From: Candidatus Bathyarchaeia archaeon
GTDB lineage: Archaea; Thermoproteota; Bathyarchaeia; Bathyarchaeales; Bathycorpusculaceae
Assembly: GCA_049521795.1 (NCBI GenBank)
Contig: JBEKOM010000003.1
Span: 32,001-96,000, forward strand
DNA: 64,000 bases
Reading direction: 5' to 3'
Below are positions 1-64,000 of the stretch, piece after piece; position 1 is the stretch's first letter, and every line of letters starts with the position of its first letter. The translations under genes were made by a program, and so were the position numbers. Under the pieces are notes generated by a model that saw only the letters and a program-made list of their open reading frames with translations, did no database searches and had not been told where the DNA came from.

Positions 1-3000
1 GCGCGCCCATAGACATAGCGGAGGAGCTGAACGGGCTAACAGTAGATAACGACGTAGCCGTGTTGGAATCCCAGTACCACGAAGTGGAACGCATCGCCGC
101 GCTGGGCCTGCCAAAAACCCCTAATCCAGTGTACGTTACTGATGTTGCACTATCGTACCAGCCCGTATCTCCCGAGACCGTGGGAGCGGTGATGGAAGAA
201 AGAGCCGCCGTAGCACCAGAATCCAAAGTAACCTGGTACTGGGTTACAGTCGTTACGTGTATCGTGTGCGAGGCGCTCATGGACATGGCAGAGGAGCTGA
301 ACGTGCTAACAGTAGATACAGGGGTAGCTGTGTTAGAATCCCAATACCATGAGGTAGAGCGCGTTCCCGTACCAGACGATCTGCTAAACACCCCTAATCC
401 AGTGTAGGTGACTGATGTGCCGCTATCGTACCAGCCCGTATCTCCCGAAACAGTCGGAGCCGTAATAGAAGAAAGCGCTGCCGTAGCACCGCTGTCAAGG
501 CTCACCAGGTACTGAGACACCGTGGTTGTTGTTATCGACTGGGCTGAACTTATGCTCAGAGCATTTAACACCGTAAACGTTCCAGCTGTGGTTTCTGAAT
601 TGCTAGACCCGCTGTTAATCTGGTACCCAGTCACTCTTGTTCCTGTTCCACTGCCTCGGCCATACACTCCGTTAAGAATCAATGTCACACTTGTCCCGCT
701 GTCGTACCAATAGTTGTCTCCAGATATCGTTGGTGAAGTAAGGCTGGATAATGCGGAAGTGGCTCCTGAATCTAAGTTAACTTGGTATTGTGTGACCGAA
801 TTGAAGTTGACAGTATGGTAGTTTGTCATTGAAACAGAAGATGTGGTAACTGTTCCTGTTGTGGCTACGGCTGTGTTTGATCCACCGTCCAAGTTCCAAG
901 AAGACAACCTTATCCCTGAACCGCCAGTTCTGCTCCAAACACCGTTAGAGCTTACAGTCGTCGAAGAGCCTGAGTCGTACCATCCTGTATCGTCGCTGAT
1001 GGTTGATGATGTTCCGTAAGTGACCCCGTAGCCCCCAGACACTGTCAAGAAATATTGAGTCACGGACGTTGAAGTCACAAATTCATGATTTGAAATCGTC
1101 CCAAAAAACACCGTCACGGTTCCAGTGGTAGAAGTCGGATTGTTGCTTCCACCGTTCAAAACGTAGCCCATCAGTCTGTTCCCACTGCCTCCACTTCTGC
1201 CCCATACGCCGTTCAGGACCACGGTCACAGACGTAGTACTGTCATACCAGTAATTGTCAGAGCTGACTGTAGGACTTGTTATGGAGTTTAGTGCAGAAGC
1301 TGCTGTTGAGTCAAGCGTAACTTGGTATTGTGTGGCAATCGTAGTTGTGATTGCTTGCACACCACTGATGGATATGGCGTTCAACACCGTGAAAGTGCCA
1401 GTTGTCGATTCAGGATTGTTTGTACCGGCGTTGATTTTGTATCCTGTTACCCTGGACCCGGACCCGCCTGAACGACCGTAAACTCCATTCAAGACAAGAG
1501 TAACTGAAGTACTTGAGTCGTACCAGTAGTTGTCGCCAGAAATCGTTGGAGAAGTTATTGAATAGAGGGCAGAAGTTGCTCCTGAGTCCAGTGTGACTTG
1601 GTACTGAGTGGCCGTTGACGTTGTGACGTATTCATGGTTTGAGATGGCAGCATTGAAAACTGTGACCGTGCTGGTTGTGGACACTGGATTGGCTGATCCA
1701 CCGTTAAGGTAGTAGTTGGTCAACCGAGTTCCAGTTCCTGACCCTCGCCCGTAGACTCCGTTCAGAACGATACTAACGGTTGTTCCAGTGTCGTACCAAT
1801 AATTGTCACTAGTAATTGTTGGCAAAGTTATAGATGAAAGTGCATTGGTTGCACCAGTATCCAGTGTAACCTGATATTGTGTTACTATTGTGGTTGTGAC
1901 ATATTCGTGGTTGCTTATCGCACTGTTGAAAGCGTTAAAGGTTCCAGTAGTAGATTCTGGATTATTACTTCCACCGTTTAATTGATAACCTGATATTCTA
2001 ATTCCTGATCCACCACTACGACTGTAGACACCGTTCAAAGTGACGGTTACTGTTGTCCCTGAGTCATACCAATAGTAGTCTGATGAGACAGCCGGAGAAG
2101 TTATAGATGAAAGTGCATTGGTTGCACCAGTATCCAGTGTAACCTGATATTGAGTCACAGCATTAAAGTTCACAGTATGGTAAGTCGTCATTGAAACAGA
2201 AGATGTTGCCACTGTACCTGTACTAGATAAGGCTGTGTTACTGCCACCGTCAAGATTCCACGATTTCGCTCTCTGCCCTGAACCTCCAGAACGACTCCAA
2301 ACACCATAACTACTAACTGTTGTTGAACCTCCTGAATCATACCATTGATCACTTGTTGGCGAAGCGGTGCCAAAAGTAATACTATTCCCTCCTGCTACAT
2401 TCAAGTAGTATTGAGTTGTCGAAACAAAATTGACTGTGTGATAAGTGCTCATTGTTATTGTTGATGTAGTTAGGTTTCCAGTGTTACTTCTTGATGGATT
2501 TTGATTTACAGTGTCAAGTTGCCAGTTTGTTAACGCAGTACGAGTCGAACCTGAAGTGCCATAAATCCAATTTGACGATGCTGTAGTTGTTCCTCCACTA
2601 TCGTACCATCCTTGTCCAGAAGGTGCATTGCCTCCAGATACAGTTAGATAGTATTGCGTCTTGTACGTACCAGTTACGGTCATGCTGCTTGAAATGGTGC
2701 TCAACGGCGAAGTTGCGTTGACGCCGGTCAAAACGTACTGCTTACCTTGAGTGCTTGAGACGGTTGCAGCGTAGCTGAAGGTCAAAGAGTCGCCGCTGGT
2801 AACTGTGGTGATGTTTGGAAGCAGGCTGTAGGTTTTAGTGGTGCTGTTAATGGTGACAACAGTTCCGGAAGCGTCAGAACCTAAACCCGACTGGTTGAAA
2901 GTCACGGAATACGAGGGGGGACCATTAAAGGCATCTGTTACGGCGATCCAGTAGTCGCTTGAATCCAAAGAGAAAGTCGTGGCATAGGTGCCTGAGGATA

Positions 3001-3907
3001 AGGTTTGTTTTTCGGCCGCGCATGATGGTGTTTGACTATTGATGCTGCCGATGAGTGTGCCGCTTACCTGAGTAATCGTGTGGCTAGACGCGATTGTTGT
3101 TGCAAAGCTGAGTACCAAGTCGTTTGAACCTGATATTGATGTGGAAACTGTGGGGGTACTTGTGGGGGCGGATGAAGTATCTACATTCTTCGCGTTGCAT
3201 GCCGCGTTCGAATCAAAAGGCGAACTCGGGTTAGCAACTCCAGATACCGCGATGACCGCCATTGCCCAATTGGAGTACCAACTGCCGCTTACGCGAACAT
3301 AATCGTTTGTAAGCTTGCCACTAGAATACGCCCAGTAGCAATATATTTGAGCGAATTGTGACATGTCCCAAAAATAACCCGCCCAAGACTGCCTGAGGTT
3401 CCATGACAAACCAGCGCCGTCAGATATAGTTGGCGAATAATAGTCGCTAACGGCAAAAACATACAATACGTCGCTAGTGCTTTGAGTTGTAATATAGGAT
3501 GTACAGGACATGAGGTGTCCGGCTGCCATGCCGTAGCCGTCAACTCCGAGTGTGCTGTCTGTGAACTTTGTTCTTGCCGTGTTGGTGCCGTCGGTAGCTG
3601 TTACGTTATAAGTTATCTTCTGGACACCTATAGTATGTGTAGCATTGAAGTTCCCGTTGCTATCAGTCCAGATATTGTTCAGAATATGTAAGCTGCCATC
3701 GGGCCAAGTAACATTAACGGTAACTGCTGTGTTGGGCAGGAAGTTGTTGCCATATATGGTCACGATTGACATAGGGGGATAGTCTGACCTGTCTGTCCAG
3801 ATCTTGGGGGCTGCGGAGTTGCCGGGCACTAGAAACACGACGCTGACCGCTGCTGAAGCAACAGTTAATAGAATAGCCAGCACGATCAGTTTGTTGAGTC
3901 TTTTCAA
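1..3907 (-). CDS. Giant secreted Ser/Thr-rich surface protein/adhesin with ~10 tandem ~90-aa TQYxVTLDxG..WYDSG repeats (InlB-B/thermopsin-associated repeat-like); 3' end lies outside the window
   Basis: Hand translation from TTG at 3907 (or in-frame GTG at 3925): MKRLNKLIVLAILLTVASAAVSVVFLVPGNSAAPKIWTDRSDY... signal peptide; the same frame reads KTQYYLT at ~2660 and VSPFSSSAMSMGA at 2-40. Probably absent from the ORF track because its stop is outside the window; not every codon was checked. Confidence 0.85.
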   Translation of the reverse strand, partial: MKRLNKLIVLAILLTVASAAVSVVFLVPGNSAAPKIWTDRSDYPPMSIVTIYGNNFLPNTAVTVNVTWPDGSLHILNNIWTDSNGNFNATHTIGVQKITYNVTATDGTNTARTKFTDSTLGVDGYGMAAGHLMSCTSYITTQSTSDVLYVFAVSDYYSPTISDGAGLSWNLRQSWAGYFWDMSQFAQIYCYWAYSSGKLTNDYVRVSGSWYSNWAMAVIAVSGVANPSSPFDSNAACNAKNVDTSSAPTSTPTVSTSISGSNDLVLSFATTIASSHTITQVSGTLIGSINSQTPSCAAEKQTLSSGTYATTFSLDSSDYWIAVTDAFNGPPSYSVTFNQSGLGSDASGTVVTINSTTKTYSLLPNITTVTSGDSLTFSYAATVSSTQGKQYVLTGVNATSPLSTISSSMTVTGTYKTQYYLTVSGGNAPSGQGWYDSGGTTTASSNWIYGTSGSTRTALTNWQLDTVNQNPSRSNTGNLTTSTITMSTYHTVNFVSTTQYYLNVAGGNSITFGTASPTSDQWYDSGGSTTVSSYGVWSRSGGSGQRAKSWNLDGGSNTALSSTGTVATSSVSMTTYHTVNFNAVTQYQVTLDTGATNALSSITSPAVSSDYYWYDSGTTVTVTLNGVYSRSGGSGIRISGYQLNGGSNNPESTTGTFNAFNSAISNHEYVTTTIVTQYQVTLDTGATNALSSITLPTITSDNYWYDTGTTVSIVLNGVYGRGSGTGTRLTNYYLNGGSANPVSTTSTVTVFNAAISNHEYVTTSTATQYQVTLDSGATSALYSITSPTISGDNYWYDSSTSVTLVLNGVYGRSGGSGSRVTGYKINAGTNNPESTTGTFTVLNAISISGVQAITTTIATQYQVTLDSTAASALNSITSPTVSSDNYWYDSTTSVTVVLNGVWGRSGGSGNRLMGYVLNGGSNNPTSTTGTVTVFFGTISNHEFVTSTSVTQYFLTVSGGYGVTYGTSSTISDDTGWYDSGSSTTVSSNGVWSRTGGSGIRLSSWNLDGGSNTAVATTGTVTTSSVSMTNYHTVNFNSVTQYQVNLDSGATSALSSLTSPTISGDNYWYDSGTSVTLILNGVYGRGSGTGTRVTGYQINSGSSNSETTAGTFTVLNALSISSAQSITTTTVSQYLVSLDSGATAALSSITAPTVSGDTGWYDSGTSVTYTGLGVFSRSSGTGTRSTSWYWDSNTATPVSTVSTFSSSAMSMSASHTIHVTTVTQYQVTLDSGATAALSSITAPTVSGDTGWYDSATSVTYTGLGVFGRPSAAMRSTSWYWDSNTATSLSTVSPFSSSAMSMGA

Positions 3908-4539
3908 TTTCTCTTTAACCCTCACTTCCGTATTGCTTTGATTGTGCCTTCGCGCCCTGACCCTTCGTGATATCGTATCGTGTTGGTTTGACAGCAGCGG
4001 AGAACGTGTTCAACGTTCGAATAGAGTCAACCCTCTCAAGAGCTAGAACATGCAGTCCTTTTTCTCTCCTCATCTCTTCTCTCTCCTTTTCTCCTGTACG
4101 TTTTCCCTGCTTGAAAGGGCGGCCCAGCCGATTGCTAATGTTCGAAGCATGGCGCATTACTTAAAGGCCCATGGAAAAACGTTCTGAAAATTGGCCCCTG
4201 ATCTTCTATAGTAATCTTCCAGCTTTTGCGGTGCTAAGAACCACTTTTCAGCTTAGGCGCAATCTTTCCTTCAAGCACAAGGCCTGGGCTGGTTTCCTAG
4301 CGTACTCGCCTTTTCTCGATTTGGCCGAGCTTTCTGCTGCCGATGAACGTGTCATTTCGGCCTTGTGGAAAAGGAGAGTTTTCTTCTCGGCTCTGCAGGT
4401 CTCCTTCAGCCATAGCACTGATGAAATAATCAATGTTTTGACTCTTTGCTGCTTAACCTCGAGCCGTCTTCTTTGCTTCGCGCGCCTTCTTGCACACAAA
4501 ATGATTTAAACGGTTTGGAAAGACGAAAAAAAGGGATGT

Positions 4540-5634
4540 TTAGGAGCTGAGCTGTTTTGGTCTTCGGAATCTGGGAACCAACAGGTATGAGCCTAAGGCT
4601 GCTATCATCGCAGTTGCCGCAATTATCGTGCCCCATGGAACCTCCGGCACGACGAAATTAGGTAAACTCGATGGTCCAAACGTGCCTATGTACGCTGTGC
4701 GTGAGATCTGGCTGCCACCCTTGCTTATCGTGGCTGGGTTCCAGTAGTAGACAACTGCGCTGTCGCCCTCAGGGTATGTTGTTGTTAGATCTTGACCTAT
4801 GGTTGGTGTGTAACCGTAGGCGGTGCCTTGCACTCCGTACCAGTTTACGTACATCAGTTTGTCTGGTGGTGTTGTCGGCGTTGAGACGCCAAGAGGCCAG
4901 GATGAGCTGACGGAGCCGTACATTGAGTAGGATGGTGGTTTTTGCGGGTTGGTGATTTCCCAGAATTGGAATGTTGGCGAATCCCATTCTGTTTCGAAGT
5001 GGGTCCAGCTTTGAGGAGTCATTGGATCTGTCCAAGGCCTGATGTATGGGCAGTCGTAGCCTGTGTCTGTTATGTAGCCGATTGCAACGTCCCAAAGTTG
5101 TCTGATTCCAACGCTGTGATCGTTGTACGGGTCGTTGTTTTGCACGGTTACCGTGATTTGCACCAGAGAGTCCGCTATCGTTGTGCCTTGAATATTTATG
5201 TACAGGGTTACGAGGAGATTTTCATCGGTTGTCCAGGACACTGTCTCCCAGGTGGGGCCGGAGGCCGTCACATAGCTGTAGTCGTCCAAGTTCTTCACCG
5301 TGTACCCTGGGTCGCCATTTTTGCTGTTGGACGATGTTACGTACTCTGTCTGTGTGTCTGTAACTTGTATCGAAGTGAACGTGGTTCCTGTCTGACCAAC
5401 ATGCCCACCGTAGAGAACATCGTCGTTGGGTGCAGGCGTGTAAGCCCAAAAAGTTCCTATAGTGTAGGTTCCTACGCCGGCAAAGCCTGTATTGTCTTGG
5501 ACTTCGCCCTGCAATATTTCAGCATTGCTGGGGCTCTGAAACCCCGTGGCTTTGACGGGTTTCAGCATGGTTGCAGACATGCCTAAGATTAGTATCAGTA
5601 TCGTGGAAATTAACACTGTTTTTTTGAGAATCAC
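4540..5634 (-). CDS. Secreted protein with C-terminal VPE-TM-basic (PEF-CTERM-like, archaeosortase-type) anchor
   Basis: N-terminal signal peptide; C-terminus VVPEVPWGTIIAATAMIAALGSYLLVPRFRRPK. Confidence 0.75.
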   Translation of the reverse strand: MILKKTVLISTILILILGMSATMLKPVKATGFQSPSNAEILQGEVQDNTGFAGVGTYTIGTFWAYTPAPNDDVLYGGHVGQTGTTFTSIQVTDTQTEYVTSSNSKNGDPGYTVKNLDDYSYVTASGPTWETVSWTTDENLLVTLYINIQGTTIADSLVQITVTVQNNDPYNDHSVGIRQLWDVAIGYITDTGYDCPYIRPWTDPMTPQSWTHFETEWDSPTFQFWEITNPQKPPSYSMYGSVSSSWPLGVSTPTTPPDKLMYVNWYGVQGTAYGYTPTIGQDLTTTYPEGDSAVVYYWNPATISKGGSQISRTAYIGTFGPSSLPNFVVPEVPWGTIIAATAMIAALGSYLLVPRFRRPKQLSS

Positions 5635-5870
5635 GCATTCATTCTCCTTTCTCGCTTATCGGTTGACTTACTAAGAGGTTTAACGATGTTTCCCTCGTAT
5701 AAGGGTTGTGAAACGCAATTATAGAAAAACCAGCACAGTTTTCCATTCCCAGACACATTGACAAAGACAATTCGGGACATACTAGGAGCGCGTTCGCTCG
5801 CAAGAACAGTCAACGCGAAGATATTGGCCGAAGACCCTCACTTCGCGCGCGTGAGGCAGGTTGCAACGCG

Positions 5871-7133
5871 TCAAGAATGAATCAAGGGCACAAAACCGTC
5901 TGTAATCATAATCCAATAACAGCCAGTGGACTGATAATCAAAAGCCGCAGTAGCACCGGAAGGTGCAATTCCCACCGTCTGATACTCGTCTGCTCCCGCG
6001 TCGATGCTATCAAGCTGAGCCCAACCATAGCTAGTCATAGCAGACGGACTATACCCACCGTAGGCGCTTGCTACGATGCCCACTACGGTCTCGTTATTTC
6101 TTGATGTTGTGTAAGAATTGCCAACTGGATATCTGCTTCCGTATCCATTTGAGGTGAACGCGGCTCCGTTGGGTTCTAAAGGTTGGGCAGTTATGTCAGC
6201 GCCGCCGATGGTAAAGGCCAGTATGACCATTCCATAGTTTGAATATGTGCGATAGTCGTTGCTTGAGGTGAAGGTGATCGTTAGAGAAGGAATGTCTACG
6301 GTGGCGATGGCGTACCAGGAGTAGATTTCCGCATCATGACCAGTCCAATGGGCACTGGGATTGTCGCCTGAGATCCTCTTTGTCCAGCTCAGGCGGGGTG
6401 AAAGATTGTCTGAAGGTGTAAGTTGGTTGTTGGCCGCAAGGTTAGGGTAGGGCAGATTAGTTCCCTTGAGAGCTGCTGCGGCGTAGATCACATCGTAAGC
6501 TCTAATGTGTGAAATGGTAACGCTAACCGACGTTGCAGTTGTAGTTTGGTTGACGGCGTGGCTGTCGGAATACGGGTTTGGCGTTTGTGGATTGGCAATT
6601 GCCCATGGTGGGCGGTAGGTTGAAACGCCGGAAGTTGTTCCGCTTGTCGAGTTTGTTATCGAAACTAGGTTGCCTCTGGCGGTCACAAACCAAGCCGTGA
6701 CCTGTGTATCAGTCACTTTTGCGCCGTTGACAACCAAAATCTTGTCAATCTGCGTGCCATTCCAGGGTTGAAGGGCAGTCGACGACAAGACAACGCGATT
6801 GTAACTGTTAGCATTTGCATCATTAGCCCACAGACTTACTATCTGAACAGCGATCGGACCCGTATTGTTAAAAGTACAATTAACTTCAATTTGATTCGCT
6901 CCTGGCTTAATGTAGGCGGTTGAGGTTGCCACTTGTTCCTCGCTGCGGTCAACGTCCATCTGCGCGACTTGGCTCGCGGTGTCTTGAAAAGCAGTGTTCC
7001 GGTCCAGGATAAACATGAAAACGTTGAAGTACAGGAAAAGAACCACGAGAACCATGAATATGGCTGCGATTATGCCCGAATAGCCCCTCCGATTCTTAAA
7101 GAATCGCCTACGGTATCGAGAACGAACCATCAT
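5871..7133 (-). CDS. Large minor pilin / pilin-like adhesin with extra C-terminal domain
   Basis: Class III signal peptide RRG|YSGIIAAIFMVLVVLFLYF; pilin body ending VTARGN followed by a ~220-aa extension. Confidence 0.75.
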   Translation of the reverse strand: MMVRSRYRRRFFKNRRGYSGIIAAIFMVLVVLFLYFNVFMFILDRNTAFQDTASQVAQMDVDRSEEQVATSTAYIKPGANQIEVNCTFNNTGPIAVQIVSLWANDANANSYNRVVLSSTALQPWNGTQIDKILVVNGAKVTDTQVTAWFVTARGNLVSITNSTSGTTSGVSTYRPPWAIANPQTPNPYSDSHAVNQTTTATSVSVTISHIRAYDVIYAAAALKGTNLPYPNLAANNQLTPSDNLSPRLSWTKRISGDNPSAHWTGHDAEIYSWYAIATVDIPSLTITFTSSNDYRTYSNYGMVILAFTIGGADITAQPLEPNGAAFTSNGYGSRYPVGNSYTTSRNNETVVGIVASAYGGYSPSAMTSYGWAQLDSIDAGADEYQTVGIAPSGATAAFDYQSTGCYWIMITDGFVPLIHS

Positions 7134-7671
7134 AGTTTCTCCCGCTTGCAGTTACCACACGAACAATGTAAAACGAACCGCTGGAAGTGGAAAACAAGCC
7201 ACTAGGACCAGGCGAAGCCATTGTGACGTTGAAGTACCCATCATTTCCGACGCTGAGCCCCTGACTGTTTGGGATCGCCGAATTGCTCGTTATGTTATAC
7301 AGAGTTAAGCTTGTTTGTGGCGAAACTGGAAAAGTTCCAATAGGCACAGACTGGCTGTTCCAGATGTACATGCGAGCGATGCTCACGTTATTGCTTAACC
7401 CACAGTTAATTATGTAGACACTAAGAGTGCCTAGAGTGCTGTTGAACTTCGAATAGGCTATGTACTCGAAAGCAATCCTCTCGCTTATTGCAGCCTGACT
7501 CTGCGCCACGCTGTTGCTGTACTGCTGGTCGGCTATGGCGCCCCAGGAGCGGGCCCAGTACAACACGGCGATACCGGCCGCGACGACTCCGGCGCTTATT
7601 ATGAGAGTGCTGAGAGCAACGCTAACTGCACGCTTGTCAAACAGGAAACTCCTCAGCTTCTTCGCTCTCAT
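7108..7671 (-). CDS. Type IV pilin-like protein
   Basis: Likely start MRAKKL at 7671; KRA|VSVALSTLIISAGVVAAG class III signal; C-terminal VVTASGRNY. Confidence 0.8.
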   Translation of the reverse strand: MRAKKLRSFLFDKRAVSVALSTLIISAGVVAAGIAVLYWARSWGAIADQQYSNSVAQSQAAISERIAFEYIAYSKFNSTLGTLSVYIINCGLSNNVSIARMYIWNSQSVPIGTFPVSPQTSLTLYNITSNSAIPNSQGLSVGNDGYFNVTMASPGPSGLFSTSSGSFYIVRVVTASGRNYDGSFSIP

Positions 7672-7974
7672 GTTGACACTTCTTTTCTTAGACCTTCTAG
7701 CGCTCAAAGCCTGCAAACGTCTCAAGAACTCAACCCTCCTGCAAGAGACACCTCAACGAGTTTTCCCCTTTCTCTCCTCATCATCGTTCCTACGTCGGCT
7801 GACAACATGCCGGTTGCAAGCCACACATGATTTCGCGCTCTCGCGCCTGCCTTCTCTTCTGTAACTTGTATGGACTGAGACGCTGATTTAAACGGTATGG
7901 AAATAGGGCACAGGTCTTCTATAACATCGTTCTCAATGTTTGGTTCCAACTTCATGTCCTTTTCTCCTCAGCTG

Positions 7975-8370
7975 TCAACGGCCAATACGCTTCTTCAGCC
8001 TCGGGTTGGCACGGACTTTCTTTTCCAGAGCTATCCACTTTGCCTGAGCGAGCTGCACGCCACCGTTAGTCGGCGGCATCGACGCGCGTTCCAAGGCTTG
8101 CCAGTCGGAGATGCAGCTGTCAAGCAATTTGCGCGCTTGCGAGTGCCTGGTGTTTAGCTCATTGTACTGCTCCAGAAACGTCTGGCCTTTCTCGGTGATC
8201 TCATAACCGAAGTGGTTCGGCCTCAGGAACCCGAGGTTCAAGCTCTCCCTCAAGTATTTCTCCAGAAGCGCGAAGCTCAGGTTTGCGTTCTGCATTATCC
8301 GAGTCTTCCTCGCACCCTTGCCCGCCGCGTTCAAAACGTCCGCTAAAATGTTCAACCTTCGACGCTTCAC
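7975..8370 (-). CDS. Winged-helix transcriptional regulator (COG3432/HTH_45-like)
   Basis: RRRLNILADVL...GARKTRIMQNANLS...YEITEKG signature. Confidence 0.85.
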   Translation of the reverse strand: MKRRRLNILADVLNAAGKGARKTRIMQNANLSFALLEKYLRESLNLGFLRPNHFGYEITEKGQTFLEQYNELNTRHSQARKLLDSCISDWQALERASMPPTNGGVQLAQAKWIALEKKVRANPRLKKRIGR

Positions 8371-8540
8371 CTGAAACCACTCCCCGAAAGAGAAGCCTCA
8401 ATCAGACTCGACATAAACTCCGCTCTAAACTCCCCCTCTGACGAAAGCGGAACTGAAAGGTTGCAAATCAACTTGCGATCTCCCGACTCTCTCCCTACCA
8501 TTGTCCGCGGCCGCATGGCTATTAAACATTCCTCGATGCA

Positions 8541-8640
8541 ACTTCTAGTACAAACTTCTAGAAGAAAGCTCCAGAAATTCAACGGTCGATCTTCTATAGA
8601 AGCGGTTCGGAAGAAGACTGTAGACTTTCTATAGGAACAT
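8541..8640. promoter_or_regulatory. Clustered palindromic operator-like sites in the divergent promoter
   Basis: CTTCTAGAAG (8555-8564), CTTCTATAGAAG (8591-8602) and TTCTATAGGAA (8627-8637) between the wHTH gene and the major pilin. Confidence 0.5.
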
Positions 8641-8734
8641 TCCTTGTATGCTTATATGAAGCGGAAAAAAGGGATTACATAACGCTCCTAGAATCAATCA
8701 AGTGAGAAAGGGGAGAGGAGGAGGTGAGACACAG

Positions 8735-9229
8735 ATGAAGAAAAAGCTTCGCATGAACCGGAAGGGCATAAGCACCGTAATCGCCACGATCATCATCGTT
8801 GCCATAGCCATCGTCATGTCCATAGCCGTAGCCTACTGGGTAATGGGCATAGGCGGATCATTCACAAGATTCGAAAAACTGCAATTCACAAGTGCATGGG
8901 CCAACACGAACTCCAGCAGCGGCTGGGCAATTTACATGATGATAAACAACACCGGGTCTGCCCCAGCCACAATAATTGCTTCGAACATTCTGTACAACGG
9001 AAAACCAGCGAGTGCATATGCTACACCATATAGTGACCAGCCAAAAGTATACTTGAATGGCACTCTTAATGCGGATGTTTCATTGAATCCTGGTCAAGGA
9101 CTCGGCAACGCAATAGTCAGTCTTCCAAGTGGCACAGGTGGCTCAGACTGGTCATCTGGCATGACCGTTGAAATCACTATTCAGACAGCTGCTGGCAACC
9201 AGTATCCAAAGACTATACAATTGCCATAA
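8735..9229 (+). CDS. Type IV pilin (probable major pilin)
   Basis: SD-like GGAGGTGA upstream; RKG|ISTVIATIIIVAIAIVMSIAVAYW class III signal; T-run immediately downstream. Confidence 0.88.
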   Translation: MKKKLRMNRKGISTVIATIIIVAIAIVMSIAVAYWVMGIGGSFTRFEKLQFTSAWANTNSSSGWAIYMMINNTGSAPATIIASNILYNGKPASAYATPYSDQPKVYLNGTLNADVSLNPGQGLGNAIVSLPSGTGGSDWSSGMTVEITIQTAAGNQYPKTIQLP

Positions 9230-9248
9230 CTTCCATAATCTAGCAATC

Positions 9249-9258
9249 TCTTTTTTTT
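9249..9258 (+). terminator. Oligo-T terminator after the pilin
   Basis: TCTTTTTTTT about 20 nt after the pilin stop. Confidence 0.45.
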
Positions 9259-9290
9259 CAGTATCGAGCGTAGCTGATATCGGAGAAACA

Positions 9291-10991
9291 ATGAAAATGG
9301 GAGAGAAGAAGAAAACAGAGACTCGCAACCTTGGGTTGACAGAGCGCATAATCAGGTTTGGCCGTAGACTCCGGCTCGCTAGGATTCACGTAGAACTGCG
9401 CAGACCTAGAAGAAGCCAACAGCCCAGAAAGTCTTTCGCGGACGTGCTCGCCAAGAAGCCGCAGCCTCAGCCTTCTACCGTCATCTTCAAGAAGCTTCCA
9501 CAGAACACTCAGATAACAGAAACTTACGCGACGCAATCTCCCTACTCAAGGGTCGCAATAGCATCACTTCCTGAACTAGGCGGTGGCAAAGCCTACTACA
9601 TTGAAGAGGTCGAACTCACACAAAACGAAAAAGAAACCCTGCAGAAACTCATGGACGTAACAAGCAAGGAATTGGAACCTCCCAAGACAGACATGAACCC
9701 AAAACTCCACGTTGCAAACGAGGCACGCAGACTGGCCAAGAAATACGCTCTGGCAAAGAAACTCAGTGAAGACTCATGGTCGAAAGTCCAGTACTACCTT
9801 CAAAGGAACCTCGTCGGCTTCGGAGACATCGACGTCATCATGAACGACCCCATGATCGAAGACCTGTCAGTGAACGGTGTCGGACTACCGGTTTACGTGT
9901 GGCACAGAAAATACGAAAGCATGCCCACAAACCTCACATTCACCGATGAAACTGCCCTCGACAACCTAATTGTGAAGCTTACCCACCTGGCCAGCAAACA
10001 CATCTCAACAGCCTTCCCCATCCTCGATGCCATGCTGCCCGGAAAAGACAGACTCGCAGCTACCTTCAGACGGGAAGTCTCGCCGAAAGGCGGCTCCTTC
10101 AGCATAAGAAGGTTCAGAGAAGAACCCTTCTCCATAATCGACCTAGTCGAACTGGGCACCCTGAACGAGGAGATCGCAGCCTACTTCTGGCTCCTCATAG
10201 AGAACAGAATGACAATCGCCGTCATAGGCGGCACGGGCGCCGGGAAAACGAGCACCTTGAACGCTCTGGCAAGCTTAGTCAAACCGTCGATGAAAATAGT
10301 GACGGTCGAAGAGATCCCCGAGCTCAACATACCTCACGAGAACTGGGTTCAACTGGTAAGCCGCGAAAGCTACGGGCTCGGCATCATGAAAACCGGCGAA
10401 GTCACCCTCTTCGATCTGGTGAAAACTTCTCTGCGGTACAGGCCGGACTACATTGTTTTGGGCGAAGTCCGCGGTGAAGAGGCGTTCGTGCTCTTCCAAG
10501 CTTTGGCCACCGGCCACGGAGGTCTAACGACGCTTCATGCTGATAGTTTGGACTACGCGGTTAAGAGGTTGACTAGCCCCCCGATGAACGTGGCTGAACC
10601 TTACATTCGGCTGATCAACGTGGCCGCTCTCGTAGAGCGAGTTCAACTGCCCAACGCGGCTACGGGCATAACGTTTGGAAGAAGGATCAAATCGATTGTT
10701 GAAGTCCTCGATTATGAGAAATACAAGACAGTCAGCTCATGGAATCCGGTGAAGGACAGCTTTAAGGTGGACTTCGCGGACAGCGAGCATCTCAGAAACG
10801 TCGCCTCAAGGCAAGGTTTACAACTAGAGGACGTTTTGGAAGAGTTGGCAGCGCGGGCCCTCTTTCTCCATGAACTCAAAGCTAAGGGCGTGAGAAAGAA
10901 CGTTGATCTTGCAAAACAAATCACAGGTTACTACGCAGAAGCAAAGCTGCCGCGTGCTGAGACGATCAAAAAGGGTGTGGCACAGAGATGA
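9291..10991 (+). CDS. Type IV pilus assembly ATPase (FlaI/AapE/VirB11 family)
   Basis: Walker A GGTGAGKTS, LRYRPDYIVLGEVRGEEA, GHGGLTTLHA; start placed at MKMGEK. Confidence 0.93.
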   Translation: MKMGEKKKTETRNLGLTERIIRFGRRLRLARIHVELRRPRRSQQPRKSFADVLAKKPQPQPSTVIFKKLPQNTQITETYATQSPYSRVAIASLPELGGGKAYYIEEVELTQNEKETLQKLMDVTSKELEPPKTDMNPKLHVANEARRLAKKYALAKKLSEDSWSKVQYYLQRNLVGFGDIDVIMNDPMIEDLSVNGVGLPVYVWHRKYESMPTNLTFTDETALDNLIVKLTHLASKHISTAFPILDAMLPGKDRLAATFRREVSPKGGSFSIRRFREEPFSIIDLVELGTLNEEIAAYFWLLIENRMTIAVIGGTGAGKTSTLNALASLVKPSMKIVTVEEIPELNIPHENWVQLVSRESYGLGIMKTGEVTLFDLVKTSLRYRPDYIVLGEVRGEEAFVLFQALATGHGGLTTLHADSLDYAVKRLTSPPMNVAEPYIRLINVAALVERVQLPNAATGITFGRRIKSIVEVLDYEKYKTVSSWNPVKDSFKVDFADSEHLRNVASRQGLQLEDVLEELAARALFLHELKAKGVRKNVDLAKQITGYYAEAKLPRAETIKKGVAQR

Positions 10992-12757
10992 AAACAGCGA
11001 AAACCAAGTTCTCCTTCGCAAGCTTCAGTTATCGGCATTTCGGCTGGATGGGCCAGATAATGGGAAGAGCATTCTACTCAAACGGTCACGTCAAACTTGA
11101 AGACTCCTTGAAAGACACCGGGCTTAGAATATACCCTGAAGCCTACTTCTCCATGATCGGTTTCCTCTTCCTGCTCTCCATAGCCTTGACGGCCGTTGCA
11201 GTGATCTTGACTGGTTTCATCTTTCTCGTTCCAGCTCCACTATTGATCATACTGTTCGGCTACGCCGTCCCGAAGATAATCGCCAAGGATCGAGCTCAAA
11301 AACTCGACCTGGAAGTTCCTTTCGCAGGAACGTACATTAGCGTGATGGCAACAGGCGGATTGTCGCCCTACGCTAGTCTGAGAAGGCTTAAGAACTGCGA
11401 CCTGCTCCCCCACATTTCCAAAGTCACCCAGGACATAGAAATCGACGTTCGCATAAAGGGAGTAGACCCGGTCTCTGCCATGGAAAAGTCTGCCAAGAAT
11501 CTTCCCTCCAAAGACTACAAGGAGCTGATGCTCGGATACGCGTCTTCGCTGAGAACAGGCGGAGACGTGATTCACTACCTTCTCGTCCGCACAGAAACGA
11601 TGTTTAATGATTTGGCCGTGAAAGTTAAGTCCTTCGGCGAAAGAGCCGGCATGCTCATGGAATCTTACATAACCGTTAGCATTCTTATGACGCTAGTCCT
11701 CACCATAATGTTTATGACAACTATGTCTCTTCAGCAGTTCTGGCAAGGCTCCGTGTCCGCAAGTTCATTCCTGATGTACGGCTACCTAATAGTGCCGGTG
11801 GTCTCCATGTTGTTCATCTACCTTTCAGACTCGCAGCAGATAAGCCAGCCCGTCAGCGACTGGGCACCCTACAAAGTCTTTCTCGCAACGCTGCCGATCA
11901 TGTTTTTCCTGATCTTAACAATGTTTCTTCCTTTTGCAATTCAGATAACGCTGCCCTTCGCTCCGCCGTTCGCGGGATTTGTGACGTGGCTCAGATCCGC
12001 CTTCGGTCTGCAACAGGGTTACGAAGCGGCCATCGGCATGGGAATCGCACTTCTTGCGGGGTCAATCCCGGCGGCTGTTGCTCACAGCTACTACGGGAGA
12101 AGGGGGAAAGGAGTGGAACACGACGTTACCAACTTCATGAGAGACCTGACCGAGACTCGCAAGACAGGAGCGTCGCCAGAAAGCTGCATAGAAAACCTAT
12201 CTGAAAGGAACTACGGCAAGTTCACACCGATTCTCAAGGAAGCTTCACGACAGATCCAATGGGGACTGCCATTCGGAGTGATTTACGAAACTTTTAAGAA
12301 GAAAATCAAATCGTGGCTTGCCCTCATCAACATTTACCTCCTAGTCGACGCCATCGACGTCGGCGGAGGAACCCCCGAAACCCTGGAAACGCTCACGCAC
12401 TTTAGCGAAGCGCTCACTTCCCTGGAAAAAGAGAAAAAAGAAGCCCTTCGACCCTTGCTTCTTATGCCCTACGTGGGCGCCGGCATCCTCCTCATTTCAA
12501 CCATCGTCTTCCTGGGCTTCAGCCAGAGCATTCTCGGTTCCTTCGGCCACCAAACTATTCCCTTCGCCCAAGTGGTGACACTGATATTGCCGCCGCTCAT
12601 GGTTCAAACCTTCTTCATCGGCCTAGTCAGCGGAAAAATAAGCTCAGGAGAAACATCCGCAGGCTTCAAACACGCCGTAATCCTCATGATAGTAGCGCTG
12701 GCACTCCTACCGCTAGTCGGCTACATCACATCACCCTTACAAGGAGGATTCGGATAG
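10988..12757 (+). CDS. Type IV pilus membrane platform protein (FlaJ/TadC/AapF family, two T2SSF domains)
   Basis: Multiple TM segments, two T2SSF-like domains, overlaps the ATPase stop. Confidence 0.9.
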   Translation: MKTAKTKFSFASFSYRHFGWMGQIMGRAFYSNGHVKLEDSLKDTGLRIYPEAYFSMIGFLFLLSIALTAVAVILTGFIFLVPAPLLIILFGYAVPKIIAKDRAQKLDLEVPFAGTYISVMATGGLSPYASLRRLKNCDLLPHISKVTQDIEIDVRIKGVDPVSAMEKSAKNLPSKDYKELMLGYASSLRTGGDVIHYLLVRTETMFNDLAVKVKSFGERAGMLMESYITVSILMTLVLTIMFMTTMSLQQFWQGSVSASSFLMYGYLIVPVVSMLFIYLSDSQQISQPVSDWAPYKVFLATLPIMFFLILTMFLPFAIQITLPFAPPFAGFVTWLRSAFGLQQGYEAAIGMGIALLAGSIPAAVAHSYYGRRGKGVEHDVTNFMRDLTETRKTGASPESCIENLSERNYGKFTPILKEASRQIQWGLPFGVIYETFKKKIKSWLALINIYLLVDAIDVGGGTPETLETLTHFSEALTSLEKEKKEALRPLLLMPYVGAGILLISTIVFLGFSQSILGSFGHQTIPFAQVVTLILPPLMVQTFFIGLVSGKISSGETSAGFKHAVILMIVALALLPLVGYITSPLQGGFG

Positions 12758-13022
12758 ACGTCAGACAGATCAGAGACGTGCGCTGCTGAAGAAAGAGCAA
12801 GAGTATAGTATAGTAAGTTGGTGAGTCGGAGTCGTAAAGTAAGGGGGTTTGGGTTTGGGGGAAGCTTTATGACCGACCGACCACGTGAGACGCCTGCCCC
12901 TGACCTGACGCTGGAAAAGGAGGGGCGCGCGCTAGGGATGCACTGTACTCGGCTGTGACAACAGTAGGGCTAGTCTTCGGAAGCATAGTTGTCCTTAAAC
13001 AGCTGACAATGCTGTGATAAGA

Positions 13023-13088
13023 ATGAGAGACAGGCTGGAAATAACGTACGAGATACTCGATATATGCATCGACGGAGCGCGCGCCTAA
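13023..13088 (+). pseudogene. N-terminal fragment of a COG3432-like wHTH gene
   Basis: MRDRLEITYEILDICIDGARA* resembles the N-terminus of the 7975-8370 family and ends at GCGCGCGC (13077-13084). Confidence 0.5.
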
Positions 13089-13221
13089 ACCGCTCAAACA
13101 TTGCCACTCATGAACATGACCCAGAAAAGAAAGGTCATGCGCACGCAATAGAACATTTCTTCATAAATGATATAAACAGATCATAACATCAATACCCTAA
13201 CAAAAGAGAAGGGAGAAAAGA

Positions 13222-14583
13222 ATGAAGAATACTTTAGCGAAAGTTACCTCCACACTAATGATTGTAACAACACTTCTCGGCTTCGCAGCAGTCTTCACAG
13301 TAAACGTAGCAAAAGCACAGCCACCAGCACTCCTGTTTGTCGATCCCCAGAACAACATCTTTCAACCGCCAACCATGAACGTTGGCTCAACGTTCCTAGT
13401 GAACGTCTCAGTCGCAAACATGACGAACATCGCAGGAATGCAGTTCCAGCTCAGTTGGGACCATAATCTCCTCAAGTGCAACAGCATGGCCGACGTGTTC
13501 TTCAGCGACCCACTCATAACGCTGCCCGCTGACATTCCGAGCAACATTAACGTCATCAAGAAAACCTTCAACAACACTGCAGGAACCGCAACCTACGGCA
13601 TCACGTGGACGGACGGTGGTCTGGCAGCATCAGAAGGCTACGAGCCAGCAAACATAACGACTACCGGCAGCGCAGTCGGCATACCCAGCTACTCATGGCC
13701 ACAAGGAAAGCACGGAGTTGCCGCATTCAACTTCACCGTGCTTCAAGCACCAAACTCCACGGTGCCCAGCCTCAGCAGCGCCCTCCACATAAGCAACGAC
13801 ATACTAGGTGACCTCAACGGCCTCCCGATTAGCCACACAGACGTGGACGGGCTGTACAAGAACAGCATCACCATAACAGGACCGTACTTCTCAATGGCGA
13901 CTCAGGGATCAGGCGCATCAGGATCAAACTACACTGCACACAGCGTAGGCGAGATCTTCAACGTAACCGTGAGTGTGAACAACCTGGACGCTGCCCTGAA
14001 GGCAGTCGGGTTCCAGTTCATACTGGGCTACAACAGCAGCCTGCTGCAGGTGTTGAGCGTTTCCGAAGGCCCATGGCTGCCACCATTCGGAGTTTCGCCA
14101 GACCAGGGCACAACGTTCTACCAGCGCTTAGGCTTCAACGCCACAATCAACCAAGACTTCGTAGCGGTTGGAGACCTTGTTGAGCCAGATGTCAACGCCA
14201 CGTGGCACGAGCCGTTCCCAAGCGGTACAGGAGTGATAGCGATAATCACATTCAACGCGACCCTGCAAAGTCCGCGCGGAGGCTCCGACCTAACATGTCC
14301 TCTCACACCGTTCGACACGATCATCGCCGACACGAGCGCCGCCGTCCTACCACAGAGCCAAGCTCCAGTTTCAGGCACGTACATTGTGAAGTCCAAGTCC
14401 ATTCCTGGAGATTTGGACCATGATGGCAAAGTGGACATCCTAGACGCGATAATAGCGGCTAAGGCCTTCGGTTCTCACCCTGGAAGCGCAAACTGGAACC
14501 CAGACGCTGATTTGAACGGCGACGGAACGATCAACATCCTCGACATAATACTGCTTGCTAACAACTTCGGACGCACGTCATAA
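13222..14583 (+). CDS. Secreted protein with two cohesin-like domains and a C-terminal dockerin-like EF-hand pair
   Basis: Signal peptide; two FxVxVSVxN...L.W/Y...LL beta-sandwich repeats; GDLDHDGKVDILD and DLNGDGTINILD. Confidence 0.82.
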   Translation: MKNTLAKVTSTLMIVTTLLGFAAVFTVNVAKAQPPALLFVDPQNNIFQPPTMNVGSTFLVNVSVANMTNIAGMQFQLSWDHNLLKCNSMADVFFSDPLITLPADIPSNINVIKKTFNNTAGTATYGITWTDGGLAASEGYEPANITTTGSAVGIPSYSWPQGKHGVAAFNFTVLQAPNSTVPSLSSALHISNDILGDLNGLPISHTDVDGLYKNSITITGPYFSMATQGSGASGSNYTAHSVGEIFNVTVSVNNLDAALKAVGFQFILGYNSSLLQVLSVSEGPWLPPFGVSPDQGTTFYQRLGFNATINQDFVAVGDLVEPDVNATWHEPFPSGTGVIAIITFNATLQSPRGGSDLTCPLTPFDTIIADTSAAVLPQSQAPVSGTYIVKSKSIPGDLDHDGKVDILDAIIAAKAFGSHPGSANWNPDADLNGDGTINILDIILLANNFGRTS

Positions 14584-14854
14584 CTCTCTCCGCTTTTTTT
14601 TGCAAATCCAGCCCGCGCGCGCTCGTGAAGAACAGCCCTCACTACGTCACTACCGAGAAAGGAAGGGAACTCAGGAACCTACTGCTCAGGGTGAAGCACT
14701 ATGATGCGTAGGCTGTTCGATAGTGTTTTGGACTTCCTTGACAGCGTAACGAACCGATGGAGGCACAGAAACAAGTGCAGCTTGGCAAGCAAATGCATAG
14801 CCTACTACGACAACTCCTTTACCTGCCGAAGCGAGTATCAGGCGCGCGCTACTG

Positions 14855-15490
14855 ATGCAAAGAGTTCAGGGAGGAGGCAAGTTTTATGGAATTGATATTT
14901 CACAGAAGATGCTTGACTTGGCAAGAGCAAGAGGTGCAGGTCTCGGCTATGCTAATGTTGAGTTCAGTAAAGGAGATGCTGAACAACTGGATTTTCCAGA
15001 ATCCAATTTTGACCTGGCAATCAGCAATCAGGCATTTTTCTTTTTTCCAGACAAGCAAAAAGCCTTGAACGAAGTGTTCAGAGTCCTTAAACCCATGGGA
15101 CAAACAGCCTTACTTTTCTTTGCTGAACCAACCTTCAGAGAGGTTAAAGAGATATATGATAGGATCAAGAATCGTCACACCGCGTCTGTCTTGCCTGAAT
15201 CTCTGAAACTCATAGGCCTCGAAGAAACTCATGAGCTTTTTGACAAAGCGGGATTCAAGAAAACCAGAATCTTCGGCATTCACCAAATTGACTATGTTGA
15301 TCCTTCCAAGTATGCACCTATGATTGAATCACCTCAATCCTTGTTTAGGATCAACCTGCCACCAGACCTCTCGCTGGAATTGGCAGAGATGGTGATCAAG
15401 AAAACAAAGGAAGAGATGACGAAAGCAAAGACAGACAAGGGCTTCAAAGTGACAATCTACAGTATACTCGCATACGCCCAGAAAGGCTGA
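14855..15490 (+). pseudogene. N-terminally truncated class I SAM methyltransferase (UbiE-like)
   Basis: GIDISQKML, GDAEQLDFPESNFDL and EVFRVLKP present but motif I (LDxGxG) absent; begins directly after GGCGCGCGCT (14841-14850). Confidence 0.65.
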
Positions 15491-15530
15491 TTCGACACCC
15501 AAGATGTAATTTGGCCTTGTTCGTCGAATT

Positions 15531-15645
15531 TCTTTGGGTTTGAGATAAAACCTTACCCTTTCTCTCTCTCCTTCTTTACTTCTATTACCTACTACTATCT
15601 TCTGTCAGACAGACAGGCAAACAGACAGACAAACACACATAGAAC
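15531..15645 (+). repeat. Cassette-end element A (left type)
   Basis: TTTGGGTTTG-AGATAAAACCTTACCC (15543-15558) followed by CT-rich then CA-rich tracts. Confidence 0.75.
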
Positions 15646-15723
15646 TACAGTCTGTGATTTTGCGGAAAAGTTATAGCTGAACCGAGGTAGACTACATTGT
15701 TTGGCAATTGATAGGTGTTATGG

Positions 15724-16179
15724 ATGGTTGGCATTTCAGAGATATCTACGGTAGTGGCAGCGGCAGGCGTGTTGATAGGTGTGGTTCTTACTGTCGTGGA
15801 GCTGAGAAATCTGGTCAAACAGAGAAAGACCGACCTAGTGACGAACTTGTATTCAATTTACTCCTCGGAAGGGTTTCAAAAAGAGTGGCACACGTTCATG
15901 ACAGAAGAACTTGGCAGCCTTAAGACGTATCAAGACAAGTTTGGTGTGGAGTTTCCGCCGTCCGCAGTATTCTTCAACGAAATAGGGATTCTTCTGGAAA
16001 AAGGACTGATTGATGTCAACTTGGTCAACAGTCTTTTCGGCGGCGTCATTCCGAGATATTGGAAGAAGTTCAAGCCTTTCCTCGAAACTTGCAGAAGGGA
16101 AATCAATCAACCGAAATTGGGTCGAGGACTAGAATATCTGGGCAACGAAATCCAGAAACTTCAATCCAAGAAGGGTTAG
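15724..16179 (+). CDS. DUF4760-like membrane-anchored protein
   Basis: MVGISEISTVVAAAGVLIGVV TM, RKTDLV, FFNEIGILLEKGLID, LEYL. Confidence 0.75.
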   Translation: MVGISEISTVVAAAGVLIGVVLTVVELRNLVKQRKTDLVTNLYSIYSSEGFQKEWHTFMTEELGSLKTYQDKFGVEFPPSAVFFNEIGILLEKGLIDVNLVNSLFGGVIPRYWKKFKPFLETCRREINQPKLGRGLEYLGNEIQKLQSKKG

Positions 16180-16180
16180 A

Positions 16181-16636
16181 ATGGTTGACGTAACAGAGAT
16201 TTCAGCTATTGTTGCGGCTGCAGGTGTGTTAGTAGGTGTTGTCTTGACGGTTCTTGAGATCAGAAATCTAGTCAGGCAGAGACAGACAGACCTTATAATG
16301 AAACTCTACTCGGATTTCGACAATATCGAATTCCAGAAGGTATGGAGGGAGGTTTTGAACAGAGAGGCCAAGGATAGTCTTGATTATGAGAAAAAATATG
16401 GCTTGGCTGAATTTACCGCGGTTGGCATGTTCTTTGAAGGAATCGGTATTCTTCTTAAAAGAAAACTCATAGACATAGACCTAGTCGACGACATGTTCAC
16501 GACTCCTATCAAATGGACATGGGAAAAGATGAAAGATATAGTATTGGAAGCCAGAAAGGTCAGAAATCAACCAGAGATATTGGAGTGGTTTGAATACCTT
16601 TATAACGAAATGAAGAAAAGAGAACAACGACAGTAG
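16181..16636 (+). CDS. DUF4760-like membrane-anchored protein (paralogue)
   Basis: N-terminal TM, RQTDLI, FFEGIGILLKRKLID, WFEYLYNEMKKRE. Confidence 0.8.
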   Translation: MVDVTEISAIVAAAGVLVGVVLTVLEIRNLVRQRQTDLIMKLYSDFDNIEFQKVWREVLNREAKDSLDYEKKYGLAEFTAVGMFFEGIGILLKRKLIDIDLVDDMFTTPIKWTWEKMKDIVLEARKVRNQPEILEWFEYLYNEMKKREQRQ

Positions 16637-16707
16637 AGTCTTGTTCTACGGTTGAGATGAAACGCTGTCGCACTTTTGAACAAGTTAAAATAACGTTGGC
16701 AATTTGA

Positions 16708-16938
16708 ATGGGTTACAAGTGGCGTGGAACAAGTGGTCAGTTGAGACTGGTTGAATTGGAATGCAGACGTCTAGGAATACCAACTGGCGCGCGGGAAACG
16801 AGAAGGGTTTATGCTCGTGGAAGAGAGGTAGCTGCAAGTGTAGCTGTAACGTGGAGACATCAAACTGTAACTGTGAAGGGTGACTTTCAAGACCGTTACA
16901 GAGACCTTAAGACGGGTCGTTTCATCAGGGAGCCTTAG
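16708..16938 (+). CDS. Small basic hypothetical protein
   Basis: ATG ORF of 76 aa ending RDLKTGRFIREP. Confidence 0.35.
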   Translation: MGYKWRGTSGQLRLVELECRRLGIPTGARETRRVYARGREVAASVAVTWRHQTVTVKGDFQDRYRDLKTGRFIREP

Positions 16939-17029
16939 AAAAACAGAATTCCGATGAACCGCTGACGTGTGCGATACGTTTGCTAGGCAAGTGCTGAATT
17001 TAGCGTAGCAAACGGGCGCAGACAATTTA

Positions 17030-17554
17030 TTATGGTTTCTTCTGGCTCTTTTTCACAAGGTGTTGGGCTATTGCTGACATGCTTAGGAGCCTGTAGTTTG
17101 TTTCGTCGTGCAGGTCGACTAGAAAGCTCTCAATGCTATCAACGTTGATGAAGGGAAGTTGTCTTGTCAGTCTCAAGGCTTCTACATAGGCTGAATAGTC
17201 TTCATAAAACGTTATGAAGAGCCTATTCTTGTTGCGGTTAATGCCGCTCACGGCCATTAAGGATGCGTGGGGATGCTTTTTTTCGACTTCAGCGGCCAAC
17301 TTTCTAATTTCTTTGAATCCTTCTTTGTAGGGCTGGTCACGAACTGCAATAGATGTGATCCCCATAATCTCGTAACCCAGCTTGCTGAAATCAGGTATTA
17401 TCGTGTATTCTTTAATATAGCCTTCTTTCTCCAGTTTCTTTATCGTTCTACTTATCGTGGGTTGAGAAACACCCAAGGCCTTAGCCAGTTCTCTGTCGCT
17501 TCTCCTGCAATTCTTCATAAGTTCAGATATCAATCTCAATTCGACATCTTTCAT
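17030..17554 (-). CDS. Lrp/AsnC family transcriptional regulator
   Basis: RRSDRELAKALGVSQPTISRTIKKLEKEGYIKEYT HTH; PDFSKLGY linker. Confidence 0.9.
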   Translation of the reverse strand: MKDVELRLISELMKNCRRSDRELAKALGVSQPTISRTIKKLEKEGYIKEYTIIPDFSKLGYEIMGITSIAVRDQPYKEGFKEIRKLAAEVEKKHPHASLMAVSGINRNKNRLFITFYEDYSAYVEALRLTRQLPFINVDSIESFLVDLHDETNYRLLSMSAIAQHLVKKSQKKP

Positions 17555-17610
17555 GACTCTCCTTGTTGATTGTGAAAGGATTTGAATCCATCGGTTGACG
17601 CCCGAAACTT

Positions 17611-17745
17611 AAGCGCGAGCTTCGGTGTTTGTGTGTGCGTGTGTGTGTTTTTTACTTGTTTGTTTTTTTAGAGAGAGTGAGTGAGAGAGTTAGAGAGAGG
17701 TAGTAGGAGAGAGAGAAAAAGATAAAACCTTACCCCAACCAACCC
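17611..17745 (-). repeat. Cassette-end element B (right type, mirror of A)
   Basis: TG-rich then GA-rich arm, AGATAAAACCTTACCC (17720-17735), then CAACCAACCC. Confidence 0.75.
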
Positions 17746-17797
17746 GATCTAAAAAGACGAGGAAAAAAGAATGGAACTGACAGAAGATGAGGTGATT

Positions 17798-18112
17798 CTA
17801 TTTGGCTTTTTTCAGCATTTTCAGAATTTCTTCGTTCTTGCTCACAATCTTTCTTTCCATTGTATTCCATGAGAGCCATGCCATAATGCACGGTTCCATT
17901 TGGAGTTTTTGCATGGCGTCAAGACTCCCTTCGAACACCATGTATATTATGTGTTCTGGGAAGTCAGTCCATGAGCCAAGTAGCTTTGTTCCATGTTTCT
18001 TCGTCAGGCTGTCCATTGTAGATAATAATTCCAAAGTGCTCTTTCGATGTTTCTCATGAAAAGCAGGGCAGTTGTCAGGAGTATGCCTACTTATCCACAT
18101 GAATACTGGCAT
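17798..18112 (-). CDS. Small hypothetical protein (DUF3303/GYD-like ferredoxin-fold)
   Basis: MPVFMWISRHTPDNCP...KKHGTKLLGSW...EHIIYMVFE pattern; start at ATG 18112. Confidence 0.6.
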   Translation of the reverse strand: MPVFMWISRHTPDNCPAFHEKHRKSTLELLSTMDSLTKKHGTKLLGSWTDFPEHIIYMVFEGSLDAMQKLQMEPCIMAWLSWNTMERKIVSKNEEILKMLKKAK

Positions 18113-18311
18113 AGTCCAACCTAATTCAGAACACTTTATAAATTTTACGGATGGTTTGGGTTCGCGCGCGCTAACCCAACGCACACTTTGCGCAGCTGGA
18201 AGAAGCTTTAGCAGATGATACAGTTAGGATTTTCTGCTTTTCATGGAAGTCTAGCGAGATTGCAAAGTGTTAAATGCGATATACACTGATGCTTTTCTGG
18301 GGGTGAGAAAG

Positions 18312-18725
18312 TTGGTTTTAGGGGAAAAACTGTGGGAGGAAAAGGGCAAAGTGGTAGCGATGTCAATCAAATCCGTAGGGCCTGAAGGTGTACACATGGA
18401 ACAGACTTTTACGAGCGTAGTGAAGGGTTTTGGCCGAGCCCCAAGCGGCACAAACATGGGAACATTAGACCTTGTCCAGGCTCCTGACGGAGGCTACAGC
18501 GGAAGCGGTCAAGGGATATTCACGTCCCAGGACGGGGATACCGTGATTTGGAAGATTCACTTCTTTGGTAAGATGGAAGCAGGCAAGAGCCGGGACTTTA
18601 ACGTCGCAAGGTTTTGGACTGCCTCTCAAAAGCTCGCTTGGATGAACGGGGCCATCGCTGCTATAGAAGGCACTGCTGACATGAAGACTATGGAGTTGAG
18701 CGGCACAGGTTACGAGTGGAAGTAG
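18312..18725 (+). CDS. Hypothetical beta-rich protein
   Basis: LGEKLWEEKGK...GSGQGIFTSQDGD...KLAWMNG...YEWK; TTG start after GGGTGAG. Confidence 0.65.
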   Translation: MVLGEKLWEEKGKVVAMSIKSVGPEGVHMEQTFTSVVKGFGRAPSGTNMGTLDLVQAPDGGYSGSGQGIFTSQDGDTVIWKIHFFGKMEAGKSRDFNVARFWTASQKLAWMNGAIAAIEGTADMKTMELSGTGYEWK

Positions 18726-19005
18726 GCGAGAATTGCGCTTGTCCACTTCCAATTGCCTTTCCTTTTTCATTTTGAGTTGTTCTAATAATTCAAGACAGAA
18801 GCGTCATGATAAATAACTTAACATCCATGGACCCTAATCGAACAGAATCACCCAACACACTCTTTTTCTTCCAGAAGAAGAGGAGGAGAAGAGGTAACGC
18901 CAAGTGTGCTCATAAGGAAGTCCAAGGGATTATTGGTAGCCGCAAAAAGACCGGAGACGCAACCTGTAAGGGTCTCGGGTTTTCAAGGGCGTGCGCACTG
19001 AGGAA

Positions 19006-19103
19006 TGGTGGGCCCGGGGCGATTTGAACACCCGACCAACAGGTCTCTCAACGCGATGAACATTTATGAGCCTGGCGCTCTAACCGGGCTGAGCTACGGG
19101 CCC
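19006..19103 (-). tRNA. tRNA-Ile2 (CAU anticodon) with a 20-nt intron at 37/38 (19045-19064), CCA encoded
   Basis: GGGCCCG acceptor stem (Ile-type rather than Met-type); CTCA/TGAG bulge-helix-bulge; TTCAAAT T-loop. Confidence 0.88.
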
Positions 19104-19214
19104 AGACGTTGGTTTGATCCCTTTAGTATGCTGTTTCAGAGTCAATTTAAACGTTTTCCGCATCTGGGCCACTGTAATGAAAGCGCGGGCGTCACAGGCA
19201 GAACCAGCGTGTAA

Positions 19215-20117
19215 TCATGAATGACTGCAGGCTTTAGTGCGTTCGTAATGATACAGATACTCTTGTGCGTAACCCGCGTACTTGCCGAAGTACAGTCTTC
19301 CAAATAAGTTCAGCTGCCTGTATCCTGATTCGCTGAGGGATTTCTGACCTGAGATGGTGTCCACAAAATTGCTTGGAAAACTGCTAGCGTAATGCCTCAA
19401 AACTGCTCTTCTGATCCATACATCGACTGGAAAAGCATCGAGTTTTTCAAGGGAAAAAAGCAGGACACAGTCTGCCACCTTGGGGCCCACTCCTGGAAAT
19501 CTGAGCAATTCCTCTTTTGCTCGGTCATAAGCTGCCTTCTTTAATTGTTCCAGATCATAGGCGTTCTTGAAGATTTCCTTTGAGGTTTGTGAAACGTACT
19601 TCGCCCTGTAGCCAAGTTCACATTCTCTCAGACTATTCAGAGTTGCTTTGGCCAGTTTCATCGGGGTTGGAAACGTGAAGAAACTGTAACCGTCAAGAAC
19701 GACTTTTCTCCCGAATTTTCTGGAAAGATGCTGCAGCATCCGTTTTATTGCCGCAATATTCTTGTAGGTTGCGCAGATGTACGAGATGAGACATTCCCAT
19801 GGGTCTTGCCTGAGAATGCGAAGACCCTTGAACTCTTTAATCGCCTTCTCTATGTGCTTGTCTCTGTTGATTTGTGAAAAAATCTCTGGCAGGTCATCGT
19901 TCAACCCGAAGTATCTCTTGACGAAGGTTTCGCGTGCGTTTTCAAACTCCAGCTTGTCTCCGCTCTGTCGAACTTTGAAAACATCTTCTCCGACTGTGCC
20001 GTACCACCAAGCGCCCTGTTTTTCCCACGGGAACGTCTGTCCACAGCACAAAGTGAAGTTCAAGTCAAAAGGAAGCGGAAGATCCAGTTGAACCATGGTC
20101 GATCTCACGCTATTCAT
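19215..20117 (-). CDS. 8-oxoguanine DNA glycosylase (OGG1/AlkA HhH-GPD family)
   Basis: TLCCGQTF, GLRILRQDPWECLISYI, LGYRAKY, FPGVGPKVADC, AFPVDVWI, YAGYAQEYLY. Confidence 0.92.
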   Translation of the reverse strand: MNSVRSTMVQLDLPLPFDLNFTLCCGQTFPWEKQGAWWYGTVGEDVFKVRQSGDKLEFENARETFVKRYFGLNDDLPEIFSQINRDKHIEKAIKEFKGLRILRQDPWECLISYICATYKNIAAIKRMLQHLSRKFGRKVVLDGYSFFTFPTPMKLAKATLNSLRECELGYRAKYVSQTSKEIFKNAYDLEQLKKAAYDRAKEELLRFPGVGPKVADCVLLFSLEKLDAFPVDVWIRRAVLRHYASSFPSNFVDTISGQKSLSESGYRQLNLFGRLYFGKYAGYAQEYLYHYERTKACSHS

Positions 20118-20179
20118 TCTTCAAAGTAGTTTTAAACCCTTATTGATCAAGAATGCATGGAAAGCTGGCGACAGCGAGG

Positions 20180-22363
20180 TCACCTGAGGATTTCGTCCAC
20201 AAAAGCCCTCGGTTGAGGCACTTCAGCCGGCAAACCTCTTCGCACACGGAGCTGCTTGACCACTTCGGCCTCAAGCTTTTCAGACATTTTCTCCCAGTGG
20301 TTGAAGGTCAGCTGCAAAAAAACATGGCCGGAGGTTGCGGTCCGCATTTCTGCAGGGAGGCCGAAAGTCTGTGCGACTGGAACGTAGCCTGTTATGATTG
20401 CTGCCAGTCCTTTCTGCTCAGTGGCCTCTATTTTTCCGTGTCTGCGAGTTATTATCTTGGAGCACGCGCCAAGCCATTGCAACGGAACGGACACTTCGAC
20501 CTTGTAAATCGGCTCCAACAGTGTAGGGTTCCCTGTCAGCAACGAACCCAGAATCGCGCGGCTTATCGCCCGCATGACTTGGCTTGGTTCTCGATTTTCG
20601 GGATTTCTGTCAAACTTCACGTCCATAAGCTTGACTTTCACGCCTCTCAAAGGCTGTTCGCTAAGAGGCCCGGTTCTGCACGTCCAGATGAAACCTGACA
20701 CGACATCGTTCTTCACCTCCTGAAGATGCTCAGTGTGCTTGGTTGAATCTACTAGAATGTTGATGTGCTCGTCCACGGCCCAAATCTCTTCGTCCACATT
20801 TTTTGCAAGCTTGTCTTCACTGCGTGTTAGGCCCTTTTCTAGGATTGTTATCGTTTTCCTTTCAAGCGGCTCTGTCTGAACCCAGAACTCGTTAAGCTTG
20901 TTAGGACTCTTCGTCATCACGAGTGCTCCACTTTTGAGAACAGTTTCTCTGTACGCTGCAATCGGGCTGGTTGCATCAAGCTTGACGTCACCGATGTGCT
21001 TCTTCAAGAAGTTCATGGCAACGTCCAGGTGAAGCTCGCCCATTCCGCTGAGCAAGTGTTGGCCCGTTTCAGTGTCCACGGTTGCTACGAGGTTTGGGTC
21101 TTCAATCGAAAGTCTTTTCAGTCCCTCAAGAAGGCTTCCTAGGTCTTTAGGGTTCTTCGGTTCTACCGCTATGGTCATAACGGGCTCTGACTCGCGGAGG
21201 GCATTCTCAAACGGAATGCAGATGCTCTTGTGTTCAGCATCGACGACCGTTTCCCCGGCCCTTGCTGATTCAAGTCCTGTCAACGCTGCAATGTTGCCAG
21301 CAGAAATGTGGCTCACAGCTTCCCTGAAAGCACTCATGTAAAGGGAAACGCTTTGCACGCAGTGGTCTTTGCCTGCGCTAACCAAGTGAACATTGTCGCC
21401 TTTTTCCACAGATCCCGAGAAGATCCGTCCAGTGGCAACCAAACCCTCGTTCTGAACTATCTGAGCCGCAGTTATGTCTATCACCGTTGGCCCTTGGTCG
21501 TCGCAGTTCACCATTGCCTGACCGATCTCCGACGTCAAACTGCCCTTCCAGATCTTTGGAACGCGGTATCGTTGGCTTTCTACAGGGCTTGGCAGGTTCT
21601 TCACGACCATGTCAAGTATTGCGGTGTGAAGAGGAACAACCTGCGAGAGTTCCTGCCATGCTTCATGCTCATAGGCGTCCGTGAAGTCACCATCACTGAA
21701 CCTCATGCCTTTCTTCTCAGCTATTTCCAAGGTGAATCCCCACCTGTGTAGCGCTGAACCGAAGACGACGCTCTGTTTTGAAGGGTCAACTTTCCAGTTC
21801 TCCTTGAACCTTGGCTCACAATAAATCTCGATGATGTTGTTGAAATCCGTGATAATTCGGACAAACTTTTTCTGAATCGCATCGGGGGAAAGCTTCAGCT
21901 CCCTTATCAGACGGTCAACCTTATTTATGAAAAGAACAGGTCTCACCCTCTCCTCAAGAGCCTGACGCGTGACAGTTTCCGTCTGAGCCATCACCTCTTC
22001 AACGGCGTCCACAACGACGATCGCACCGTCAACCGCGCGCAAAGCCCTCGTCACTTTACCAGTGAAGTCCACGTGCCCAGGAGTGTCCACCAAGTTTATC
22101 AGATAAGGAGACCCGTCCACTTCATGCAGAAACGAAATGTTTGCCGTCTTAATCGTGATGCCGCGTCTTTGCTCTTCTTCCAAATAGTCCAGAACTCTTG
22201 CTGAACCTGCTACGCGTGACGGCAGAAGTCCCGCTTCGACCAGCAGCGAATCGGTCATCGTTGTCTTCCCATGATCGATGTGGGCCACCACGCAGACGTT
22301 GCGAATACGCTCTTTCTTGCCCATCAACCTCAGCAACTCTGCCGTCTGCCGAAACTTTGGCAC
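20180..22363 (-). CDS. Elongation factor 2 paralogue (aEF-2p-like) lacking the diphthamide His
   Basis: AHIDHGKTT, RGITI, DTPGHVDF, NKVD, GMGELHL; domain IV loop reads DRNPENREPSQ rather than HxDxxHRGxxQ. Confidence 0.9.
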   Translation of the reverse strand: MPKFRQTAELLRLMGKKERIRNVCVVAHIDHGKTTMTDSLLVEAGLLPSRVAGSARVLDYLEEEQRRGITIKTANISFLHEVDGSPYLINLVDTPGHVDFTGKVTRALRAVDGAIVVVDAVEEVMAQTETVTRQALEERVRPVLFINKVDRLIRELKLSPDAIQKKFVRIITDFNNIIEIYCEPRFKENWKVDPSKQSVVFGSALHRWGFTLEIAEKKGMRFSDGDFTDAYEHEAWQELSQVVPLHTAILDMVVKNLPSPVESQRYRVPKIWKGSLTSEIGQAMVNCDDQGPTVIDITAAQIVQNEGLVATGRIFSGSVEKGDNVHLVSAGKDHCVQSVSLYMSAFREAVSHISAGNIAALTGLESARAGETVVDAEHKSICIPFENALRESEPVMTIAVEPKNPKDLGSLLEGLKRLSIEDPNLVATVDTETGQHLLSGMGELHLDVAMNFLKKHIGDVKLDATSPIAAYRETVLKSGALVMTKSPNKLNEFWVQTEPLERKTITILEKGLTRSEDKLAKNVDEEIWAVDEHINILVDSTKHTEHLQEVKNDVVSGFIWTCRTGPLSEQPLRGVKVKLMDVKFDRNPENREPSQVMRAISRAILGSLLTGNPTLLEPIYKVEVSVPLQWLGACSKIITRRHGKIEATEQKGLAAIITGYVPVAQTFGLPAEMRTATSGHVFLQLTFNHWEKMSEKLEAEVVKQLRVRRGLPAEVPQPRAFVDEILR

Positions 22364-22680
22364 GCCTCACACCCACTTCAAGACTGATACCTTTTCTATA
22401 TTCCAATTAGAATTAGAATGTTTAGAACTTCTCCGAGATTTGCTTTATCATCCAAATGCGTGTTCCTTCCCTGATCTGAGCAGAATTCCAGAAGAGGAGG
22501 GTTTGCAGCAAAATGGGCGTGTGCAGAGGTTCTTCTTATACGAAGCCTCGTAAACGACTAAGTCCTTCTTCGCCCTTTGAACGCAGACTTCCACTCGTGC
22601 TCGTTCAAAAGCGTACTCTTGCAGCAAAGGTTTAAGGCTGTTGGAAGTAGTTGACTTGGCTTGAACAGGTGTGACGTGAC

Positions 22681-23070
22681 TTGAAAAGAACAGTAGCCCT
22701 AGTGGCTCATGACAACAAAAAGACTGATCTCGTGGAATGGGTTGAATTTAACAAGGGTACATTGGCGCTTCACAACCTTTATGCAACAGGGGGAACAGGG
22801 AAAAAGATCATAGAGAAAACAGGCCTAAACGTTGCCTTACTCAAGGACGGCTCTCAGGGAGGAGACATGGAGCTCGGCGCTTTGATAGCTAACAGAAAAT
22901 TAGATTATCTGATCTTCTTCTGGGACCCGTTGGAATCTCTTCCTCATGACGTTGACGTTAAGGCCCTTCTCAGGATAGCCGTCCTCTACAACATCCCGAC
23001 TGCCTGCAACCGAGCGACAGCGGACCTAATCATCTCGAGCCCACTGTTCTCGAGAGAATACAAACCCTAG
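22681..23070 (+). CDS. mgsA: Methylglyoxal synthase
   Basis: VALVAHDNKK, LYATGGTG, FFWDPLESLPHDVDVKALLR, PTACNRATAD. Confidence 0.93.
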   Translation: MKRTVALVAHDNKKTDLVEWVEFNKGTLALHNLYATGGTGKKIIEKTGLNVALLKDGSQGGDMELGALIANRKLDYLIFFWDPLESLPHDVDVKALLRIAVLYNIPTACNRATADLIISSPLFSREYKP

Positions 23071-23149
23071 CCGCAACACTGCAAATTGCAAAATGGAAAT
23101 TCTAGATAGTGCGCGCTCGGCTAAAGGTTATGAAAATCTCGTAAGCACG

Positions 23150-23654
23150 TACCTACAGCGAAAGGCTTTCAGCGTGGTCGGCGTTGACAGTTCTCCCCTC
23201 GCCGTCAAAAGTCTGCAAACTGAGAGGGCTAAAGAAAGCCAGGGTGATGTCTCTTGAAAACCTACGCTTCAAACCCAACGCTTTTGGTACGGTACTCATG
23301 TTCGGCGGAAACTTCGGCTTTATGGGCAACTCTAAGAAAACGAGAAGACTGTTCAAGAAACTTCGAAGGATAACCTCCAAGAACGCTATTGTCATAGCCG
23401 AAACACGGGACCCCTACAAGACAGACAACCCGCTGCACTTGGAGTATCACAGACTAAACAGGAGCAGGGGAAAACTGGGCGGACAGACAAAGACAAGAGT
23501 GCGGTTTGAAAAAACAGTCACAAAATGGATTGAATGGTTAATCGTGTCCAAAGAAGAAATGAAACAGATCATCAACGGAACAGGATGGAAAATCAGTCGA
23601 TTCATAGACTCTGAAGACGCAGGATACGTAGCAATAATGGAAAAAGCTGCTTGA
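23150..23654 (+). pseudogene. Truncated, frameshifted class I SAM methyltransferase
   Basis: YLQRKAFSVVGVDSSPLAVK, then an extra A in the run at 23207-23210, continuing VCKLRGLKK...FGGNFG; motif I missing. Confidence 0.65.
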
Positions 23655-23680
23655 GTAGCAAACAGCTAGCTTGGGTTTGT

Positions 23681-23814
23681 TGGCGCCGGGAGTGGGACTT
23701 GAACCCGCGCGGCCCCAAAGGGCCACTGGCTTACTTGCTAGGAACAGATTCCCAAACATAAGCGCATTTTCTTTTGCCTCAAGGCCAGCGCATTAACCAC
23801 TCTGCCATCCCGGC
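23681..23814 (-). tRNA. tRNA-Ser (UGA) with a 46-nt intron at 37/38, CCA encoded
   Basis: GCCGGGA acceptor, long variable arm GGCCCTTTGGGGCC, CTTG/CAAG bulge-helix-bulge. Confidence 0.9.
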
Positions 23815-23991
23815 TCGTAGCTAGTTACGTTTCTTGTTTTTTAAAACCTTTTGTGTTGGCTTTCGAATGATAGACCACCAGTCGCTCTTTTGGAGAACGG
23901 CTTTCTATTATGCGAAGGTGAGACTCCCCCAGTCCGGTCTGCCGTCTCGGCTTTCATACTAGTTACGTTTGGTGTTTCTTAGAATCTTTTC

Positions 23992-24777
23992 ATGAAGCCT
24001 ATGTATAGGCGCTGGGCTGTTCTGTTAGCATCAAGCATTAATAATACTTTAACGTCGACATTGATGGGGCCTTGTGGCTTCGTGGAGAGCTATCTCGTCT
24101 ATGCTTCAGCGACGCTTGTCGCATCGGGTTCAATAGCCTTGGCTCTCGCTGTGTTTCTGCGCCTGAGACTTAACAAGCTGAGGGGTCTTTCAAAGAACGC
24201 TGAGGCTAGCGTGTTTGACAAAACCTTTGTTGTGTTTGACCCGTACGAAAAAATCACGATTTTTCACAAATTGCTTTCCCTCTTGCCCTTCGTGCCGCTA
24301 ATCATCGGCTTCGGCGCCGGTTTGCTCTTCTTGGTGATCATCGACTCAGGTCTCTTGCTGACATCTCTCGTGTTGATTATGGCGCTGGGCCTGATCGTCT
24401 TGGAAGAGTTGCCTGAGGTGTACGCTGAGTCGAAGACCCTTATCAAGGCGATACAGGGTGGAAGCAGCCTTGGGATTGGTGATATTAGGCTCCTTCAGGT
24501 GACAAAGAAGATTCTGCCCCGCCTCAGCTTCTACTACGTTGGTCTTTCAGCTTTTCTCTTTGCTTTCGCGGCGGTCCTGCCTATCGTGTGGTCTTCAGCC
24601 CTATGGTACTTCGCACTGTCCATCGGCCTTTTCCTTCAGACGAGCAAAGCAGCCGGGCCAATAAGCTGGATGATAGTCATTGCTCTCTTTGCCTTGGCTG
24701 TTGCTGCCTTCGTTTTCTTGGCAACGATGGCCAAAAGCCGAATTTTCGGTCATAAGACGGACTTAGGAGCTGTCTAA
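23992..24777 (+). CDS. Hypothetical polytopic membrane protein (start uncertain)
   Basis: Several hydrophobic segments in a 261-aa ORF. Confidence 0.65.
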   Translation: MKPMYRRWAVLLASSINNTLTSTLMGPCGFVESYLVYASATLVASGSIALALAVFLRLRLNKLRGLSKNAEASVFDKTFVVFDPYEKITIFHKLLSLLPFVPLIIGFGAGLLFLVIIDSGLLLTSLVLIMALGLIVLEELPEVYAESKTLIKAIQGGSSLGIGDIRLLQVTKKILPRLSFYYVGLSAFLFAFAAVLPIVWSSALWYFALSIGLFLQTSKAAGPISWMIVIALFALAVAAFVFLATMAKSRIFGHKTDLGAV

Positions 24778-24960
24778 GAAACCGCTTAGAACAGGCAGCT
24801 GGGGCGTTCATGAAAAGCGCGTTGGCTTGTCCCTAAATTCGCAAAAAGCGCTTATCTGAGAGCATATACGTTTTGCATATACAGTTGACGAGCACCGTTG
24901 AAGACGGCGAGGCGCGCGCTAGGACTGATGGGAGCTCGTACAGTTGGACAGGTACACACA

Positions 24961-25467
24961 CTATTTTGCATCTGCCAGATATTTCAGGTGAAATGGTTTT
25001 CTAATAGTTCTTTGGTTAATGTCTGAAATGAAGCTTTGGCTTTCGATCAATACGTCTGAAAACTCGCTGTCGTGCTTTCTCATGAACTCTGCAAAGTCTG
25101 AATAGCTCTTGTGGAATGAAACAAAGATGCCATCCCATCCCATTCCTTGCCCTTCTATGGCTAAGATAACGTTTGGTTGTTTCATCATCCACTCTTCCAC
25201 CTTCCTGAAGGATTTATCCCTCACTTCGGGCGTGGCATACTTGATCTTGTGCTTTACAAAGCTGAACGCAACAAGTTCATAACCGGCTTTTTCCCATTTT
25301 GGTATCGCCGTATATCCATCAATGAAGTCCTTTTCAAGGGCTATCCTTCTCCTGCTGACAGTAGGTTGCGACACACCCAGAGTCCTGGCTAGCTCTCTGT
25401 CACTCCTGCGACTATTCTTCATCAGCTCATGCAGAAGTTTGTAGTCGATAGTTTTCATTTTCTCCAT
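24961..25467 (-). CDS. Lrp/AsnC family transcriptional regulator
   Basis: NSRRSDRELARTLGVSQPTVSRRR HTH; paralogue of 17030-17554. Confidence 0.9.
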   Translation of the reverse strand: MEKMKTIDYKLLHELMKNSRRSDRELARTLGVSQPTVSRRRIALEKDFIDGYTAIPKWEKAGYELVAFSFVKHKIKYATPEVRDKSFRKVEEWMMKQPNVILAIEGQGMGWDGIFVSFHKSYSDFAEFMRKHDSEFSDVLIESQSFISDINQRTIRKPFHLKYLADAK

Positions 25468-25585
25468 ATCACATCATTGATTAGTTCTTTTTGGAGTTCT
25501 TATGACTTGTGGAAGAAATCCTATGCATACAATAGTCCAAGATACGGTGAAAAACTTCCAGAGGGTCTCTGAAATCTTTGTAGCT

Positions 25586-26077
25586 TTAGGCTTTTGATTG
25601 CTGAAGCTTCTGTTCTTTCTTCTTCATTTCATTGTATAGGTATTCAAACCACTCAAAGAATTCTGGGTTGTGATATTCCTTTCTCATACCTTCAGCGAGA
25701 GGCTTCATCTTCTCCCACATTATGTCTATGGGAAAAAGTTGACTAATCAGAGAAGCGTCTATGAGCCCATTTCTGAAGAGAACCCCAATTTGCTCAAAGA
25801 AGTTGCCCATCATCATGAACGACATGGGAACCTGGTTTCTAGACATGGGTTTTCCATACCTTTTTACAAAATCGTCGTAGTCTTTGAACTCAACTTCGAA
25901 GATATCCACAAATGCTTCTAAGAATTCTTTGTTTGTGGAGATATCATAGGAGAGTCTGGTTACAAGGTCTGTTTGTCTCTGCCTTACCAGATGTCTAAGT
26001 TCCTGAACAGTCAGAACAACACCTACCAGCACGCCTGCTGCTGCAACCATTGCTGAAATCTCTGTAATGTCAACCAT
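25586..26077 (-). CDS. DUF4760-like protein
   Basis: MVDITEISAMVAAAGVLVGVVLTV, RQTDLV, FFEQIGVL, FEWFEYLYNEMKK. Confidence 0.8.
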   Translation of the reverse strand: MVDITEISAMVAAAGVLVGVVLTVQELRHLVRQRQTDLVTRLSYDISTNKEFLEAFVDIFEVEFKDYDDFVKRYGKPMSRNQVPMSFMMMGNFFEQIGVLFRNGLIDASLISQLFPIDIMWEKMKPLAEGMRKEYHNPEFFEWFEYLYNEMKKKEQKLQQSKA

Positions 26078-26564
26078 TCTTCACACCTTTTTGCTGGAGT
26101 CGCTGTTCTCTTTTCCTCATTTCATTGTAGAGATATTCGATGTGTTCAGCATATTGTGGATAGTTGAACTTTTTCCTAGTGTCTTCTGCTATTGGTTTCA
26201 GTTTTTCCCAGAACCATTTGCTTGGTCCAGTGAAGAGGTCGTCAACCAGCCTTATGTCTATTAGTTTATTCTTTAAGAGAACACCTAATGCTTCAAAGAG
26301 GTAAGTAGACTCAGGCGTAGGATTAGAACGAATATTATATTTCTTAACAAAGTCGTTGTAGTCTTTGTAGTCGCCCTTGATGAATTCAGTCCAATGTTCT
26401 TGGAACTCATTACTGCCAAAAGTGGCATATAACCTCAGGACAAGGTCTGTCTCTCTTGTTCTAGCTTGGTGACGAATATCTAGAATGTAGTAGACAACAC
26501 CCATAATGACGCCTGCAGAAGCAATAGCTACAGAAATAGTCTGAACATCAACCACTATTGACAC
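26070..26564 (-). CDS. DUF4760-like protein
   Basis: N-terminal TM, RETDLVLRLY, FEALGVLLKNKLID, EYLYNEMRKRE. Confidence 0.78.
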   Translation of the reverse strand: MSIVVDVQTISVAIASAGVIMGVVYYILDIRHQARTRETDLVLRLYATFGSNEFQEHWTEFIKGDYKDYNDFVKKYNIRSNPTPESTYLFEALGVLLKNKLIDIRLVDDLFTGPSKWFWEKLKPIAEDTRKKFNYPQYAEHIEYLYNEMRKREQRLQQKGVKNG

Positions 26565-26697
26565 CCAGAAGACAAGATTAGCCGAGATCAGTATTAAAGA
26601 CTACATCATATAGAGAACGACATAGAAAAGAAGCTTCCAGTTGTCATTCAGAAAAGACAATAAAAGAAAGTGATGGTCTGATATGCTTTTGCTGTTC

Positions 26698-27168
26698 TTA
26701 ACTCTTCTTTGGCTTTTTCAGCATTGAGCCAGCATACAGCCCGATGAAAGTCAATACCAAGATCAGTACGACATTCAGAACGACGTAGGTCATTAGTGCC
26801 AATTGTCCATAAACGTACCAATCCGTTTTTGTCCACGCACCCGTAGCGTACATACTCTTTAGGGTTTCATCAATCCAATCTTTGTAATAGGGATTGGCAG
26901 CAGCACTTATCATCACATAAAAAGCCACGACCCATGCGGACAAAACAGATATTTTACCGACTGCTCTAATTCTGGATTCTTCTTGTATCTTTCCAGCAAG
27001 AACGTAGCCTACAACTAATGCGGCGATTAGCATGGATATGATTCCAGCAGAATTCATTCCCCAATAAGAGCTTATGGACGGAATCAAAGCTGCACCTAAG
27101 ACAAACCAAATCATAACATCAATCACATCTATAGAAGCCACAGCTAGAATTACGTCACCAAATTTCAA
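26698..27168 (-). CDS. Hypothetical 4-TM membrane protein
   Basis: TTG start (LKFGDVIL) after GGAGGTGA; four hydrophobic helices. Confidence 0.7.
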   Translation of the reverse strand: MKFGDVILAVASIDVIDVMIWFVLGAALIPSISSYWGMNSAGIISMLIAALVVGYVLAGKIQEESRIRAVGKISVLSAWVVAFYVMISAAANPYYKDWIDETLKSMYATGAWTKTDWYVYGQLALMTYVVLNVVLILVLTFIGLYAGSMLKKPKKS

Positions 27169-27253
27169 CCTATCACCTCCCTTGAAGCCAAAAACACATG
27201 TGTGTTCTCGGTTCACCTATAAGGTTTACGAAAAACCTAAAAACTGATCATCT

Positions 27254-27793
27254 TCAAACGGTTCTTGTCAGTATTTGTGGTTCTTTCCATTCATCCCTGA
27301 GGATGCTGAACATGACGGTGTCTCTCCATTCTCCATTACTGAAAAATCGTTTTCGCATTATCCCTTCTTTTTGGAAACCTGAATTCTCTAGAACCTTTTG
27401 TGAGGCAACATTTCCAACATCTGTCGTGGCTTGAATGCAAGCTATGTCTTTTGAGAGAAACAAGTAATCCACCATCATCTTTGTAGCTTCGGTGCAGTAG
27501 CCTTTTCCTCTTTCGCTTGGAAGTAATGCATATCCTATTTCCTGCATTTTCGTATAGGGTGCAAGCATGTTGAAGTGTGCTATGCCACCGATTTTGGTTC
27601 CGTCTTTCTTCTCAATAATGAATTGTCTATATTCCAAGGGATTGGTTTCAAAAGTCTTCTCCATGTCTGTCTTGGTTCTCTGTATTGGAGAGAAATATTC
27701 ACCCCAGAACTCGGGGTTGTTCATCCATTCCGCAATCAGAGGCAAGTCCTCCTTTTCCACAACCCTCAGATTCACACTCTTGCCTTCAAGCAA
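27254..27793 (-). CDS. GNAT acetyltransferase (RimJ/RimL-like)
   Basis: EIGYALLPSERGKGY, NVASQKVLENSGFQKEG. Confidence 0.9.
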   Translation of the reverse strand: MLEGKSVNLRVVEKEDLPLIAEWMNNPEFWGEYFSPIQRTKTDMEKTFETNPLEYRQFIIEKKDGTKIGGIAHFNMLAPYTKMQEIGYALLPSERGKGYCTEATKMMVDYLFLSKDIACIQATTDVGNVASQKVLENSGFQKEGIMRKRFFSNGEWRDTVMFSILRDEWKEPQILTRTV

Positions 27794-27887
27794 TCTGTAT
27801 CACCACATGTTTCATCGAATGTTTTCAGCTCTTATGGTTTGTGATTGACCACTCTAAGCTTAGAGCAACCGTACTACGATGAAAAAC

Positions 27888-28637
27888 CTACAGAGCCCCA
27901 GAAATCTTTGGTTGTCTCTTTTCATAGACTATGACTGCTAGTAGTGTTGCTATCATAAAGAACGGCAGAATAAGGAAAGTTGGGAATTCTGGCACAACAT
28001 TACTCCAATGAATTGTCAGTTTGGGAGAATAATCTGTAAGATTAATTGGAGCTTCTTTAGATTCGAACGAAACCAAAGAATTCTGAATAGATGGTTCCCG
28101 TAAAACTACTGTTACTGCTTCAGCATTGCTGTTCAAAGCATTCTTGACAGCATCAACTGTGCTCCAATTATACCATTGATTATTGACCGTAACCAATACT
28201 GAGTCCATTGACGTTGTGTTGTAACTGGGCATATTGGAATATGTCAATGAAGACTCAGTCCACGAATAATTAGTGCAAAAATGAGCATGAACATCGTTTG
28301 TTCCATAAACGTTAGATGGATACAACTGAAGTGTAGCCACGTCAATCACAGCCCCTTTAGGAACAGAAGACAACTCGAATTTCAGCCATACTACCTCTTC
28401 AACTTCAGAAAATTGACCTCCATAGTAATGATACTCATTTAATGTTTCAAGTATGGTTTCTCCACCAAAGGTCAATGTTTGAAAACTTGAATCAACGAAT
28501 GTATCATCTGATGGCTTGAGTGTTACCTGTCCAGCCTGAGCATTAACTGTCTCGATACTTAGAGAAAAAACCAAGACTAGACTTAAAACTAGGGCAATGA
28601 CAATTTCTCTGAAAATATCGATTCTCTTTTCACTCAT
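27888..28637 (-). CDS. Secreted DNRLRE/CBM96-like domain protein with PEF-CTERM-type anchor
   Basis: Start MSEKRID; LKPSDDTFV, WLKFELSSVP, WTESSLTYSNMP; C-terminal VVPEFP-TM-basic. Confidence 0.75.
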   Translation of the reverse strand: MSEKRIDIFREIVIALVLSLVLVFSLSIETVNAQAGQVTLKPSDDTFVDSSFQTLTFGGETILETLNEYHYYGGQFSEVEEVVWLKFELSSVPKGAVIDVATLQLYPSNVYGTNDVHAHFCTNYSWTESSLTYSNMPSYNTTSMDSVLVTVNNQWYNWSTVDAVKNALNSNAEAVTVVLREPSIQNSLVSFESKEAPINLTDYSPKLTIHWSNVVPEFPTFLILPFFMIATLLAVIVYEKRQPKISGAL

Positions 28638-28873
28638 TCTTGAACCTCTAGTTCGTCTTCTGTTGTCGTGTAGCCTTAAGATTTCTGTCTTTTGGTGTCT
28701 GGCTAGGGAATAATATTGCATTTTGTCTAATGCCTTTTCCCTTGTTTATCGAAAACTCATCTTTCTCAAGAGTGTCCTGGACACCTCTGCCAATGTAAAG
28801 AAGATTGACCCAATTGACCCAAAGAACATTGACCTAAAACTCTTAAATAACAGCTCCTCAAGTGAAAATACGA

Positions 28874-28951
28874 GGGCCGGTAGTCTAGCTCGGTTAGGAC
28901 ATCTGCTTGACGTGCAGAAGGTCGCCGGTTCGAGTCCGGTCCGGCCCACCA
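28874..28951 (+). tRNA. tRNA-Val (GAC), CCA encoded
   Basis: GGGCCGG acceptor; TCTGC-TTGACGT-GCAGA anticodon arm; GGTTCGAGTCC T-arm. Confidence 0.93.
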
Positions 28952-29199
28952 AGAACCTTTTCTATCGAAGGAAGCTTCTAACGGGCATTTTGCATGAATT
29001 CGAACATCGTGTGCTAAGGGCAGAATTCGCGTTAAGTTCAAATATTAGCTTTCAGGTTGAATGACTGTATTCCTATCGAACGGTTGAGGGCGGCAAATAG
29101 TGATCAAGAATGGTTTGAGGGTTGATTCTTGCATTCGATTGTTTTGTTGTTTCTTGGTATTTGCCATCAAGGAGTTCCTTGCCCGCTAGGTGTTTGAAA

Positions 29200-29460
29200 A
29201 TGGCTGAAGAACGCTCGCAGGAGAGTGGAAGAACCCGAATCCGGCTTGGCTATTTGGGAACGTTGATGGTGCTTCTCATAACCGCGATGGCTGGAACTGG
29301 GTTTATGATTGGTCTGCTGCTTCTGGTGTGGGAATTGATCGGAGGCATTTTGTCTGGATTTCTATTGTTCGTCACAGGGTTCTCAGGTCTAGTGACCCTA
29401 ATAGGAATCGTCATTCTAGGACTCTCAAGAGAGCAAGTTTCCGTAGACGAATCAAACTAA
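29200..29460 (+). CDS. Small membrane protein
   Basis: MAEERSQ followed by two hydrophobic segments. Confidence 0.55.
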   Translation: MAEERSQESGRTRIRLGYLGTLMVLLITAMAGTGFMIGLLLLVWELIGGILSGFLLFVTGFSGLVTLIGIVILGLSREQVSVDESN

Positions 29461-29578
29461 TCCTCAACGCTGACTCTGGCCAGTTTAATGTGTGTTCAAG
29501 CCTTTCTGCCAAAAAGACCTGAAGGTTGCAAGCTTAATTAACGACTTTTGCATGTCAGAATCTTGAGGGTTTGAGACT

Positions 29579-30475
29579 ATGCCTAGACTTGTGTTGGATG
29601 GGATTTTTGTGCCTCACGTGACACCTTTCAAGCGTGGAGGTCAACTCGACATCAATGCACTGAGGGAATGTGTCAGGTTTTGGATGAAAAGCGGGGTTTC
29701 AGGGTTAGTCCCTTGTGGAAGCAACGGCGAAGCTCCTTACCTTTCTAGGCAAGAAAGAAAGAAGGTCATTGAAACCGTTCTGGATGAGGTCAACGGAAAG
29801 GTTCCGGTGGTCGCGGGAACAGGTAGCATGAGCACGCAGGAAACTGTCGCGTTTACAAAGGATGCGGCTGAGTTGGGCGTGGATGCTGCTCTAATAGTGA
29901 CACCCTTCTATTTCAGACTCACAAGCAGAGAAATCTATGAACACTACAGGACAGTGTGCCAAGCCGTGGACCTTCCGATCGTTGTCTACAACGTTCCAAA
30001 GTTCACAGGCTTCTCTCTGGAACCATCTTCCATTGAGAGACTGGCGTCTGAAAATCAGAGCATAATAGGGTTGAAGGAAAGCAGCGGGAGCTTCGGTACG
30101 ATAAGCGAGGTCATAAGATTGCTTGGCAACAGGCTTTCAGTCCTGGCTGGCACAGCAGACGTTGCGCTTCCAACACTTCAAGCTGGAGGCAGAGGCGCGG
30201 TGATAGCGGTTGCGAACGTGTTCCCAACATTGTGCAGTCGTTTGTACAGGGCTTATAAAAAAGGCCAATACGAAGAGGCAAGTAGACTGCAAAACCGAAT
30301 ATCGTTTGCAAACGAGGTGCTCGTCAAAAGGTTCAATCAACTCTCAGCCATCAAAGAAGGGATGAGACTGGAAGGACTGCCAGGGGGTTACCCTCGCAAA
30401 CCAGCGTTGCCACTGGATGAAAAAGAAAGAAAAACCCTTGAAGACCTGCTGAAGAAAATAGAGGAACCTGTCTAG
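29579..30475 (+). CDS. dapA: Dihydrodipicolinate synthase (DapA/NAL) family aldolase
   Basis: GSNGE (variant of GTTGE), VPVVAGTG, VYNVP, IIGLKESSG Schiff-base Lys; substrate uncertain. Confidence 0.8.
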   Translation: MPRLVLDGIFVPHVTPFKRGGQLDINALRECVRFWMKSGVSGLVPCGSNGEAPYLSRQERKKVIETVLDEVNGKVPVVAGTGSMSTQETVAFTKDAAELGVDAALIVTPFYFRLTSREIYEHYRTVCQAVDLPIVVYNVPKFTGFSLEPSSIERLASENQSIIGLKESSGSFGTISEVIRLLGNRLSVLAGTADVALPTLQAGGRGAVIAVANVFPTLCSRLYRAYKKGQYEEASRLQNRISFANEVLVKRFNQLSAIKEGMRLEGLPGGYPRKPALPLDEKERKTLEDLLKKIEEPV

Positions 30476-30548
30476 GCGACGACGTTCACCAAAACAGATA
30501 AGAACTCGTGCATGAACCAACACTGCATCAAACAGGAAGTGAACAGCG

Positions 30549-30743
30549 GTGCCTGCTGAAATCGTTGATGCCGACCGATTCGTCACTATAAGCGAGCGTG
30601 CAGACTACTGTGCCGTCAAGAGACTGAAAGAGGTTGTGAAGCTGAAGCTTCGCACGCCGAGCAGACTTTACACGTTGAAAGTTGAGCCGCTGAAAGCTGA
30701 AGAAATAATCAAGAAGCTCCAATGCGAAATCCGCGAGGTATAG
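30549..30743 (+). CDS. rpl38e: Ribosomal protein eL38-like
   Basis: MPAEI..D...F...VKLKLRTPSRLYTLKV...KAEEI matches the eL38 pattern. Confidence 0.75.
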   Translation: MPAEIVDADRFVTISERADYCAVKRLKEVVKLKLRTPSRLYTLKVEPLKAEEIIKKLQCEIREV

Positions 30744-30970
30744 GGACATTTTGAAGAAATTCTCATACGTTTTCTAACCCATTTCCCATGATAGACTAAT
30801 CCATCTGTGCTGTCCACCCAATCAAATTCGACTTTGGCCAGTTTCTTCAGTTCACTCCTCGACTGTGCAGCTCTGTCACAGAAAGTGACGCGCAAATCAG
30901 TACGTAGAGATAGGCTCTATGCACGCGTTGAATAGTGGATTAATCTATTTCGCTATATTAGAACCAACGT

Positions 30971-31122
30971 TTTCTTTTGGGTTTGGGATAAAACTTTACC
31001 CTTTTTCTTCTTCTCTCTCTACCCTCTCTCCTACTAACCCTCTCTCTACAAACACACGCACACACAAACACACACAGACAGAAACAGGGAGAAGGCACAC
31101 AGAGATAGGAAACTGCCGCGCG
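30971..31122 (+). repeat. Cassette-end element C (left type)
   Basis: TTTGGGTTT-GGGATAAAACTTTACCC (30985-31001), CT-rich arm, CA-rich arm, ending CCGCGCG. Confidence 0.75.
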
Positions 31123-31296
31123 TTATTTCTTTGATTTTCTGGCTAGTTCGAATTCGCGGTCTTTCTTCAAATAGGCGATGCAGTACTCAATGGCATGGCT
31201 CATTGAGGCGAATGTTCTCTCGTCAGAATCAACTTGACGCTTCAACCAGTCGTAAAGTTCCTGATCTATGCTGATCGCAATCTTCTTTTTCGGCAT
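31123..31296 (-). CDS. Ribbon-helix-helix (CopG-like) protein, 57 aa, not in ORF track
   Basis: MPKKKIAISIDQELYDWLKRQVDSDERTFASMSHAIEYCIAYLKK: alternating beta-strand, helix, S-x-S-H-A-I-E helix. Confidence 0.75.
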   Translation of the reverse strand: MPKKKIAISIDQELYDWLKRQVDSDERTFASMSHAIEYCIAYLKKDREFELARKSKK

Positions 31297-31382
31297 CTAA
31301 CGGTCATTCCGCAATATCCTAGCTATGCTCACTTAAATGTTTATACTACTCAATCAGACTGTTTAGTCGAAAGAATTAAATA

Positions 31383-31402
31383 GTATGACTAGGTATGACT
31401 AG
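31383..31402. promoter_or_regulatory. Tandem direct repeat, putative RHH operator
   Basis: GTATGACTAG twice in tandem upstream of the RHH gene. Confidence 0.4.
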
Positions 31403-31509
31403 TATTGTCGCCTGTGAGTGCGCAAATCAGTATCCGCTGCAGCTCTCCCCTGAGCACAAAGACTCATCTTGTGGGCTCACAGACGATTCATACTAATCAG
31501 GTGAAAAGC

Positions 31510-31617
31510 ATGCAAAAGGTGAAGACTGTCCCGAAGAAATGTCGCGACTGCAAGATCAGCAGCAGCCAATATTGTATCACCATGTGCCCAGAAAACAGGT
31601 GGGTACACCACATATAA
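31510..31617 (+). CDS. Tiny Cys-rich peptide (CxxC...CxxxC)
   Basis: MQKVKTVPKKCRDCKISSSQYCITMCPENRWVHHI after AGGTGA; divergent from the RHH gene. Confidence 0.4.
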   Translation: MQKVKTVPKKCRDCKISSSQYCITMCPENRWVHHI

Positions 31618-31674
31618 ACGGCGCGCCGTACTCAAATGGAGCCACACGTACCTTACAACGTCACAATGGTATCG

Positions 31675-31774
31675 TAGCGCGCGCTAATAGACTTCCGTTT
31701 TTTTTGTTTTTGTTTGAGTGCGTCAGTTAGAAAATGAGAGAGAGAAAGGCTAAACTTTACCCCCAAACGCAAAC
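31675..31774 (-). repeat. Cassette-end element D (right type)
   Basis: TAGCGCGCGCTA, T/G-rich then GA-rich arm, GGCTAAACTTTACCC (31748-31762), CCAAACGCAAA. Confidence 0.7.
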
Positions 31775-31829
31775 TTCTGCGGGCGTTTACCGAAACCCAA
31801 GATTGGGATAGTAGATTGAGAAGGGCAGA

Positions 31830-32774
31830 TCATTCTATGCTTTTTTCGTAAGCTACGTCTGTCCTAGCGACTTTGAAGCCAACCTTCTCGTATAGCCGCA
31901 TAGCTTTCGTCACGTTCCAGTCATCCACTGCCAACATCGCAACGGTCATGCCCTTAGCCTTCAACAGGTTCATGCCATGCAGCATCAGCTTGGTTCCGAT
32001 CCCCGTTCTTCTGTGCGGCTTCAGCACACCGATGTCCAAGACCCAGCCACATTTGGCGTTTTTTTCCGCATTGTATGACTCATATATACCTATGCCGATG
32101 TAGCCAACGTGCTTCCCGTTCAAGATGGCGAAGAACCATTCTTGAATCTTGAAAAATGGGTCTTCTCGCACGAAATAAACCGTCCGCTCAAGAGGGCTAG
32201 GTCGCCAGTTGAAGCCTTCCTTGAAGCACTCATTGTCGAGCCGATTAAGCATCTCCAAATCCTCATCTGCATCTCTTCGGAGGGGTTCCAACACGACTTC
32301 CATGTTTTCCCCGATGTCAGATTGAAGCCCAACAAGCTCTCTAGCCATTAGGCTGAACCTGCGGACCAACTTGAACCCCCAGCTCTCCCATAGGCTAACG
32401 ATGTCCTCTTCGTCACTTTCAGCTGAACTTTGAGCAACCGTCATCCCACGATTCTTCAGCTCTTCCAGAGCTGTTTCAGCGAGTTTTTCTTCTATCCCCT
32501 GACCTCGAAACTCGGGAACAACTCCGAAATCATTCACGAAACCCTTCTTCTCCTCCCTGAACTTGTCGACATAAGCATGAACAATTCCCACAGGCTGGTT
32601 ACTCAGCTCAGCGATGAATCTTCCTTCAGAATCAAAATCAGGCGACTTCTCAATAATCCTCATCTCATCTACCGTCATCGACGCCTGGCCCAAACGCACG
32701 CCGTAAACCGCATTCCACACCCTAAGCCAGTCCGCCTCGTCCATCCCTAGAACGAAACGCCTAACCTTCAGCAA
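31830..32774 (-). CDS. Tandem-domain GNAT acetyltransferase (MshD-like)
   Basis: Two acetyl-CoA motifs, VVPEFRGQG and VLKPHRRTGIG; AMRLYEKVGF. Confidence 0.88.
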   Translation of the reverse strand: MLKVRRFVLGMDEADWLRVWNAVYGVRLGQASMTVDEMRIIEKSPDFDSEGRFIAELSNQPVGIVHAYVDKFREEKKGFVNDFGVVPEFRGQGIEEKLAETALEELKNRGMTVAQSSAESDEEDIVSLWESWGFKLVRRFSLMARELVGLQSDIGENMEVVLEPLRRDADEDLEMLNRLDNECFKEGFNWRPSPLERTVYFVREDPFFKIQEWFFAILNGKHVGYIGIGIYESYNAEKNAKCGWVLDIGVLKPHRRTGIGTKLMLHGMNLLKAKGMTVAMLAVDDWNVTKAMRLYEKVGFKVARTDVAYEKSIE

Positions 32775-32825
32775 CCAGCTCCCTCCAAGTCTTCCGTAAC
32801 GACTTAATGCACGCAGATTTAAACA

Positions 32826-32953
32826 TAGCGCGCGCCTGTGTGTTTGTATATCTCACTCTCAAAGAGAGAGAAGAGAGGAGAAGGGAAAGAGAAGAAGATG
32901 GAGATGTAGATGATTTGGGGTTTAGGGATAAAACTTTACCCGAAACTCAAACC
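32826..32953 (-). repeat. Cassette-end element E
   Basis: TAGCGCGCGCC, TG then GA-rich arm, GGGGTTTA-GGGATAAAACTTTACCC (32925-32941)-GAAACTCAAACC. Confidence 0.72.
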
Positions 32954-33018
32954 ACTATTTCAGATGGCATATTCCGATGTGTTTATTTACTAAGCGCAGT
33001 GCCCTAGGTCATGTCTGA

Positions 33019-33813
33019 CTACTTGCTTTTTGTGGCGATCAGCAATACGCTTTTGGCTTCGGCGAGCGGCGTATCTGGCGTTGTTTGGCGTAGGCCGCCT
33101 GTGACCGACTTGGTTGTCCAGCCAGTTCGATTGAACATCTCTCTGAGTTCGTGAATGCTCCACACGCGGTGGTCAATCGTGACCCTCTTGGTCTCAACAA
33201 ACCTTGCCTCGCCTTTTTGAATTAAATAAGTCCACGTGGACTTCATGCGCGACGTGTTGAAATCAAGATCTCTTTCTTCAAGAAGTATCATATTCTTGAA
33301 ACGTGTGAAATCGCTTGCTTGAAAATGCTTGATGAGATAGTCGCGGTTCACGATTTCTAAAGCAAAAAACCCTCCCGTTTTCACTAGCCCAGCGCATTGC
33401 CGCAGAATCTCGTCATTGGTTTCATCATCGTAGAAGCCAAAGGAAGTCCAAAGGTTTAGTATTCCATCGAAGGGTTTCTCATGAACCAATGCTGAGCCGA
33501 TCTTGCGCATGTCAGCCACCTTGAAGAGTGTATGGTCTTCGACGCCTTCTTTCTTTGCACGTTCCTTCGCGATCGTGATGTACAATGGTGAGAGGTCTGT
33601 TCCCACAACTTCAAAACCTCTTTTGCCAAGTTCGATCGAATGTCTTCCAATTCCACAATTCAGGTCCAGAATCCTTTGCACTCTGATCCTCTGTTCTTTG
33701 AGGTTCTGCAGAAGGAGGTCAACTTCGGCAGCAGATCGCTCAACAAGGCCTTCCAAGCTTGCAAGGAACAGTTCAGGGTCTTTTTGAAAAAGCTCTTTCG
33801 TCCAGTGAACCAT
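33019..33813 (-). CDS. Class I SAM-dependent methyltransferase
   Basis: ILDLNCGIGRHS, VVGTDLS, ADMR, LWTSFGF. Confidence 0.9.
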   Translation of the reverse strand: MVHWTKELFQKDPELFLASLEGLVERSAAEVDLLLQNLKEQRIRVQRILDLNCGIGRHSIELGKRGFEVVGTDLSPLYITIAKERAKKEGVEDHTLFKVADMRKIGSALVHEKPFDGILNLWTSFGFYDDETNDEILRQCAGLVKTGGFFALEIVNRDYLIKHFQASDFTRFKNMILLEERDLDFNTSRMKSTWTYLIQKGEARFVETKRVTIDHRVWSIHELREMFNRTGWTTKSVTGGLRQTTPDTPLAEAKSVLLIATKSK

Positions 33814-33991
33814 GGTACTATCTAGGATCTAACTACTTATATGAATTCATGTAATGAGGAGGACACCCCACCCTTTCCGTGGAGAAACCTATCGGTGCGA
33901 AATCCGCGAACACAATTTTTTTATTTTATCGGATGTTTTTTCACAGAGAACTGCGCCACAGATCAGAGCTGTCAAAACTCCTTTGGTCTAA

Positions 33992-35419
33992 CTAAGAACC
34001 TGCTGCTAATCGTTTCCTTAAGTATTCGTCTATGGCTTTTGCAGCTTTTTTGCCGGCGCCCATGGCGCTTATCACGGTTGCTTCGCCCGTGACTATGTCT
34101 CCGCCAGCGTAGACGCCTTCAAGACTTGTTTTTCCATTCTCATCTGCCACAATCGTTCCCCATTTGGTGACCGCTAACCCTTCGGTTGTACTCTGCACGA
34201 TGGGGTTCGGCGTTCTTCCCACTGCAACTATCACTGTGTCGATGTCCATGATGAACTCTGAACCCTTAACTGGAACTGGTCTTCTTCTGCCAGACTCGTC
34301 TGGGGGGCCGAGTTCCATGCAGATGCACTCCATGGATTTGACCCAGCCTTTCTCGTCGCCGTAGAACCTGGTTGGGTTGGCTAGGAACTTGCACACTATG
34401 CCCTCTTCTTCAGCGTTCTCGATCTCCTCGTGTCTAGCAGGCATCTCTTCTCTCGAGCGGCGATAGACGATGCAGACTTCTTCAGCGCCTAGGCGTAGTG
34501 CGGACCGGGCAGAGTCCATGGCCACGTTGCCTCCGCCGATGACGACGACGTGTTTTCCGATCCTTATCGGCGTGTCGTACTCTGGGAACGCGTAAGCTTT
34601 CATCAGGTTCACTCGTATCAGGAACTCGTTGGCAGAGTAGATTCCGCCTAGGTCCTCTCCGGGCACGCCTAGGAAAGCAGGCAAACCGGCGCCTGTTCCT
34701 ATGAAGACGGCTTCAAAACCTCTCTCTTTGAGCAGCTCAGGAACCGTGTAAACTCTCCCGACGAGGTACCCCAGTCGAAGCTCGACACCTAATTTCTGAA
34801 CGTAATCAGCTTCTGCCTGAACTATTCTCTTCGGCAATCGGAACTCAGGAATGCCGTAGACAAGCACGCCTCCTGGCAAGTGGAGCGCTTCAAAAACAAC
34901 GACCTTGTGCCCGAGCTTTGCGAGGTCAGCTGCAGCTGTTAGTCCAGCTGGGCCAGCACCGATGACAGCGACTTTCTTGCCTGTGGCCCCTGTTTTCTCC
35001 GGGGCTTTGACGTTGCCTGTCTCTCTTTCCCAATCGGCCAGAAAACGTTCTAGCCTGCCGATGCTCACGGGTTCGTCGACTTTCCCGAGGACACAGGATT
35101 TCTGACACTGGTCTTCTTGTGGGCACACGCGCCCGCAGATCGCTGGCAGACTGTTTTTTTCCTTGAGCTTCTTTGCAGCCTCTTCGCATTTTCCTTCTCT
35201 GAGCAGCCTGATGAAGGCTGGTATGTCTATCTCTACTGGGCAGCCGGCGACGCACTGCGGTTTTGCGCATTGCAGACACCGGTTTGCTTCCGTCTTGGCC
35301 TGCTCCTCCGTGTAGCCCAGAGCAACTTCGTTGAAGTTTTTCCTTCGGACTTCCGGCTTCTGCTTGGGCATCGGCTCGGCTTCTTTCTTGACTCTTGGTT
35401 TCGGTTTACTTTCCGCCAC
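33992..35419 (-). CDS. sudA: NfnB/SudA (GltD-like NADPH-dependent flavo-Fe-S subunit)
   Basis: RCLQC..PQCVAGCP, CGRVCPQEDQC, IGAGPAG, GGGNVAMD, YAGGDIVTG. Confidence 0.92.
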   Translation of the reverse strand: MAESKPKPRVKKEAEPMPKQKPEVRRKNFNEVALGYTEEQAKTEANRCLQCAKPQCVAGCPVEIDIPAFIRLLREGKCEEAAKKLKEKNSLPAICGRVCPQEDQCQKSCVLGKVDEPVSIGRLERFLADWERETGNVKAPEKTGATGKKVAVIGAGPAGLTAAADLAKLGHKVVVFEALHLPGGVLVYGIPEFRLPKRIVQAEADYVQKLGVELRLGYLVGRVYTVPELLKERGFEAVFIGTGAGLPAFLGVPGEDLGGIYSANEFLIRVNLMKAYAFPEYDTPIRIGKHVVVIGGGNVAMDSARSALRLGAEEVCIVYRRSREEMPARHEEIENAEEEGIVCKFLANPTRFYGDEKGWVKSMECICMELGPPDESGRRRPVPVKGSEFIMDIDTVIVAVGRTPNPIVQSTTEGLAVTKWGTIVADENGKTSLEGVYAGGDIVTGEATVISAMGAGKKAAKAIDEYLRKRLAAGS

Positions 35420-36245
35420 ATGCGCAGCTTCCTTGCATTTCCCACACCAGTGAGCTCAGCCTCTCTTCTGGCAGGAACATCCTCTGCCTGTTTATCAGCT
35501 GGTCAAAATCCACCGCGTGCCCGTCAAATTCTGGCCCGTCAAAGCACCCGAACTTCATTTTTCCGTTCACTGTGACGCGGCACACTCCGCACATGCCCAT
35601 CCCGTCGATCATTATCGGCGACAAGGTGACAATCGTTGGCAAGCTGTGGGGTTTTGTCATTTCTGACACGTTTTTCATCATCACAACAGGTCCCCAAGCC
35701 ACGCAGCGGTCAAACTTCTCCTTTTCAAGAACACGCTTGAGAAAATCGAAGTCCTTAAAGCCCCTTGAGCCATCGTCGGTCGCCACGTAAGACTTGACGC
35801 TGAGGTTCTTCATCTCTTCCACATAGAAGAGCAGGTCGTTGATTCTCGCGCCGACGACCGTGGTCACCCTGTTACCCGCTTCGCGGAGCGCTTGAACGAG
35901 CAACAGCATCGGTGCGACCATCACGCCTCCCGAAACACATAGGACGTTACCGAACTTCCTTATTTCTGAAGGGTTTCCGAGCGGTCCGGTTATGCTCTGT
36001 ATACAGTCGCCTATTTTCAGGCATCCAAGCTGTTTTGTGGTTTTACCGACTTCGTTGAATGCGATGCTCACTGTCCCCTTCTTTGGGTCGTAGCCAGCTA
36101 TGTTTAGCGGTATGCGTTCGCCCTTTTCGTGTATCATGAGCATTATGAATTGTCCAGGGCGGGCCTTTTCAGCAATCTCCGAAGCGTGAACCTCAAAGAG
36201 CTTGATTTTCGGGGCAAGCTCTTTCTCTGATATGATTTTATACAT
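35406..36245 (-). CDS. sudB: NfnA/SudB (PyrK-like FAD/2Fe-2S subunit)
   Basis: ARPGQF, GERIPL, GPLGNP, MIDGMGMCGVCRV, CFDGPEFD. Confidence 0.92.
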   Translation of the reverse strand: MYKIISEKELAPKIKLFEVHASEIAEKARPGQFIMLMIHEKGERIPLNIAGYDPKKGTVSIAFNEVGKTTKQLGCLKIGDCIQSITGPLGNPSEIRKFGNVLCVSGGVMVAPMLLLVQALREAGNRVTTVVGARINDLLFYVEEMKNLSVKSYVATDDGSRGFKDFDFLKRVLEKEKFDRCVAWGPVVMMKNVSEMTKPHSLPTIVTLSPIMIDGMGMCGVCRVTVNGKMKFGCFDGPEFDGHAVDFDQLINRQRMFLPEERLSSLVWEMQGSCACGGK

Positions 36246-37458
36246 GGGCTTTTGCCTCTACTGATTCTAGCTTCAGAGGGGGCATCGCAGCTATCTTATC
36301 GTAGAACTCGTCCAGTCGCTTGTTGAATTCGCCGACGCATCGTGGAGAAGTTGTGAAAAGCTCAAAGCGTTCGAGTAGGCCCATCTTCTTTAAAGCGTCT
36401 TTCAGGACAGTGACGTTTCTTTCAGCCGTGTCTTTTCCTTCCTGAAGCTTGCAGTCTTCTGGTGAACACACGGCGGCGATTACTCCGTCGAAACCGTTTT
36501 GCAACGCGTTGATAACGTGAACCGGGTCGAGTGCTTTGAAGCAGGGGATCTCCATAGTTACCGCTTTTCTCTTGAATAAATGGTTTTCAAGACCATCCAA
36601 GGCTTGGAACTCTGACCATTGGCACGCGAAGACTAAGACCAGGGGCGAAATGCCTGCTTCTTTCAGCTTCTTGGCCGATTCCGTGTAGCGTTTCAGAACG
36701 TCTTCAAACTCGAAACCCTTGATTTCAATCGCTTCTTGTGGACAGACGAGAGCGCATGCTCCACAGCCCATGCAGCGTTCTTCAAGTATTCTCGGCGTTG
36801 CGAACGGTTCTGCCTCTATTGCTTTGTAGGGACAGATGAACACGCACTTGTCGCAGCCCACGCATTTTGTCGTGTCGTAAACCGCTTTCCTAGAGTGCTT
36901 TATCACTCTGAAGGCGTCTCTGGGCATGCCGAGCTGTTCAAGAACCTCCTTGCTGAGCAGCAGCTTTCTGGTGCTTATCTTGGTGCCCTCTTTGAAACGG
37001 CAGAAATCGTCTTCGCACTGAAGAGAAACTATATTCTTTATGCCACTCTTCAATACTCTGAATGCAAACTCGGCGGGGATTCGTCCAGCACAAGGCAGGC
37101 GCAGAGGGATGTACTTTTTCGTTTTCAAGCCTTGCTCTTTGAGGATTTCTTCAACATCGCACGTTGACGGCGAGTTTCCCCTGCACATCAGGACAAGCGT
37201 GTCGCTCCTGCATTTCTCCCTCATGTCCTTCACGTATTTGACGAGGCTGTCATAGTCATAGCAGACTATCTGTATCGCCATGACAGGACAGGCACTGTAG
37301 CATATGCCACAGACCTGACACTTTTGCAGGTCTATCTCCACTTTGCCCGTTTCCAAGTCTCGCTTTATGGCTTCGTAAGGACAGACAGAATGGCAAATGG
37401 AACACTTGCTACAGTAGTCTTGGTTGATCGTTACGGCGGACACGCATTTTTCACTCAT
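36238..37458 (-). CDS. Polyferredoxin fused to two MvhD-like domains
   Basis: Four CxxCxxCxxxCP motifs; LPCAGRI...QCEDDFC and FACQW...IPC...VCSPEDC domains. Confidence 0.8.
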   Translation of the reverse strand: MSEKCVSAVTINQDYCSKCSICHSVCPYEAIKRDLETGKVEIDLQKCQVCGICYSACPVMAIQIVCYDYDSLVKYVKDMREKCRSDTLVLMCRGNSPSTCDVEEILKEQGLKTKKYIPLRLPCAGRIPAEFAFRVLKSGIKNIVSLQCEDDFCRFKEGTKISTRKLLLSKEVLEQLGMPRDAFRVIKHSRKAVYDTTKCVGCDKCVFICPYKAIEAEPFATPRILEERCMGCGACALVCPQEAIEIKGFEFEDVLKRYTESAKKLKEAGISPLVLVFACQWSEFQALDGLENHLFKRKAVTMEIPCFKALDPVHVINALQNGFDGVIAAVCSPEDCKLQEGKDTAERNVTVLKDALKKMGLLERFELFTTSPRCVGEFNKRLDEFYDKIAAMPPLKLESVEAKAHV

Positions 37459-37570
37459 TTCACTGTTTCTCCAGCGTTTGCCAGCGGTTCCTTGCGGTGT
37501 GGCTGGGAACGAAAGACCCTAGAAAGTTTGGAAAGGGTTTCGGGGAAATATATTGGTTTTGGGGCATTCT

Positions 37571-38503
37571 TTACCTTTTGTAGTATGGTCTGCGGATGAA
37601 AGCATACGCTTCGAGCGCGGCGGTTATGCCCTGCCCCACCGCTGTTCCAACCTGTTTAACAGGATGGTTTGTAATGTCGCCTGCCGCGTAAACTCCTTCA
37701 ATGTTCGTGTGCTGCAACCCATCGATTATTATGTAGCTGTCTTTGTCAGCCGCTACACCTGCCTCTCTGGCCTGCTGACTGTTCGGGGCTTCACCGATCT
37801 GGACGAACACGCCGTCAACCGGTAACTCCTCGGTCTTGCCGCTCTGCTTGTTAAGCAGACTGACTTTCCTGACCATTTTTTCGCCGATGATCTGCTTGAC
37901 CTCAGTGTTCATGAAAACTTCAATACTCTTCACGTTTTTCAGGCCCTGAACCAGGGCGTCCTCAGCGCGGAAGACACCTCTGCGATGTGCAACCTTGACT
38001 TCGCAGCCGAGATGAGCGAGATAAAGAGCCGTTATTAGGGCCGAGTTGCCGCCTCCTACGACCAAGACTGTTTTTCCCTTGAAAAAGGGTCCGTCACAGA
38101 GTCCACAATAGCTGACGCCTCTTCCTCGAAACTCTTTTTCACCCGGAATGCCGAGCTCGCGATAATAGCTTCCAGAAGCAATTATCACCGCCCCAACTTC
38201 GTAGCTTGCCTTTTCGGTTTCAACGGTCTTCTTGTCACCTCTAAGGCTAAGTCTCACGACTCTTTCAGACTCGTTGATCTTCACGCCTGAACTCTTGGCA
38301 TGAGCTACCATATTCTGCGCAAGCTCCGTTCCGCTTATGCTTTGAAACCCCGGGTAATTCTCCACCCACGGAGCGTCCGCAGTCGTGCCGCCGGCCATCT
38401 TCTCCTCCAGAATAAGAGTCTTAAGTCCACTTCTTGCCCCGTAGATCCCAGCTGACAAACCGGCAGCACCTGCACCGATTATTATCAAATCATAGCTCTC
38501 CAC
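37571..38503 (-). CDS. trxB: Thioredoxin reductase
   Basis: IIGAGAAG, VENYPG, GVSYCGLCDG, GGGNSA, YAAGD. Confidence 0.93.
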   Translation of the reverse strand: MESYDLIIIGAGAAGLSAGIYGARSGLKTLILEEKMAGGTTADAPWVENYPGFQSISGTELAQNMVAHAKSSGVKINESERVVRLSLRGDKKTVETEKASYEVGAVIIASGSYYRELGIPGEKEFRGRGVSYCGLCDGPFFKGKTVLVVGGGNSALITALYLAHLGCEVKVAHRRGVFRAEDALVQGLKNVKSIEVFMNTEVKQIIGEKMVRKVSLLNKQSGKTEELPVDGVFVQIGEAPNSQQAREAGVAADKDSYIIIDGLQHTNIEGVYAAGDITNHPVKQVGTAVGQGITAALEAYAFIRRPYYKR

Positions 38504-39124
38504 GCCGAAGCCCTCTAAGAGAGGCTGATCTGCTTGTTGCCTGTTTATGAAGCATTCGCATCCTCAGCGTGTGCTCGTTTCGCTTGATGATTAACGTTTC
38601 TTCACAGTCACCAGGTTGGTCTTTCGTCTGGTCTCTGAGCAGCAGTTTGACTTCTATTCTAGGCGAGCATGCTTGTTCCTAAATTCAGTTCAAGAGCTGG
38701 CATGGCGTTTTCCGATGAAGGATTGTTACCGTCACAGTTCGAGCCGGGTGCTCTCTCGCTCTCACGCCCTCCCCCCCGGTATCCTATATGACCCAAATAT
38801 GATTGAAGAGCAGAATGGGCAGTGCAGGCTCTTTCCAAAGAGAGTTTGGAACACACTAGCGCGCTACCGTTGCAGTGTTCATCTGAGGGGGGAGATATCT
38901 TTGGCATGCCCTTAGCATTCCCTGTTTCGTGTTTTGTCTCGTCTAGTAAGGTCTGTTAGTAACACCGTTTCGTTGATGTCATCCTTTAAGGGGCGCTACT
39001 GAGGTCCTTTTGCCAGTTGGAGGCAATGTTACTAACGTTCAGAGTGGTGGAATCATGCAAATTGAGAGAGACAAAATGCTAAATAGTGGTTTGCAGAGGT
39101 AGAGAAGACGGTGGGGGGGTCGGT

Positions 39125-39358
39125 ATGAAGCTTAATGCTTTTGTGTTGATAAACGTGAACTTAGGCTGCGAAAGTGAAGTTTTGAAAGCCCTGAAGAGCG
39201 TTCAGGGTTTTGACGAAGCCTTCGTTGTTCTGGGTGACTACGATATAATTGCAAGAGTCACCGCAAGAACTATGGACGAGCTTAACCAGAGTGTAACGTG
39301 TATCAGAAAACTCCAGAATGTCAGGTCGACGGCGACGATGATTACGCGTGAGCCTTGA
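39125..39358 (+). CDS. Stand-alone Lrp/AsnC ligand-binding (RAM) domain protein
   Basis: AFVLINV..G.E.EV...V.GDYDIIARV...IRKLQNVRST.T. Confidence 0.82.
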   Translation: MKLNAFVLINVNLGCESEVLKALKSVQGFDEAFVVLGDYDIIARVTARTMDELNQSVTCIRKLQNVRSTATMITREP

Positions 39359-39467
39359 TTTGCTCGCTTTGAGCAGGCGGGTCACACCGGTTTTGGTCTC
39401 GATATAATTGATTGATCGCAGTCGTCATGGGAGCGAGTTTTTGTGCGTTGGCGATGGAAACGCCTCG

Positions 39468-40586
39468 CTACAGGGCAAGTGTGAGTAATTCTGCTATGTC
39501 CATTATCTGAATTTTTCCTTCGACGCCTGCGGTCTTTACGGCGTCTTCAAACGTTAGTAGGCAGTAGGGACAGGCTACGGCCAGGATGTCTGCTCCAGCT
39601 TCGACGGCGTCTTTCACTCGTGTTTCCGCTAAACGTTGGCCTGGGATGTCAACCCACATTCTGCCACCTCCGCCCTCGCAGCAGACGCTTCTGGCTCTGG
39701 AACGGTCAAACTCCAGCAGTTTGACGCCTGGAACGCATTCGATGACTTTTCTCGGCTCGTCATAGATGCCGTTTTGCTTGCCCAAGAAGCACGGATCGTG
39801 ATATATGACCTTCTTGTTGACCTCTTTGGAGAAGGTCAACTTCTTTTCGTCAATCAGCTTGGCTAGAAGTTGAGTGTGGTGAAGAGGTTCGAATGTTGTT
39901 TGGTTGTATCTGTTCTTAAAGGCGTGATACCCGTGTGGGCAGCTTGTTACAGCTTGTTTCACGTTGTACTTGTTGAACGTTTTCATGTTTTCTTCAACTA
40001 GGAATTCGAAGAGGCCCTTCTCACCCATGCCGTAAACTTCGCTTCCGCAGCAGTTCTCCTCGTCGCAGAGGATTCCGAAGTTCAGTCCTGCCTTTTCGAA
40101 GCATCTTGCGAGGCTTTTTGGCACGTTTTGGACGCGTGGATCGTAGGCTGATGTGCAGCCGACGAAGAAAAGGACTTCTGCACCCTGTGAGATGGGTTTG
40201 ATGTTCAGTCCTTGCATCCATTCAGAGCGTTTGTTGCGCATTCTTCCCCATGGGTTGCCGTTCTTGAATATGCTCTCCAAAGCGTCTCGAATCGTAGGAG
40301 CAATTTGCCCTTCTTCAACTGCCATCCCGCGGATGTCGATCAGGAATTCGTATGGGTTAAGTTCCTTGGGGCAGCGAACACCGCACGTGCTGCATGTTGT
40401 GCAGCTCCACAATTCATTCTGTGGGTGCTGGGTCAACCTACCTAGGGTAGCGACTTCGCGCATGTACTTTCTGACGTTCAAGTTGGCCTTCTTCGCAACA
40501 GGACAGCTTCCTGTGCACGTTCCACACTGAATACATTCAAGAAGTTTGTGTTTCTGAGTCAGCTCTTCAGCGTTCATGTGGTCCAT
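39468..40586 (-). CDS. HdrD/GlpC-like Fe-S oxidoreductase (two CCG domains)
   Basis: CIQCGTCTGSCP, CTTCSTCGVRCP, ENCCG, YHDPC, CCEGGGG, ACPYC. Confidence 0.88.
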   Translation of the reverse strand: MDHMNAEELTQKHKLLECIQCGTCTGSCPVAKKANLNVRKYMREVATLGRLTQHPQNELWSCTTCSTCGVRCPKELNPYEFLIDIRGMAVEEGQIAPTIRDALESIFKNGNPWGRMRNKRSEWMQGLNIKPISQGAEVLFFVGCTSAYDPRVQNVPKSLARCFEKAGLNFGILCDEENCCGSEVYGMGEKGLFEFLVEENMKTFNKYNVKQAVTSCPHGYHAFKNRYNQTTFEPLHHTQLLAKLIDEKKLTFSKEVNKKVIYHDPCFLGKQNGIYDEPRKVIECVPGVKLLEFDRSRARSVCCEGGGGRMWVDIPGQRLAETRVKDAVEAGADILAVACPYCLLTFEDAVKTAGVEGKIQIMDIAELLTLAL

Positions 40587-40675
40587 CGCTTTTTGTTGAA
40601 ACGGAGCATAAGGTTATTAAAGCGTTTTCCCGTGAATCATCTAAAATCATTCATGAACGAGGTAGATTTCCGCCG

Positions 40676-43042
40676 ATGGAGAAGAAATCGCCTAGAATCG
40701 GCATTTTCGTGTGTGAATGCGGCGGCAACATAGGCGACGTTGTGGACGTAAAGTCTGTCGTTGAAACAGTCAAAAGTTGGCCTGACGTTGCAGTGGCCAA
40801 GTATCACAAGTATCTCTGTTCAAAGCCAGCTCAGGAACTGATACTCGACTCTGTGCAGAAGGAGAACTTGGACCGAGTTGTGGTGGCCAGTTGCACGCCG
40901 AGGATGCATCTTGCAACTTTTCAAGCTGTCCTGGAAAGAGCCGGATTGAACCCGTTCATGCTCGAGTTTGTGAACATCAGGGAACAAGACTCCTGGGTTC
41001 ACGGTCCTCACGCTTCAGCCGAGGCCACGAGGAAAGCTATAAGCCTGATTAGAGGCGGTTACGAGCGAAGCCAGCAGCTCGAAGCGTTGCAAACTATTAG
41101 CGAGAAGGGGTCTAGGGAGATTCTCATCGTTGGCGGAGGCATAGCAGGCATAACAGCCGCTCTTGAACTTGGTTATCTGGGCTACAAAGTTCATCTGGTC
41201 GAACGAAAACCGAGCATCGGCGGCAACATGGCAAAGCTGACGAAGGTTTTCCCAACACTGGACTGTGCGCAGTGCATCTTGACGCCGAGGATGGCCGAAG
41301 TGGGCAGGAACCCTAACGTTGCCCTTTACACCTACTCTGAAGTGCAGGAAGTTAGCGGCCGCCCAGGTAACTATGACGTGAAGGTTTTCATGAAACCTCG
41401 AGGCGTGGACTTGCAGAAGTGCAGAAGCTGTGGCGTCTGCGCCAAAGTTTGCCCGGTTTCCTGTTCAGACGAGTTCAATGAAGGCCTCTCGCAGAGGAAA
41501 GCAGCTTACATCGAGTTCCCACAGGCTGTGCCCTCAGCCTATACGATCGACTTTGAAGCGTGCACAAAGTGTGGAAAGTGTGAACAGCTTTGCCCAGCGA
41601 AGGCGGTAAGCTTGGCAGACAAGGGGTGCACGGTTGACTTGCACGTGGGAGGCATCATCATGGCAACTGGCTACCAGCTCTATGATGCCAAGAAGCTTGA
41701 GACTTTAGGTTACGGCAACTACAAAGACGTCATCACCATGATGGACCTGGAAAGACTCGTGTCCGCAACAGGCCCGACTAGCGGCTATGTCAAGAGGGCA
41801 GACGGCAGCGACGTCAAGAAGATCGGCATAGTGCTCTGCGCGGGCTCTAGGGATAAGAAATACATCCCATACTGCAGTCGCATCTGCTGCATGTACGCGT
41901 TGAAACAGGCTTTCGTGCTGAAGAAAATGCACGGGATCGATGTGACTATTTACTACACAGACATCAGGGCCACAGGCAAGGGTTACGAAGACCTCTACTG
42001 GCGTGACGAAGAGGCAGGGGTCAGTTTCATACGAGGCAAGGTAGCCGAAGTCTACAAAGATAGCAAAAGCGGCAAGCTCGTTGCAGTGGCCGAAGACACG
42101 ATAACCGGCGAAACGACAGAGGAGCAGTTTGACATGATCGCGCTGGCAACGCCGATGGTTCCGCCATCAGGACTCAAGGAACTGACCGAAAAAATGAAGG
42201 TCTCAATCGGCGAAGACGGTTTCATCACGGAGAAACATCCAAAGCTTGACCCAGTGGATTCGCTTGTAACAGGAATTTTCGCCTGCGGCTGTGCACTGAG
42301 CCCCAAAGACGTCCGTGACACGGTCTCAGACGGCTTAGGCGCATCGGCCAAAGCGGCTCTGTTCTTGAAGAGTGATTATGTCACGACTTCTCCTGAGAAA
42401 GCCTTTGTGATCTCTGACCTGTGCAATGGCTGCGGCGGCTGCGTGCCCATTTGCCCAGTGAACGCGATCAACATGCAGAACGGCAAGGCAACAGTCGACG
42501 CGTTCCAGTGCACAGGTTGCGGTGCATGCATACCTGCTTGCCCACAAGAAGCCATAGACTTCAAAAACGCGACTGCCAAGCAGATAATTGCTAGTCTCAG
42601 AGGAGTGTTGGAAGAAAAGCAGCCTGGCGAAGTCAGAGTGGTCGCTTTCGTCGACAAGAATGTTGGCTATACAGGCATGGACTTCCTTGGACTGGACCGC
42701 ACAAATTATCCGGATAACGTCAGGATTATTCCAGTTCCAACAACCGCCATTCTGGGCTTGAAACACCTGCTTTATGCCTTCGCATACGGTGCTGACGGTG
42801 TTCTGGTCGTTGAAGGAACGCAGGAGATCGATGAAAAGTTCACAAAGAAGAGAATGATTGACCTCGGAAAAGAACTGGCAAAATACGGAGTCGAAAACAT
42901 GCGCGTACGCTACAGCTACGTGCCGTTGCCAGTCTACAAGAAAGCTGCAGAACTGTTCAGCATGTTCACTGAGAGGATCAAGAAGTTCGGCCCGCTGCCA
43001 GATGAAAAGCGCAAGGTTCTAAGAGAGAAATTGTCTGGCTAG
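40676..43042 (+). CDS. hdrA: HdrA-like flavoprotein with C-terminal degenerate MvhD-like domain
   Basis: FVCECG, ASCTPRMH, VGGGIAG, FPTLDC, YCSRICCMY, ferredoxin motifs; C-terminal NYPDNVRIIPV...AFAYGADGV. Confidence 0.9.
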   Translation: MEKKSPRIGIFVCECGGNIGDVVDVKSVVETVKSWPDVAVAKYHKYLCSKPAQELILDSVQKENLDRVVVASCTPRMHLATFQAVLERAGLNPFMLEFVNIREQDSWVHGPHASAEATRKAISLIRGGYERSQQLEALQTISEKGSREILIVGGGIAGITAALELGYLGYKVHLVERKPSIGGNMAKLTKVFPTLDCAQCILTPRMAEVGRNPNVALYTYSEVQEVSGRPGNYDVKVFMKPRGVDLQKCRSCGVCAKVCPVSCSDEFNEGLSQRKAAYIEFPQAVPSAYTIDFEACTKCGKCEQLCPAKAVSLADKGCTVDLHVGGIIMATGYQLYDAKKLETLGYGNYKDVITMMDLERLVSATGPTSGYVKRADGSDVKKIGIVLCAGSRDKKYIPYCSRICCMYALKQAFVLKKMHGIDVTIYYTDIRATGKGYEDLYWRDEEAGVSFIRGKVAEVYKDSKSGKLVAVAEDTITGETTEEQFDMIALATPMVPPSGLKELTEKMKVSIGEDGFITEKHPKLDPVDSLVTGIFACGCALSPKDVRDTVSDGLGASAKAALFLKSDYVTTSPEKAFVISDLCNGCGGCVPICPVNAINMQNGKATVDAFQCTGCGACIPACPQEAIDFKNATAKQIIASLRGVLEEKQPGEVRVVAFVDKNVGYTGMDFLGLDRTNYPDNVRIIPVPTTAILGLKHLLYAFAYGADGVLVVEGTQEIDEKFTKKRMIDLGKELAKYGVENMRVRYSYVPLPVYKKAAELFSMFTERIKKFGPLPDEKRKVLREKLSG

Positions 43043-43061
43043 CTATCGCAGTCTTCGATTT

Positions 43062-43982
43062 CTAGCTGATTTCTGATGCGTGCAACGCGCAGTCTTGTGT
43101 AATTTCTCTAGTTGCGGTCATTCTGTAGAACAGCGTCAGCATACTCACAACGAGAGCGTTGCAGTTGGTCCAGAGAGCCGCCGTTTTACTTTTCTCTTTT
43201 CTTGCTCTTTCCTTGTCTTCACCTTTTTTGCGATAAACAATCAGCAGCTCTTCTCTGTCTGAGATCATGAAAAAGGGCAGTTCTTTCACTTCGTCAGTGC
43301 AATGTGTATTATTTGACCAACCGATCCTCTCGCAGAAGAATCGGCTGTTCAACGAGTCTTCAGTCAACAGATTAATCCTCACATCGTAAGAATGCTGCTC
43401 GAGATTATCCATGAAATCGCTATGGTACAATTGGGCTAGGTACTCCTCTGGAGCAAAAATCTGCAGTTCGGTCCGCGCTTTCCCAAGAAGGTCTTTGGCT
43501 TTCAGAATCACTTGAGATTCGCCTTCCAATATTTGGAACACTTCCTTTTTGCTGTTCTCGTTTCTTGGCTTTGGCATCGATGCCCAAAGATGGATCAAGT
43601 CGGCTTTTTCTTTTTCGTAAAGTTTGAGCTTTGTTTTTTCAGTTTCTATCAGTCGTTCGATTGCCTTGTCCAGAGGCACCGCAGTGAACTTCAACGGCTT
43701 TGAGAAAGTTGAGAATGCGATGCCTTTTTTTTCCAAGTCCCTAAGTATTCTGTAGGTTTCGGTTCGGTGAAGTGATATGGCTTCTGCGATTTCCGCTGCT
43801 TTCTTTTCGCCTGTTCTTGCGAGGTAAACGTACGCTTTTATTTCGTTCTGTGACAGCCCGTATCTTGCCAAGGCGTTTTCTATGATCTCCACCTGTTTCG
43901 CAGAACCCTTATCTTTACGAACGATCCTCCATGGGTCTGCCTTTTCGTCGTGTACTCTGATTAGATCGCTGCGTTCCATCAT
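43062..43982 (-). CDS. TrmB family transcriptional regulator
   Basis: YGLSQNEIKAYVYL, RTETYRILRDLEKKG, FMISDREELL. Confidence 0.88.
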   Translation of the reverse strand: MMERSDLIRVHDEKADPWRIVRKDKGSAKQVEIIENALARYGLSQNEIKAYVYLARTGEKKAAEIAEAISLHRTETYRILRDLEKKGIAFSTFSKPLKFTAVPLDKAIERLIETEKTKLKLYEKEKADLIHLWASMPKPRNENSKKEVFQILEGESQVILKAKDLLGKARTELQIFAPEEYLAQLYHSDFMDNLEQHSYDVRINLLTEDSLNSRFFCERIGWSNNTHCTDEVKELPFFMISDREELLIVYRKKGEDKERARKEKSKTAALWTNCNALVVSMLTLFYRMTATREITQDCALHASEIS

Positions 43983-44734
43983 CGATAATGCCAGGTTTTT
44001 TGCCTTGGTGTTATTGATCGTGACGGGTTCTGATGAATGACATACTTTATGCTTATGAATACTGAATCTGAATTGAGGGTTCAAATCAATGGGAATCTGG
44101 CATGATGGCACGATTTGGTCATTCTTTCTCCGTTTGAACGTACGTTGACCGTCTGTCGCATCGTCTACGCACAAATCATTATTTCTGTTTTGTGTGCATA
44201 CCTTTGGTTTCGCGGCGAAAAAAGGCGGGCGCCTTTCACCGTTAAGAGTATGGAGGGACCTAGCATGAACTGGAAACTAATAGCCTTGAGAACTTGGCCG
44301 TTTGTGTTTCTTGCGGTCTGTTTCTTCGTGTTGACCCTTTATGGGCAGTGTCCAGCCGTCTGTTAGGGGGCGACAATGTGGGGACCCCTGGACACCTTTC
44401 TTTTTTTAAAGATGTGAAAGAGCACCTTTTGGAAAATGAAGCGTTGAGGTTTCTCTTGTTCATAGAGAAAGTGCCGAAACACAGAGTCATGGAAAGTATC
44501 AGCATCTTGTTTCTAGCATTCTTAAGTATTGGATGTTTTGCCGTAGGACTGGCCGGTTTCGTCGTTTGGGAGTATTATTCTTTCTTTGGAATTCTGTTCT
44601 ACTACGTTGTGGTGCTTTTGGTTCTGCTTGAGCTGTTGCACTGCCTCTTCGACAGGTAACCACTTCGACTCATTTGCGAAGTAGAGGAGTTGAAGAGTTC
44701 TTTTATATCCTAAGCACAGAGTAGTATCAGCGAG

Positions 44735-45127
44735 GTGTGCGAGTTGAAGTCTATGCAATGTCCTCTGTGCGGACTTGATTTGAAGAAGGAGAAAATCTAC
44801 TACGATGACAAGTCATTCTTAGTTTTAAGAACCAAAACCTTGAAGGGACACAAGGAGAGAATCATGATAGTGTACAAACAACACGAACACACCATACCCT
44901 ACAAGGCTTTTGAACGTGCCTTGGACCTGCTCTCTGACATAGGGAAAAGAGTCTTCAGCTACACTCCAAAGTTTGTGATAATGGACGCGACTTTTGCGAC
45001 GATAAACGATCATTGGCACCTTGTCGGAACAGACCTCGACCCTAAGAGCAAGGATTTTGACCAGATTCTCGCGACCAAATGGATCAAAGTCGTAGACAAC
45101 ACAGTGGAGAAGGAAAGCGAAGCCTAG
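44735..45127 (+). CDS. HIT-like Zn-binding protein
   Basis: CPLC, IYYDD, KGHKER, QHEH, DHWHLV. Confidence 0.55.
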   Translation: MCELKSMQCPLCGLDLKKEKIYYDDKSFLVLRTKTLKGHKERIMIVYKQHEHTIPYKAFERALDLLSDIGKRVFSYTPKFVIMDATFATINDHWHLVGTDLDPKSKDFDQILATKWIKVVDNTVEKESEA

Positions 45128-45417
45128 TCTATGAATTGCAGATTTCGGTTGTTTTCTTCCATAAGACGCCCGAAAATGGTCTGCGAATACTGTAAGGCCT
45201 AAAAGAAGTGCGTGGGCATAATCTCTCCATTGGCGGCACCTTCTTTTCGGAACCATCCAAGCCTAATGTCTGCTAAAGCCACCAAAGCAGACAGATGTTC
45301 AGAGGCGGAGATAAGCGCGACCCGTAATTGCTAGATATCTGAAGCGCGCTCCGTCAGGCAAAGGTTATATGAAAACAAGTGTGAAAAAGACTCACCATAT
45401 AGGAGAGTCAAGTTGAC

Positions 45418-46206
45418 ATGGACATAATCGTATGCGCCAAACATGTTCCAGAGACAGCTGAGGCAGAACTGAAGATCGACGCCACAGGAAAGAGCATAGA
45501 CAGGACAGGCTTGGTCTTCGACATCAACGAGTGGGACGATTACGCTCTTGAAGAAGCCGTGCGGATAAAGGAGAAACAGGGCGGAACAGTCACGGCGATA
45601 ACATTAGGCAGCGAGGACTCTGACAGTACGCTTCGAAAATGCATGGCTCGGGGAGCGGACAAGGCGATCAGATTGACCGACCCGAAGTTCACCGGCTCCG
45701 ACGGTTACGCGGTCGCAAAGATTCTGCACAGTGCAATAAAGAACCTGCATTATGACTTGATCCTGACTGGAATGCAGGCAGGTGACGACGGAAGCGCAAC
45801 AGTTGGGCCGATACTCGCAGAACTGCTCAACATCCCCCACGCGACGATGGTGAAGAAAATCGAGCTAGGCACAGGTAGGGCTAAAGTCAACCGTGAACTT
45901 GAAGGAGGCTTGGAAGAGCAGGTCGAAGTTAAACTACCAGCGCTTTTCTCCGTGCAGACGGGGATAAACGAACCGAGGTATGTCTCGATAATGGGAATCC
46001 GAAAAGCCATGCAGAAAGAGATCAAGGTTATGGCGCTTGCCGATACAGGCTTAACTGAAAACGACGTTGGCCCAGCGGGTTCCTGGACAACTGTGGAAAG
46101 GATGTATGTTCCACCAGCAGCGAAACAGGCCGAGTTTCTGAAGGGAAGCCCAGAGGAGGTTGCGGCCAAGATTGCTGAAATTCTCAAGTCGAAGGGGTTG
46201 ATTTAA
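45418..46206 (+). CDS. etfB: Electron transfer flavoprotein beta subunit
   Basis: VCAKHVPE, INEWDDYALEEA, GADKA, NEPRY. Confidence 0.95.
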   Translation: MDIIVCAKHVPETAEAELKIDATGKSIDRTGLVFDINEWDDYALEEAVRIKEKQGGTVTAITLGSEDSDSTLRKCMARGADKAIRLTDPKFTGSDGYAVAKILHSAIKNLHYDLILTGMQAGDDGSATVGPILAELLNIPHATMVKKIELGTGRAKVNRELEGGLEEQVEVKLPALFSVQTGINEPRYVSIMGIRKAMQKEIKVMALADTGLTENDVGPAGSWTTVERMYVPPAAKQAEFLKGSPEEVAAKIAEILKSKGLI

Positions 46207-46207
46207 A

Positions 46208-47203
46208 ATGGCAGAGATCTTCGTTTTAGTCGAACACAGACAGGGACAGATAAGAGACATAACCTTCGAAATGCTCACAAAAGCCAAGGAGCTCTCAAAA
46301 AAGACTGGTGCAGAGCTCAACGCTGTTCTGCTGGGAAAAACTGTAAGAGAACATGCTAAAAGTTTGGCAGAATATGCAGAGAAGGTGCTACTCATTGAAG
46401 ATTCCAAACTTGAGAACTTCAACTCCGAAGCTTACAGGAAAATCCTCTCAGCCCTGATCACCGCGCACAAGCCACTACTGGTGCTTATGGGTCACACTTC
46501 ATACGGCGTGGACCTAGCTCCAAGATTAGCGGCCGGCTTGAACCTACCCTTGGCCACAGACTGTATAGATATAGCTTTTGAAGGCGGAGGTTTCATGATT
46601 ACCAGACAGATGTACGGCGGCAAAGTGAACGTCCAGGCCAGCATCCGCAAGGCTGAAACCTACGTCGCGACCATCCGTCAAGCAACCTTCGCTGCTCAGA
46701 AACCGATGCCTCCTGTAAATGGACGAATAACGGAAATTCCCTCACAGCTCATGGAAGAAATACAAGAAAAACGGTTTCTACAATACGTTTTGCCACCTCC
46801 AGGCGGGGTTGACATCACAGCCTCAGACAAACTGGTCGGCATCGGCAGGGGAATAAAGGACGTGGCCAACATGCCAATAATGGAAGAACTCGCAAAAACC
46901 CTAGGTGCAGTTCTATCGTGCTCTCGTCCAATCGTAGACAAGGGTTGGCTTCCTACCGACCGCCAAGTCGGCACGTCTGGAAAAACTGTTAAACCCAAGC
47001 TCTACATCGCGGTCGGCATAAGCGGCGCCTTTCAGCATGTTCTGGGGATGAAAAGTTCAGACCTCATCATAGCCATAAACAAGGACCCCAAAGCACCCAT
47101 CTTCAGCTTCTCGGACTACGGCGTTGTCGACGACCTTTTCAAAGTGGTACCTGCATTGAAAAACAAAGTATATGAGCTTCAAACAAAGAAAACAACGTCC
47201 TAA
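46208..47203 (+). CDS. etfA: Electron transfer flavoprotein alpha subunit
   Basis: SRPIVDKGW, QVGTSGKTV, GISGAFQH, AINKD. Confidence 0.95.
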   Translation: MAEIFVLVEHRQGQIRDITFEMLTKAKELSKKTGAELNAVLLGKTVREHAKSLAEYAEKVLLIEDSKLENFNSEAYRKILSALITAHKPLLVLMGHTSYGVDLAPRLAAGLNLPLATDCIDIAFEGGGFMITRQMYGGKVNVQASIRKAETYVATIRQATFAAQKPMPPVNGRITEIPSQLMEEIQEKRFLQYVLPPPGGVDITASDKLVGIGRGIKDVANMPIMEELAKTLGAVLSCSRPIVDKGWLPTDRQVGTSGKTVKPKLYIAVGISGAFQHVLGMKSSDLIIAINKDPKAPIFSFSDYGVVDDLFKVVPALKNKVYELQTKKTTS

Positions 47204-47221
47204 ACGGGAGAAAAGAGGATT

Positions 47222-48376
47222 ATGGACTTCAAATTGAACGATGAGCAAAAGGAAATTGTGAAGGCTATCCGAGAATTCTGTGCGAAAGAGTTCACTCCGG
47301 AACTTGCATTGGAATTGGACCAGAAAGAAGAGTTCCCTATGGCCCTCTATAAGAAGGCTGCGCAGCTCGGTTTCACTAGCATGCGAATTCCTCAAGAATA
47401 TTGTGGACAAGGGTACGGAGTTTTCGAAGATTGCCTTGTGGTTGAGGAGATGTGCCGGGCAGATCCCGGCCTCGGAGTTGCTGTTTCGCTTGGAAATCTA
47501 ATGGTTCCGGACGTGCTCCTGAAACACGGGAATGAAGAGCAGAAGAAGAAATACATTACGCCGTTGGCAACAGGTGAGCACATAGCTGCAGCAGCCTTCA
47601 CAGAACCCGAACATGGCAGTGACATCACGCGAATGGATTCAACAGCTGTGAAGACAGGCAGCGAGTGGACAATAAACGGTGCGAAGGAGTTCATAACAAA
47701 CGCCACGACAGCCGACACTTTCATAATACTGTGTCAGTCAGATCCCAACGTGCAACCGTCGCACAGAGGACAAAGTCTGTTCCTGGCGGAAAAAGGGATG
47801 TGTGGCTTGGAGGCAACGAAGCTGCACGGCAAAATGGGCATCAAACCATGCGTCACCGGTTCGCTTTCTATGGCTGACTTGAAGGTTCCAGAAGCCAACG
47901 TCGTAGGCGAACTGTGCAAGGGCTTCTACTACACTCTTGAACTTTTCGACGGAACCAGAATCACGGTAGCCGCTCAAGCAGTCGGTATGGCGCAAGGCGC
48001 GTTCGAACGGGCCTTAAATTACGCGAAAACGAGAAAACAGTTCGGTCAAGCAATAATCAACTTCCAAGGAATAGGCTTCAAGCTTGCAGAGATGGCGATG
48101 AAGATAGAGTCAGCTCGGCTGATGATGTACAAGGCAGCTTGGCTCTACGACAAAGAGAAACCGAACGTTGTGGCAACCTCAATGGCCAAAGCGCATGCAG
48201 GCAGGGTCGCTATGGAAGTCACAGACGACGCGATCCAGATCTTCGGAGGCTACGGCTACCTAGCCGACTATCACGTCGAACGCTACCACAGATGTGCCAA
48301 AATAACCGAGATCTACGAAGGAACAAGTGAAATGCAGAAGTACACGATAGCGAACTATCTGATGAAACAGCAGTAG
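47222..48376 (+). CDS. Acyl-CoA dehydrogenase
   Basis: FTEPEHGSD, NGAKEFITN, RKQFG, QIFGGYGY, EIYEGTSE. Confidence 0.95.
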   Translation: MDFKLNDEQKEIVKAIREFCAKEFTPELALELDQKEEFPMALYKKAAQLGFTSMRIPQEYCGQGYGVFEDCLVVEEMCRADPGLGVAVSLGNLMVPDVLLKHGNEEQKKKYITPLATGEHIAAAAFTEPEHGSDITRMDSTAVKTGSEWTINGAKEFITNATTADTFIILCQSDPNVQPSHRGQSLFLAEKGMCGLEATKLHGKMGIKPCVTGSLSMADLKVPEANVVGELCKGFYYTLELFDGTRITVAAQAVGMAQGAFERALNYAKTRKQFGQAIINFQGIGFKLAEMAMKIESARLMMYKAAWLYDKEKPNVVATSMAKAHAGRVAMEVTDDAIQIFGGYGYLADYHVERYHRCAKITEIYEGTSEMQKYTIANYLMKQQ

Positions 48377-48477
48377 CAAACTCACGTTCTTTTTCTGTTT
48401 TTCCAAAAATGGATCATGCATTCAAAAGTTTTATTACCCTTCTTCAAGCATTTCAATAAACGTTAGGAGGAACCCTT

Positions 48478-49665
48478 TTGGCATCTGAGAAACTGAAAAT
48501 GGCAATCATAGGTTCGGGAGCAATGGGCCACGGTATCGCCGAAATCCTTGCAATGACAGGATACGAAGTGACAATGGTCGACGTAAGCGACGACCTTCTC
48601 CAAAAAGGCAAGGAAAAAATCAAGTGGAGTTTAGACAAATTCGTTGAGAAGAAAAGAATCAGGGGAGAAGACGCCGACGCCGCGCTGGCAAGAATAAGAA
48701 CGACGACCAGCTTTGAACAAGCCGCCAAGGACATAGACATCGCCATCGAAGCGGTGCCAGAAAAAATGGAACTCAAGAAGAAAGTCTTTGCCACACTGGA
48801 CGCAACAGCACCTGCTAATGCAATACTCGCCTCCAACACATCAACGCTGAGCATAACAGAAATGGGCAAGGCAACCAAACGCCCAGACAAAGTCGCAGGA
48901 ATGCACTTCTTTAATCCACCAGTGTTTATGGCACTGATCGAAGTCATCAAAGGAGAAAACACCAGCCTGGAAACAATTGCCACGCTTTCCGAACTCGCTA
49001 AGAAACTCGGAAAAACTCCGATAGTCGTGAGAAAGGACGTGCGAGGCTTCATAGTAAACCGCGTGCTCTTGACCGTGTTAAACGAGGCGTTCTGGGCATA
49101 CAAGCGGGGAGAAGCAACCAAAGAAGAAATAGACTCTTCGGTCAAATATACGGGCGGCTTTCCAATGGGCTGGTTCGAACTGGCAGACTTTAGCGGGCTA
49201 GACGTAGGCTATGAAATTGGCAACATCCTGTACCAGGCCTACGGCGAACGCTTCAAGCCATGCTCAGAAGTCGTCGATCCCCTCATAAAGGAAAAGAAGT
49301 TCGGCCAGAAAACGGGCGTCGGATTCTACGACTGGACGAAGGGCCGACCGAGAATACCCTTCAACCTGTTGGACAAGTATGATGTCGAAAGGTCCTGGGC
49401 CGTTGCTGCAAACGAAGCTGCGTGGATCATTCACGATGACGCTGCCAACCCAGAAGACATTGACGTTGGAATGAAGCTGGGCACGTTCTGGCCTTCAGGT
49501 CCGTGCGAATATGCAGACCGCATAGGTCTGGACACAGTTGTCAACAGGCTTAAAGAGCTACATGGCAAGTACAACATGGAAATGTATACGCCGTGTCCAT
49601 TGCTCGAAGAGTACTTGAGCAAAGGCTGGACTGGGAAGAAAGTTGGAAGGGGGTTCTACAAGTGA
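48478..49665 (+). CDS. 3-hydroxyacyl-CoA dehydrogenase
   Basis: IIGSGAMGHGIA, EAVPE, ASNTS, GMHFFNPP, duplicated C-terminal domain. Confidence 0.93.
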   Translation: MASEKLKMAIIGSGAMGHGIAEILAMTGYEVTMVDVSDDLLQKGKEKIKWSLDKFVEKKRIRGEDADAALARIRTTTSFEQAAKDIDIAIEAVPEKMELKKKVFATLDATAPANAILASNTSTLSITEMGKATKRPDKVAGMHFFNPPVFMALIEVIKGENTSLETIATLSELAKKLGKTPIVVRKDVRGFIVNRVLLTVLNEAFWAYKRGEATKEEIDSSVKYTGGFPMGWFELADFSGLDVGYEIGNILYQAYGERFKPCSEVVDPLIKEKKFGQKTGVGFYDWTKGRPRIPFNLLDKYDVERSWAVAANEAAWIIHDDAANPEDIDVGMKLGTFWPSGPCEYADRIGLDTVVNRLKELHGKYNMEMYTPCPLLEEYLSKGWTGKKVGRGFYK

Positions 49666-50816
49666 AGTTTGACTTGACAGAGGAACAGCTCCACATCAAG
49701 AACGCTGTAAGAGAGTTCTGCCAGAAAGAGTTCAAGCCGGAATTTGCGCTGGAACTCGACAAGAAAGAAGAGTTCCCGATGGAACTGTACAAGCAAGCTG
49801 CCAAACTGGGTTTTACGAGCATGATGTTCCCGGAAGAATACGGTGGACAAGGCTTCGGCCTACTTGAAACCTGCATAGCGATCGAGGAAATGTGCCGCGG
49901 AGACTCATCGCTTGGCGTTGCTATCTCAAGCGGAAACTTCGGCAGCGAACTCATCATGACTCACGGAAACAAAGAGCAGAAGGAGAAGTACCTGCCTCCG
50001 ATATGCAGGGGCGACTTCATGTCTTCTGCAGCGTTCACTGAACCAAACGTCAGCGGAAGCGACATAAACCACATGGAAACCACGGCCACCAAGTATGGAA
50101 ACGAATGGTGGATAAACGGACCGAAGACCTTCATCACAAACGCAACTGTAGCAGATTTCACAGTTGTTCTGACTCAAACAGACACTAAGATCAGGCCTAC
50201 ACACCGTGGCGAAACACTGTTTGTGGTTGACAAGGGAACACCCGGCCTTGAAGCCACGAAATTGCACAACAAGATGGGAATCAGAGCATCCATAACTGGG
50301 GAGCTTAACTTCAGCAATGTGAAAGTGACAGACTGGAACATAATAGGAGAACTGAACAAGGGATTCTACTATTCCATGGAGTTCTTCGACAAGACCAGAG
50401 TAGGCGTTGCTGCACAGGCCGTTGGCATGGCGCAGGGAGCATGGGAAATCGCGTTCAAGTACGCCAAGCAGCGAGAAGCTTTCGGCATGCCGATAATGCA
50501 GCATGAAGCAATAGGGGTCACCTTGGCAGAGATGGCAACAAAGATCGAAGCTGCAAGGTTACTCACCCACAAGGCTGCAGTTTCGGTTGACGAGGGAAAA
50601 CTGGATGCTATGGCAACAGCCATGGCGAAATACTACGCAAGCCACGTTGCAATGGAAGCTACGAACTCGGCGATCCAAACGTTAGGAGGCTACGGGTACT
50701 TCGGTGAATACCGCGTTGAAAAATATCACAGAGACGCAAAAATAACTGAAATTTACGAGGGAACAAGTGAGATTCAAAAGCTGCAAGTACTCAAGTATCT
50801 TCTGAGCAAGTATTAG
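49662..50816 (+). CDS. Acyl-CoA dehydrogenase (second paralogue)
   Basis: GTG start overlapping the previous stop; FTEP, KTFITN, REAFG, GGYGY, EIYEGTSE. Confidence 0.95.
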   Translation: MKFDLTEEQLHIKNAVREFCQKEFKPEFALELDKKEEFPMELYKQAAKLGFTSMMFPEEYGGQGFGLLETCIAIEEMCRGDSSLGVAISSGNFGSELIMTHGNKEQKEKYLPPICRGDFMSSAAFTEPNVSGSDINHMETTATKYGNEWWINGPKTFITNATVADFTVVLTQTDTKIRPTHRGETLFVVDKGTPGLEATKLHNKMGIRASITGELNFSNVKVTDWNIIGELNKGFYYSMEFFDKTRVGVAAQAVGMAQGAWEIAFKYAKQREAFGMPIMQHEAIGVTLAEMATKIEAARLLTHKAAVSVDEGKLDAMATAMAKYYASHVAMEATNSAIQTLGGYGYFGEYRVEKYHRDAKITEIYEGTSEIQKLQVLKYLLSKY

Positions 50817-50867
50817 AGAAGCTACTTGAAGAAATCATATATGCAGATGAAACAAACAGAGAAATAG

Positions 50868-51662
50868 GTGAAAAGTTTGAGCAAAGCATACGAGGCCCTC
50901 AAAATAGAAAGGGAAGAAAACACGCTGTGGATCATACTGAACAGGCCTCAACGCCTAAACACTTTCAACGAAGTTTTGATCGAAGAGCTCTCCGACATGC
51001 TGAACACGGCAGAAGGTGACCCAAGCATCAAATGCGTCGTGATAACGGGCGAAGGCGACCGCGCCTTCAGCGCAGGCGCAGACTTAACCATGATGAAGGG
51101 AACTCCTGTCTACGCTGAAGAATTCTGCAGGAAAGGGCAGAAGACTTTTGGAAAGGTCGAAGAAATGTCCAAACCAGTCATCGCAGCAATAAACGGTTAC
51201 GCTCTCGGCGGTGGCCTCGAGCTTGCATTGGCGTGCGACCTCAGGATAGCAGCCGAACATGCCGAGCTTGGAAACACAGAGATCCTCCGGGGCTTGATCC
51301 CAGGATGGGGTGGAACGCAGAGACTTGTCAGGATAGTGGGTCTAGCGAGGGCTAAGGAAATGGTGATGCTTGGAAACATGATTAAAGCCGATGAAGCTCT
51401 GAAAATAGGTTTAGTGCACGGCGTTGTTCACTACGAGAAGCTCAAGGACGAGGTCAGGGCAATTGCCAAGAAGCTTGCTGATGGACCGCCGATAGCAATG
51501 AAATATGTAAAGCACGCGATGAACTTTGGAACACAGGTGCCTTTGGAAGTTGGGTTAAGGCTGGAGGCAGCACTCATGGCGCTATCAGCCTCAACAGAAG
51601 ATCTCAAGGAAGGTGTAGAAGCTTTCTTCTCCAAGCGAAAGCCCGAGTTTAAAGGCAAATAG
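50868..51662 (+). CDS. Enoyl-CoA hydratase (crotonase)
   Basis: AFSAGADL, ALGGGLELALACD, E..RGLIPGWGGTQRL. Confidence 0.93.
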   Translation: MKSLSKAYEALKIEREENTLWIILNRPQRLNTFNEVLIEELSDMLNTAEGDPSIKCVVITGEGDRAFSAGADLTMMKGTPVYAEEFCRKGQKTFGKVEEMSKPVIAAINGYALGGGLELALACDLRIAAEHAELGNTEILRGLIPGWGGTQRLVRIVGLARAKEMVMLGNMIKADEALKIGLVHGVVHYEKLKDEVRAIAKKLADGPPIAMKYVKHAMNFGTQVPLEVGLRLEAALMALSASTEDLKEGVEAFFSKRKPEFKGK

Positions 51663-51713
51663 CTTCAACATCCTTTTTCTTTCACTTAGGCGTCTTGAGT
51701 TAATGAGAAGGGT

Positions 51714-52892
51714 GTGTTTGGCGTGAAAAACGTGGCTGTCATAGGAATTGGCAACTCAAAGTTTGGAGCAAGAAACGATGTGACCATTTCTGAGCTGGCT
51801 TTTGAAGCTGTAAGACCGTCTCTTGAAGACGCAGGCTTAGCTGCGAGTGACATTCAGTTTGTCGCTCTTGGGTCTGTTGGGGCAGGAGCTTGGTATGAAG
51901 AGCTGCTTCCAGCAGTGGTTGTTTCAGAATACTGTGGAATGACAAAGGCAGGGCTCGTGCGATGCGAAGCAGCATGTGCAAGCGGCAGCGCAGCATTCTT
52001 CACGGCGTATTCAGCGATTGCCAGCGGTCAAGCAGACATAGCCATGGCGATGGGCGTCGAGAAGATGCGGGAAATCGACTCCGCAACGGCCATGGAATGG
52101 ATAGGCCGGGCAGGCTACTATCTCTGGGAGTTCCATAACTTCGGAGTAACCTTCCCAGCATATTATGCATTGTATGCAAACGCTCACATGGCCAAGTACG
52201 GAACAACCGAAGAAGACCTGGCGCTCGTAGCCGTGAAAAACCACAAATACGGGTCCATGAACCCAATTGCCCACCTTCAAAACAAAATTACAGTGGACGA
52301 CGTTCTCAACTCAATGGTCATCGCTTCACCCCTAAAGCTCTTCGACTGTTGCCCCTTGACGGATGGGGCGGCAGCGGTTGTTCTTGCGTCTGAAGAAAAA
52401 GTCAAAGAATTGAAAGTTGACACGCCGATATGGGTCGCTGGAATCGGCTATTCTTCAGGAACCGCAAACCTCAGCAAACGATCAAACTTTGTCAGTTTGG
52501 AAGCAAGCGTACTAGCTTCCCAAAGAGCTTACAAAACCGCCGGCATAACACCGGACCAAGTTGACTTCGCAGAAGTGCACGACTGTTTCACCATTGCAGA
52601 ACTCATGGCATATGAGGACATTGGATTCTGTGCGAGAGGCGAAGCAGTAAAATTTTTGCGAGAGGGACAGACCGAAATCGGCGGAAAAATCCCTGTAAAC
52701 ATGGACGGCGGGCTGAAATCGAAGGGACATCCCATCGGCACGACAGGCTGTTCAATGATGTACGAGCTCACAAAACAGTTGAGAGGAGAGGCTGAAAAAG
52801 GCAGGCAGGTGCCCCTCAAAACCAACATCGGCCTTGCACACAACGTAGGCGGAACCGGACACTACTGCTACGTGACTATCCTTCGGAGGTGA
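51714..52892 (+). CDS. Archaeal/SCP-x type thiolase
   Basis: EAACASG, EVHDCFTIAE, KGHPIG, HNVGG. Confidence 0.93.
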   Translation: MFGVKNVAVIGIGNSKFGARNDVTISELAFEAVRPSLEDAGLAASDIQFVALGSVGAGAWYEELLPAVVVSEYCGMTKAGLVRCEAACASGSAAFFTAYSAIASGQADIAMAMGVEKMREIDSATAMEWIGRAGYYLWEFHNFGVTFPAYYALYANAHMAKYGTTEEDLALVAVKNHKYGSMNPIAHLQNKITVDDVLNSMVIASPLKLFDCCPLTDGAAAVVLASEEKVKELKVDTPIWVAGIGYSSGTANLSKRSNFVSLEASVLASQRAYKTAGITPDQVDFAEVHDCFTIAELMAYEDIGFCARGEAVKFLREGQTEIGGKIPVNMDGGLKSKGHPIGTTGCSMMYELTKQLRGEAEKGRQVPLKTNIGLAHNVGGTGHYCYVTILRR

Positions 52893-53335
52893 ACAGAATG
52901 TCCTCAATGCCATCGATAAAATCCAGAGAAATAAAGATTGTCCAAGAGATACCGATAAGCAAGAATCTGAAGTTCTACGAAGGCCTAAAAGAGGGAAAAG
53001 TCTACGGGACCAGATGCAAAGACTGTGGAAAAATCTATTTCCCGCCAAACGTCGACTGTGCTGAATGCTTATCCACGGGTCTAGAGTGGGTTCAGCTTAG
53101 CAGCGAAGCAGAAATTGAAACATTCACGCACGTAGTGGTGAGACCGACCACTTTCCAGCAAAACAAGCCGTACACCGTCGCTATTGGAAGGTTGAAGGAA
53201 GGTGTGAAGGTGCTTGCATGGCTAACGGGATTCAAGCTTTCAGAAGTAAAAGTCGGCATGAAGGCAAAGCTGGTGGCCAAAGTCACACCTGAAGGAAACT
53301 TAACTTACGAGTTTGTGCCCCTTCAACCGAGATAA
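52889..53335 (+). CDS. DUF35 Zn-ribbon/OB-fold thiolase partner
   Basis: CKDCG..FPP...CAEC, then OB fold; directly after the thiolase. Confidence 0.9.
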   Translation: MNRMSSMPSIKSREIKIVQEIPISKNLKFYEGLKEGKVYGTRCKDCGKIYFPPNVDCAECLSTGLEWVQLSSEAEIETFTHVVVRPTTFQQNKPYTVAIGRLKEGVKVLAWLTGFKLSEVKVGMKAKLVAKVTPEGNLTYEFVPLQPR

Positions 53336-53343
53336 CCGTTGCA

Positions 53344-54174
53344 CTAGAGACTTGCAGCTTCCACGTTTCTTATCCATTCCATTGTCTTGGCTACCAACTC
53401 ATCCTCTTTTCCTTCATAACCGTGATTCGCTCCTTTTATCACTAGGAGCGCTTTAGGATCATGTGCACATGAATAGACCTCTTGGGCCTCATCTAGGCCG
53501 TGTATGTTGTCCGCATCGCCAATGACGATCAGCACAGGCAAATTCTTCAGCTTCTGAATCACCTTACACTCGTCCAGTTTCATGAGTTTTCCACGGACAT
53601 CTCGCAAACGTAGATCTATTCCGAAGACTTCCATTTTGAATACTCGTGAGACGTTGAAAACTCGGTCAAGCTGAGAGAAGAGAAGAAACGCGTAAAGGCC
53701 CATTCTGCCCCTTGTGCGTCTAATGAACTTCTTAACGTTGAAGTCGTGGTTCTTAGGCGGAGACCACAATGCTAGGCCCTTGATTCGCGCGTCGTTCTGG
53801 ACAGCATAGAGCGACACTGCGGCGCCCAGGCTGTGCCCAACGACAAAGATGCTGTTAGGTAAAACTTCTTTTTTCGAGGCCAGATAACTCAAAGCGCATT
53901 TCACGTCCTGCTGCTCTCCCAAACCGTAATCAAACTGCCCACTGCTTTTTCCGACTCCGCGAAAATCAAAATTCAGAGACACAAACCCAGCTTGACAAGC
54001 AACCTCAGCTAGACGAGTGTAGATCCCGAGCTCGTGATAGCCTCGCGCATCCATGAAGTGGCAGACAAGCACAGCGGAGGCCGGGACGCTGGTAGGAATG
54101 TGCAATTGGGCGTACAGCTTTGCGTTTTCACACTCTATCCATGTTTCCTGTGTCTTCACTCGTTTTCCTTCCAC
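53344..54174 (-). CDS. Alpha/beta hydrolase
   Basis: FDFRGVGKS, GHSLG nucleophile, GANH. Confidence 0.88.
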   Translation of the reverse strand: MEGKRVKTQETWIECENAKLYAQLHIPTSVPASAVLVCHFMDARGYHELGIYTRLAEVACQAGFVSLNFDFRGVGKSSGQFDYGLGEQQDVKCALSYLASKKEVLPNSIFVVGHSLGAAVSLYAVQNDARIKGLALWSPPKNHDFNVKKFIRRTRGRMGLYAFLLFSQLDRVFNVSRVFKMEVFGIDLRLRDVRGKLMKLDECKVIQKLKNLPVLIVIGDADNIHGLDEAQEVYSCAHDPKALLVIKGANHGYEGKEDELVAKTMEWIRNVEAASL

Positions 54175-54457
54175 CGAAAGGATTGTTTCTCTGAACTTAG
54201 GATTATCGCCGATCCAGCCCTTTTTTCCTTTTCTATCTGCGTCTTTGGAAGAGATGAGTGATGAATGAAGATGTTGCAGTTTTGACCTTGATCTATTCTT
54301 GACGAGGTGGCCCGGGGCGAGAGCAGAAGAGAACGGTTCTTTGCTGGCGCGTCATGGTTCTTTTCAGAAGCGAAAGGAAAAAATGTTACAGTGCCAAGCT
54401 ATCTTGGAAAACATTATTACCTCCTGACGTAGCCAATATCCAACAGTAGGGTTGGTT

Positions 54458-56188
54458 ATGGCTTCTAAGAAAAAGAAGTCTGCAGAACAACCGGCCAAGC
54501 AGGAACCGGCTGAAAAACCGTGGTTTAAGTTTTGGCCTGAGGGAGTTCGGAAGCACATAGATTTTCCCGAAATTCCGCTTCACGGACTGCTTGAAGAGGC
54601 AGCGGAAAAATTCCCCGAGCACACAGCCATAGTCTATTTCAACAAGTTCATGACTTACCGAGATCTCAAACAATTTTCAGACAGGTTTGCGACCGCGCTG
54701 AACGGTTTAGGCGTGAAGAAGGGCGACAAGGTTGCCATTTTCTTGCCGAACATACCTCAATTCATCATCTCCTATTACGGCATCATAGAAATCGGGGCTA
54801 TCGAGACCGCTATAAGCCCGTTATACAAAGAGCGAGAAGTGGAACATCAGCTGAACGATTCTGAAGCAGAAACAGTAGTAGTCCTAGATGCACTCTACCC
54901 AATATTAGAAAAAGTCCTAGCAAGCACTAAGGTAAAAAGAGTGATTGTAACAAGTTTGAAAGAGTACATGCCTGCCGCCACAGCTTTTCTTGGGTCGCTA
55001 CTAAAGAAGATCCCTTCACACAGGGTTGAACGTGGACCTAATATTTACTTCTTCCAGGAATTGCTGAGCAAGTATGAAGCAAACCCGCCGAAGGTCGACA
55101 TCAATCCGAAGGAGGACATCGCAGCTCTTCAGTACACTGGAGGAACCACCGGCATCGCAAAGGGAGCAATGTTAACTCACATGAACCTTGTCTCGAACGC
55201 AGTCTGCTGCGCTGAGTGGCTTAGGGGAACAAGAAGCGGGGAAACGTTCCTGACCGCGTTGCCTCTTTTTCACATCTACGGAATGACAACGGGCATGAAC
55301 ACTCCGATCTATTTGGCTGGAGAAATGGTCATGCTACTGCGCCCTGACATGGTAAGCACGTTTCAGGCAATCCAGAGGCACAAGGTCACAGTCTTCTGCG
55401 GAGCACCGACGATGTACTCGATGCTGCTTGCTCATCCAGACTTTGAGAAGTATGACTTGAGGTCGGTTCGTTTCTGCATTTCAGGTTCGGCTCCTCTTGC
55501 GCCTGAGGTTCAGAAGAATTGGATGGAAGCGACGGGCGGCGTTCTCGTAGAGGGCTACGGATTAACAGAATCCTCTCCGGTCACGCACTGCAACCCGCTG
55601 GACAGGTCGATGAAAACCGTGAAAGTGGGCTCGATAGGCTTGCCCTGGCCTGATACGGACGCGAAGGTCATGGACATGGAAACTGGAGAGAAGGAGCTCA
55701 CGACGGGTGAGACTGGGGAAGTGGTGGTTAAGGGTCCGCAGGTTATGAAGGGTTACTGGAAAATGGCTGAAGAAACTGCCGCTGTTCTTCGAAACGGATG
55801 GCTCTACACGGGCGACATAGGTAAGATGGATGAAGACGGCTACTTCTACATCACAGACCGCAAGAAAGACCTGATCAAGTACAAGGGTTACAGCGTCTAC
55901 CCGAGAGAGGTTGAAGATGTCATCTATGAGCATCCGGCTGTGAAGCTCTGCGCAGTCGTAGGTAAGTTCGACCCTGTGGCAGGAGAAATCCCGAAAGCCT
56001 TCGTCGTGCTGAAAGAGGGAAAAACGGCAACAGCGGAAGAGATCAAGGAGTTTGTCAACAGCAAAGTGGCACCGTACAAGGCTGTCAGAGAGGTTGAATT
56101 CAGAACCGAGCTACCGATGACCCTCGTTGGCAAAGTGCTCAGAAGAGTGCTTCAAGAAGAGGAAAAGAATAAGCTCGAGAAAACCTGA
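54458..56188 (+). CDS. Long-chain fatty acid-CoA ligase
   Basis: YTGGTTGIAKG, EGYGLTE, YTGDIG, DRKKDLI, GKVLRR. Confidence 0.93.
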   Translation: MASKKKKSAEQPAKQEPAEKPWFKFWPEGVRKHIDFPEIPLHGLLEEAAEKFPEHTAIVYFNKFMTYRDLKQFSDRFATALNGLGVKKGDKVAIFLPNIPQFIISYYGIIEIGAIETAISPLYKEREVEHQLNDSEAETVVVLDALYPILEKVLASTKVKRVIVTSLKEYMPAATAFLGSLLKKIPSHRVERGPNIYFFQELLSKYEANPPKVDINPKEDIAALQYTGGTTGIAKGAMLTHMNLVSNAVCCAEWLRGTRSGETFLTALPLFHIYGMTTGMNTPIYLAGEMVMLLRPDMVSTFQAIQRHKVTVFCGAPTMYSMLLAHPDFEKYDLRSVRFCISGSAPLAPEVQKNWMEATGGVLVEGYGLTESSPVTHCNPLDRSMKTVKVGSIGLPWPDTDAKVMDMETGEKELTTGETGEVVVKGPQVMKGYWKMAEETAAVLRNGWLYTGDIGKMDEDGYFYITDRKKDLIKYKGYSVYPREVEDVIYEHPAVKLCAVVGKFDPVAGEIPKAFVVLKEGKTATAEEIKEFVNSKVAPYKAVREVEFRTELPMTLVGKVLRRVLQEEEKNKLEKT

Positions 56189-56211
56189 AAGCCTGTGCTA
56201 CCTCAGTTCTG

Positions 56212-57741
56212 CTATGCTGGTTCGTTGATTTTCTTTCCTGTTTTCTTTGTCCATTCAGCGATGGGCACTGCAAATTGTCTCTCCACTTCCGGTCTGTGAA
56301 TGCTGTTGTACGTGCAGAAGCACCGTATTTTTCCGTCGGGAGTTGCGTAGTGGATGCCGCATTTCTGGACGCGGTCCAGGTCAATGTTCCACACGTCTTG
56401 AAAATGCATTATTCCGATCATGACGATGCGCCGCATCAATTCTCCCAGGGCCTTGTAGCTTCCCTTCGTCACGACATTCCTGATCAAGCCTCTGACAAAG
56501 TCCGATCTGGCCATGGGGAGCAGCTTGAGCATCTTCATCTTGGCCATCGTCTTCTTGCCCTTAGCTCCAGAATAGTAAACGTCCCAGAACACTTCGGCAA
56601 ACTTGTCAACATCCACGTAGTTCATGATAGGCTTGTAAGAGCCGTCTTTGTCTACGACTAGGAATGTTGCTGCTCCGCACATAGGATGCATGGTAAACTC
56701 TGGGTAAAGCTTGTTTTTCACTTGGCCCATTCCCTTTGAGATTGGGACAGGCCAGTTCACCGGTCTCCAGTCGAAACGACCTACTGCACCTTTCGTCTGC
56801 TTCTCAATCTCGTTAATGGTGTCAGGAATCGTTATCCTCATCTTGCGCATTTCTTCTTTTCTAGCTTTTCCTGCCATCGAAACAGGCTGAATGTTGACGC
56901 ACCTGACAACGTCATGGTTCTTGACGGCGAAATCGATGATCTCGCCAATGTCTTGGTCATTCACACCTTTCGCATAAGTAACCACTAGAACAATAGAGTC
57001 TAACCCGATTTTCCGCGCGTTTTCTAAGACCTTTAGTTTTATGGGAATCATGTCACCTCTGGCCCGAGTTTTCTTGTATATGTCTTCTCTTAGTCCGTCA
57101 AACTGAAGGTATAGTGTGCTCAACCCAGCGTCAAGCAACTTCTTGAAATAGTCAACGTCTTCTGCGATGCGGATACCGTTTGTGTTGACCTCAATATGCT
57201 CTATTCCTGCCTGCTGAGCTTCTCGGATCAAGTCGGGCAAGTCATTCCTCAAAGTTGGCTCACCGCCGCTGAACTGCAGAGCGTTACACGCCCAAGGGCT
57301 GTTGGCTCTGAGCAGCTTGATCATGTCCACAATCTGGCCGTACGAAGGCTCATAAACATAGTTTGCTACCCCAACGTAGGCAAAACAGATCGGGCAAGCC
57401 ATGTTGCACCTGTTTGTTACGTCTATTATGCCCAAGATCGTTGGCGTTCTGTGCTGGGGGCAGACACCGCAGTCAAAGGGGCATCCTTTAGCCGTCTTGG
57501 TGTGCGGGTTTTCCAGGCCACCACCCCAGTACCGGGCGTTGTACCAATTGTCATAAAAATACTTGAACAGTTCAGCGTCCCCCCAGTAAACATCCTCAAA
57601 CTTTCCATGCTCAGGACAGGTCTTTTCGAGATAGATGACGCCGCCTTGCTCGTAAATTCTCATAGGAATCCTCTGGAGACACTCTGGACACAAGCTTGTT
57701 GAGATTGTCTCAAACTTCTCAGATCCCTGGGTGTTCGTCAT
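56212..57741 (-). CDS. tes: Radical SAM tetraether lipid synthase (Tes/GDGT-MAS family)
   Basis: N-terminal SLCPEC/KTCPEHG, GCPFDCGVCPQH, DVTNRCNMACPICFA, HPMCG, C-terminal CGIHY...FCTYN. Confidence 0.85.
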   Translation of the reverse strand: MTNTQGSEKFETISTSLCPECLQRIPMRIYEQGGVIYLEKTCPEHGKFEDVYWGDAELFKYFYDNWYNARYWGGGLENPHTKTAKGCPFDCGVCPQHRTPTILGIIDVTNRCNMACPICFAYVGVANYVYEPSYGQIVDMIKLLRANSPWACNALQFSGGEPTLRNDLPDLIREAQQAGIEHIEVNTNGIRIAEDVDYFKKLLDAGLSTLYLQFDGLREDIYKKTRARGDMIPIKLKVLENARKIGLDSIVLVVTYAKGVNDQDIGEIIDFAVKNHDVVRCVNIQPVSMAGKARKEEMRKMRITIPDTINEIEKQTKGAVGRFDWRPVNWPVPISKGMGQVKNKLYPEFTMHPMCGAATFLVVDKDGSYKPIMNYVDVDKFAEVFWDVYYSGAKGKKTMAKMKMLKLLPMARSDFVRGLIRNVVTKGSYKALGELMRRIVMIGIMHFQDVWNIDLDRVQKCGIHYATPDGKIRCFCTYNSIHRPEVERQFAVPIAEWTKKTGKKINEPA

Positions 57742-57835
57742 GCAGTCTCTCCTTCAGATTTCGTCTATTACGTAAGCATGCAGGCCGTTATAAAGCATGA
57801 AGTAAGCGATCACACACCTAGTGAGAGCCAGCGAA

Positions 57836-59080
57836 CTAGGAAAGAGTCTGAATTGAACCATCGGTATGCGAGGAGCTTTTCTTGGGCTCTTCCAGCTTCA
57901 AATAGAACGGCAAGGCCGTAACAAACAGCAGGGCTGCGACCCCGCACGATACTATCGCGTCGGAATTGGTGGAATTCCAAACATAGCTTCCCGCACTGGG
58001 TCCGACAGTCAAACCGACTCCGTTGAGCGTCTGAGTAATCCCTGAAGCACTTGCCCGTCTATGCTCTGGAACTAGATCCATGAGCCAAGCCGAAATCGCA
58101 GGCGAGCTAATATTTCCCACTGCGCTTATTCCTCCCATTATCAAGGAGAAATCTAGAAGCGATCCGCTGAAACCCAAGAATACGGCCAAAGGCGCACCCA
58201 AGAAACCAAACAAGACGAGAGGCTTTCTTCCAAACTTGTCGGCAAGCTTCCCCCCTGGAAGTTGGACAAGCCCCGTAACAAGGCTGGATGACAACGACAG
58301 GACTAGACCGTACTCGGCAGGAGCAGCCGCAAGCTTGAACAGGAGCATGCCATTCAGCACCGGACTAATGAAGCCATTAAGCAAACCATTCAGAAGATTT
58401 GTTATGCCGAAGATGAAGATCACACGTCTAAAAGGTAAGCTCAGTTTAGAGCTGGCTTTCTCCCCTTCTCCGCCGTTCTTCTCAATTTTCTCCTTCTCGA
58501 CATTTTTTCCTTTCAGAGATGAAGCCAAGAACAAACCGATGATGCTGACGAGCGCCGCAACAACGAAGGGCGTCTGCAACGTCAAAAATTGGGCTGTGAA
58601 TCCAGCCAGCAATGGTCCAGCTATTCCGGCTGACACCCAGGAAAGGTTGAACACGCCATACGCCATCCCTCTGGAAGACTGTTCACTGCAGTCGGCAACC
58701 AAGGCCGAAATGGCCGGACTGGAGAGCCCGACCGCAAAACATTCGACAAGATTGGCGAGGAACAAGAAGTACAGGCTCGGGGCAACAGCAAACATTCCGC
58801 ATCCAGCGGCCAGAACTCCGAAGGAAATGAGTACAACCCTCCTCTTGCCCAAGGAATCTGCTGCAAAGCCTCCGAGAAAATATCCCACAGTGGTCGCCGC
58901 AAACCCAAGCGAAAGCATTAAGCCCAAAGCTTCCACGGTTGCAGCTTCAGCACCTCCCACAAACAATTTCGTCAAATAGGCTTTCGGTGTAGGAATGAGG
59001 TTGACGGAAAAAGTGAACATAAAGTTCACAGTCCACAAAACCAGAAAGACTCTGGATCTGTAGTCAAAACCGCTCTTCAA
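57836..59080 (-). CDS. MFS transporter
   Basis: GGFAADSLGKRR and GKLADKFGRKP motif A, about 12 TMs; start placed at TTG 59080. Confidence 0.9.
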   Translation of the reverse strand: MKSGFDYRSRVFLVLWTVNFMFTFSVNLIPTPKAYLTKLFVGGAEAATVEALGLMLSLGFAATTVGYFLGGFAADSLGKRRVVLISFGVLAAGCGMFAVAPSLYFLFLANLVECFAVGLSSPAISALVADCSEQSSRGMAYGVFNLSWVSAGIAGPLLAGFTAQFLTLQTPFVVAALVSIIGLFLASSLKGKNVEKEKIEKNGGEGEKASSKLSLPFRRVIFIFGITNLLNGLLNGFISPVLNGMLLFKLAAAPAEYGLVLSLSSSLVTGLVQLPGGKLADKFGRKPLVLFGFLGAPLAVFLGFSGSLLDFSLIMGGISAVGNISSPAISAWLMDLVPEHRRASASGITQTLNGVGLTVGPSAGSYVWNSTNSDAIVSCGVAALLFVTALPFYLKLEEPKKSSSHTDGSIQTLS

Positions 59081-59290
59081 GCCATTTGTGCTCCTACGAT
59101 ATTTTTCACAGTCTCTTTCGCTTTGGCAACGAACCCAAATCCATTTTCGTACTAGAGTTTTTGCGTTGCATTGAACGATTTTAGTCTTAAAAGGGAAACT
59201 CACACTGCGTACTCACAACTTGTTATTGCGGGCATTTCCTCAAAATGTATATGAATGCTAGTTCGCAGTAGACTGAAGAGATGAGCCAGA

Positions 59291-61570
59291 GTGCGCGTGA
59301 AGGTCAAGGTTACAGGCATCGTTCAAGGGGTAGGTTTCCGCCCCTTCATCTACCGAAGAGCGGTGCATCACTGGCTAACTGGATACGTTAGGAACCGCGG
59401 CGACGCTGGAGTAGAGATACTCTTAGAAGGCGAAGAGCAAGACATCAAGAACTTCTTGAAGGACCTGCAAGTGAAAAAGCCCCCGTTGGCCCAAATCCAC
59501 GAAATCATAGCGACGAAAATGGGGGGTAACAACGAATACCTGAGATTTGCAATCAAGAAAAGCTCTACCGAAACTGAGCTTGCGGGGTCAGTTATACCGC
59601 CTGACATAGCAATCTGTGACGACTGCCTGGGAGAGCTTCGAAACCCCGAAGACCCAAGATTCAATTACTTCTTTATCACGTGCACCAACTGCGGTCCAAG
59701 GTTCACGATAATCGAAAAACTGCCGTACGACCGAGAGAACACAACGATGCGCGAGTTTCCAATGTGCGGCTTTTGCCTGAAAGAATACGAAGACCCATTA
59801 AACAGGAGGTTCCACGCTCAAACTATAGCGTGTCCCGAATGCGGACCAAGAGCTTACCTGAAAACAGCGAACGGTAAACTCGTTGAACACAAGGACCCAG
59901 TTCGCGAAGCGGGCAGACTCTTGTCTGAGGGCAACGTCTTGGCAATCAAAGGTTATGGTGGCTTCCACGTTGCAGCGTCGACGACTGAAGAAAAACCCTT
60001 GGCTAGGCTTAGAGTGGTGAAGCATAGAAGCCAGAAACCCTTCGCCATAATGGCTCGAAGCATAGAGGCGATAAGAACCTTTGCAGAAGTAAGCAAGAAA
60101 GAAGAAGAACTGTTAACATCCTACTCCCGTCCAATAGTGCTTCTCAACAAGAAATATGATTTCCCTCTTTCTAACTTGCTTGCTCCTGAACTGCACAACG
60201 TCGGCGTGATGCTGCCCTACACGGGTCTTCACTACATGCTTTTCGACGACGTGAAAGATGCTGCGTTCGTGATGACAAGCGCGAACCCGCCTTACCAACC
60301 TATTATCAAAGACAATGATGCGGCCTTGAAAGGTCTATGTGGCACAGTCGACTATTTCCTGTTTCACGACCGACAGATAGCCCACAGATGCGACGACTCA
60401 GTACTGCGTACGCACGGTCAAAACACCGTTTTCATAAGACGCTCAAGAGGCTACGCCCCAGCCCCCTTAATGCTAAAAGAAAAAGCAAAGCACTGCGTGC
60501 TGGCGTTGGGAGGGGAACTGAACGACACCGCATGCGTGCTCAACGGGAACAAAGCTTTCATTTCACAACACATAGGCGATGCGGAAAACGTGGAGACCAG
60601 AAACTTCCTAGAAACAGCAGCTGAACATTTGATCCGCCTCACAAACAGTAAAGTCGACACTGTTGCTTGTGACTTGCACCCAAAGTTCACGACGACTGCG
60701 CTTGCTCACGAATTAGCTGCGGAAAAGGGTTGGAGACTGCTTCAGGTTCAGCATCACTACTCTCACATAGCCGGTTTGATGGTTGAAGGCAACGTAGAAG
60801 AAATGGTGGGCGTATGCTGCGACGGATACGGATTTGGTCCGGACGGCGAAGCATGGGGAGGCGAGATCCTGCTGTGCGCTAGAGAAGCCCCAGGGTTCAA
60901 ACGTTTGGCCCACCTTGAAAAACAGCCCTTAATCGGAGGAGACTTAGCCACTCATTACCCGCTGAGAGTTGCTGCAGGAATACTTCGTAGCAAAGCGAAC
61001 ATTGAAGATTGGCTCCTGCAGCGGAAACAGCACTTCCCACACGGAGAAAAGGAAATAGAAATAATCCTTCAACAACTCAAGAATCGAAAGGGCATAATCG
61101 AAACCACGAGCTGTGGCCGAGTGCTAGATGCTGTCTCAGCAGTCCTCGGCATATGCTACGAGCGCACTTATGAAGGAGAACCATCCATGAAACTTGAGTC
61201 CGTTGCAATGAAAGGCAAAGACGTGCTAAACCTGAACCCAATAATTGAAGGCGACACCCTGAACACGACACAAATTCTTGAAGAGATATTCGAAAACACA
61301 AGAAAGCATTCCAAACAAGATCTGGCTTACTCCACGCACGCCTACATAGCGAAAGGCTTGGCCGCGCTTGCTATAAAACAGGCAGACGAGAATGACGTGA
61401 GAACTATAGGGTTTTCAGGGGGAGTCGCATCCAACGAGATACTGACCAAGGCGATGCGAAAACAAGTTGAAGCTGCACACTTGCATTTTCTTGTGCATGA
61501 AATCGTTCCTCCAGGCGACGGAGGTCTGTCTTTCGGTCAAGCTGCCGTATCCGGCTTTTTTCAACCATGA
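59291..61570 (+). CDS. hypF: Hydrogenase maturation carbamoyltransferase
   Basis: GIVQGVGFRPF, CTNCGPRF, RRFHAQ, VQHH, DGGLSFGQ. Confidence 0.96.
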   Translation: MRVKVKVTGIVQGVGFRPFIYRRAVHHWLTGYVRNRGDAGVEILLEGEEQDIKNFLKDLQVKKPPLAQIHEIIATKMGGNNEYLRFAIKKSSTETELAGSVIPPDIAICDDCLGELRNPEDPRFNYFFITCTNCGPRFTIIEKLPYDRENTTMREFPMCGFCLKEYEDPLNRRFHAQTIACPECGPRAYLKTANGKLVEHKDPVREAGRLLSEGNVLAIKGYGGFHVAASTTEEKPLARLRVVKHRSQKPFAIMARSIEAIRTFAEVSKKEEELLTSYSRPIVLLNKKYDFPLSNLLAPELHNVGVMLPYTGLHYMLFDDVKDAAFVMTSANPPYQPIIKDNDAALKGLCGTVDYFLFHDRQIAHRCDDSVLRTHGQNTVFIRRSRGYAPAPLMLKEKAKHCVLALGGELNDTACVLNGNKAFISQHIGDAENVETRNFLETAAEHLIRLTNSKVDTVACDLHPKFTTTALAHELAAEKGWRLLQVQHHYSHIAGLMVEGNVEEMVGVCCDGYGFGPDGEAWGGEILLCAREAPGFKRLAHLEKQPLIGGDLATHYPLRVAAGILRSKANIEDWLLQRKQHFPHGEKEIEIILQQLKNRKGIIETTSCGRVLDAVSAVLGICYERTYEGEPSMKLESVAMKGKDVLNLNPIIEGDTLNTTQILEEIFENTRKHSKQDLAYSTHAYIAKGLAALAIKQADENDVRTIGFSGGVASNEILTKAMRKQVEAAHLHFLVHEIVPPGDGGLSFGQAAVSGFFQP

Positions 61571-61810
61571 ACCAGAACCGATGGCGCATCGGCAGGTCCG
61601 AAGATTCGAACAGCTACAGAGCAGAGACTCGTGTACACTTTGGAAGGTTTCCGGATTGGTAATCGTGTCTGTAGCGTTGACTCTCTTTGTAAGAGAGATT
61701 TTCAAGTCAAAAGAATAGACTTTAGAAGTAGAAAACCCTTCTTCAATGTCACTAACTTTATCAGCCTGCATCTTCCAACATTCATTGAACAAGAGTCTGA
61801 GAATCAAGAT

Positions 61811-62047
61811 ATGTGTTTGGCCATACCAGCTAAGGTTGTAAACCGCAAAGAAGACAAAGCTGAAGTTGACTTTGGTGAAGGAGTTCTGAGGGAAGTCAAC
61901 GTCACCCTTGTAGAAGCAAAAGTAGGAGACTACGTCTTGGTGCATGCTGGCTATGCAATCCAGGTTTTGGATGAGAAAGAGGCTTTGGAAACACTGCAAC
62001 TGTGGAATGAGATTCTTGGAGCCGAAGCCGTGACTGGGCAACGATGA
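61811..62047 (+). CDS. hypC: Hydrogenase maturation chaperone
   Basis: MCLAIPAKV...GDYVLVHAGYAI. Confidence 0.95.
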   Translation: MCLAIPAKVVNRKEDKAEVDFGEGVLREVNVTLVEAKVGDYVLVHAGYAIQVLDEKEALETLQLWNEILGAEAVTGQR

Positions 62048-62066
62048 GAAGCAAGTTGAAAAGACA

Positions 62067-63146
62067 ATGGCCGAAAAGTCAAGGTTCAGAGATCCAGAAC
62101 TCGCGAAGCAAGTTTCAGATAAGATAGGTGAAATCGCCCCCAAAGAAGGCACTGTCAAGATCTGCCACGTATGCGGTACGCATGAGTGGACAATTACGCA
62201 CTACGGACTGCGGAGTCTCTTGCCAAAGAACGTGGAAGTCATAGCCGGTCCAGGCTGTCCGGTTTGCATCGTTCCGGCTTCAGAGATAGATGAGGCAATC
62301 GAGCTCGCCTTGAAAGGAATAGTAATCACATGCTTCGGTGACCTTTTCCGTGTTCCAGGTTCAAAGATGTCGCTTCTGGATGCCAAATCGAGAGGTGCAG
62401 ACGTCCGAATCGTCTACGGCATCGGCGACGCAGTGCAAATGACCATAAACGAGCCTGACAAGGAGTTCGCGTTTTTCGCCGTAGGGTTTGAAACCACATC
62501 CCCATCAACAGCGGTCGAAATAGCTGGAAAACCACCGGAAAACATCAGCTTCTTGATTTCTCACCGCACGATCCCGCCGGCAATGAAACTACTGGTCGAA
62601 ATGGAAGACTTGAGCCTGAACGGTTTCATAGCTCCAGGCCACGTGAGCACGATAATCGGACTGAAACCCTACGAGATTTTCCCACAAGACTACGCTATGC
62701 CTGTTGTGGTGGCCGGGTTCGAACCCTTAGACCTCATGTTTGGAATCTACATGGTGCTAAAACAGTTGAACGAAGGCAAGCCGAAACTGGAAAACGAGTA
62801 CCTCCGAGCTGTGAACAGAGAAGGAAACTTAAGAGCGCAGGAAGTGATGGGCAAAGTTTTCTCCACAGTGGATGGCGCATGGCGTGGGCTGGGCACGATT
62901 CCCCTCTCTAAATACACGCTTAGAAACGAATATTCGAAGTATGACGCGCACGTGAAGTACGGCGTGCATGTGGAGAAGGGCGTCGACATGCAGCACGGCT
63001 GCAGATGCCACCTTGTCGTGATCGGAAAGATAAGACCGACTGAATGTCCACTGTTCATGAAGGCTTGCACTCCTCAAAGACCAGTGGGCGCCTGCATGGT
63101 CAGTGTTGAGGGAACGTGCAGGATATGGGCGAGAGCAGAATACTGA
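62067..63146 (+). CDS. hypD: Hydrogenase maturation protein
   Basis: CGTHE, GPGCPVC, GFETT, PGHVS, GACMVSVEGTC. Confidence 0.96.
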   Translation: MAEKSRFRDPELAKQVSDKIGEIAPKEGTVKICHVCGTHEWTITHYGLRSLLPKNVEVIAGPGCPVCIVPASEIDEAIELALKGIVITCFGDLFRVPGSKMSLLDAKSRGADVRIVYGIGDAVQMTINEPDKEFAFFAVGFETTSPSTAVEIAGKPPENISFLISHRTIPPAMKLLVEMEDLSLNGFIAPGHVSTIIGLKPYEIFPQDYAMPVVVAGFEPLDLMFGIYMVLKQLNEGKPKLENEYLRAVNREGNLRAQEVMGKVFSTVDGAWRGLGTIPLSKYTLRNEYSKYDAHVKYGVHVEKGVDMQHGCRCHLVVIGKIRPTECPLFMKACTPQRPVGACMVSVEGTCRIWARAEY

Positions 63147-63214
63147 TTTTGTCGCTGTTGTCAAGAAAAGCTTTTATCGGAATAGGCTGAAAACTGCGTG
63201 TGAGGTAAAATCAA

Positions 63215-63847
63215 ATGACACTTGAGACAGACAAAAGCTTAGGCGGAGTAGGAGCAATACTGCTGGTCATCGGCACCATACCGTTCGCAGGGTTCTACAC
63301 AGGCATCCTCGCCATCGTCGGCCTAATACTTGTTCTAATATCTCTGAAGGGTTTATCAAGCTACTACAGCGAATCAGGCATATTCAACAATGCACTCTAC
63401 GCTTTTATCATAGCGATCGTCGGCGGAATTGTCTCCATCGTTGCAATCGTGACTGCAGCCATTGGGTTCTTGGATAAGATAGGATTCCACCCGTCCAATT
63501 GGACAGACCCGACGGTGTGGCGAAATTTCAACTGGTCAAACATCAGTTGGGACACCGTCTCGCCCTACATCGCTGCTATCGTGCTGAGTCTAGTGATGCT
63601 CTTTGTTTTCGCCATCGTCACAGCCATCTTCCTTAGAAGATCACTGAACAGTCTTTCATCAAAGAGCGGAGTCGGCATGTTTGGCACAGCAGGATTAATG
63701 ATCCTGATAGGAGCTGTCCTGACAATTATCCTAGTCGGTTTCATAATCCTCTGGGTTGCCATGATACTGCTGGCGGTTGCATTCTTCTCTATCAAAACTC
63801 AGGCCGCGCAGCCAACTGCACCTGGACCCCCACCCGCGCAACGCTAA
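63215..63847 (+). CDS. DUF996-like membrane protein
   Basis: LGGVGAIL...GLILVLISLKGLS.YY...IFNNAL...GAVLTIILVG. Confidence 0.75.
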   Translation: MTLETDKSLGGVGAILLVIGTIPFAGFYTGILAIVGLILVLISLKGLSSYYSESGIFNNALYAFIIAIVGGIVSIVAIVTAAIGFLDKIGFHPSNWTDPTVWRNFNWSNISWDTVSPYIAAIVLSLVMLFVFAIVTAIFLRRSLNSLSSKSGVGMFGTAGLMILIGAVLTIILVGFIILWVAMILLAVAFFSIKTQAAQPTAPGPPPAQR

Positions 63848-64000
63848 ACAAGCTATTCGCGTACATTTTCCCCATTTTTTAAAACCTGACTTACGTCTAC
63901 GTTTCACTCTAACATATTCTGGGAACAGGGTCTCCCAGAGGGCGAGATATGAATCTCTTGCCTCCGACTGCTGTCTGCATTGCCACGCCTTTCATATTGG

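Follow-up and report, generated by a model that had tools for sequence, protein, structure and literature searches.

Repeats and gene modules in the window

The window, that is, the whole 64,000-nucleotide stretch of DNA analysed here, from a peat-dwelling member of the Bathyarchaeia, contains five repeats (cores A to E), which are copies of a 16-base palindromic site on either side of small gene modules (Table 1). A scan with the pattern GRTAAAACYTTACCC, allowing at most one mismatch, gave four matches in the window, all on the + strand, and none in any of 100 shuffled sequences. The scan and the shuffles bore out the earlier note, which had described five related elements with A and B identical, C and E identical, and D a variant. 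Cores A and B have a rare two-position variant in common, and the right edge of core C is the exact end of homology with the nearest relative (G001). Element 1 (A–B, 2.2 kb) carries two DUF4760 genes and an Lrp gene, element 2 (C–D, 0.75 kb) short ORFs, and element 3 (D–E, 1.2 kb) a GNAT gene. A Pfam search with the 57-aa ORF of element 2 gave no match, leaving its earlier designation as an RHH protein unsupported.

Table 1. Cores, arms and cargo genes of the three elements in the window.
Feature	Position	Strand	Description
Core A	15543–15558	+	AGATAAAACCTTACCC; putative left copy of duplicated 16-bp target; TTTGGGTTTG directly before
Left arm, element 1	15559–15639	+	Low-complexity, CT-rich then CA-rich; read as left terminal inverted repeat
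Tandem DUF4760 genes, cargo of element 1	15724–16179, 16181–16636	+	PF15956, E 1.6e-7 and 7.8e-14
Lrp/AsnC-type HTH regulator, cargo of element 1	17030–17554	-	Pfam HTH_24, HTH_AsnC-type
Right arm, element 1	17625–17719	+	TG-rich then GA-rich; mirrors left arm
Core B	17720–17735	+	AGATAAAACCTTACCC; putative right copy of duplicated target; then CAACCAACC
Core C	30986–31001	+	(G)GGATAAAACTTTACCC, with G from 30985
Left arm, element 2	31002–31085	+	CT-rich then CA-rich
57-aa ORF, cargo of element 2	31123–31296	-	Gene call
Short overlapping ORFs, element 2	31405–31647	both	
Right arm, element 2	31696–31747	+	
Core D	31748–31762	+	GGCTAAACTTTACCC; degenerate, one base shorter; common to elements 2 and 3
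Tandem-domain GNAT acetyltransferase, cargo of element 3	31830–32744	-	PF00583, E 1.8e-28
Right end, element 3	32836–32925	+	TG/GA-rich tract, then GATTTGGGGTTTAG touching core E
Core E	32926–32941	+	(G)GGATAAAACTTTACCC, with G from 32925

The flanks of the cores are mirrored, as had been described: at A and C, TTTGGGTTTG lies outside and the inner DNA is first CT-rich, then CA-rich; the order is reversed at B, D and E. The exact inverted 20-mer said to link B and C, ACACACGCACACACAAACAC, was confirmed at 17625–17644 (-) and 31052–31071 (+) and was absent from shuffled sequences. The inner arms of A–B are inverted repeats (score 28, reached by 0.6% of shuffled null pairs) and those of C–D weakly so (score 17, reached by 2.6%); D–E had no significant inverted repeat (score 8, reached by 90%). 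Among 113 deduplicated adjacent core pairs, the inner flanks exceeded the 95th percentile of the null in 11 and the 99th in three. Long low-complexity arms are a minority, a G-poor arm of at least 60 nt occurring on 7 of 102 core sides in the window's genome, and most cores have short CCAACC/CCCAAAC-type flanks. The arm family of element 1 is homologous to arms at other cores, and the arms are repeats of about 100 nt common to several loci. Judged from their sequence, the mirrored arms behave as terminal inverted repeats and would form the ends of the elements.

Distribution of the core

The genome of the window holds about 45 intergenic copies of GGATAAAACTTTACCC; counts by match level are 21 strict copies and 43 with at most two mismatches, 37 of the 43 being intergenic. 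Each of the 10 congeneric genomes searched besides it had the core, but across the class its occurrence was patchy, with 12 of 301 genomes positive; the large sister genera searched had no copy. The exact 16-mer is kept between species whose genes are 75–90% identical. The scan of the genome and its relatives that the earlier note had called for thus revealed a multi-copy, lineage-restricted site. Single-strand folding of the site was not above that of shuffled sequences (z from -0.1 to -1.8). The earlier statement that the cores always point the same way holds inside the window and fails across genomes, where orientation is mixed (21 adjacent pairs same, 15 opposite; 18 and 11 in the window's genome).

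Synteny breaks and module turnover at cores

We compared loci from the two closest relatives with the window's genome, using intergenic midpoints of the same loci as controls. Colinear homology spanned none of 54 cores and 45 of 182 controls (Fisher p = 2.4e-6); under a looser synteny rule, the counts were 0/50 and 51/168 (p = 2.5e-7). Homology ended within 30 nt of the core in 18 of 54 cases, against 25 of 182 controls (odds ratio 3.1, p = 0.002), an excess that lost significance when only HSPs of at least 500 nt were used (10/54 vs 22/182, p = 0.26).

At one locus of the window's genome (G000 C2:12476), both flanks are contiguous around a single core; in a relative (G002:C34) the same flanks lie 3.8 kb apart, with a direct core at each end of the insert. 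The empty site predicted earlier (outer flank, one core, outer flank) therefore had the right form. One conserved left flank with its core is followed by three unrelated right sides in three genomes, and a different cassette lies between the same two cores in G002:C5 and G000:C8. The inserts between cores are gene modules of 0.1–5 kb. The islands have a mosaic structure in which many breakpoints lie outside cores, the modules occupy scattered places on the relative's chromosome, and arm length varies between species by insertion or deletion. In the assembled contigs of public runs, neither a circle junction nor an excision was seen. The C/D/E locus had no core in two syntenic relatives. Taken together, these comparisons support the view that cores delimit small mobile modules that lack a recombinase of their own and whose cargo varies between relatives. 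Of the earlier proposal of integrase-less cassettes mobilised in trans, this first part stands; mobilisation in trans is presumed.

Shared variants in core pairs

Four adjacent core pairs, all direct, share an identical non-consensus core, with 0.74 expected. Their variants lie at positions 1 and 10, 13, 3, and 10 and 16, so that the whole 16 bp is spanned. The same rare variants at both ends of a module imply that the entire site was probably duplicated as a target-site duplication, not exchanged by crossover, which speaks against the earlier reading of the cores as attL/attR-like crossover hybrids. Against a simple duplication model, 35 of the 113 adjacent pairs are in opposite orientation (78 in the same).

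A stand-alone Cas1 is associated with the core

Of the ORF families that recur within 1.5 kb of cores, the three commonest include Cas1, a family also known as the builder of CRISPR arrays. The core-linked proteins belong to a solo clade: their identity is 47–67% to Cas1 genes that lack Cas2 as a neighbour and 25–29% to the type I-A CRISPR Cas1 of the genus, and no Cas2 was found beside them. They are about equally distant from CRISPR Cas1 structures (E 3e-15) and the M. mazei casposase (7e-13). Five solo Cas1 proteins and one CRISPR Cas1 all have E164, H229, D241 and E244, which are likely the catalytic residues; a Cas1 catalytic tetrad is named in PMC9939771.

In the window's genome, five of seven Cas1 fragments lie 24–1455 nt from a core (distances calculated by hand). 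Only fragments of solo Cas1 occur there, so the elements of the window's genome may be fossils. The relative G001 has an element with the order core, 110-nt arm, Cas1, three ORFs, inverted arm, core (inverted-repeat score 70). It is the only element in which a long CT/CA arm of the window type is joined to Cas1, and its Cas1 gene has an internal stop. The Cas1 unit of G002:C28 has inverted cores on either side without clear inverted ends.

An unbiased sample was obtained from metagenome loci found through relatives of the solo Cas1 (n = 57; 21 of at least 8 kb). The exact 14-mer core occurred in 9 of the 21 longer loci, one being the query's own contig, and a sister core, GGATTAAAWTTTAAYC, in five further ones. 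In L263, L265 and L272, Cas1 lies between direct cores, and short inverted repeats adjoin these cores; in L257, L258, L268 and L295 it lies between direct sister cores. The intact units are 5–7 kb long and have direct core or sister-core copies and short inverted ends, unlike the long arms of the window. Two sister-core Cas1 proteins are 84% identical to each other and 59–64% identical to four main-core proteins, suggesting that core type tracks Cas1 clade (two proteins vs four). PolB was not found in three annotated units; these genomes do have PolB, in three conserved copies at other places in the chromosome. Cas1 could also be mere cargo, like any other gene.

Proposed mechanism and alternatives

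The comparisons established the architecture of the site, its duplication signature, the turnover at cores, and the association and co-variation with solo Cas1. From these we infer that a stand-alone Cas1 integrase is most likely the responsible enzyme, which would catalyse the insertions and mobilise integrase-less modules in trans. On balance we favour, as rather probable, an origin from PolB-less casposon-like Cas1 transposons, with the window elements as non-autonomous derivatives of these that carry cargo and are stacked in arrays. The 16-bp near-palindrome GGATAAAACTTTACCC would be the specific target of transposons with a stand-alone, casposase-like Cas1 in Bathyarchaeia from soil and peat, copied at every insertion to give a 16-bp target-site duplication. 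Autonomous units of 5–7 kb would encode an apparently active Cas1 and a few conserved genes without annotated function, but no PolB; their putative ends are short inverted repeats (CCAACCCAACCC.../...GGGTTGGGTTGG) touching both direct core copies. A–B, C–D and D–E would be non-autonomous relatives, presumably inserted in trans, with cargo between inverted ends (in part the long CT/CA low-complexity arms) and the duplicated core outside. Because each insertion would recreate two targets, modules would accumulate in series through repeated insertion, any two neighbours being separated by a single core. Such stacking would account for the usual likeness of both core flanks to element ends, for the synteny break at every core and for the shuffling of modules from species to species.

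According to an alternative that we consider unlikely, the core is a shared att/dif-like crossover site at which modules integrate and excise as circles through tyrosine recombinases; this was the model of the earlier note (integron-like or pdif-module-like). The ORF family met most often within 1.5 kb of cores is that of the tyrosine integrases (13 members from 12 sources); it is as enriched there as Cas1, which counts against the Cas1 model. In L010/L193, L129 and L136, the stop codon of the integrase is followed 58–62 nt downstream by a core on the same strand, and the distance is 134 nt in L153 and 150 nt in L049; in C7, two integrase genes are 1 kb from the core array. A XerA-like gene of the window's genome (C1:609372–610328) is followed 2 nt past its stop by a palindromic core variant and then an arm. 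Exact breaks at cores and the empty and occupied locus fit this model and the Cas1 model equally well. Rare variants shared at both extremes of the 16-mer are, however, unexpected for crossover hybrids, unless both parental sites already had them. Among 30 integrase loci of the genus taken without bias, one had a core within 150 nt downstream and three an exact core within 1.5 kb. An 84%-identical close orthologue of a core-adjoining integrase has no core downstream, members of this integrase family are present in 52 of the 61 genomes from the taxonomic family, core-less ones included, and in the complete genome G001 a hand comparison gave no integrase match within 9 kb of an exact core. The earlier analogy with Xer/dif is not supported: XerA-like genes turned up in just 2 of 41 related genomes, and the site goes together with stand-alone Cas1 instead. 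The 16-bp palindrome TAA-N4-TTA is also unlike dif, whose layout is 11-6-11.

Still less probable is a process without a dedicated enzyme, in which flexible genomic islands contain core and arms as a dispersed repeat and modules are shuffled through general or microhomology-mediated recombination between its copies. The arms are indeed true repeats between loci that differ by insertion or deletion between species; the mosaic islands, with scattered modules and many non-core breakpoints, also fit, as does the moderate breakpoint excess, lost with long HSPs. Yet breaks occur at the 16-bp core itself rather than over the longer arms, the exact 16-mer persists across diverged species, core pairs have rare variants in common, core type matches Cas1 clade, and units with inverted ends and direct repeats surround intact Cas1 in unrelated metagenomes. 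We regard as very improbable a regulatory or architectural site (bidirectional BRE/TATA-like promoter, operator or chromatin boundary) that merely travels with horizontally acquired genes. The reversed core holds TTTTAT, a word 3.5-fold enriched upstream of genes; an arm is often followed by a gene pointing outward from its core (window cores A, B and E; C7:71136), and homologues of the Lrp-type regulator recur beside cores at other loci. Convergent intergenic cores (8/36, vs 17.6% of intergenic length) are nevertheless at about the background rate, genes adjoining arms have their own TATA-like boxes nearer, and the dominant promoter words of the genome, TTAAAT and TAAATA, are absent from the core. 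The next gene reads away from the core at 4 of 7 long arms and 50 of 95 other sides, without orientation preference. The large sister genera without any copy and the absence of conserved context around all cores compared with the closest relatives also argue against a regulatory role.

Comparison with known systems

MITEs and other non-autonomous DNA transposons resemble the favoured casposon-like elements in their inverted ends, target-site duplication, lack of their own transposase and presumed mobilisation in trans. They differ in that the elements here carry one to three intact genes, have a 16-bp duplication at a fixed target sequence, and have Cas1, not a DDE transposase, as candidate enzyme. 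CRISPR Cas1–Cas2 integration offers a further parallel, in that insertion by an enzyme of the Cas1 family would copy a repeat that is palindromic in part, and repeat-insert-repeat arrays would arise by repeated insertion. CRISPR spacers are about 35 bp, whereas the inserts here are 0.1–5 kb gene modules; the solo Cas1 lacks an adjacent Cas2, repeat orientation is mixed, and a crude scan found no CRISPR array in the window's genome.

Integrons (IntI and attC; archaeal ones in PMC9668308) share arrays of small accessory-gene modules split by a recombination site, with cargo here of GNAT, glyoxalase, SnoaL-like, methyltransferase and DUF genes. An attC site is structured and variable in sequence, unlike the conserved 16-bp core with its unexceptional folding; the cassettes here have their own promoters and both orientations, the signature is one of duplication rather than crossover, and no integron integrase was identified. 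Xer-dependent pdif modules and archaeal XerA/dif are similar as small recombinase-less modules with a short palindromic site at their borders, found in different contexts. They differ in the spacing and length of the site, in that pdif sites are regularly inverted whereas flanking sites here are mostly direct, in the scarcity of XerA-like genes here, and in the whole-site variants present in both copies.

Casposons are Cas1-encoding self-synthesizing transposons (families 1–4). In published cases, casposases make 13–15-bp duplications at specific targets, and tandem casposons have one duplicated site in common; the N. koreensis casposase is described as target-specific, yet accepting very diverse ends. 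Compared with the features published in PMC8464041 and PMC4779613, the likenesses are a stand-alone Cas1 with its catalytic residues kept, terminal inverted repeats, a long sequence-specific target-site duplication (13–15 bp published, 16 bp here), tandem elements with one common duplicated site, and co-residence with tyrosine-integrase-encoding elements. In contrast, the three annotated units here lack PolB and units are 5–7 kb rather than 8–20 kb; the target is a multi-copy palindrome instead of the end of a tRNA or EF-2 gene, integrase-less cargo-carrying derivatives are abundant, and modules form arrays.

Core elements of the window and their cargo

Re-reading of the window confirmed the five related elements that an earlier note had described there. 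Cores A and B were found to have an identical 16-mer in common (AGATAAAACCTTACCC), C and E share GGGATAAAACTTTACCC, and D is a degenerate core, one base shorter. The inverted 20-mer common to the arms (low-complexity flanks) of B and C is exact, as had been reported. The core pattern matched four times in the window, always on the + strand, and none of 100 shuffles matched. Neighbours among the three elements A-B, C-D and D-E share cores. Inner flanks of adjacent cores were scored as inverted repeats against a null of shuffled pairs, and those of D-E were not significant. A-B is a predicted non-autonomous element, and no Cas1 gene was found in the window.

Features of the window: cores, core-bounded elements and tRNA genes
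Feature	Position (strand)	Size	Description	Basis
Core A	15543-15558			
Core B	17720-17735			
Core C	30985/6-31001			
Core D	31748-31762			
Core E	32925/6-32941			
Element A-B		2.2 kb	Duplicated rare-variant core; diverged inverted arms (score 28; reached by 0.6% of null pairs)	
Cargo of A-B			Two DUF4760 genes and an Lrp/AsnC regulator	Pfam
Element C-D		0.75 kb	Weaker inverted arms; 57-aa ORF, no Pfam match	
Element D-E		1.2 kb	GNAT gene; short CCCAAAC-type ends	
tRNA gene	19009-19103 (-)			Rfam
tRNA gene	23684-23814 (-)			Rfam
tRNA gene	28874-28951 (+)			Rfam

Of the cargo proposed in the earlier note, the DUF4760 pair, the Lrp regulator and the GNAT gene were recovered with Pfam; the RHH protein was not, the ORF in C-D being without a match. 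Elsewhere in the genome that holds the window (G000), the cargo includes four further GNAT genes, DUF4760, SnoaL-like, glyoxalase, SDR, methyltransferase and metallo-beta-lactamase-fold proteins, PadR and Lrp regulators, and many unknowns. Four public runs, all of them assembled contigs, were compared with the window. In run X4 the DUF4760 module follows core C at one joint (31002 to 15660, depth 4) and core B at another (17744 to 15656, depth 10.6); the joints are only a hint, because they were mapped at 90% likeness and possibly come from relatives. The window also encodes a 453-aa cohesin-plus-dockerin protein (13222-14583, +), with paralogous DNA 79-82% identical on contigs C2 and C3 of G000.

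Copy number, distribution and flanks of the core

G000 (2.44 Mb, 69 contigs, 48.6% G+C; the window is C3:32001-96000) contains 21 strict core copies and 70 matches to GGATAAAACTTTACCC with at most three mismatches (15 exact, 11 with one, 17 with two, 27 with three). By our own gene calls, 37 of the 43 matches with at most two mismatches are intergenic, lying in 12 divergent, 16 tandem and 8 convergent spacers and at one contig end. The scan of related genomes proposed in the earlier note detected the exact 15-mer in every one of the 10 congeners, at 1-27 copies each; outside the genus, 6 of 30 genomes had one or two copies and the other 24 had none. A reversed-pattern control matched nothing in these genomes except once, in G036. 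The exact 16-mer is patchy in the class (12 of 301 sampled genomes) and absent from the large sister genera in this sample. In the public genome collection, records with at least two matches were all titled Bathyarchaeia or Bathyarchaeota among the 80 matches listed. The motif was not found in the literature searched.

On the strand leaving the core, C exceeded G on 63 of 86 sides (989 C vs 557 G). The flanks are modular and usually short (CCAACC or CCCAAAC at the right, the complement at the left). Long CT-then-CA arms ending near GCGCGC are a minority, a G-poor arm of at least 60 nt occurring on 7 of 102 sides, and they are true repeats, homologous across loci. The arms themselves are gained or lost, since an arm of 75 nt between core and conserved flank is present in one species and absent in the other (G000 C1:553265 vs locus L228 of its close relative G002). 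Three IMG/VR contigs (L168, L175, L177) carry two to three cores each. L175 (9.9 kb, classed as viral) has three at one end, next to a MEDS-domain gene and to genes that match nothing in Pfam; among nine of its ORFs, this domain was the only informative Pfam match.

Synteny breaks and turnover at cores

To compare cores with other intergenic positions, we aligned 31 stretches from G001 and G002, the two closest relatives (about 88-94% DNA identity), with G000. Thirty stretches were core-centred, one more per genome was the region syntenic to the window, and that of G001 (L028) replaced the core-centred stretch in the L028 slot in the tests. Intergenic midpoints within the same 31 loci served as controls in Fisher tests. 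No core was spanned by a single colinear HSP of at least 300 nt (0/54 vs 45/182 controls, p = 2.4e-6), and the result was similar when it was enough for colinear HSPs to lie within 700 nt on each side (0/50 vs 51/168, p = 2.5e-7). Every core is thus a synteny break. Homology ended within 30 nt of 18/54 cores and 25/182 controls when HSPs of at least 300 nt were used (p = 0.002, odds ratio 3.1), and of 10/54 and 22/182 with HSPs of at least 500 nt (p = 0.26); the contrast was therefore lost with long HSPs only. A uniform-null breakpoint statistic (15 of 308 endpoints within 20 nt of cores vs 3.9 expected) was superseded, because intergenic clustering alone could produce that result.

Single loci show what changes at these breaks. 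Homology of G001 to the window runs through the last base of core C, and an unrelated gene follows. The two conserved genes around C/D/E are 77 bp apart in G003, 97 in G002, 327 in G009, 575 in G001, 1183 in G004, 2536 in G005 and about 3.26 kb in G000, and the two shortest versions contain no core. The empty sites predicted in the earlier note were borne out at one locus: G000 C2:12476 is a single core with contiguous flanks, and in G002 (C34) a 3.8-kb stretch separates these flanks, with a direct core at either end and a further core internally. Different DNA lies between the same two cores in G002 (C5) and G000 (C8), and at one conserved left flank with its core, three genomes continue with three unrelated sequences. 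Three modules bounded by cores turn up again in other, unrelated surroundings with 89-95% identity; modules that are neighbours in G000 are scattered over the G001 chromosome, and many breakpoints of scattered modules lie away from cores. Cores are probably junctions of mobile modules, a reading that we hold with more confidence than the Cas1 mechanism considered below. A 1.5-kb two-gene piece (122-aa ORF and AAT-family acyltransferase) in G000 (C7:68353-69896) and G002 (C21:29666-31209) is 98% identical; compared with about 88-94% in syntenic DNA, this suggests a recent transfer.

Duplication signature at core pairs

We analysed 113 deduplicated pairs of adjacent cores, of which 78 are direct and 35 inverted. 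Four pairs, all direct, have an identical non-consensus 16-mer at both ends, against 0.74 expected, with variants at positions 1 and 10 (A-B), 13, 3, and 10 and 16. Variants from both extremes of the 16-mer are common to both copies, which fits a staggered cut and fill-in, that is, target-site duplication. The earlier note had proposed attL/attR-like crossover between cores; a conservative crossover gives matched variants only if both parental sites already had them, and the rare variants of the four pairs span the whole 16-mer, which argues against that proposal. Inner inverted repeats exceeded the 95th percentile of the null in only 11 of the 113 pairs.

Stand-alone Cas1 genes are associated with cores

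Clustering of the 1,017 ORFs within 1.5 kb of cores produced a Cas1 family of eight members from seven sources. These proteins are 47-67% identical to Cas1 genes without a Cas2 neighbour, and 25-29% identical to the type I-A Cas1 of the genus (Csa1-Cas1-Cas2-Cas4 module). In three units (L227/G002:C28, L265, L272) PF01867 matched with E values of 1e-45 to 1e-50, and no Cas2, Cas4 or Csa1 was found beside Cas1. Relatives of this stand-alone form (Cas1-solo) number at least 1,916 at E <= 1e-20, several per genome. G000 has no intact copy, only fragments, five of seven of which sit 24-1455 nt from a core (distances taken by hand). G001 contains a 3.6-kb element in the order core, 110-nt CT/CA arm, Cas1 with one stop codon, three ORFs, inverted arm and core; its arms of about 110 nt reach an inverted-repeat score of 70, and this pseudogene-bearing element is the only one that ties the long-arm type to Cas1.

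For an unbiased test, a metagenome scan was started from Cas1-solo instead of cores. It returned 57 loci, 13 of which contain the exact 14-mer core; among the 21 loci of at least 8 kb there were nine, one being the query's own contig, and five further long loci contain a sister palindrome, GGATTAAAWTTTAAYC. In L263, L265 and L272, direct cores spaced 5.1-6.3 kb apart bracket an intact Cas1, and inverted repeats of about 12-16 nt (CCAACCCAACCC / GGGTTGGGTTGG) form the inner ends, directly next to the cores. In L257, L258, L268 and L295, Cas1 lies between direct sister cores 5.1-7.3 kb apart; no bracketing direct repeat was found around Cas1 in L287. Two sister-core Cas1 proteins share 84% identity with each other; their identity to four main-core proteins is 59-64%. 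Residues E164, H229, D241 and E244 are invariant and correspond to the catalytic tetrad named in the available part of PMC9939771. Proteins of about 310 aa (weak P-loop match), 131-154 aa and 225 aa are shared between units.

Target-site duplication at the core-flanked elements is likely, as judged by direct 16-bp copies around the Cas1 units, the matched variants of the four core pairs and one empty/occupied locus. We consider Cas1 the probable agent of the core-flanked modules, with appreciable doubt. An intact Cas1-solo of G002 lies in a 9.2-kb stretch (C28:6480-15738; L227/L228, L256) bounded by two inverted cores. This stretch also has ThiF (E1-like), prokaryotic E2 and proteasome-like genes, a set that resembles ubiquitin-like defence modules.

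No PolB match was found among the 10 ORFs in each of two ORF sets from Cas1 units. G000, G001 and G002 each have three conserved chromosomal PF00136 copies away from these units. PF03175 occurs in G000 only on the 2.5-kb orphan contig C48 (L255), which encodes part of a protein-primed family B DNA polymerase (E 8e-21) of possible viral, plasmid or classical casposon origin; no link from it to cores or to anything else was found.

Tyrosine recombinases, promoters, tRNA genes and folding

Tyrosine integrases are enriched near cores, some with a core 58-62 nt after the stop codon. Seen from the integrase side the link is weak: a core lies within 150 nt downstream at one of 30 integrase loci of the genus, and of the 61 genomes in the taxonomic family, 52 contain the integrase family, with or without cores. 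Integrases at L010/L193, L129, L136, L153 and L049 are divergent (at most about 45% mutual identity), with a same-strand core 58-150 nt after the stop codon. Elements with integrases may share the core as their site, or may be modules within these arrays, and the integrases may use the same hot spots. The Xer/dif analogy drawn in the earlier note was not supported. Its suggested search for a XerA gene beside a core did yield a XerA-like gene in G000 (C1:609372-610328 (-), L184), whose stop codon is followed after 2 nt by a 15-nt core variant that is a perfect palindrome, GGGTAAAGTTTACCC, and then by a long CT/CA arm; but the type, with its paralogue on C8, is rare, being present in only 2 of 41 related genomes (E <= 1e-20) and in none of the 10 other genomes of the genus, all of which have cores. 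Phylogenetic profiling could not single out a recombinase, XerA-like proteins being too rare and the main integrase family too common. A recombinase trio (RIT) at C7:73642-77882 was dropped because its third gene encodes an ABC-type ATPase.

The earlier note had also considered that cores might simply be promoters. This simple reading is unlikely: cores are not depleted in convergent spacers and the main TATA words are absent from them, the orientation of the arms being uninformative. The promoter words that dominate in G000, TTAAAT and TAAATA, lie about -50 to -30 relative to start codons, and GCGCGC is 2.7-fold enriched genome-wide within 90 nt upstream of genes, often just before TATA-like boxes. 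Targeting of tRNA genes was rejected, only core B lying within 1.5 kb of an ARAGORN tRNA. The three tRNAs were the only Rfam matches in the window, and ARAGORN called only that at 28874-28951; the other two look intron-containing, and segments varying between G000 and G001/G002 start right beside them. Folding of five sites as attC-like DNA was no better than that of shuffles (z -0.12 to -1.80), and no hairpin forms at A and B, which are half-armed.

Implications of the proposed Cas1-based system

Genes of the large Cas1-solo family sit in small PolB-less units, whose predicted target is a multi-copy palindromic repeat; around them lie accessory-gene modules in arrays, presumably mobilised. 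No natural non-autonomous or cargo-shuttling casposon derivative was found in the literature searched. If confirmed, the system would widen the known repertoire of Cas1 integrases, offer a concrete model for the origin of repeat-insert-repeat arrays, explain much of the flexible genome in an abundant peat/soil archaeal lineage, and provide a short defined target and enzyme pair directly testable in vitro. A bolder and rather unlikely extension is that Cas1-solo might be a gene-capture machine, target-specific and end-tolerant, inserting any suitable linear DNA into the 16-bp palindromic repeat and duplicating it. The available part of PMC8464041 reports end tolerance with target specificity for one casposase. 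If gene capture were true, the arrays would hold gene-sized 'spacers', with an integron-like function on CRISPR-adaptation chemistry, and would be a surviving intermediate form that links casposons with CRISPR arrays.

Comparison with known systems

The core system fits neither integrons nor dif modules nor CRISPR arrays. Integron attC sites are imperfectly palindromic, vary in sequence and function as folded single strands, whereas the core is conserved in sequence and gives no folding signal; IntI, the integron integrase, has a specific extra domain and lies beside the array, and PF00589 matches are present in G000. Xer/dif sites are recombined by the host Xer recombinase, which accompanies the sites wherever they occur, whereas a XerA-like protein was found in only 2 of 41 related genomes. 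CRISPR arrays have repeats of 24-40 bp and regular spacers of about 30-40 bp, whereas successive cores lie 99-4877 nt apart; in G000 a crude scan for CRISPR arrays found nothing.

The system resembles casposons in its Cas1, its inverted ends and its long duplication at a specific target, and differs in that its units lack PolB. To our knowledge all described casposon families carry PolB; casposons are rare, and their CRISPR link rests on a handful of elements. We do not file the system as a casposon in the strict sense, because this defining feature is absent. The PF01867 units nevertheless place a Cas1-family integrase outside a CRISPR-cas locus, and terminal inverted repeats are found in L263, L265, L272 and the G001 element, with a score of 28 for A-B in the window, a weak signal in C-D and a non-significant one in D-E. 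The literature searched, partly available as excerpts, contained no description of casposons or casposases with Bathyarchaeia, or of non-autonomous or PolB-less casposons. Excerpts of PMC8464041 give casposon target duplications of 13-15 bp and describe the N. koreensis casposase as target-specific and accepting very diverse ends; such end tolerance could explain heterogeneous modules at a single target. The N. koreensis target in the same excerpts, ATTGATAAAGAGT, follows a TTT leader with ATAA as a 'ruler', and GATAAA and a T-rich left border recur in the window core, a resemblance only. In the available part of PMC4779613, tandem casposons of Methanosarcina share one duplicated site, and the core-sharing elements of the window are like them.
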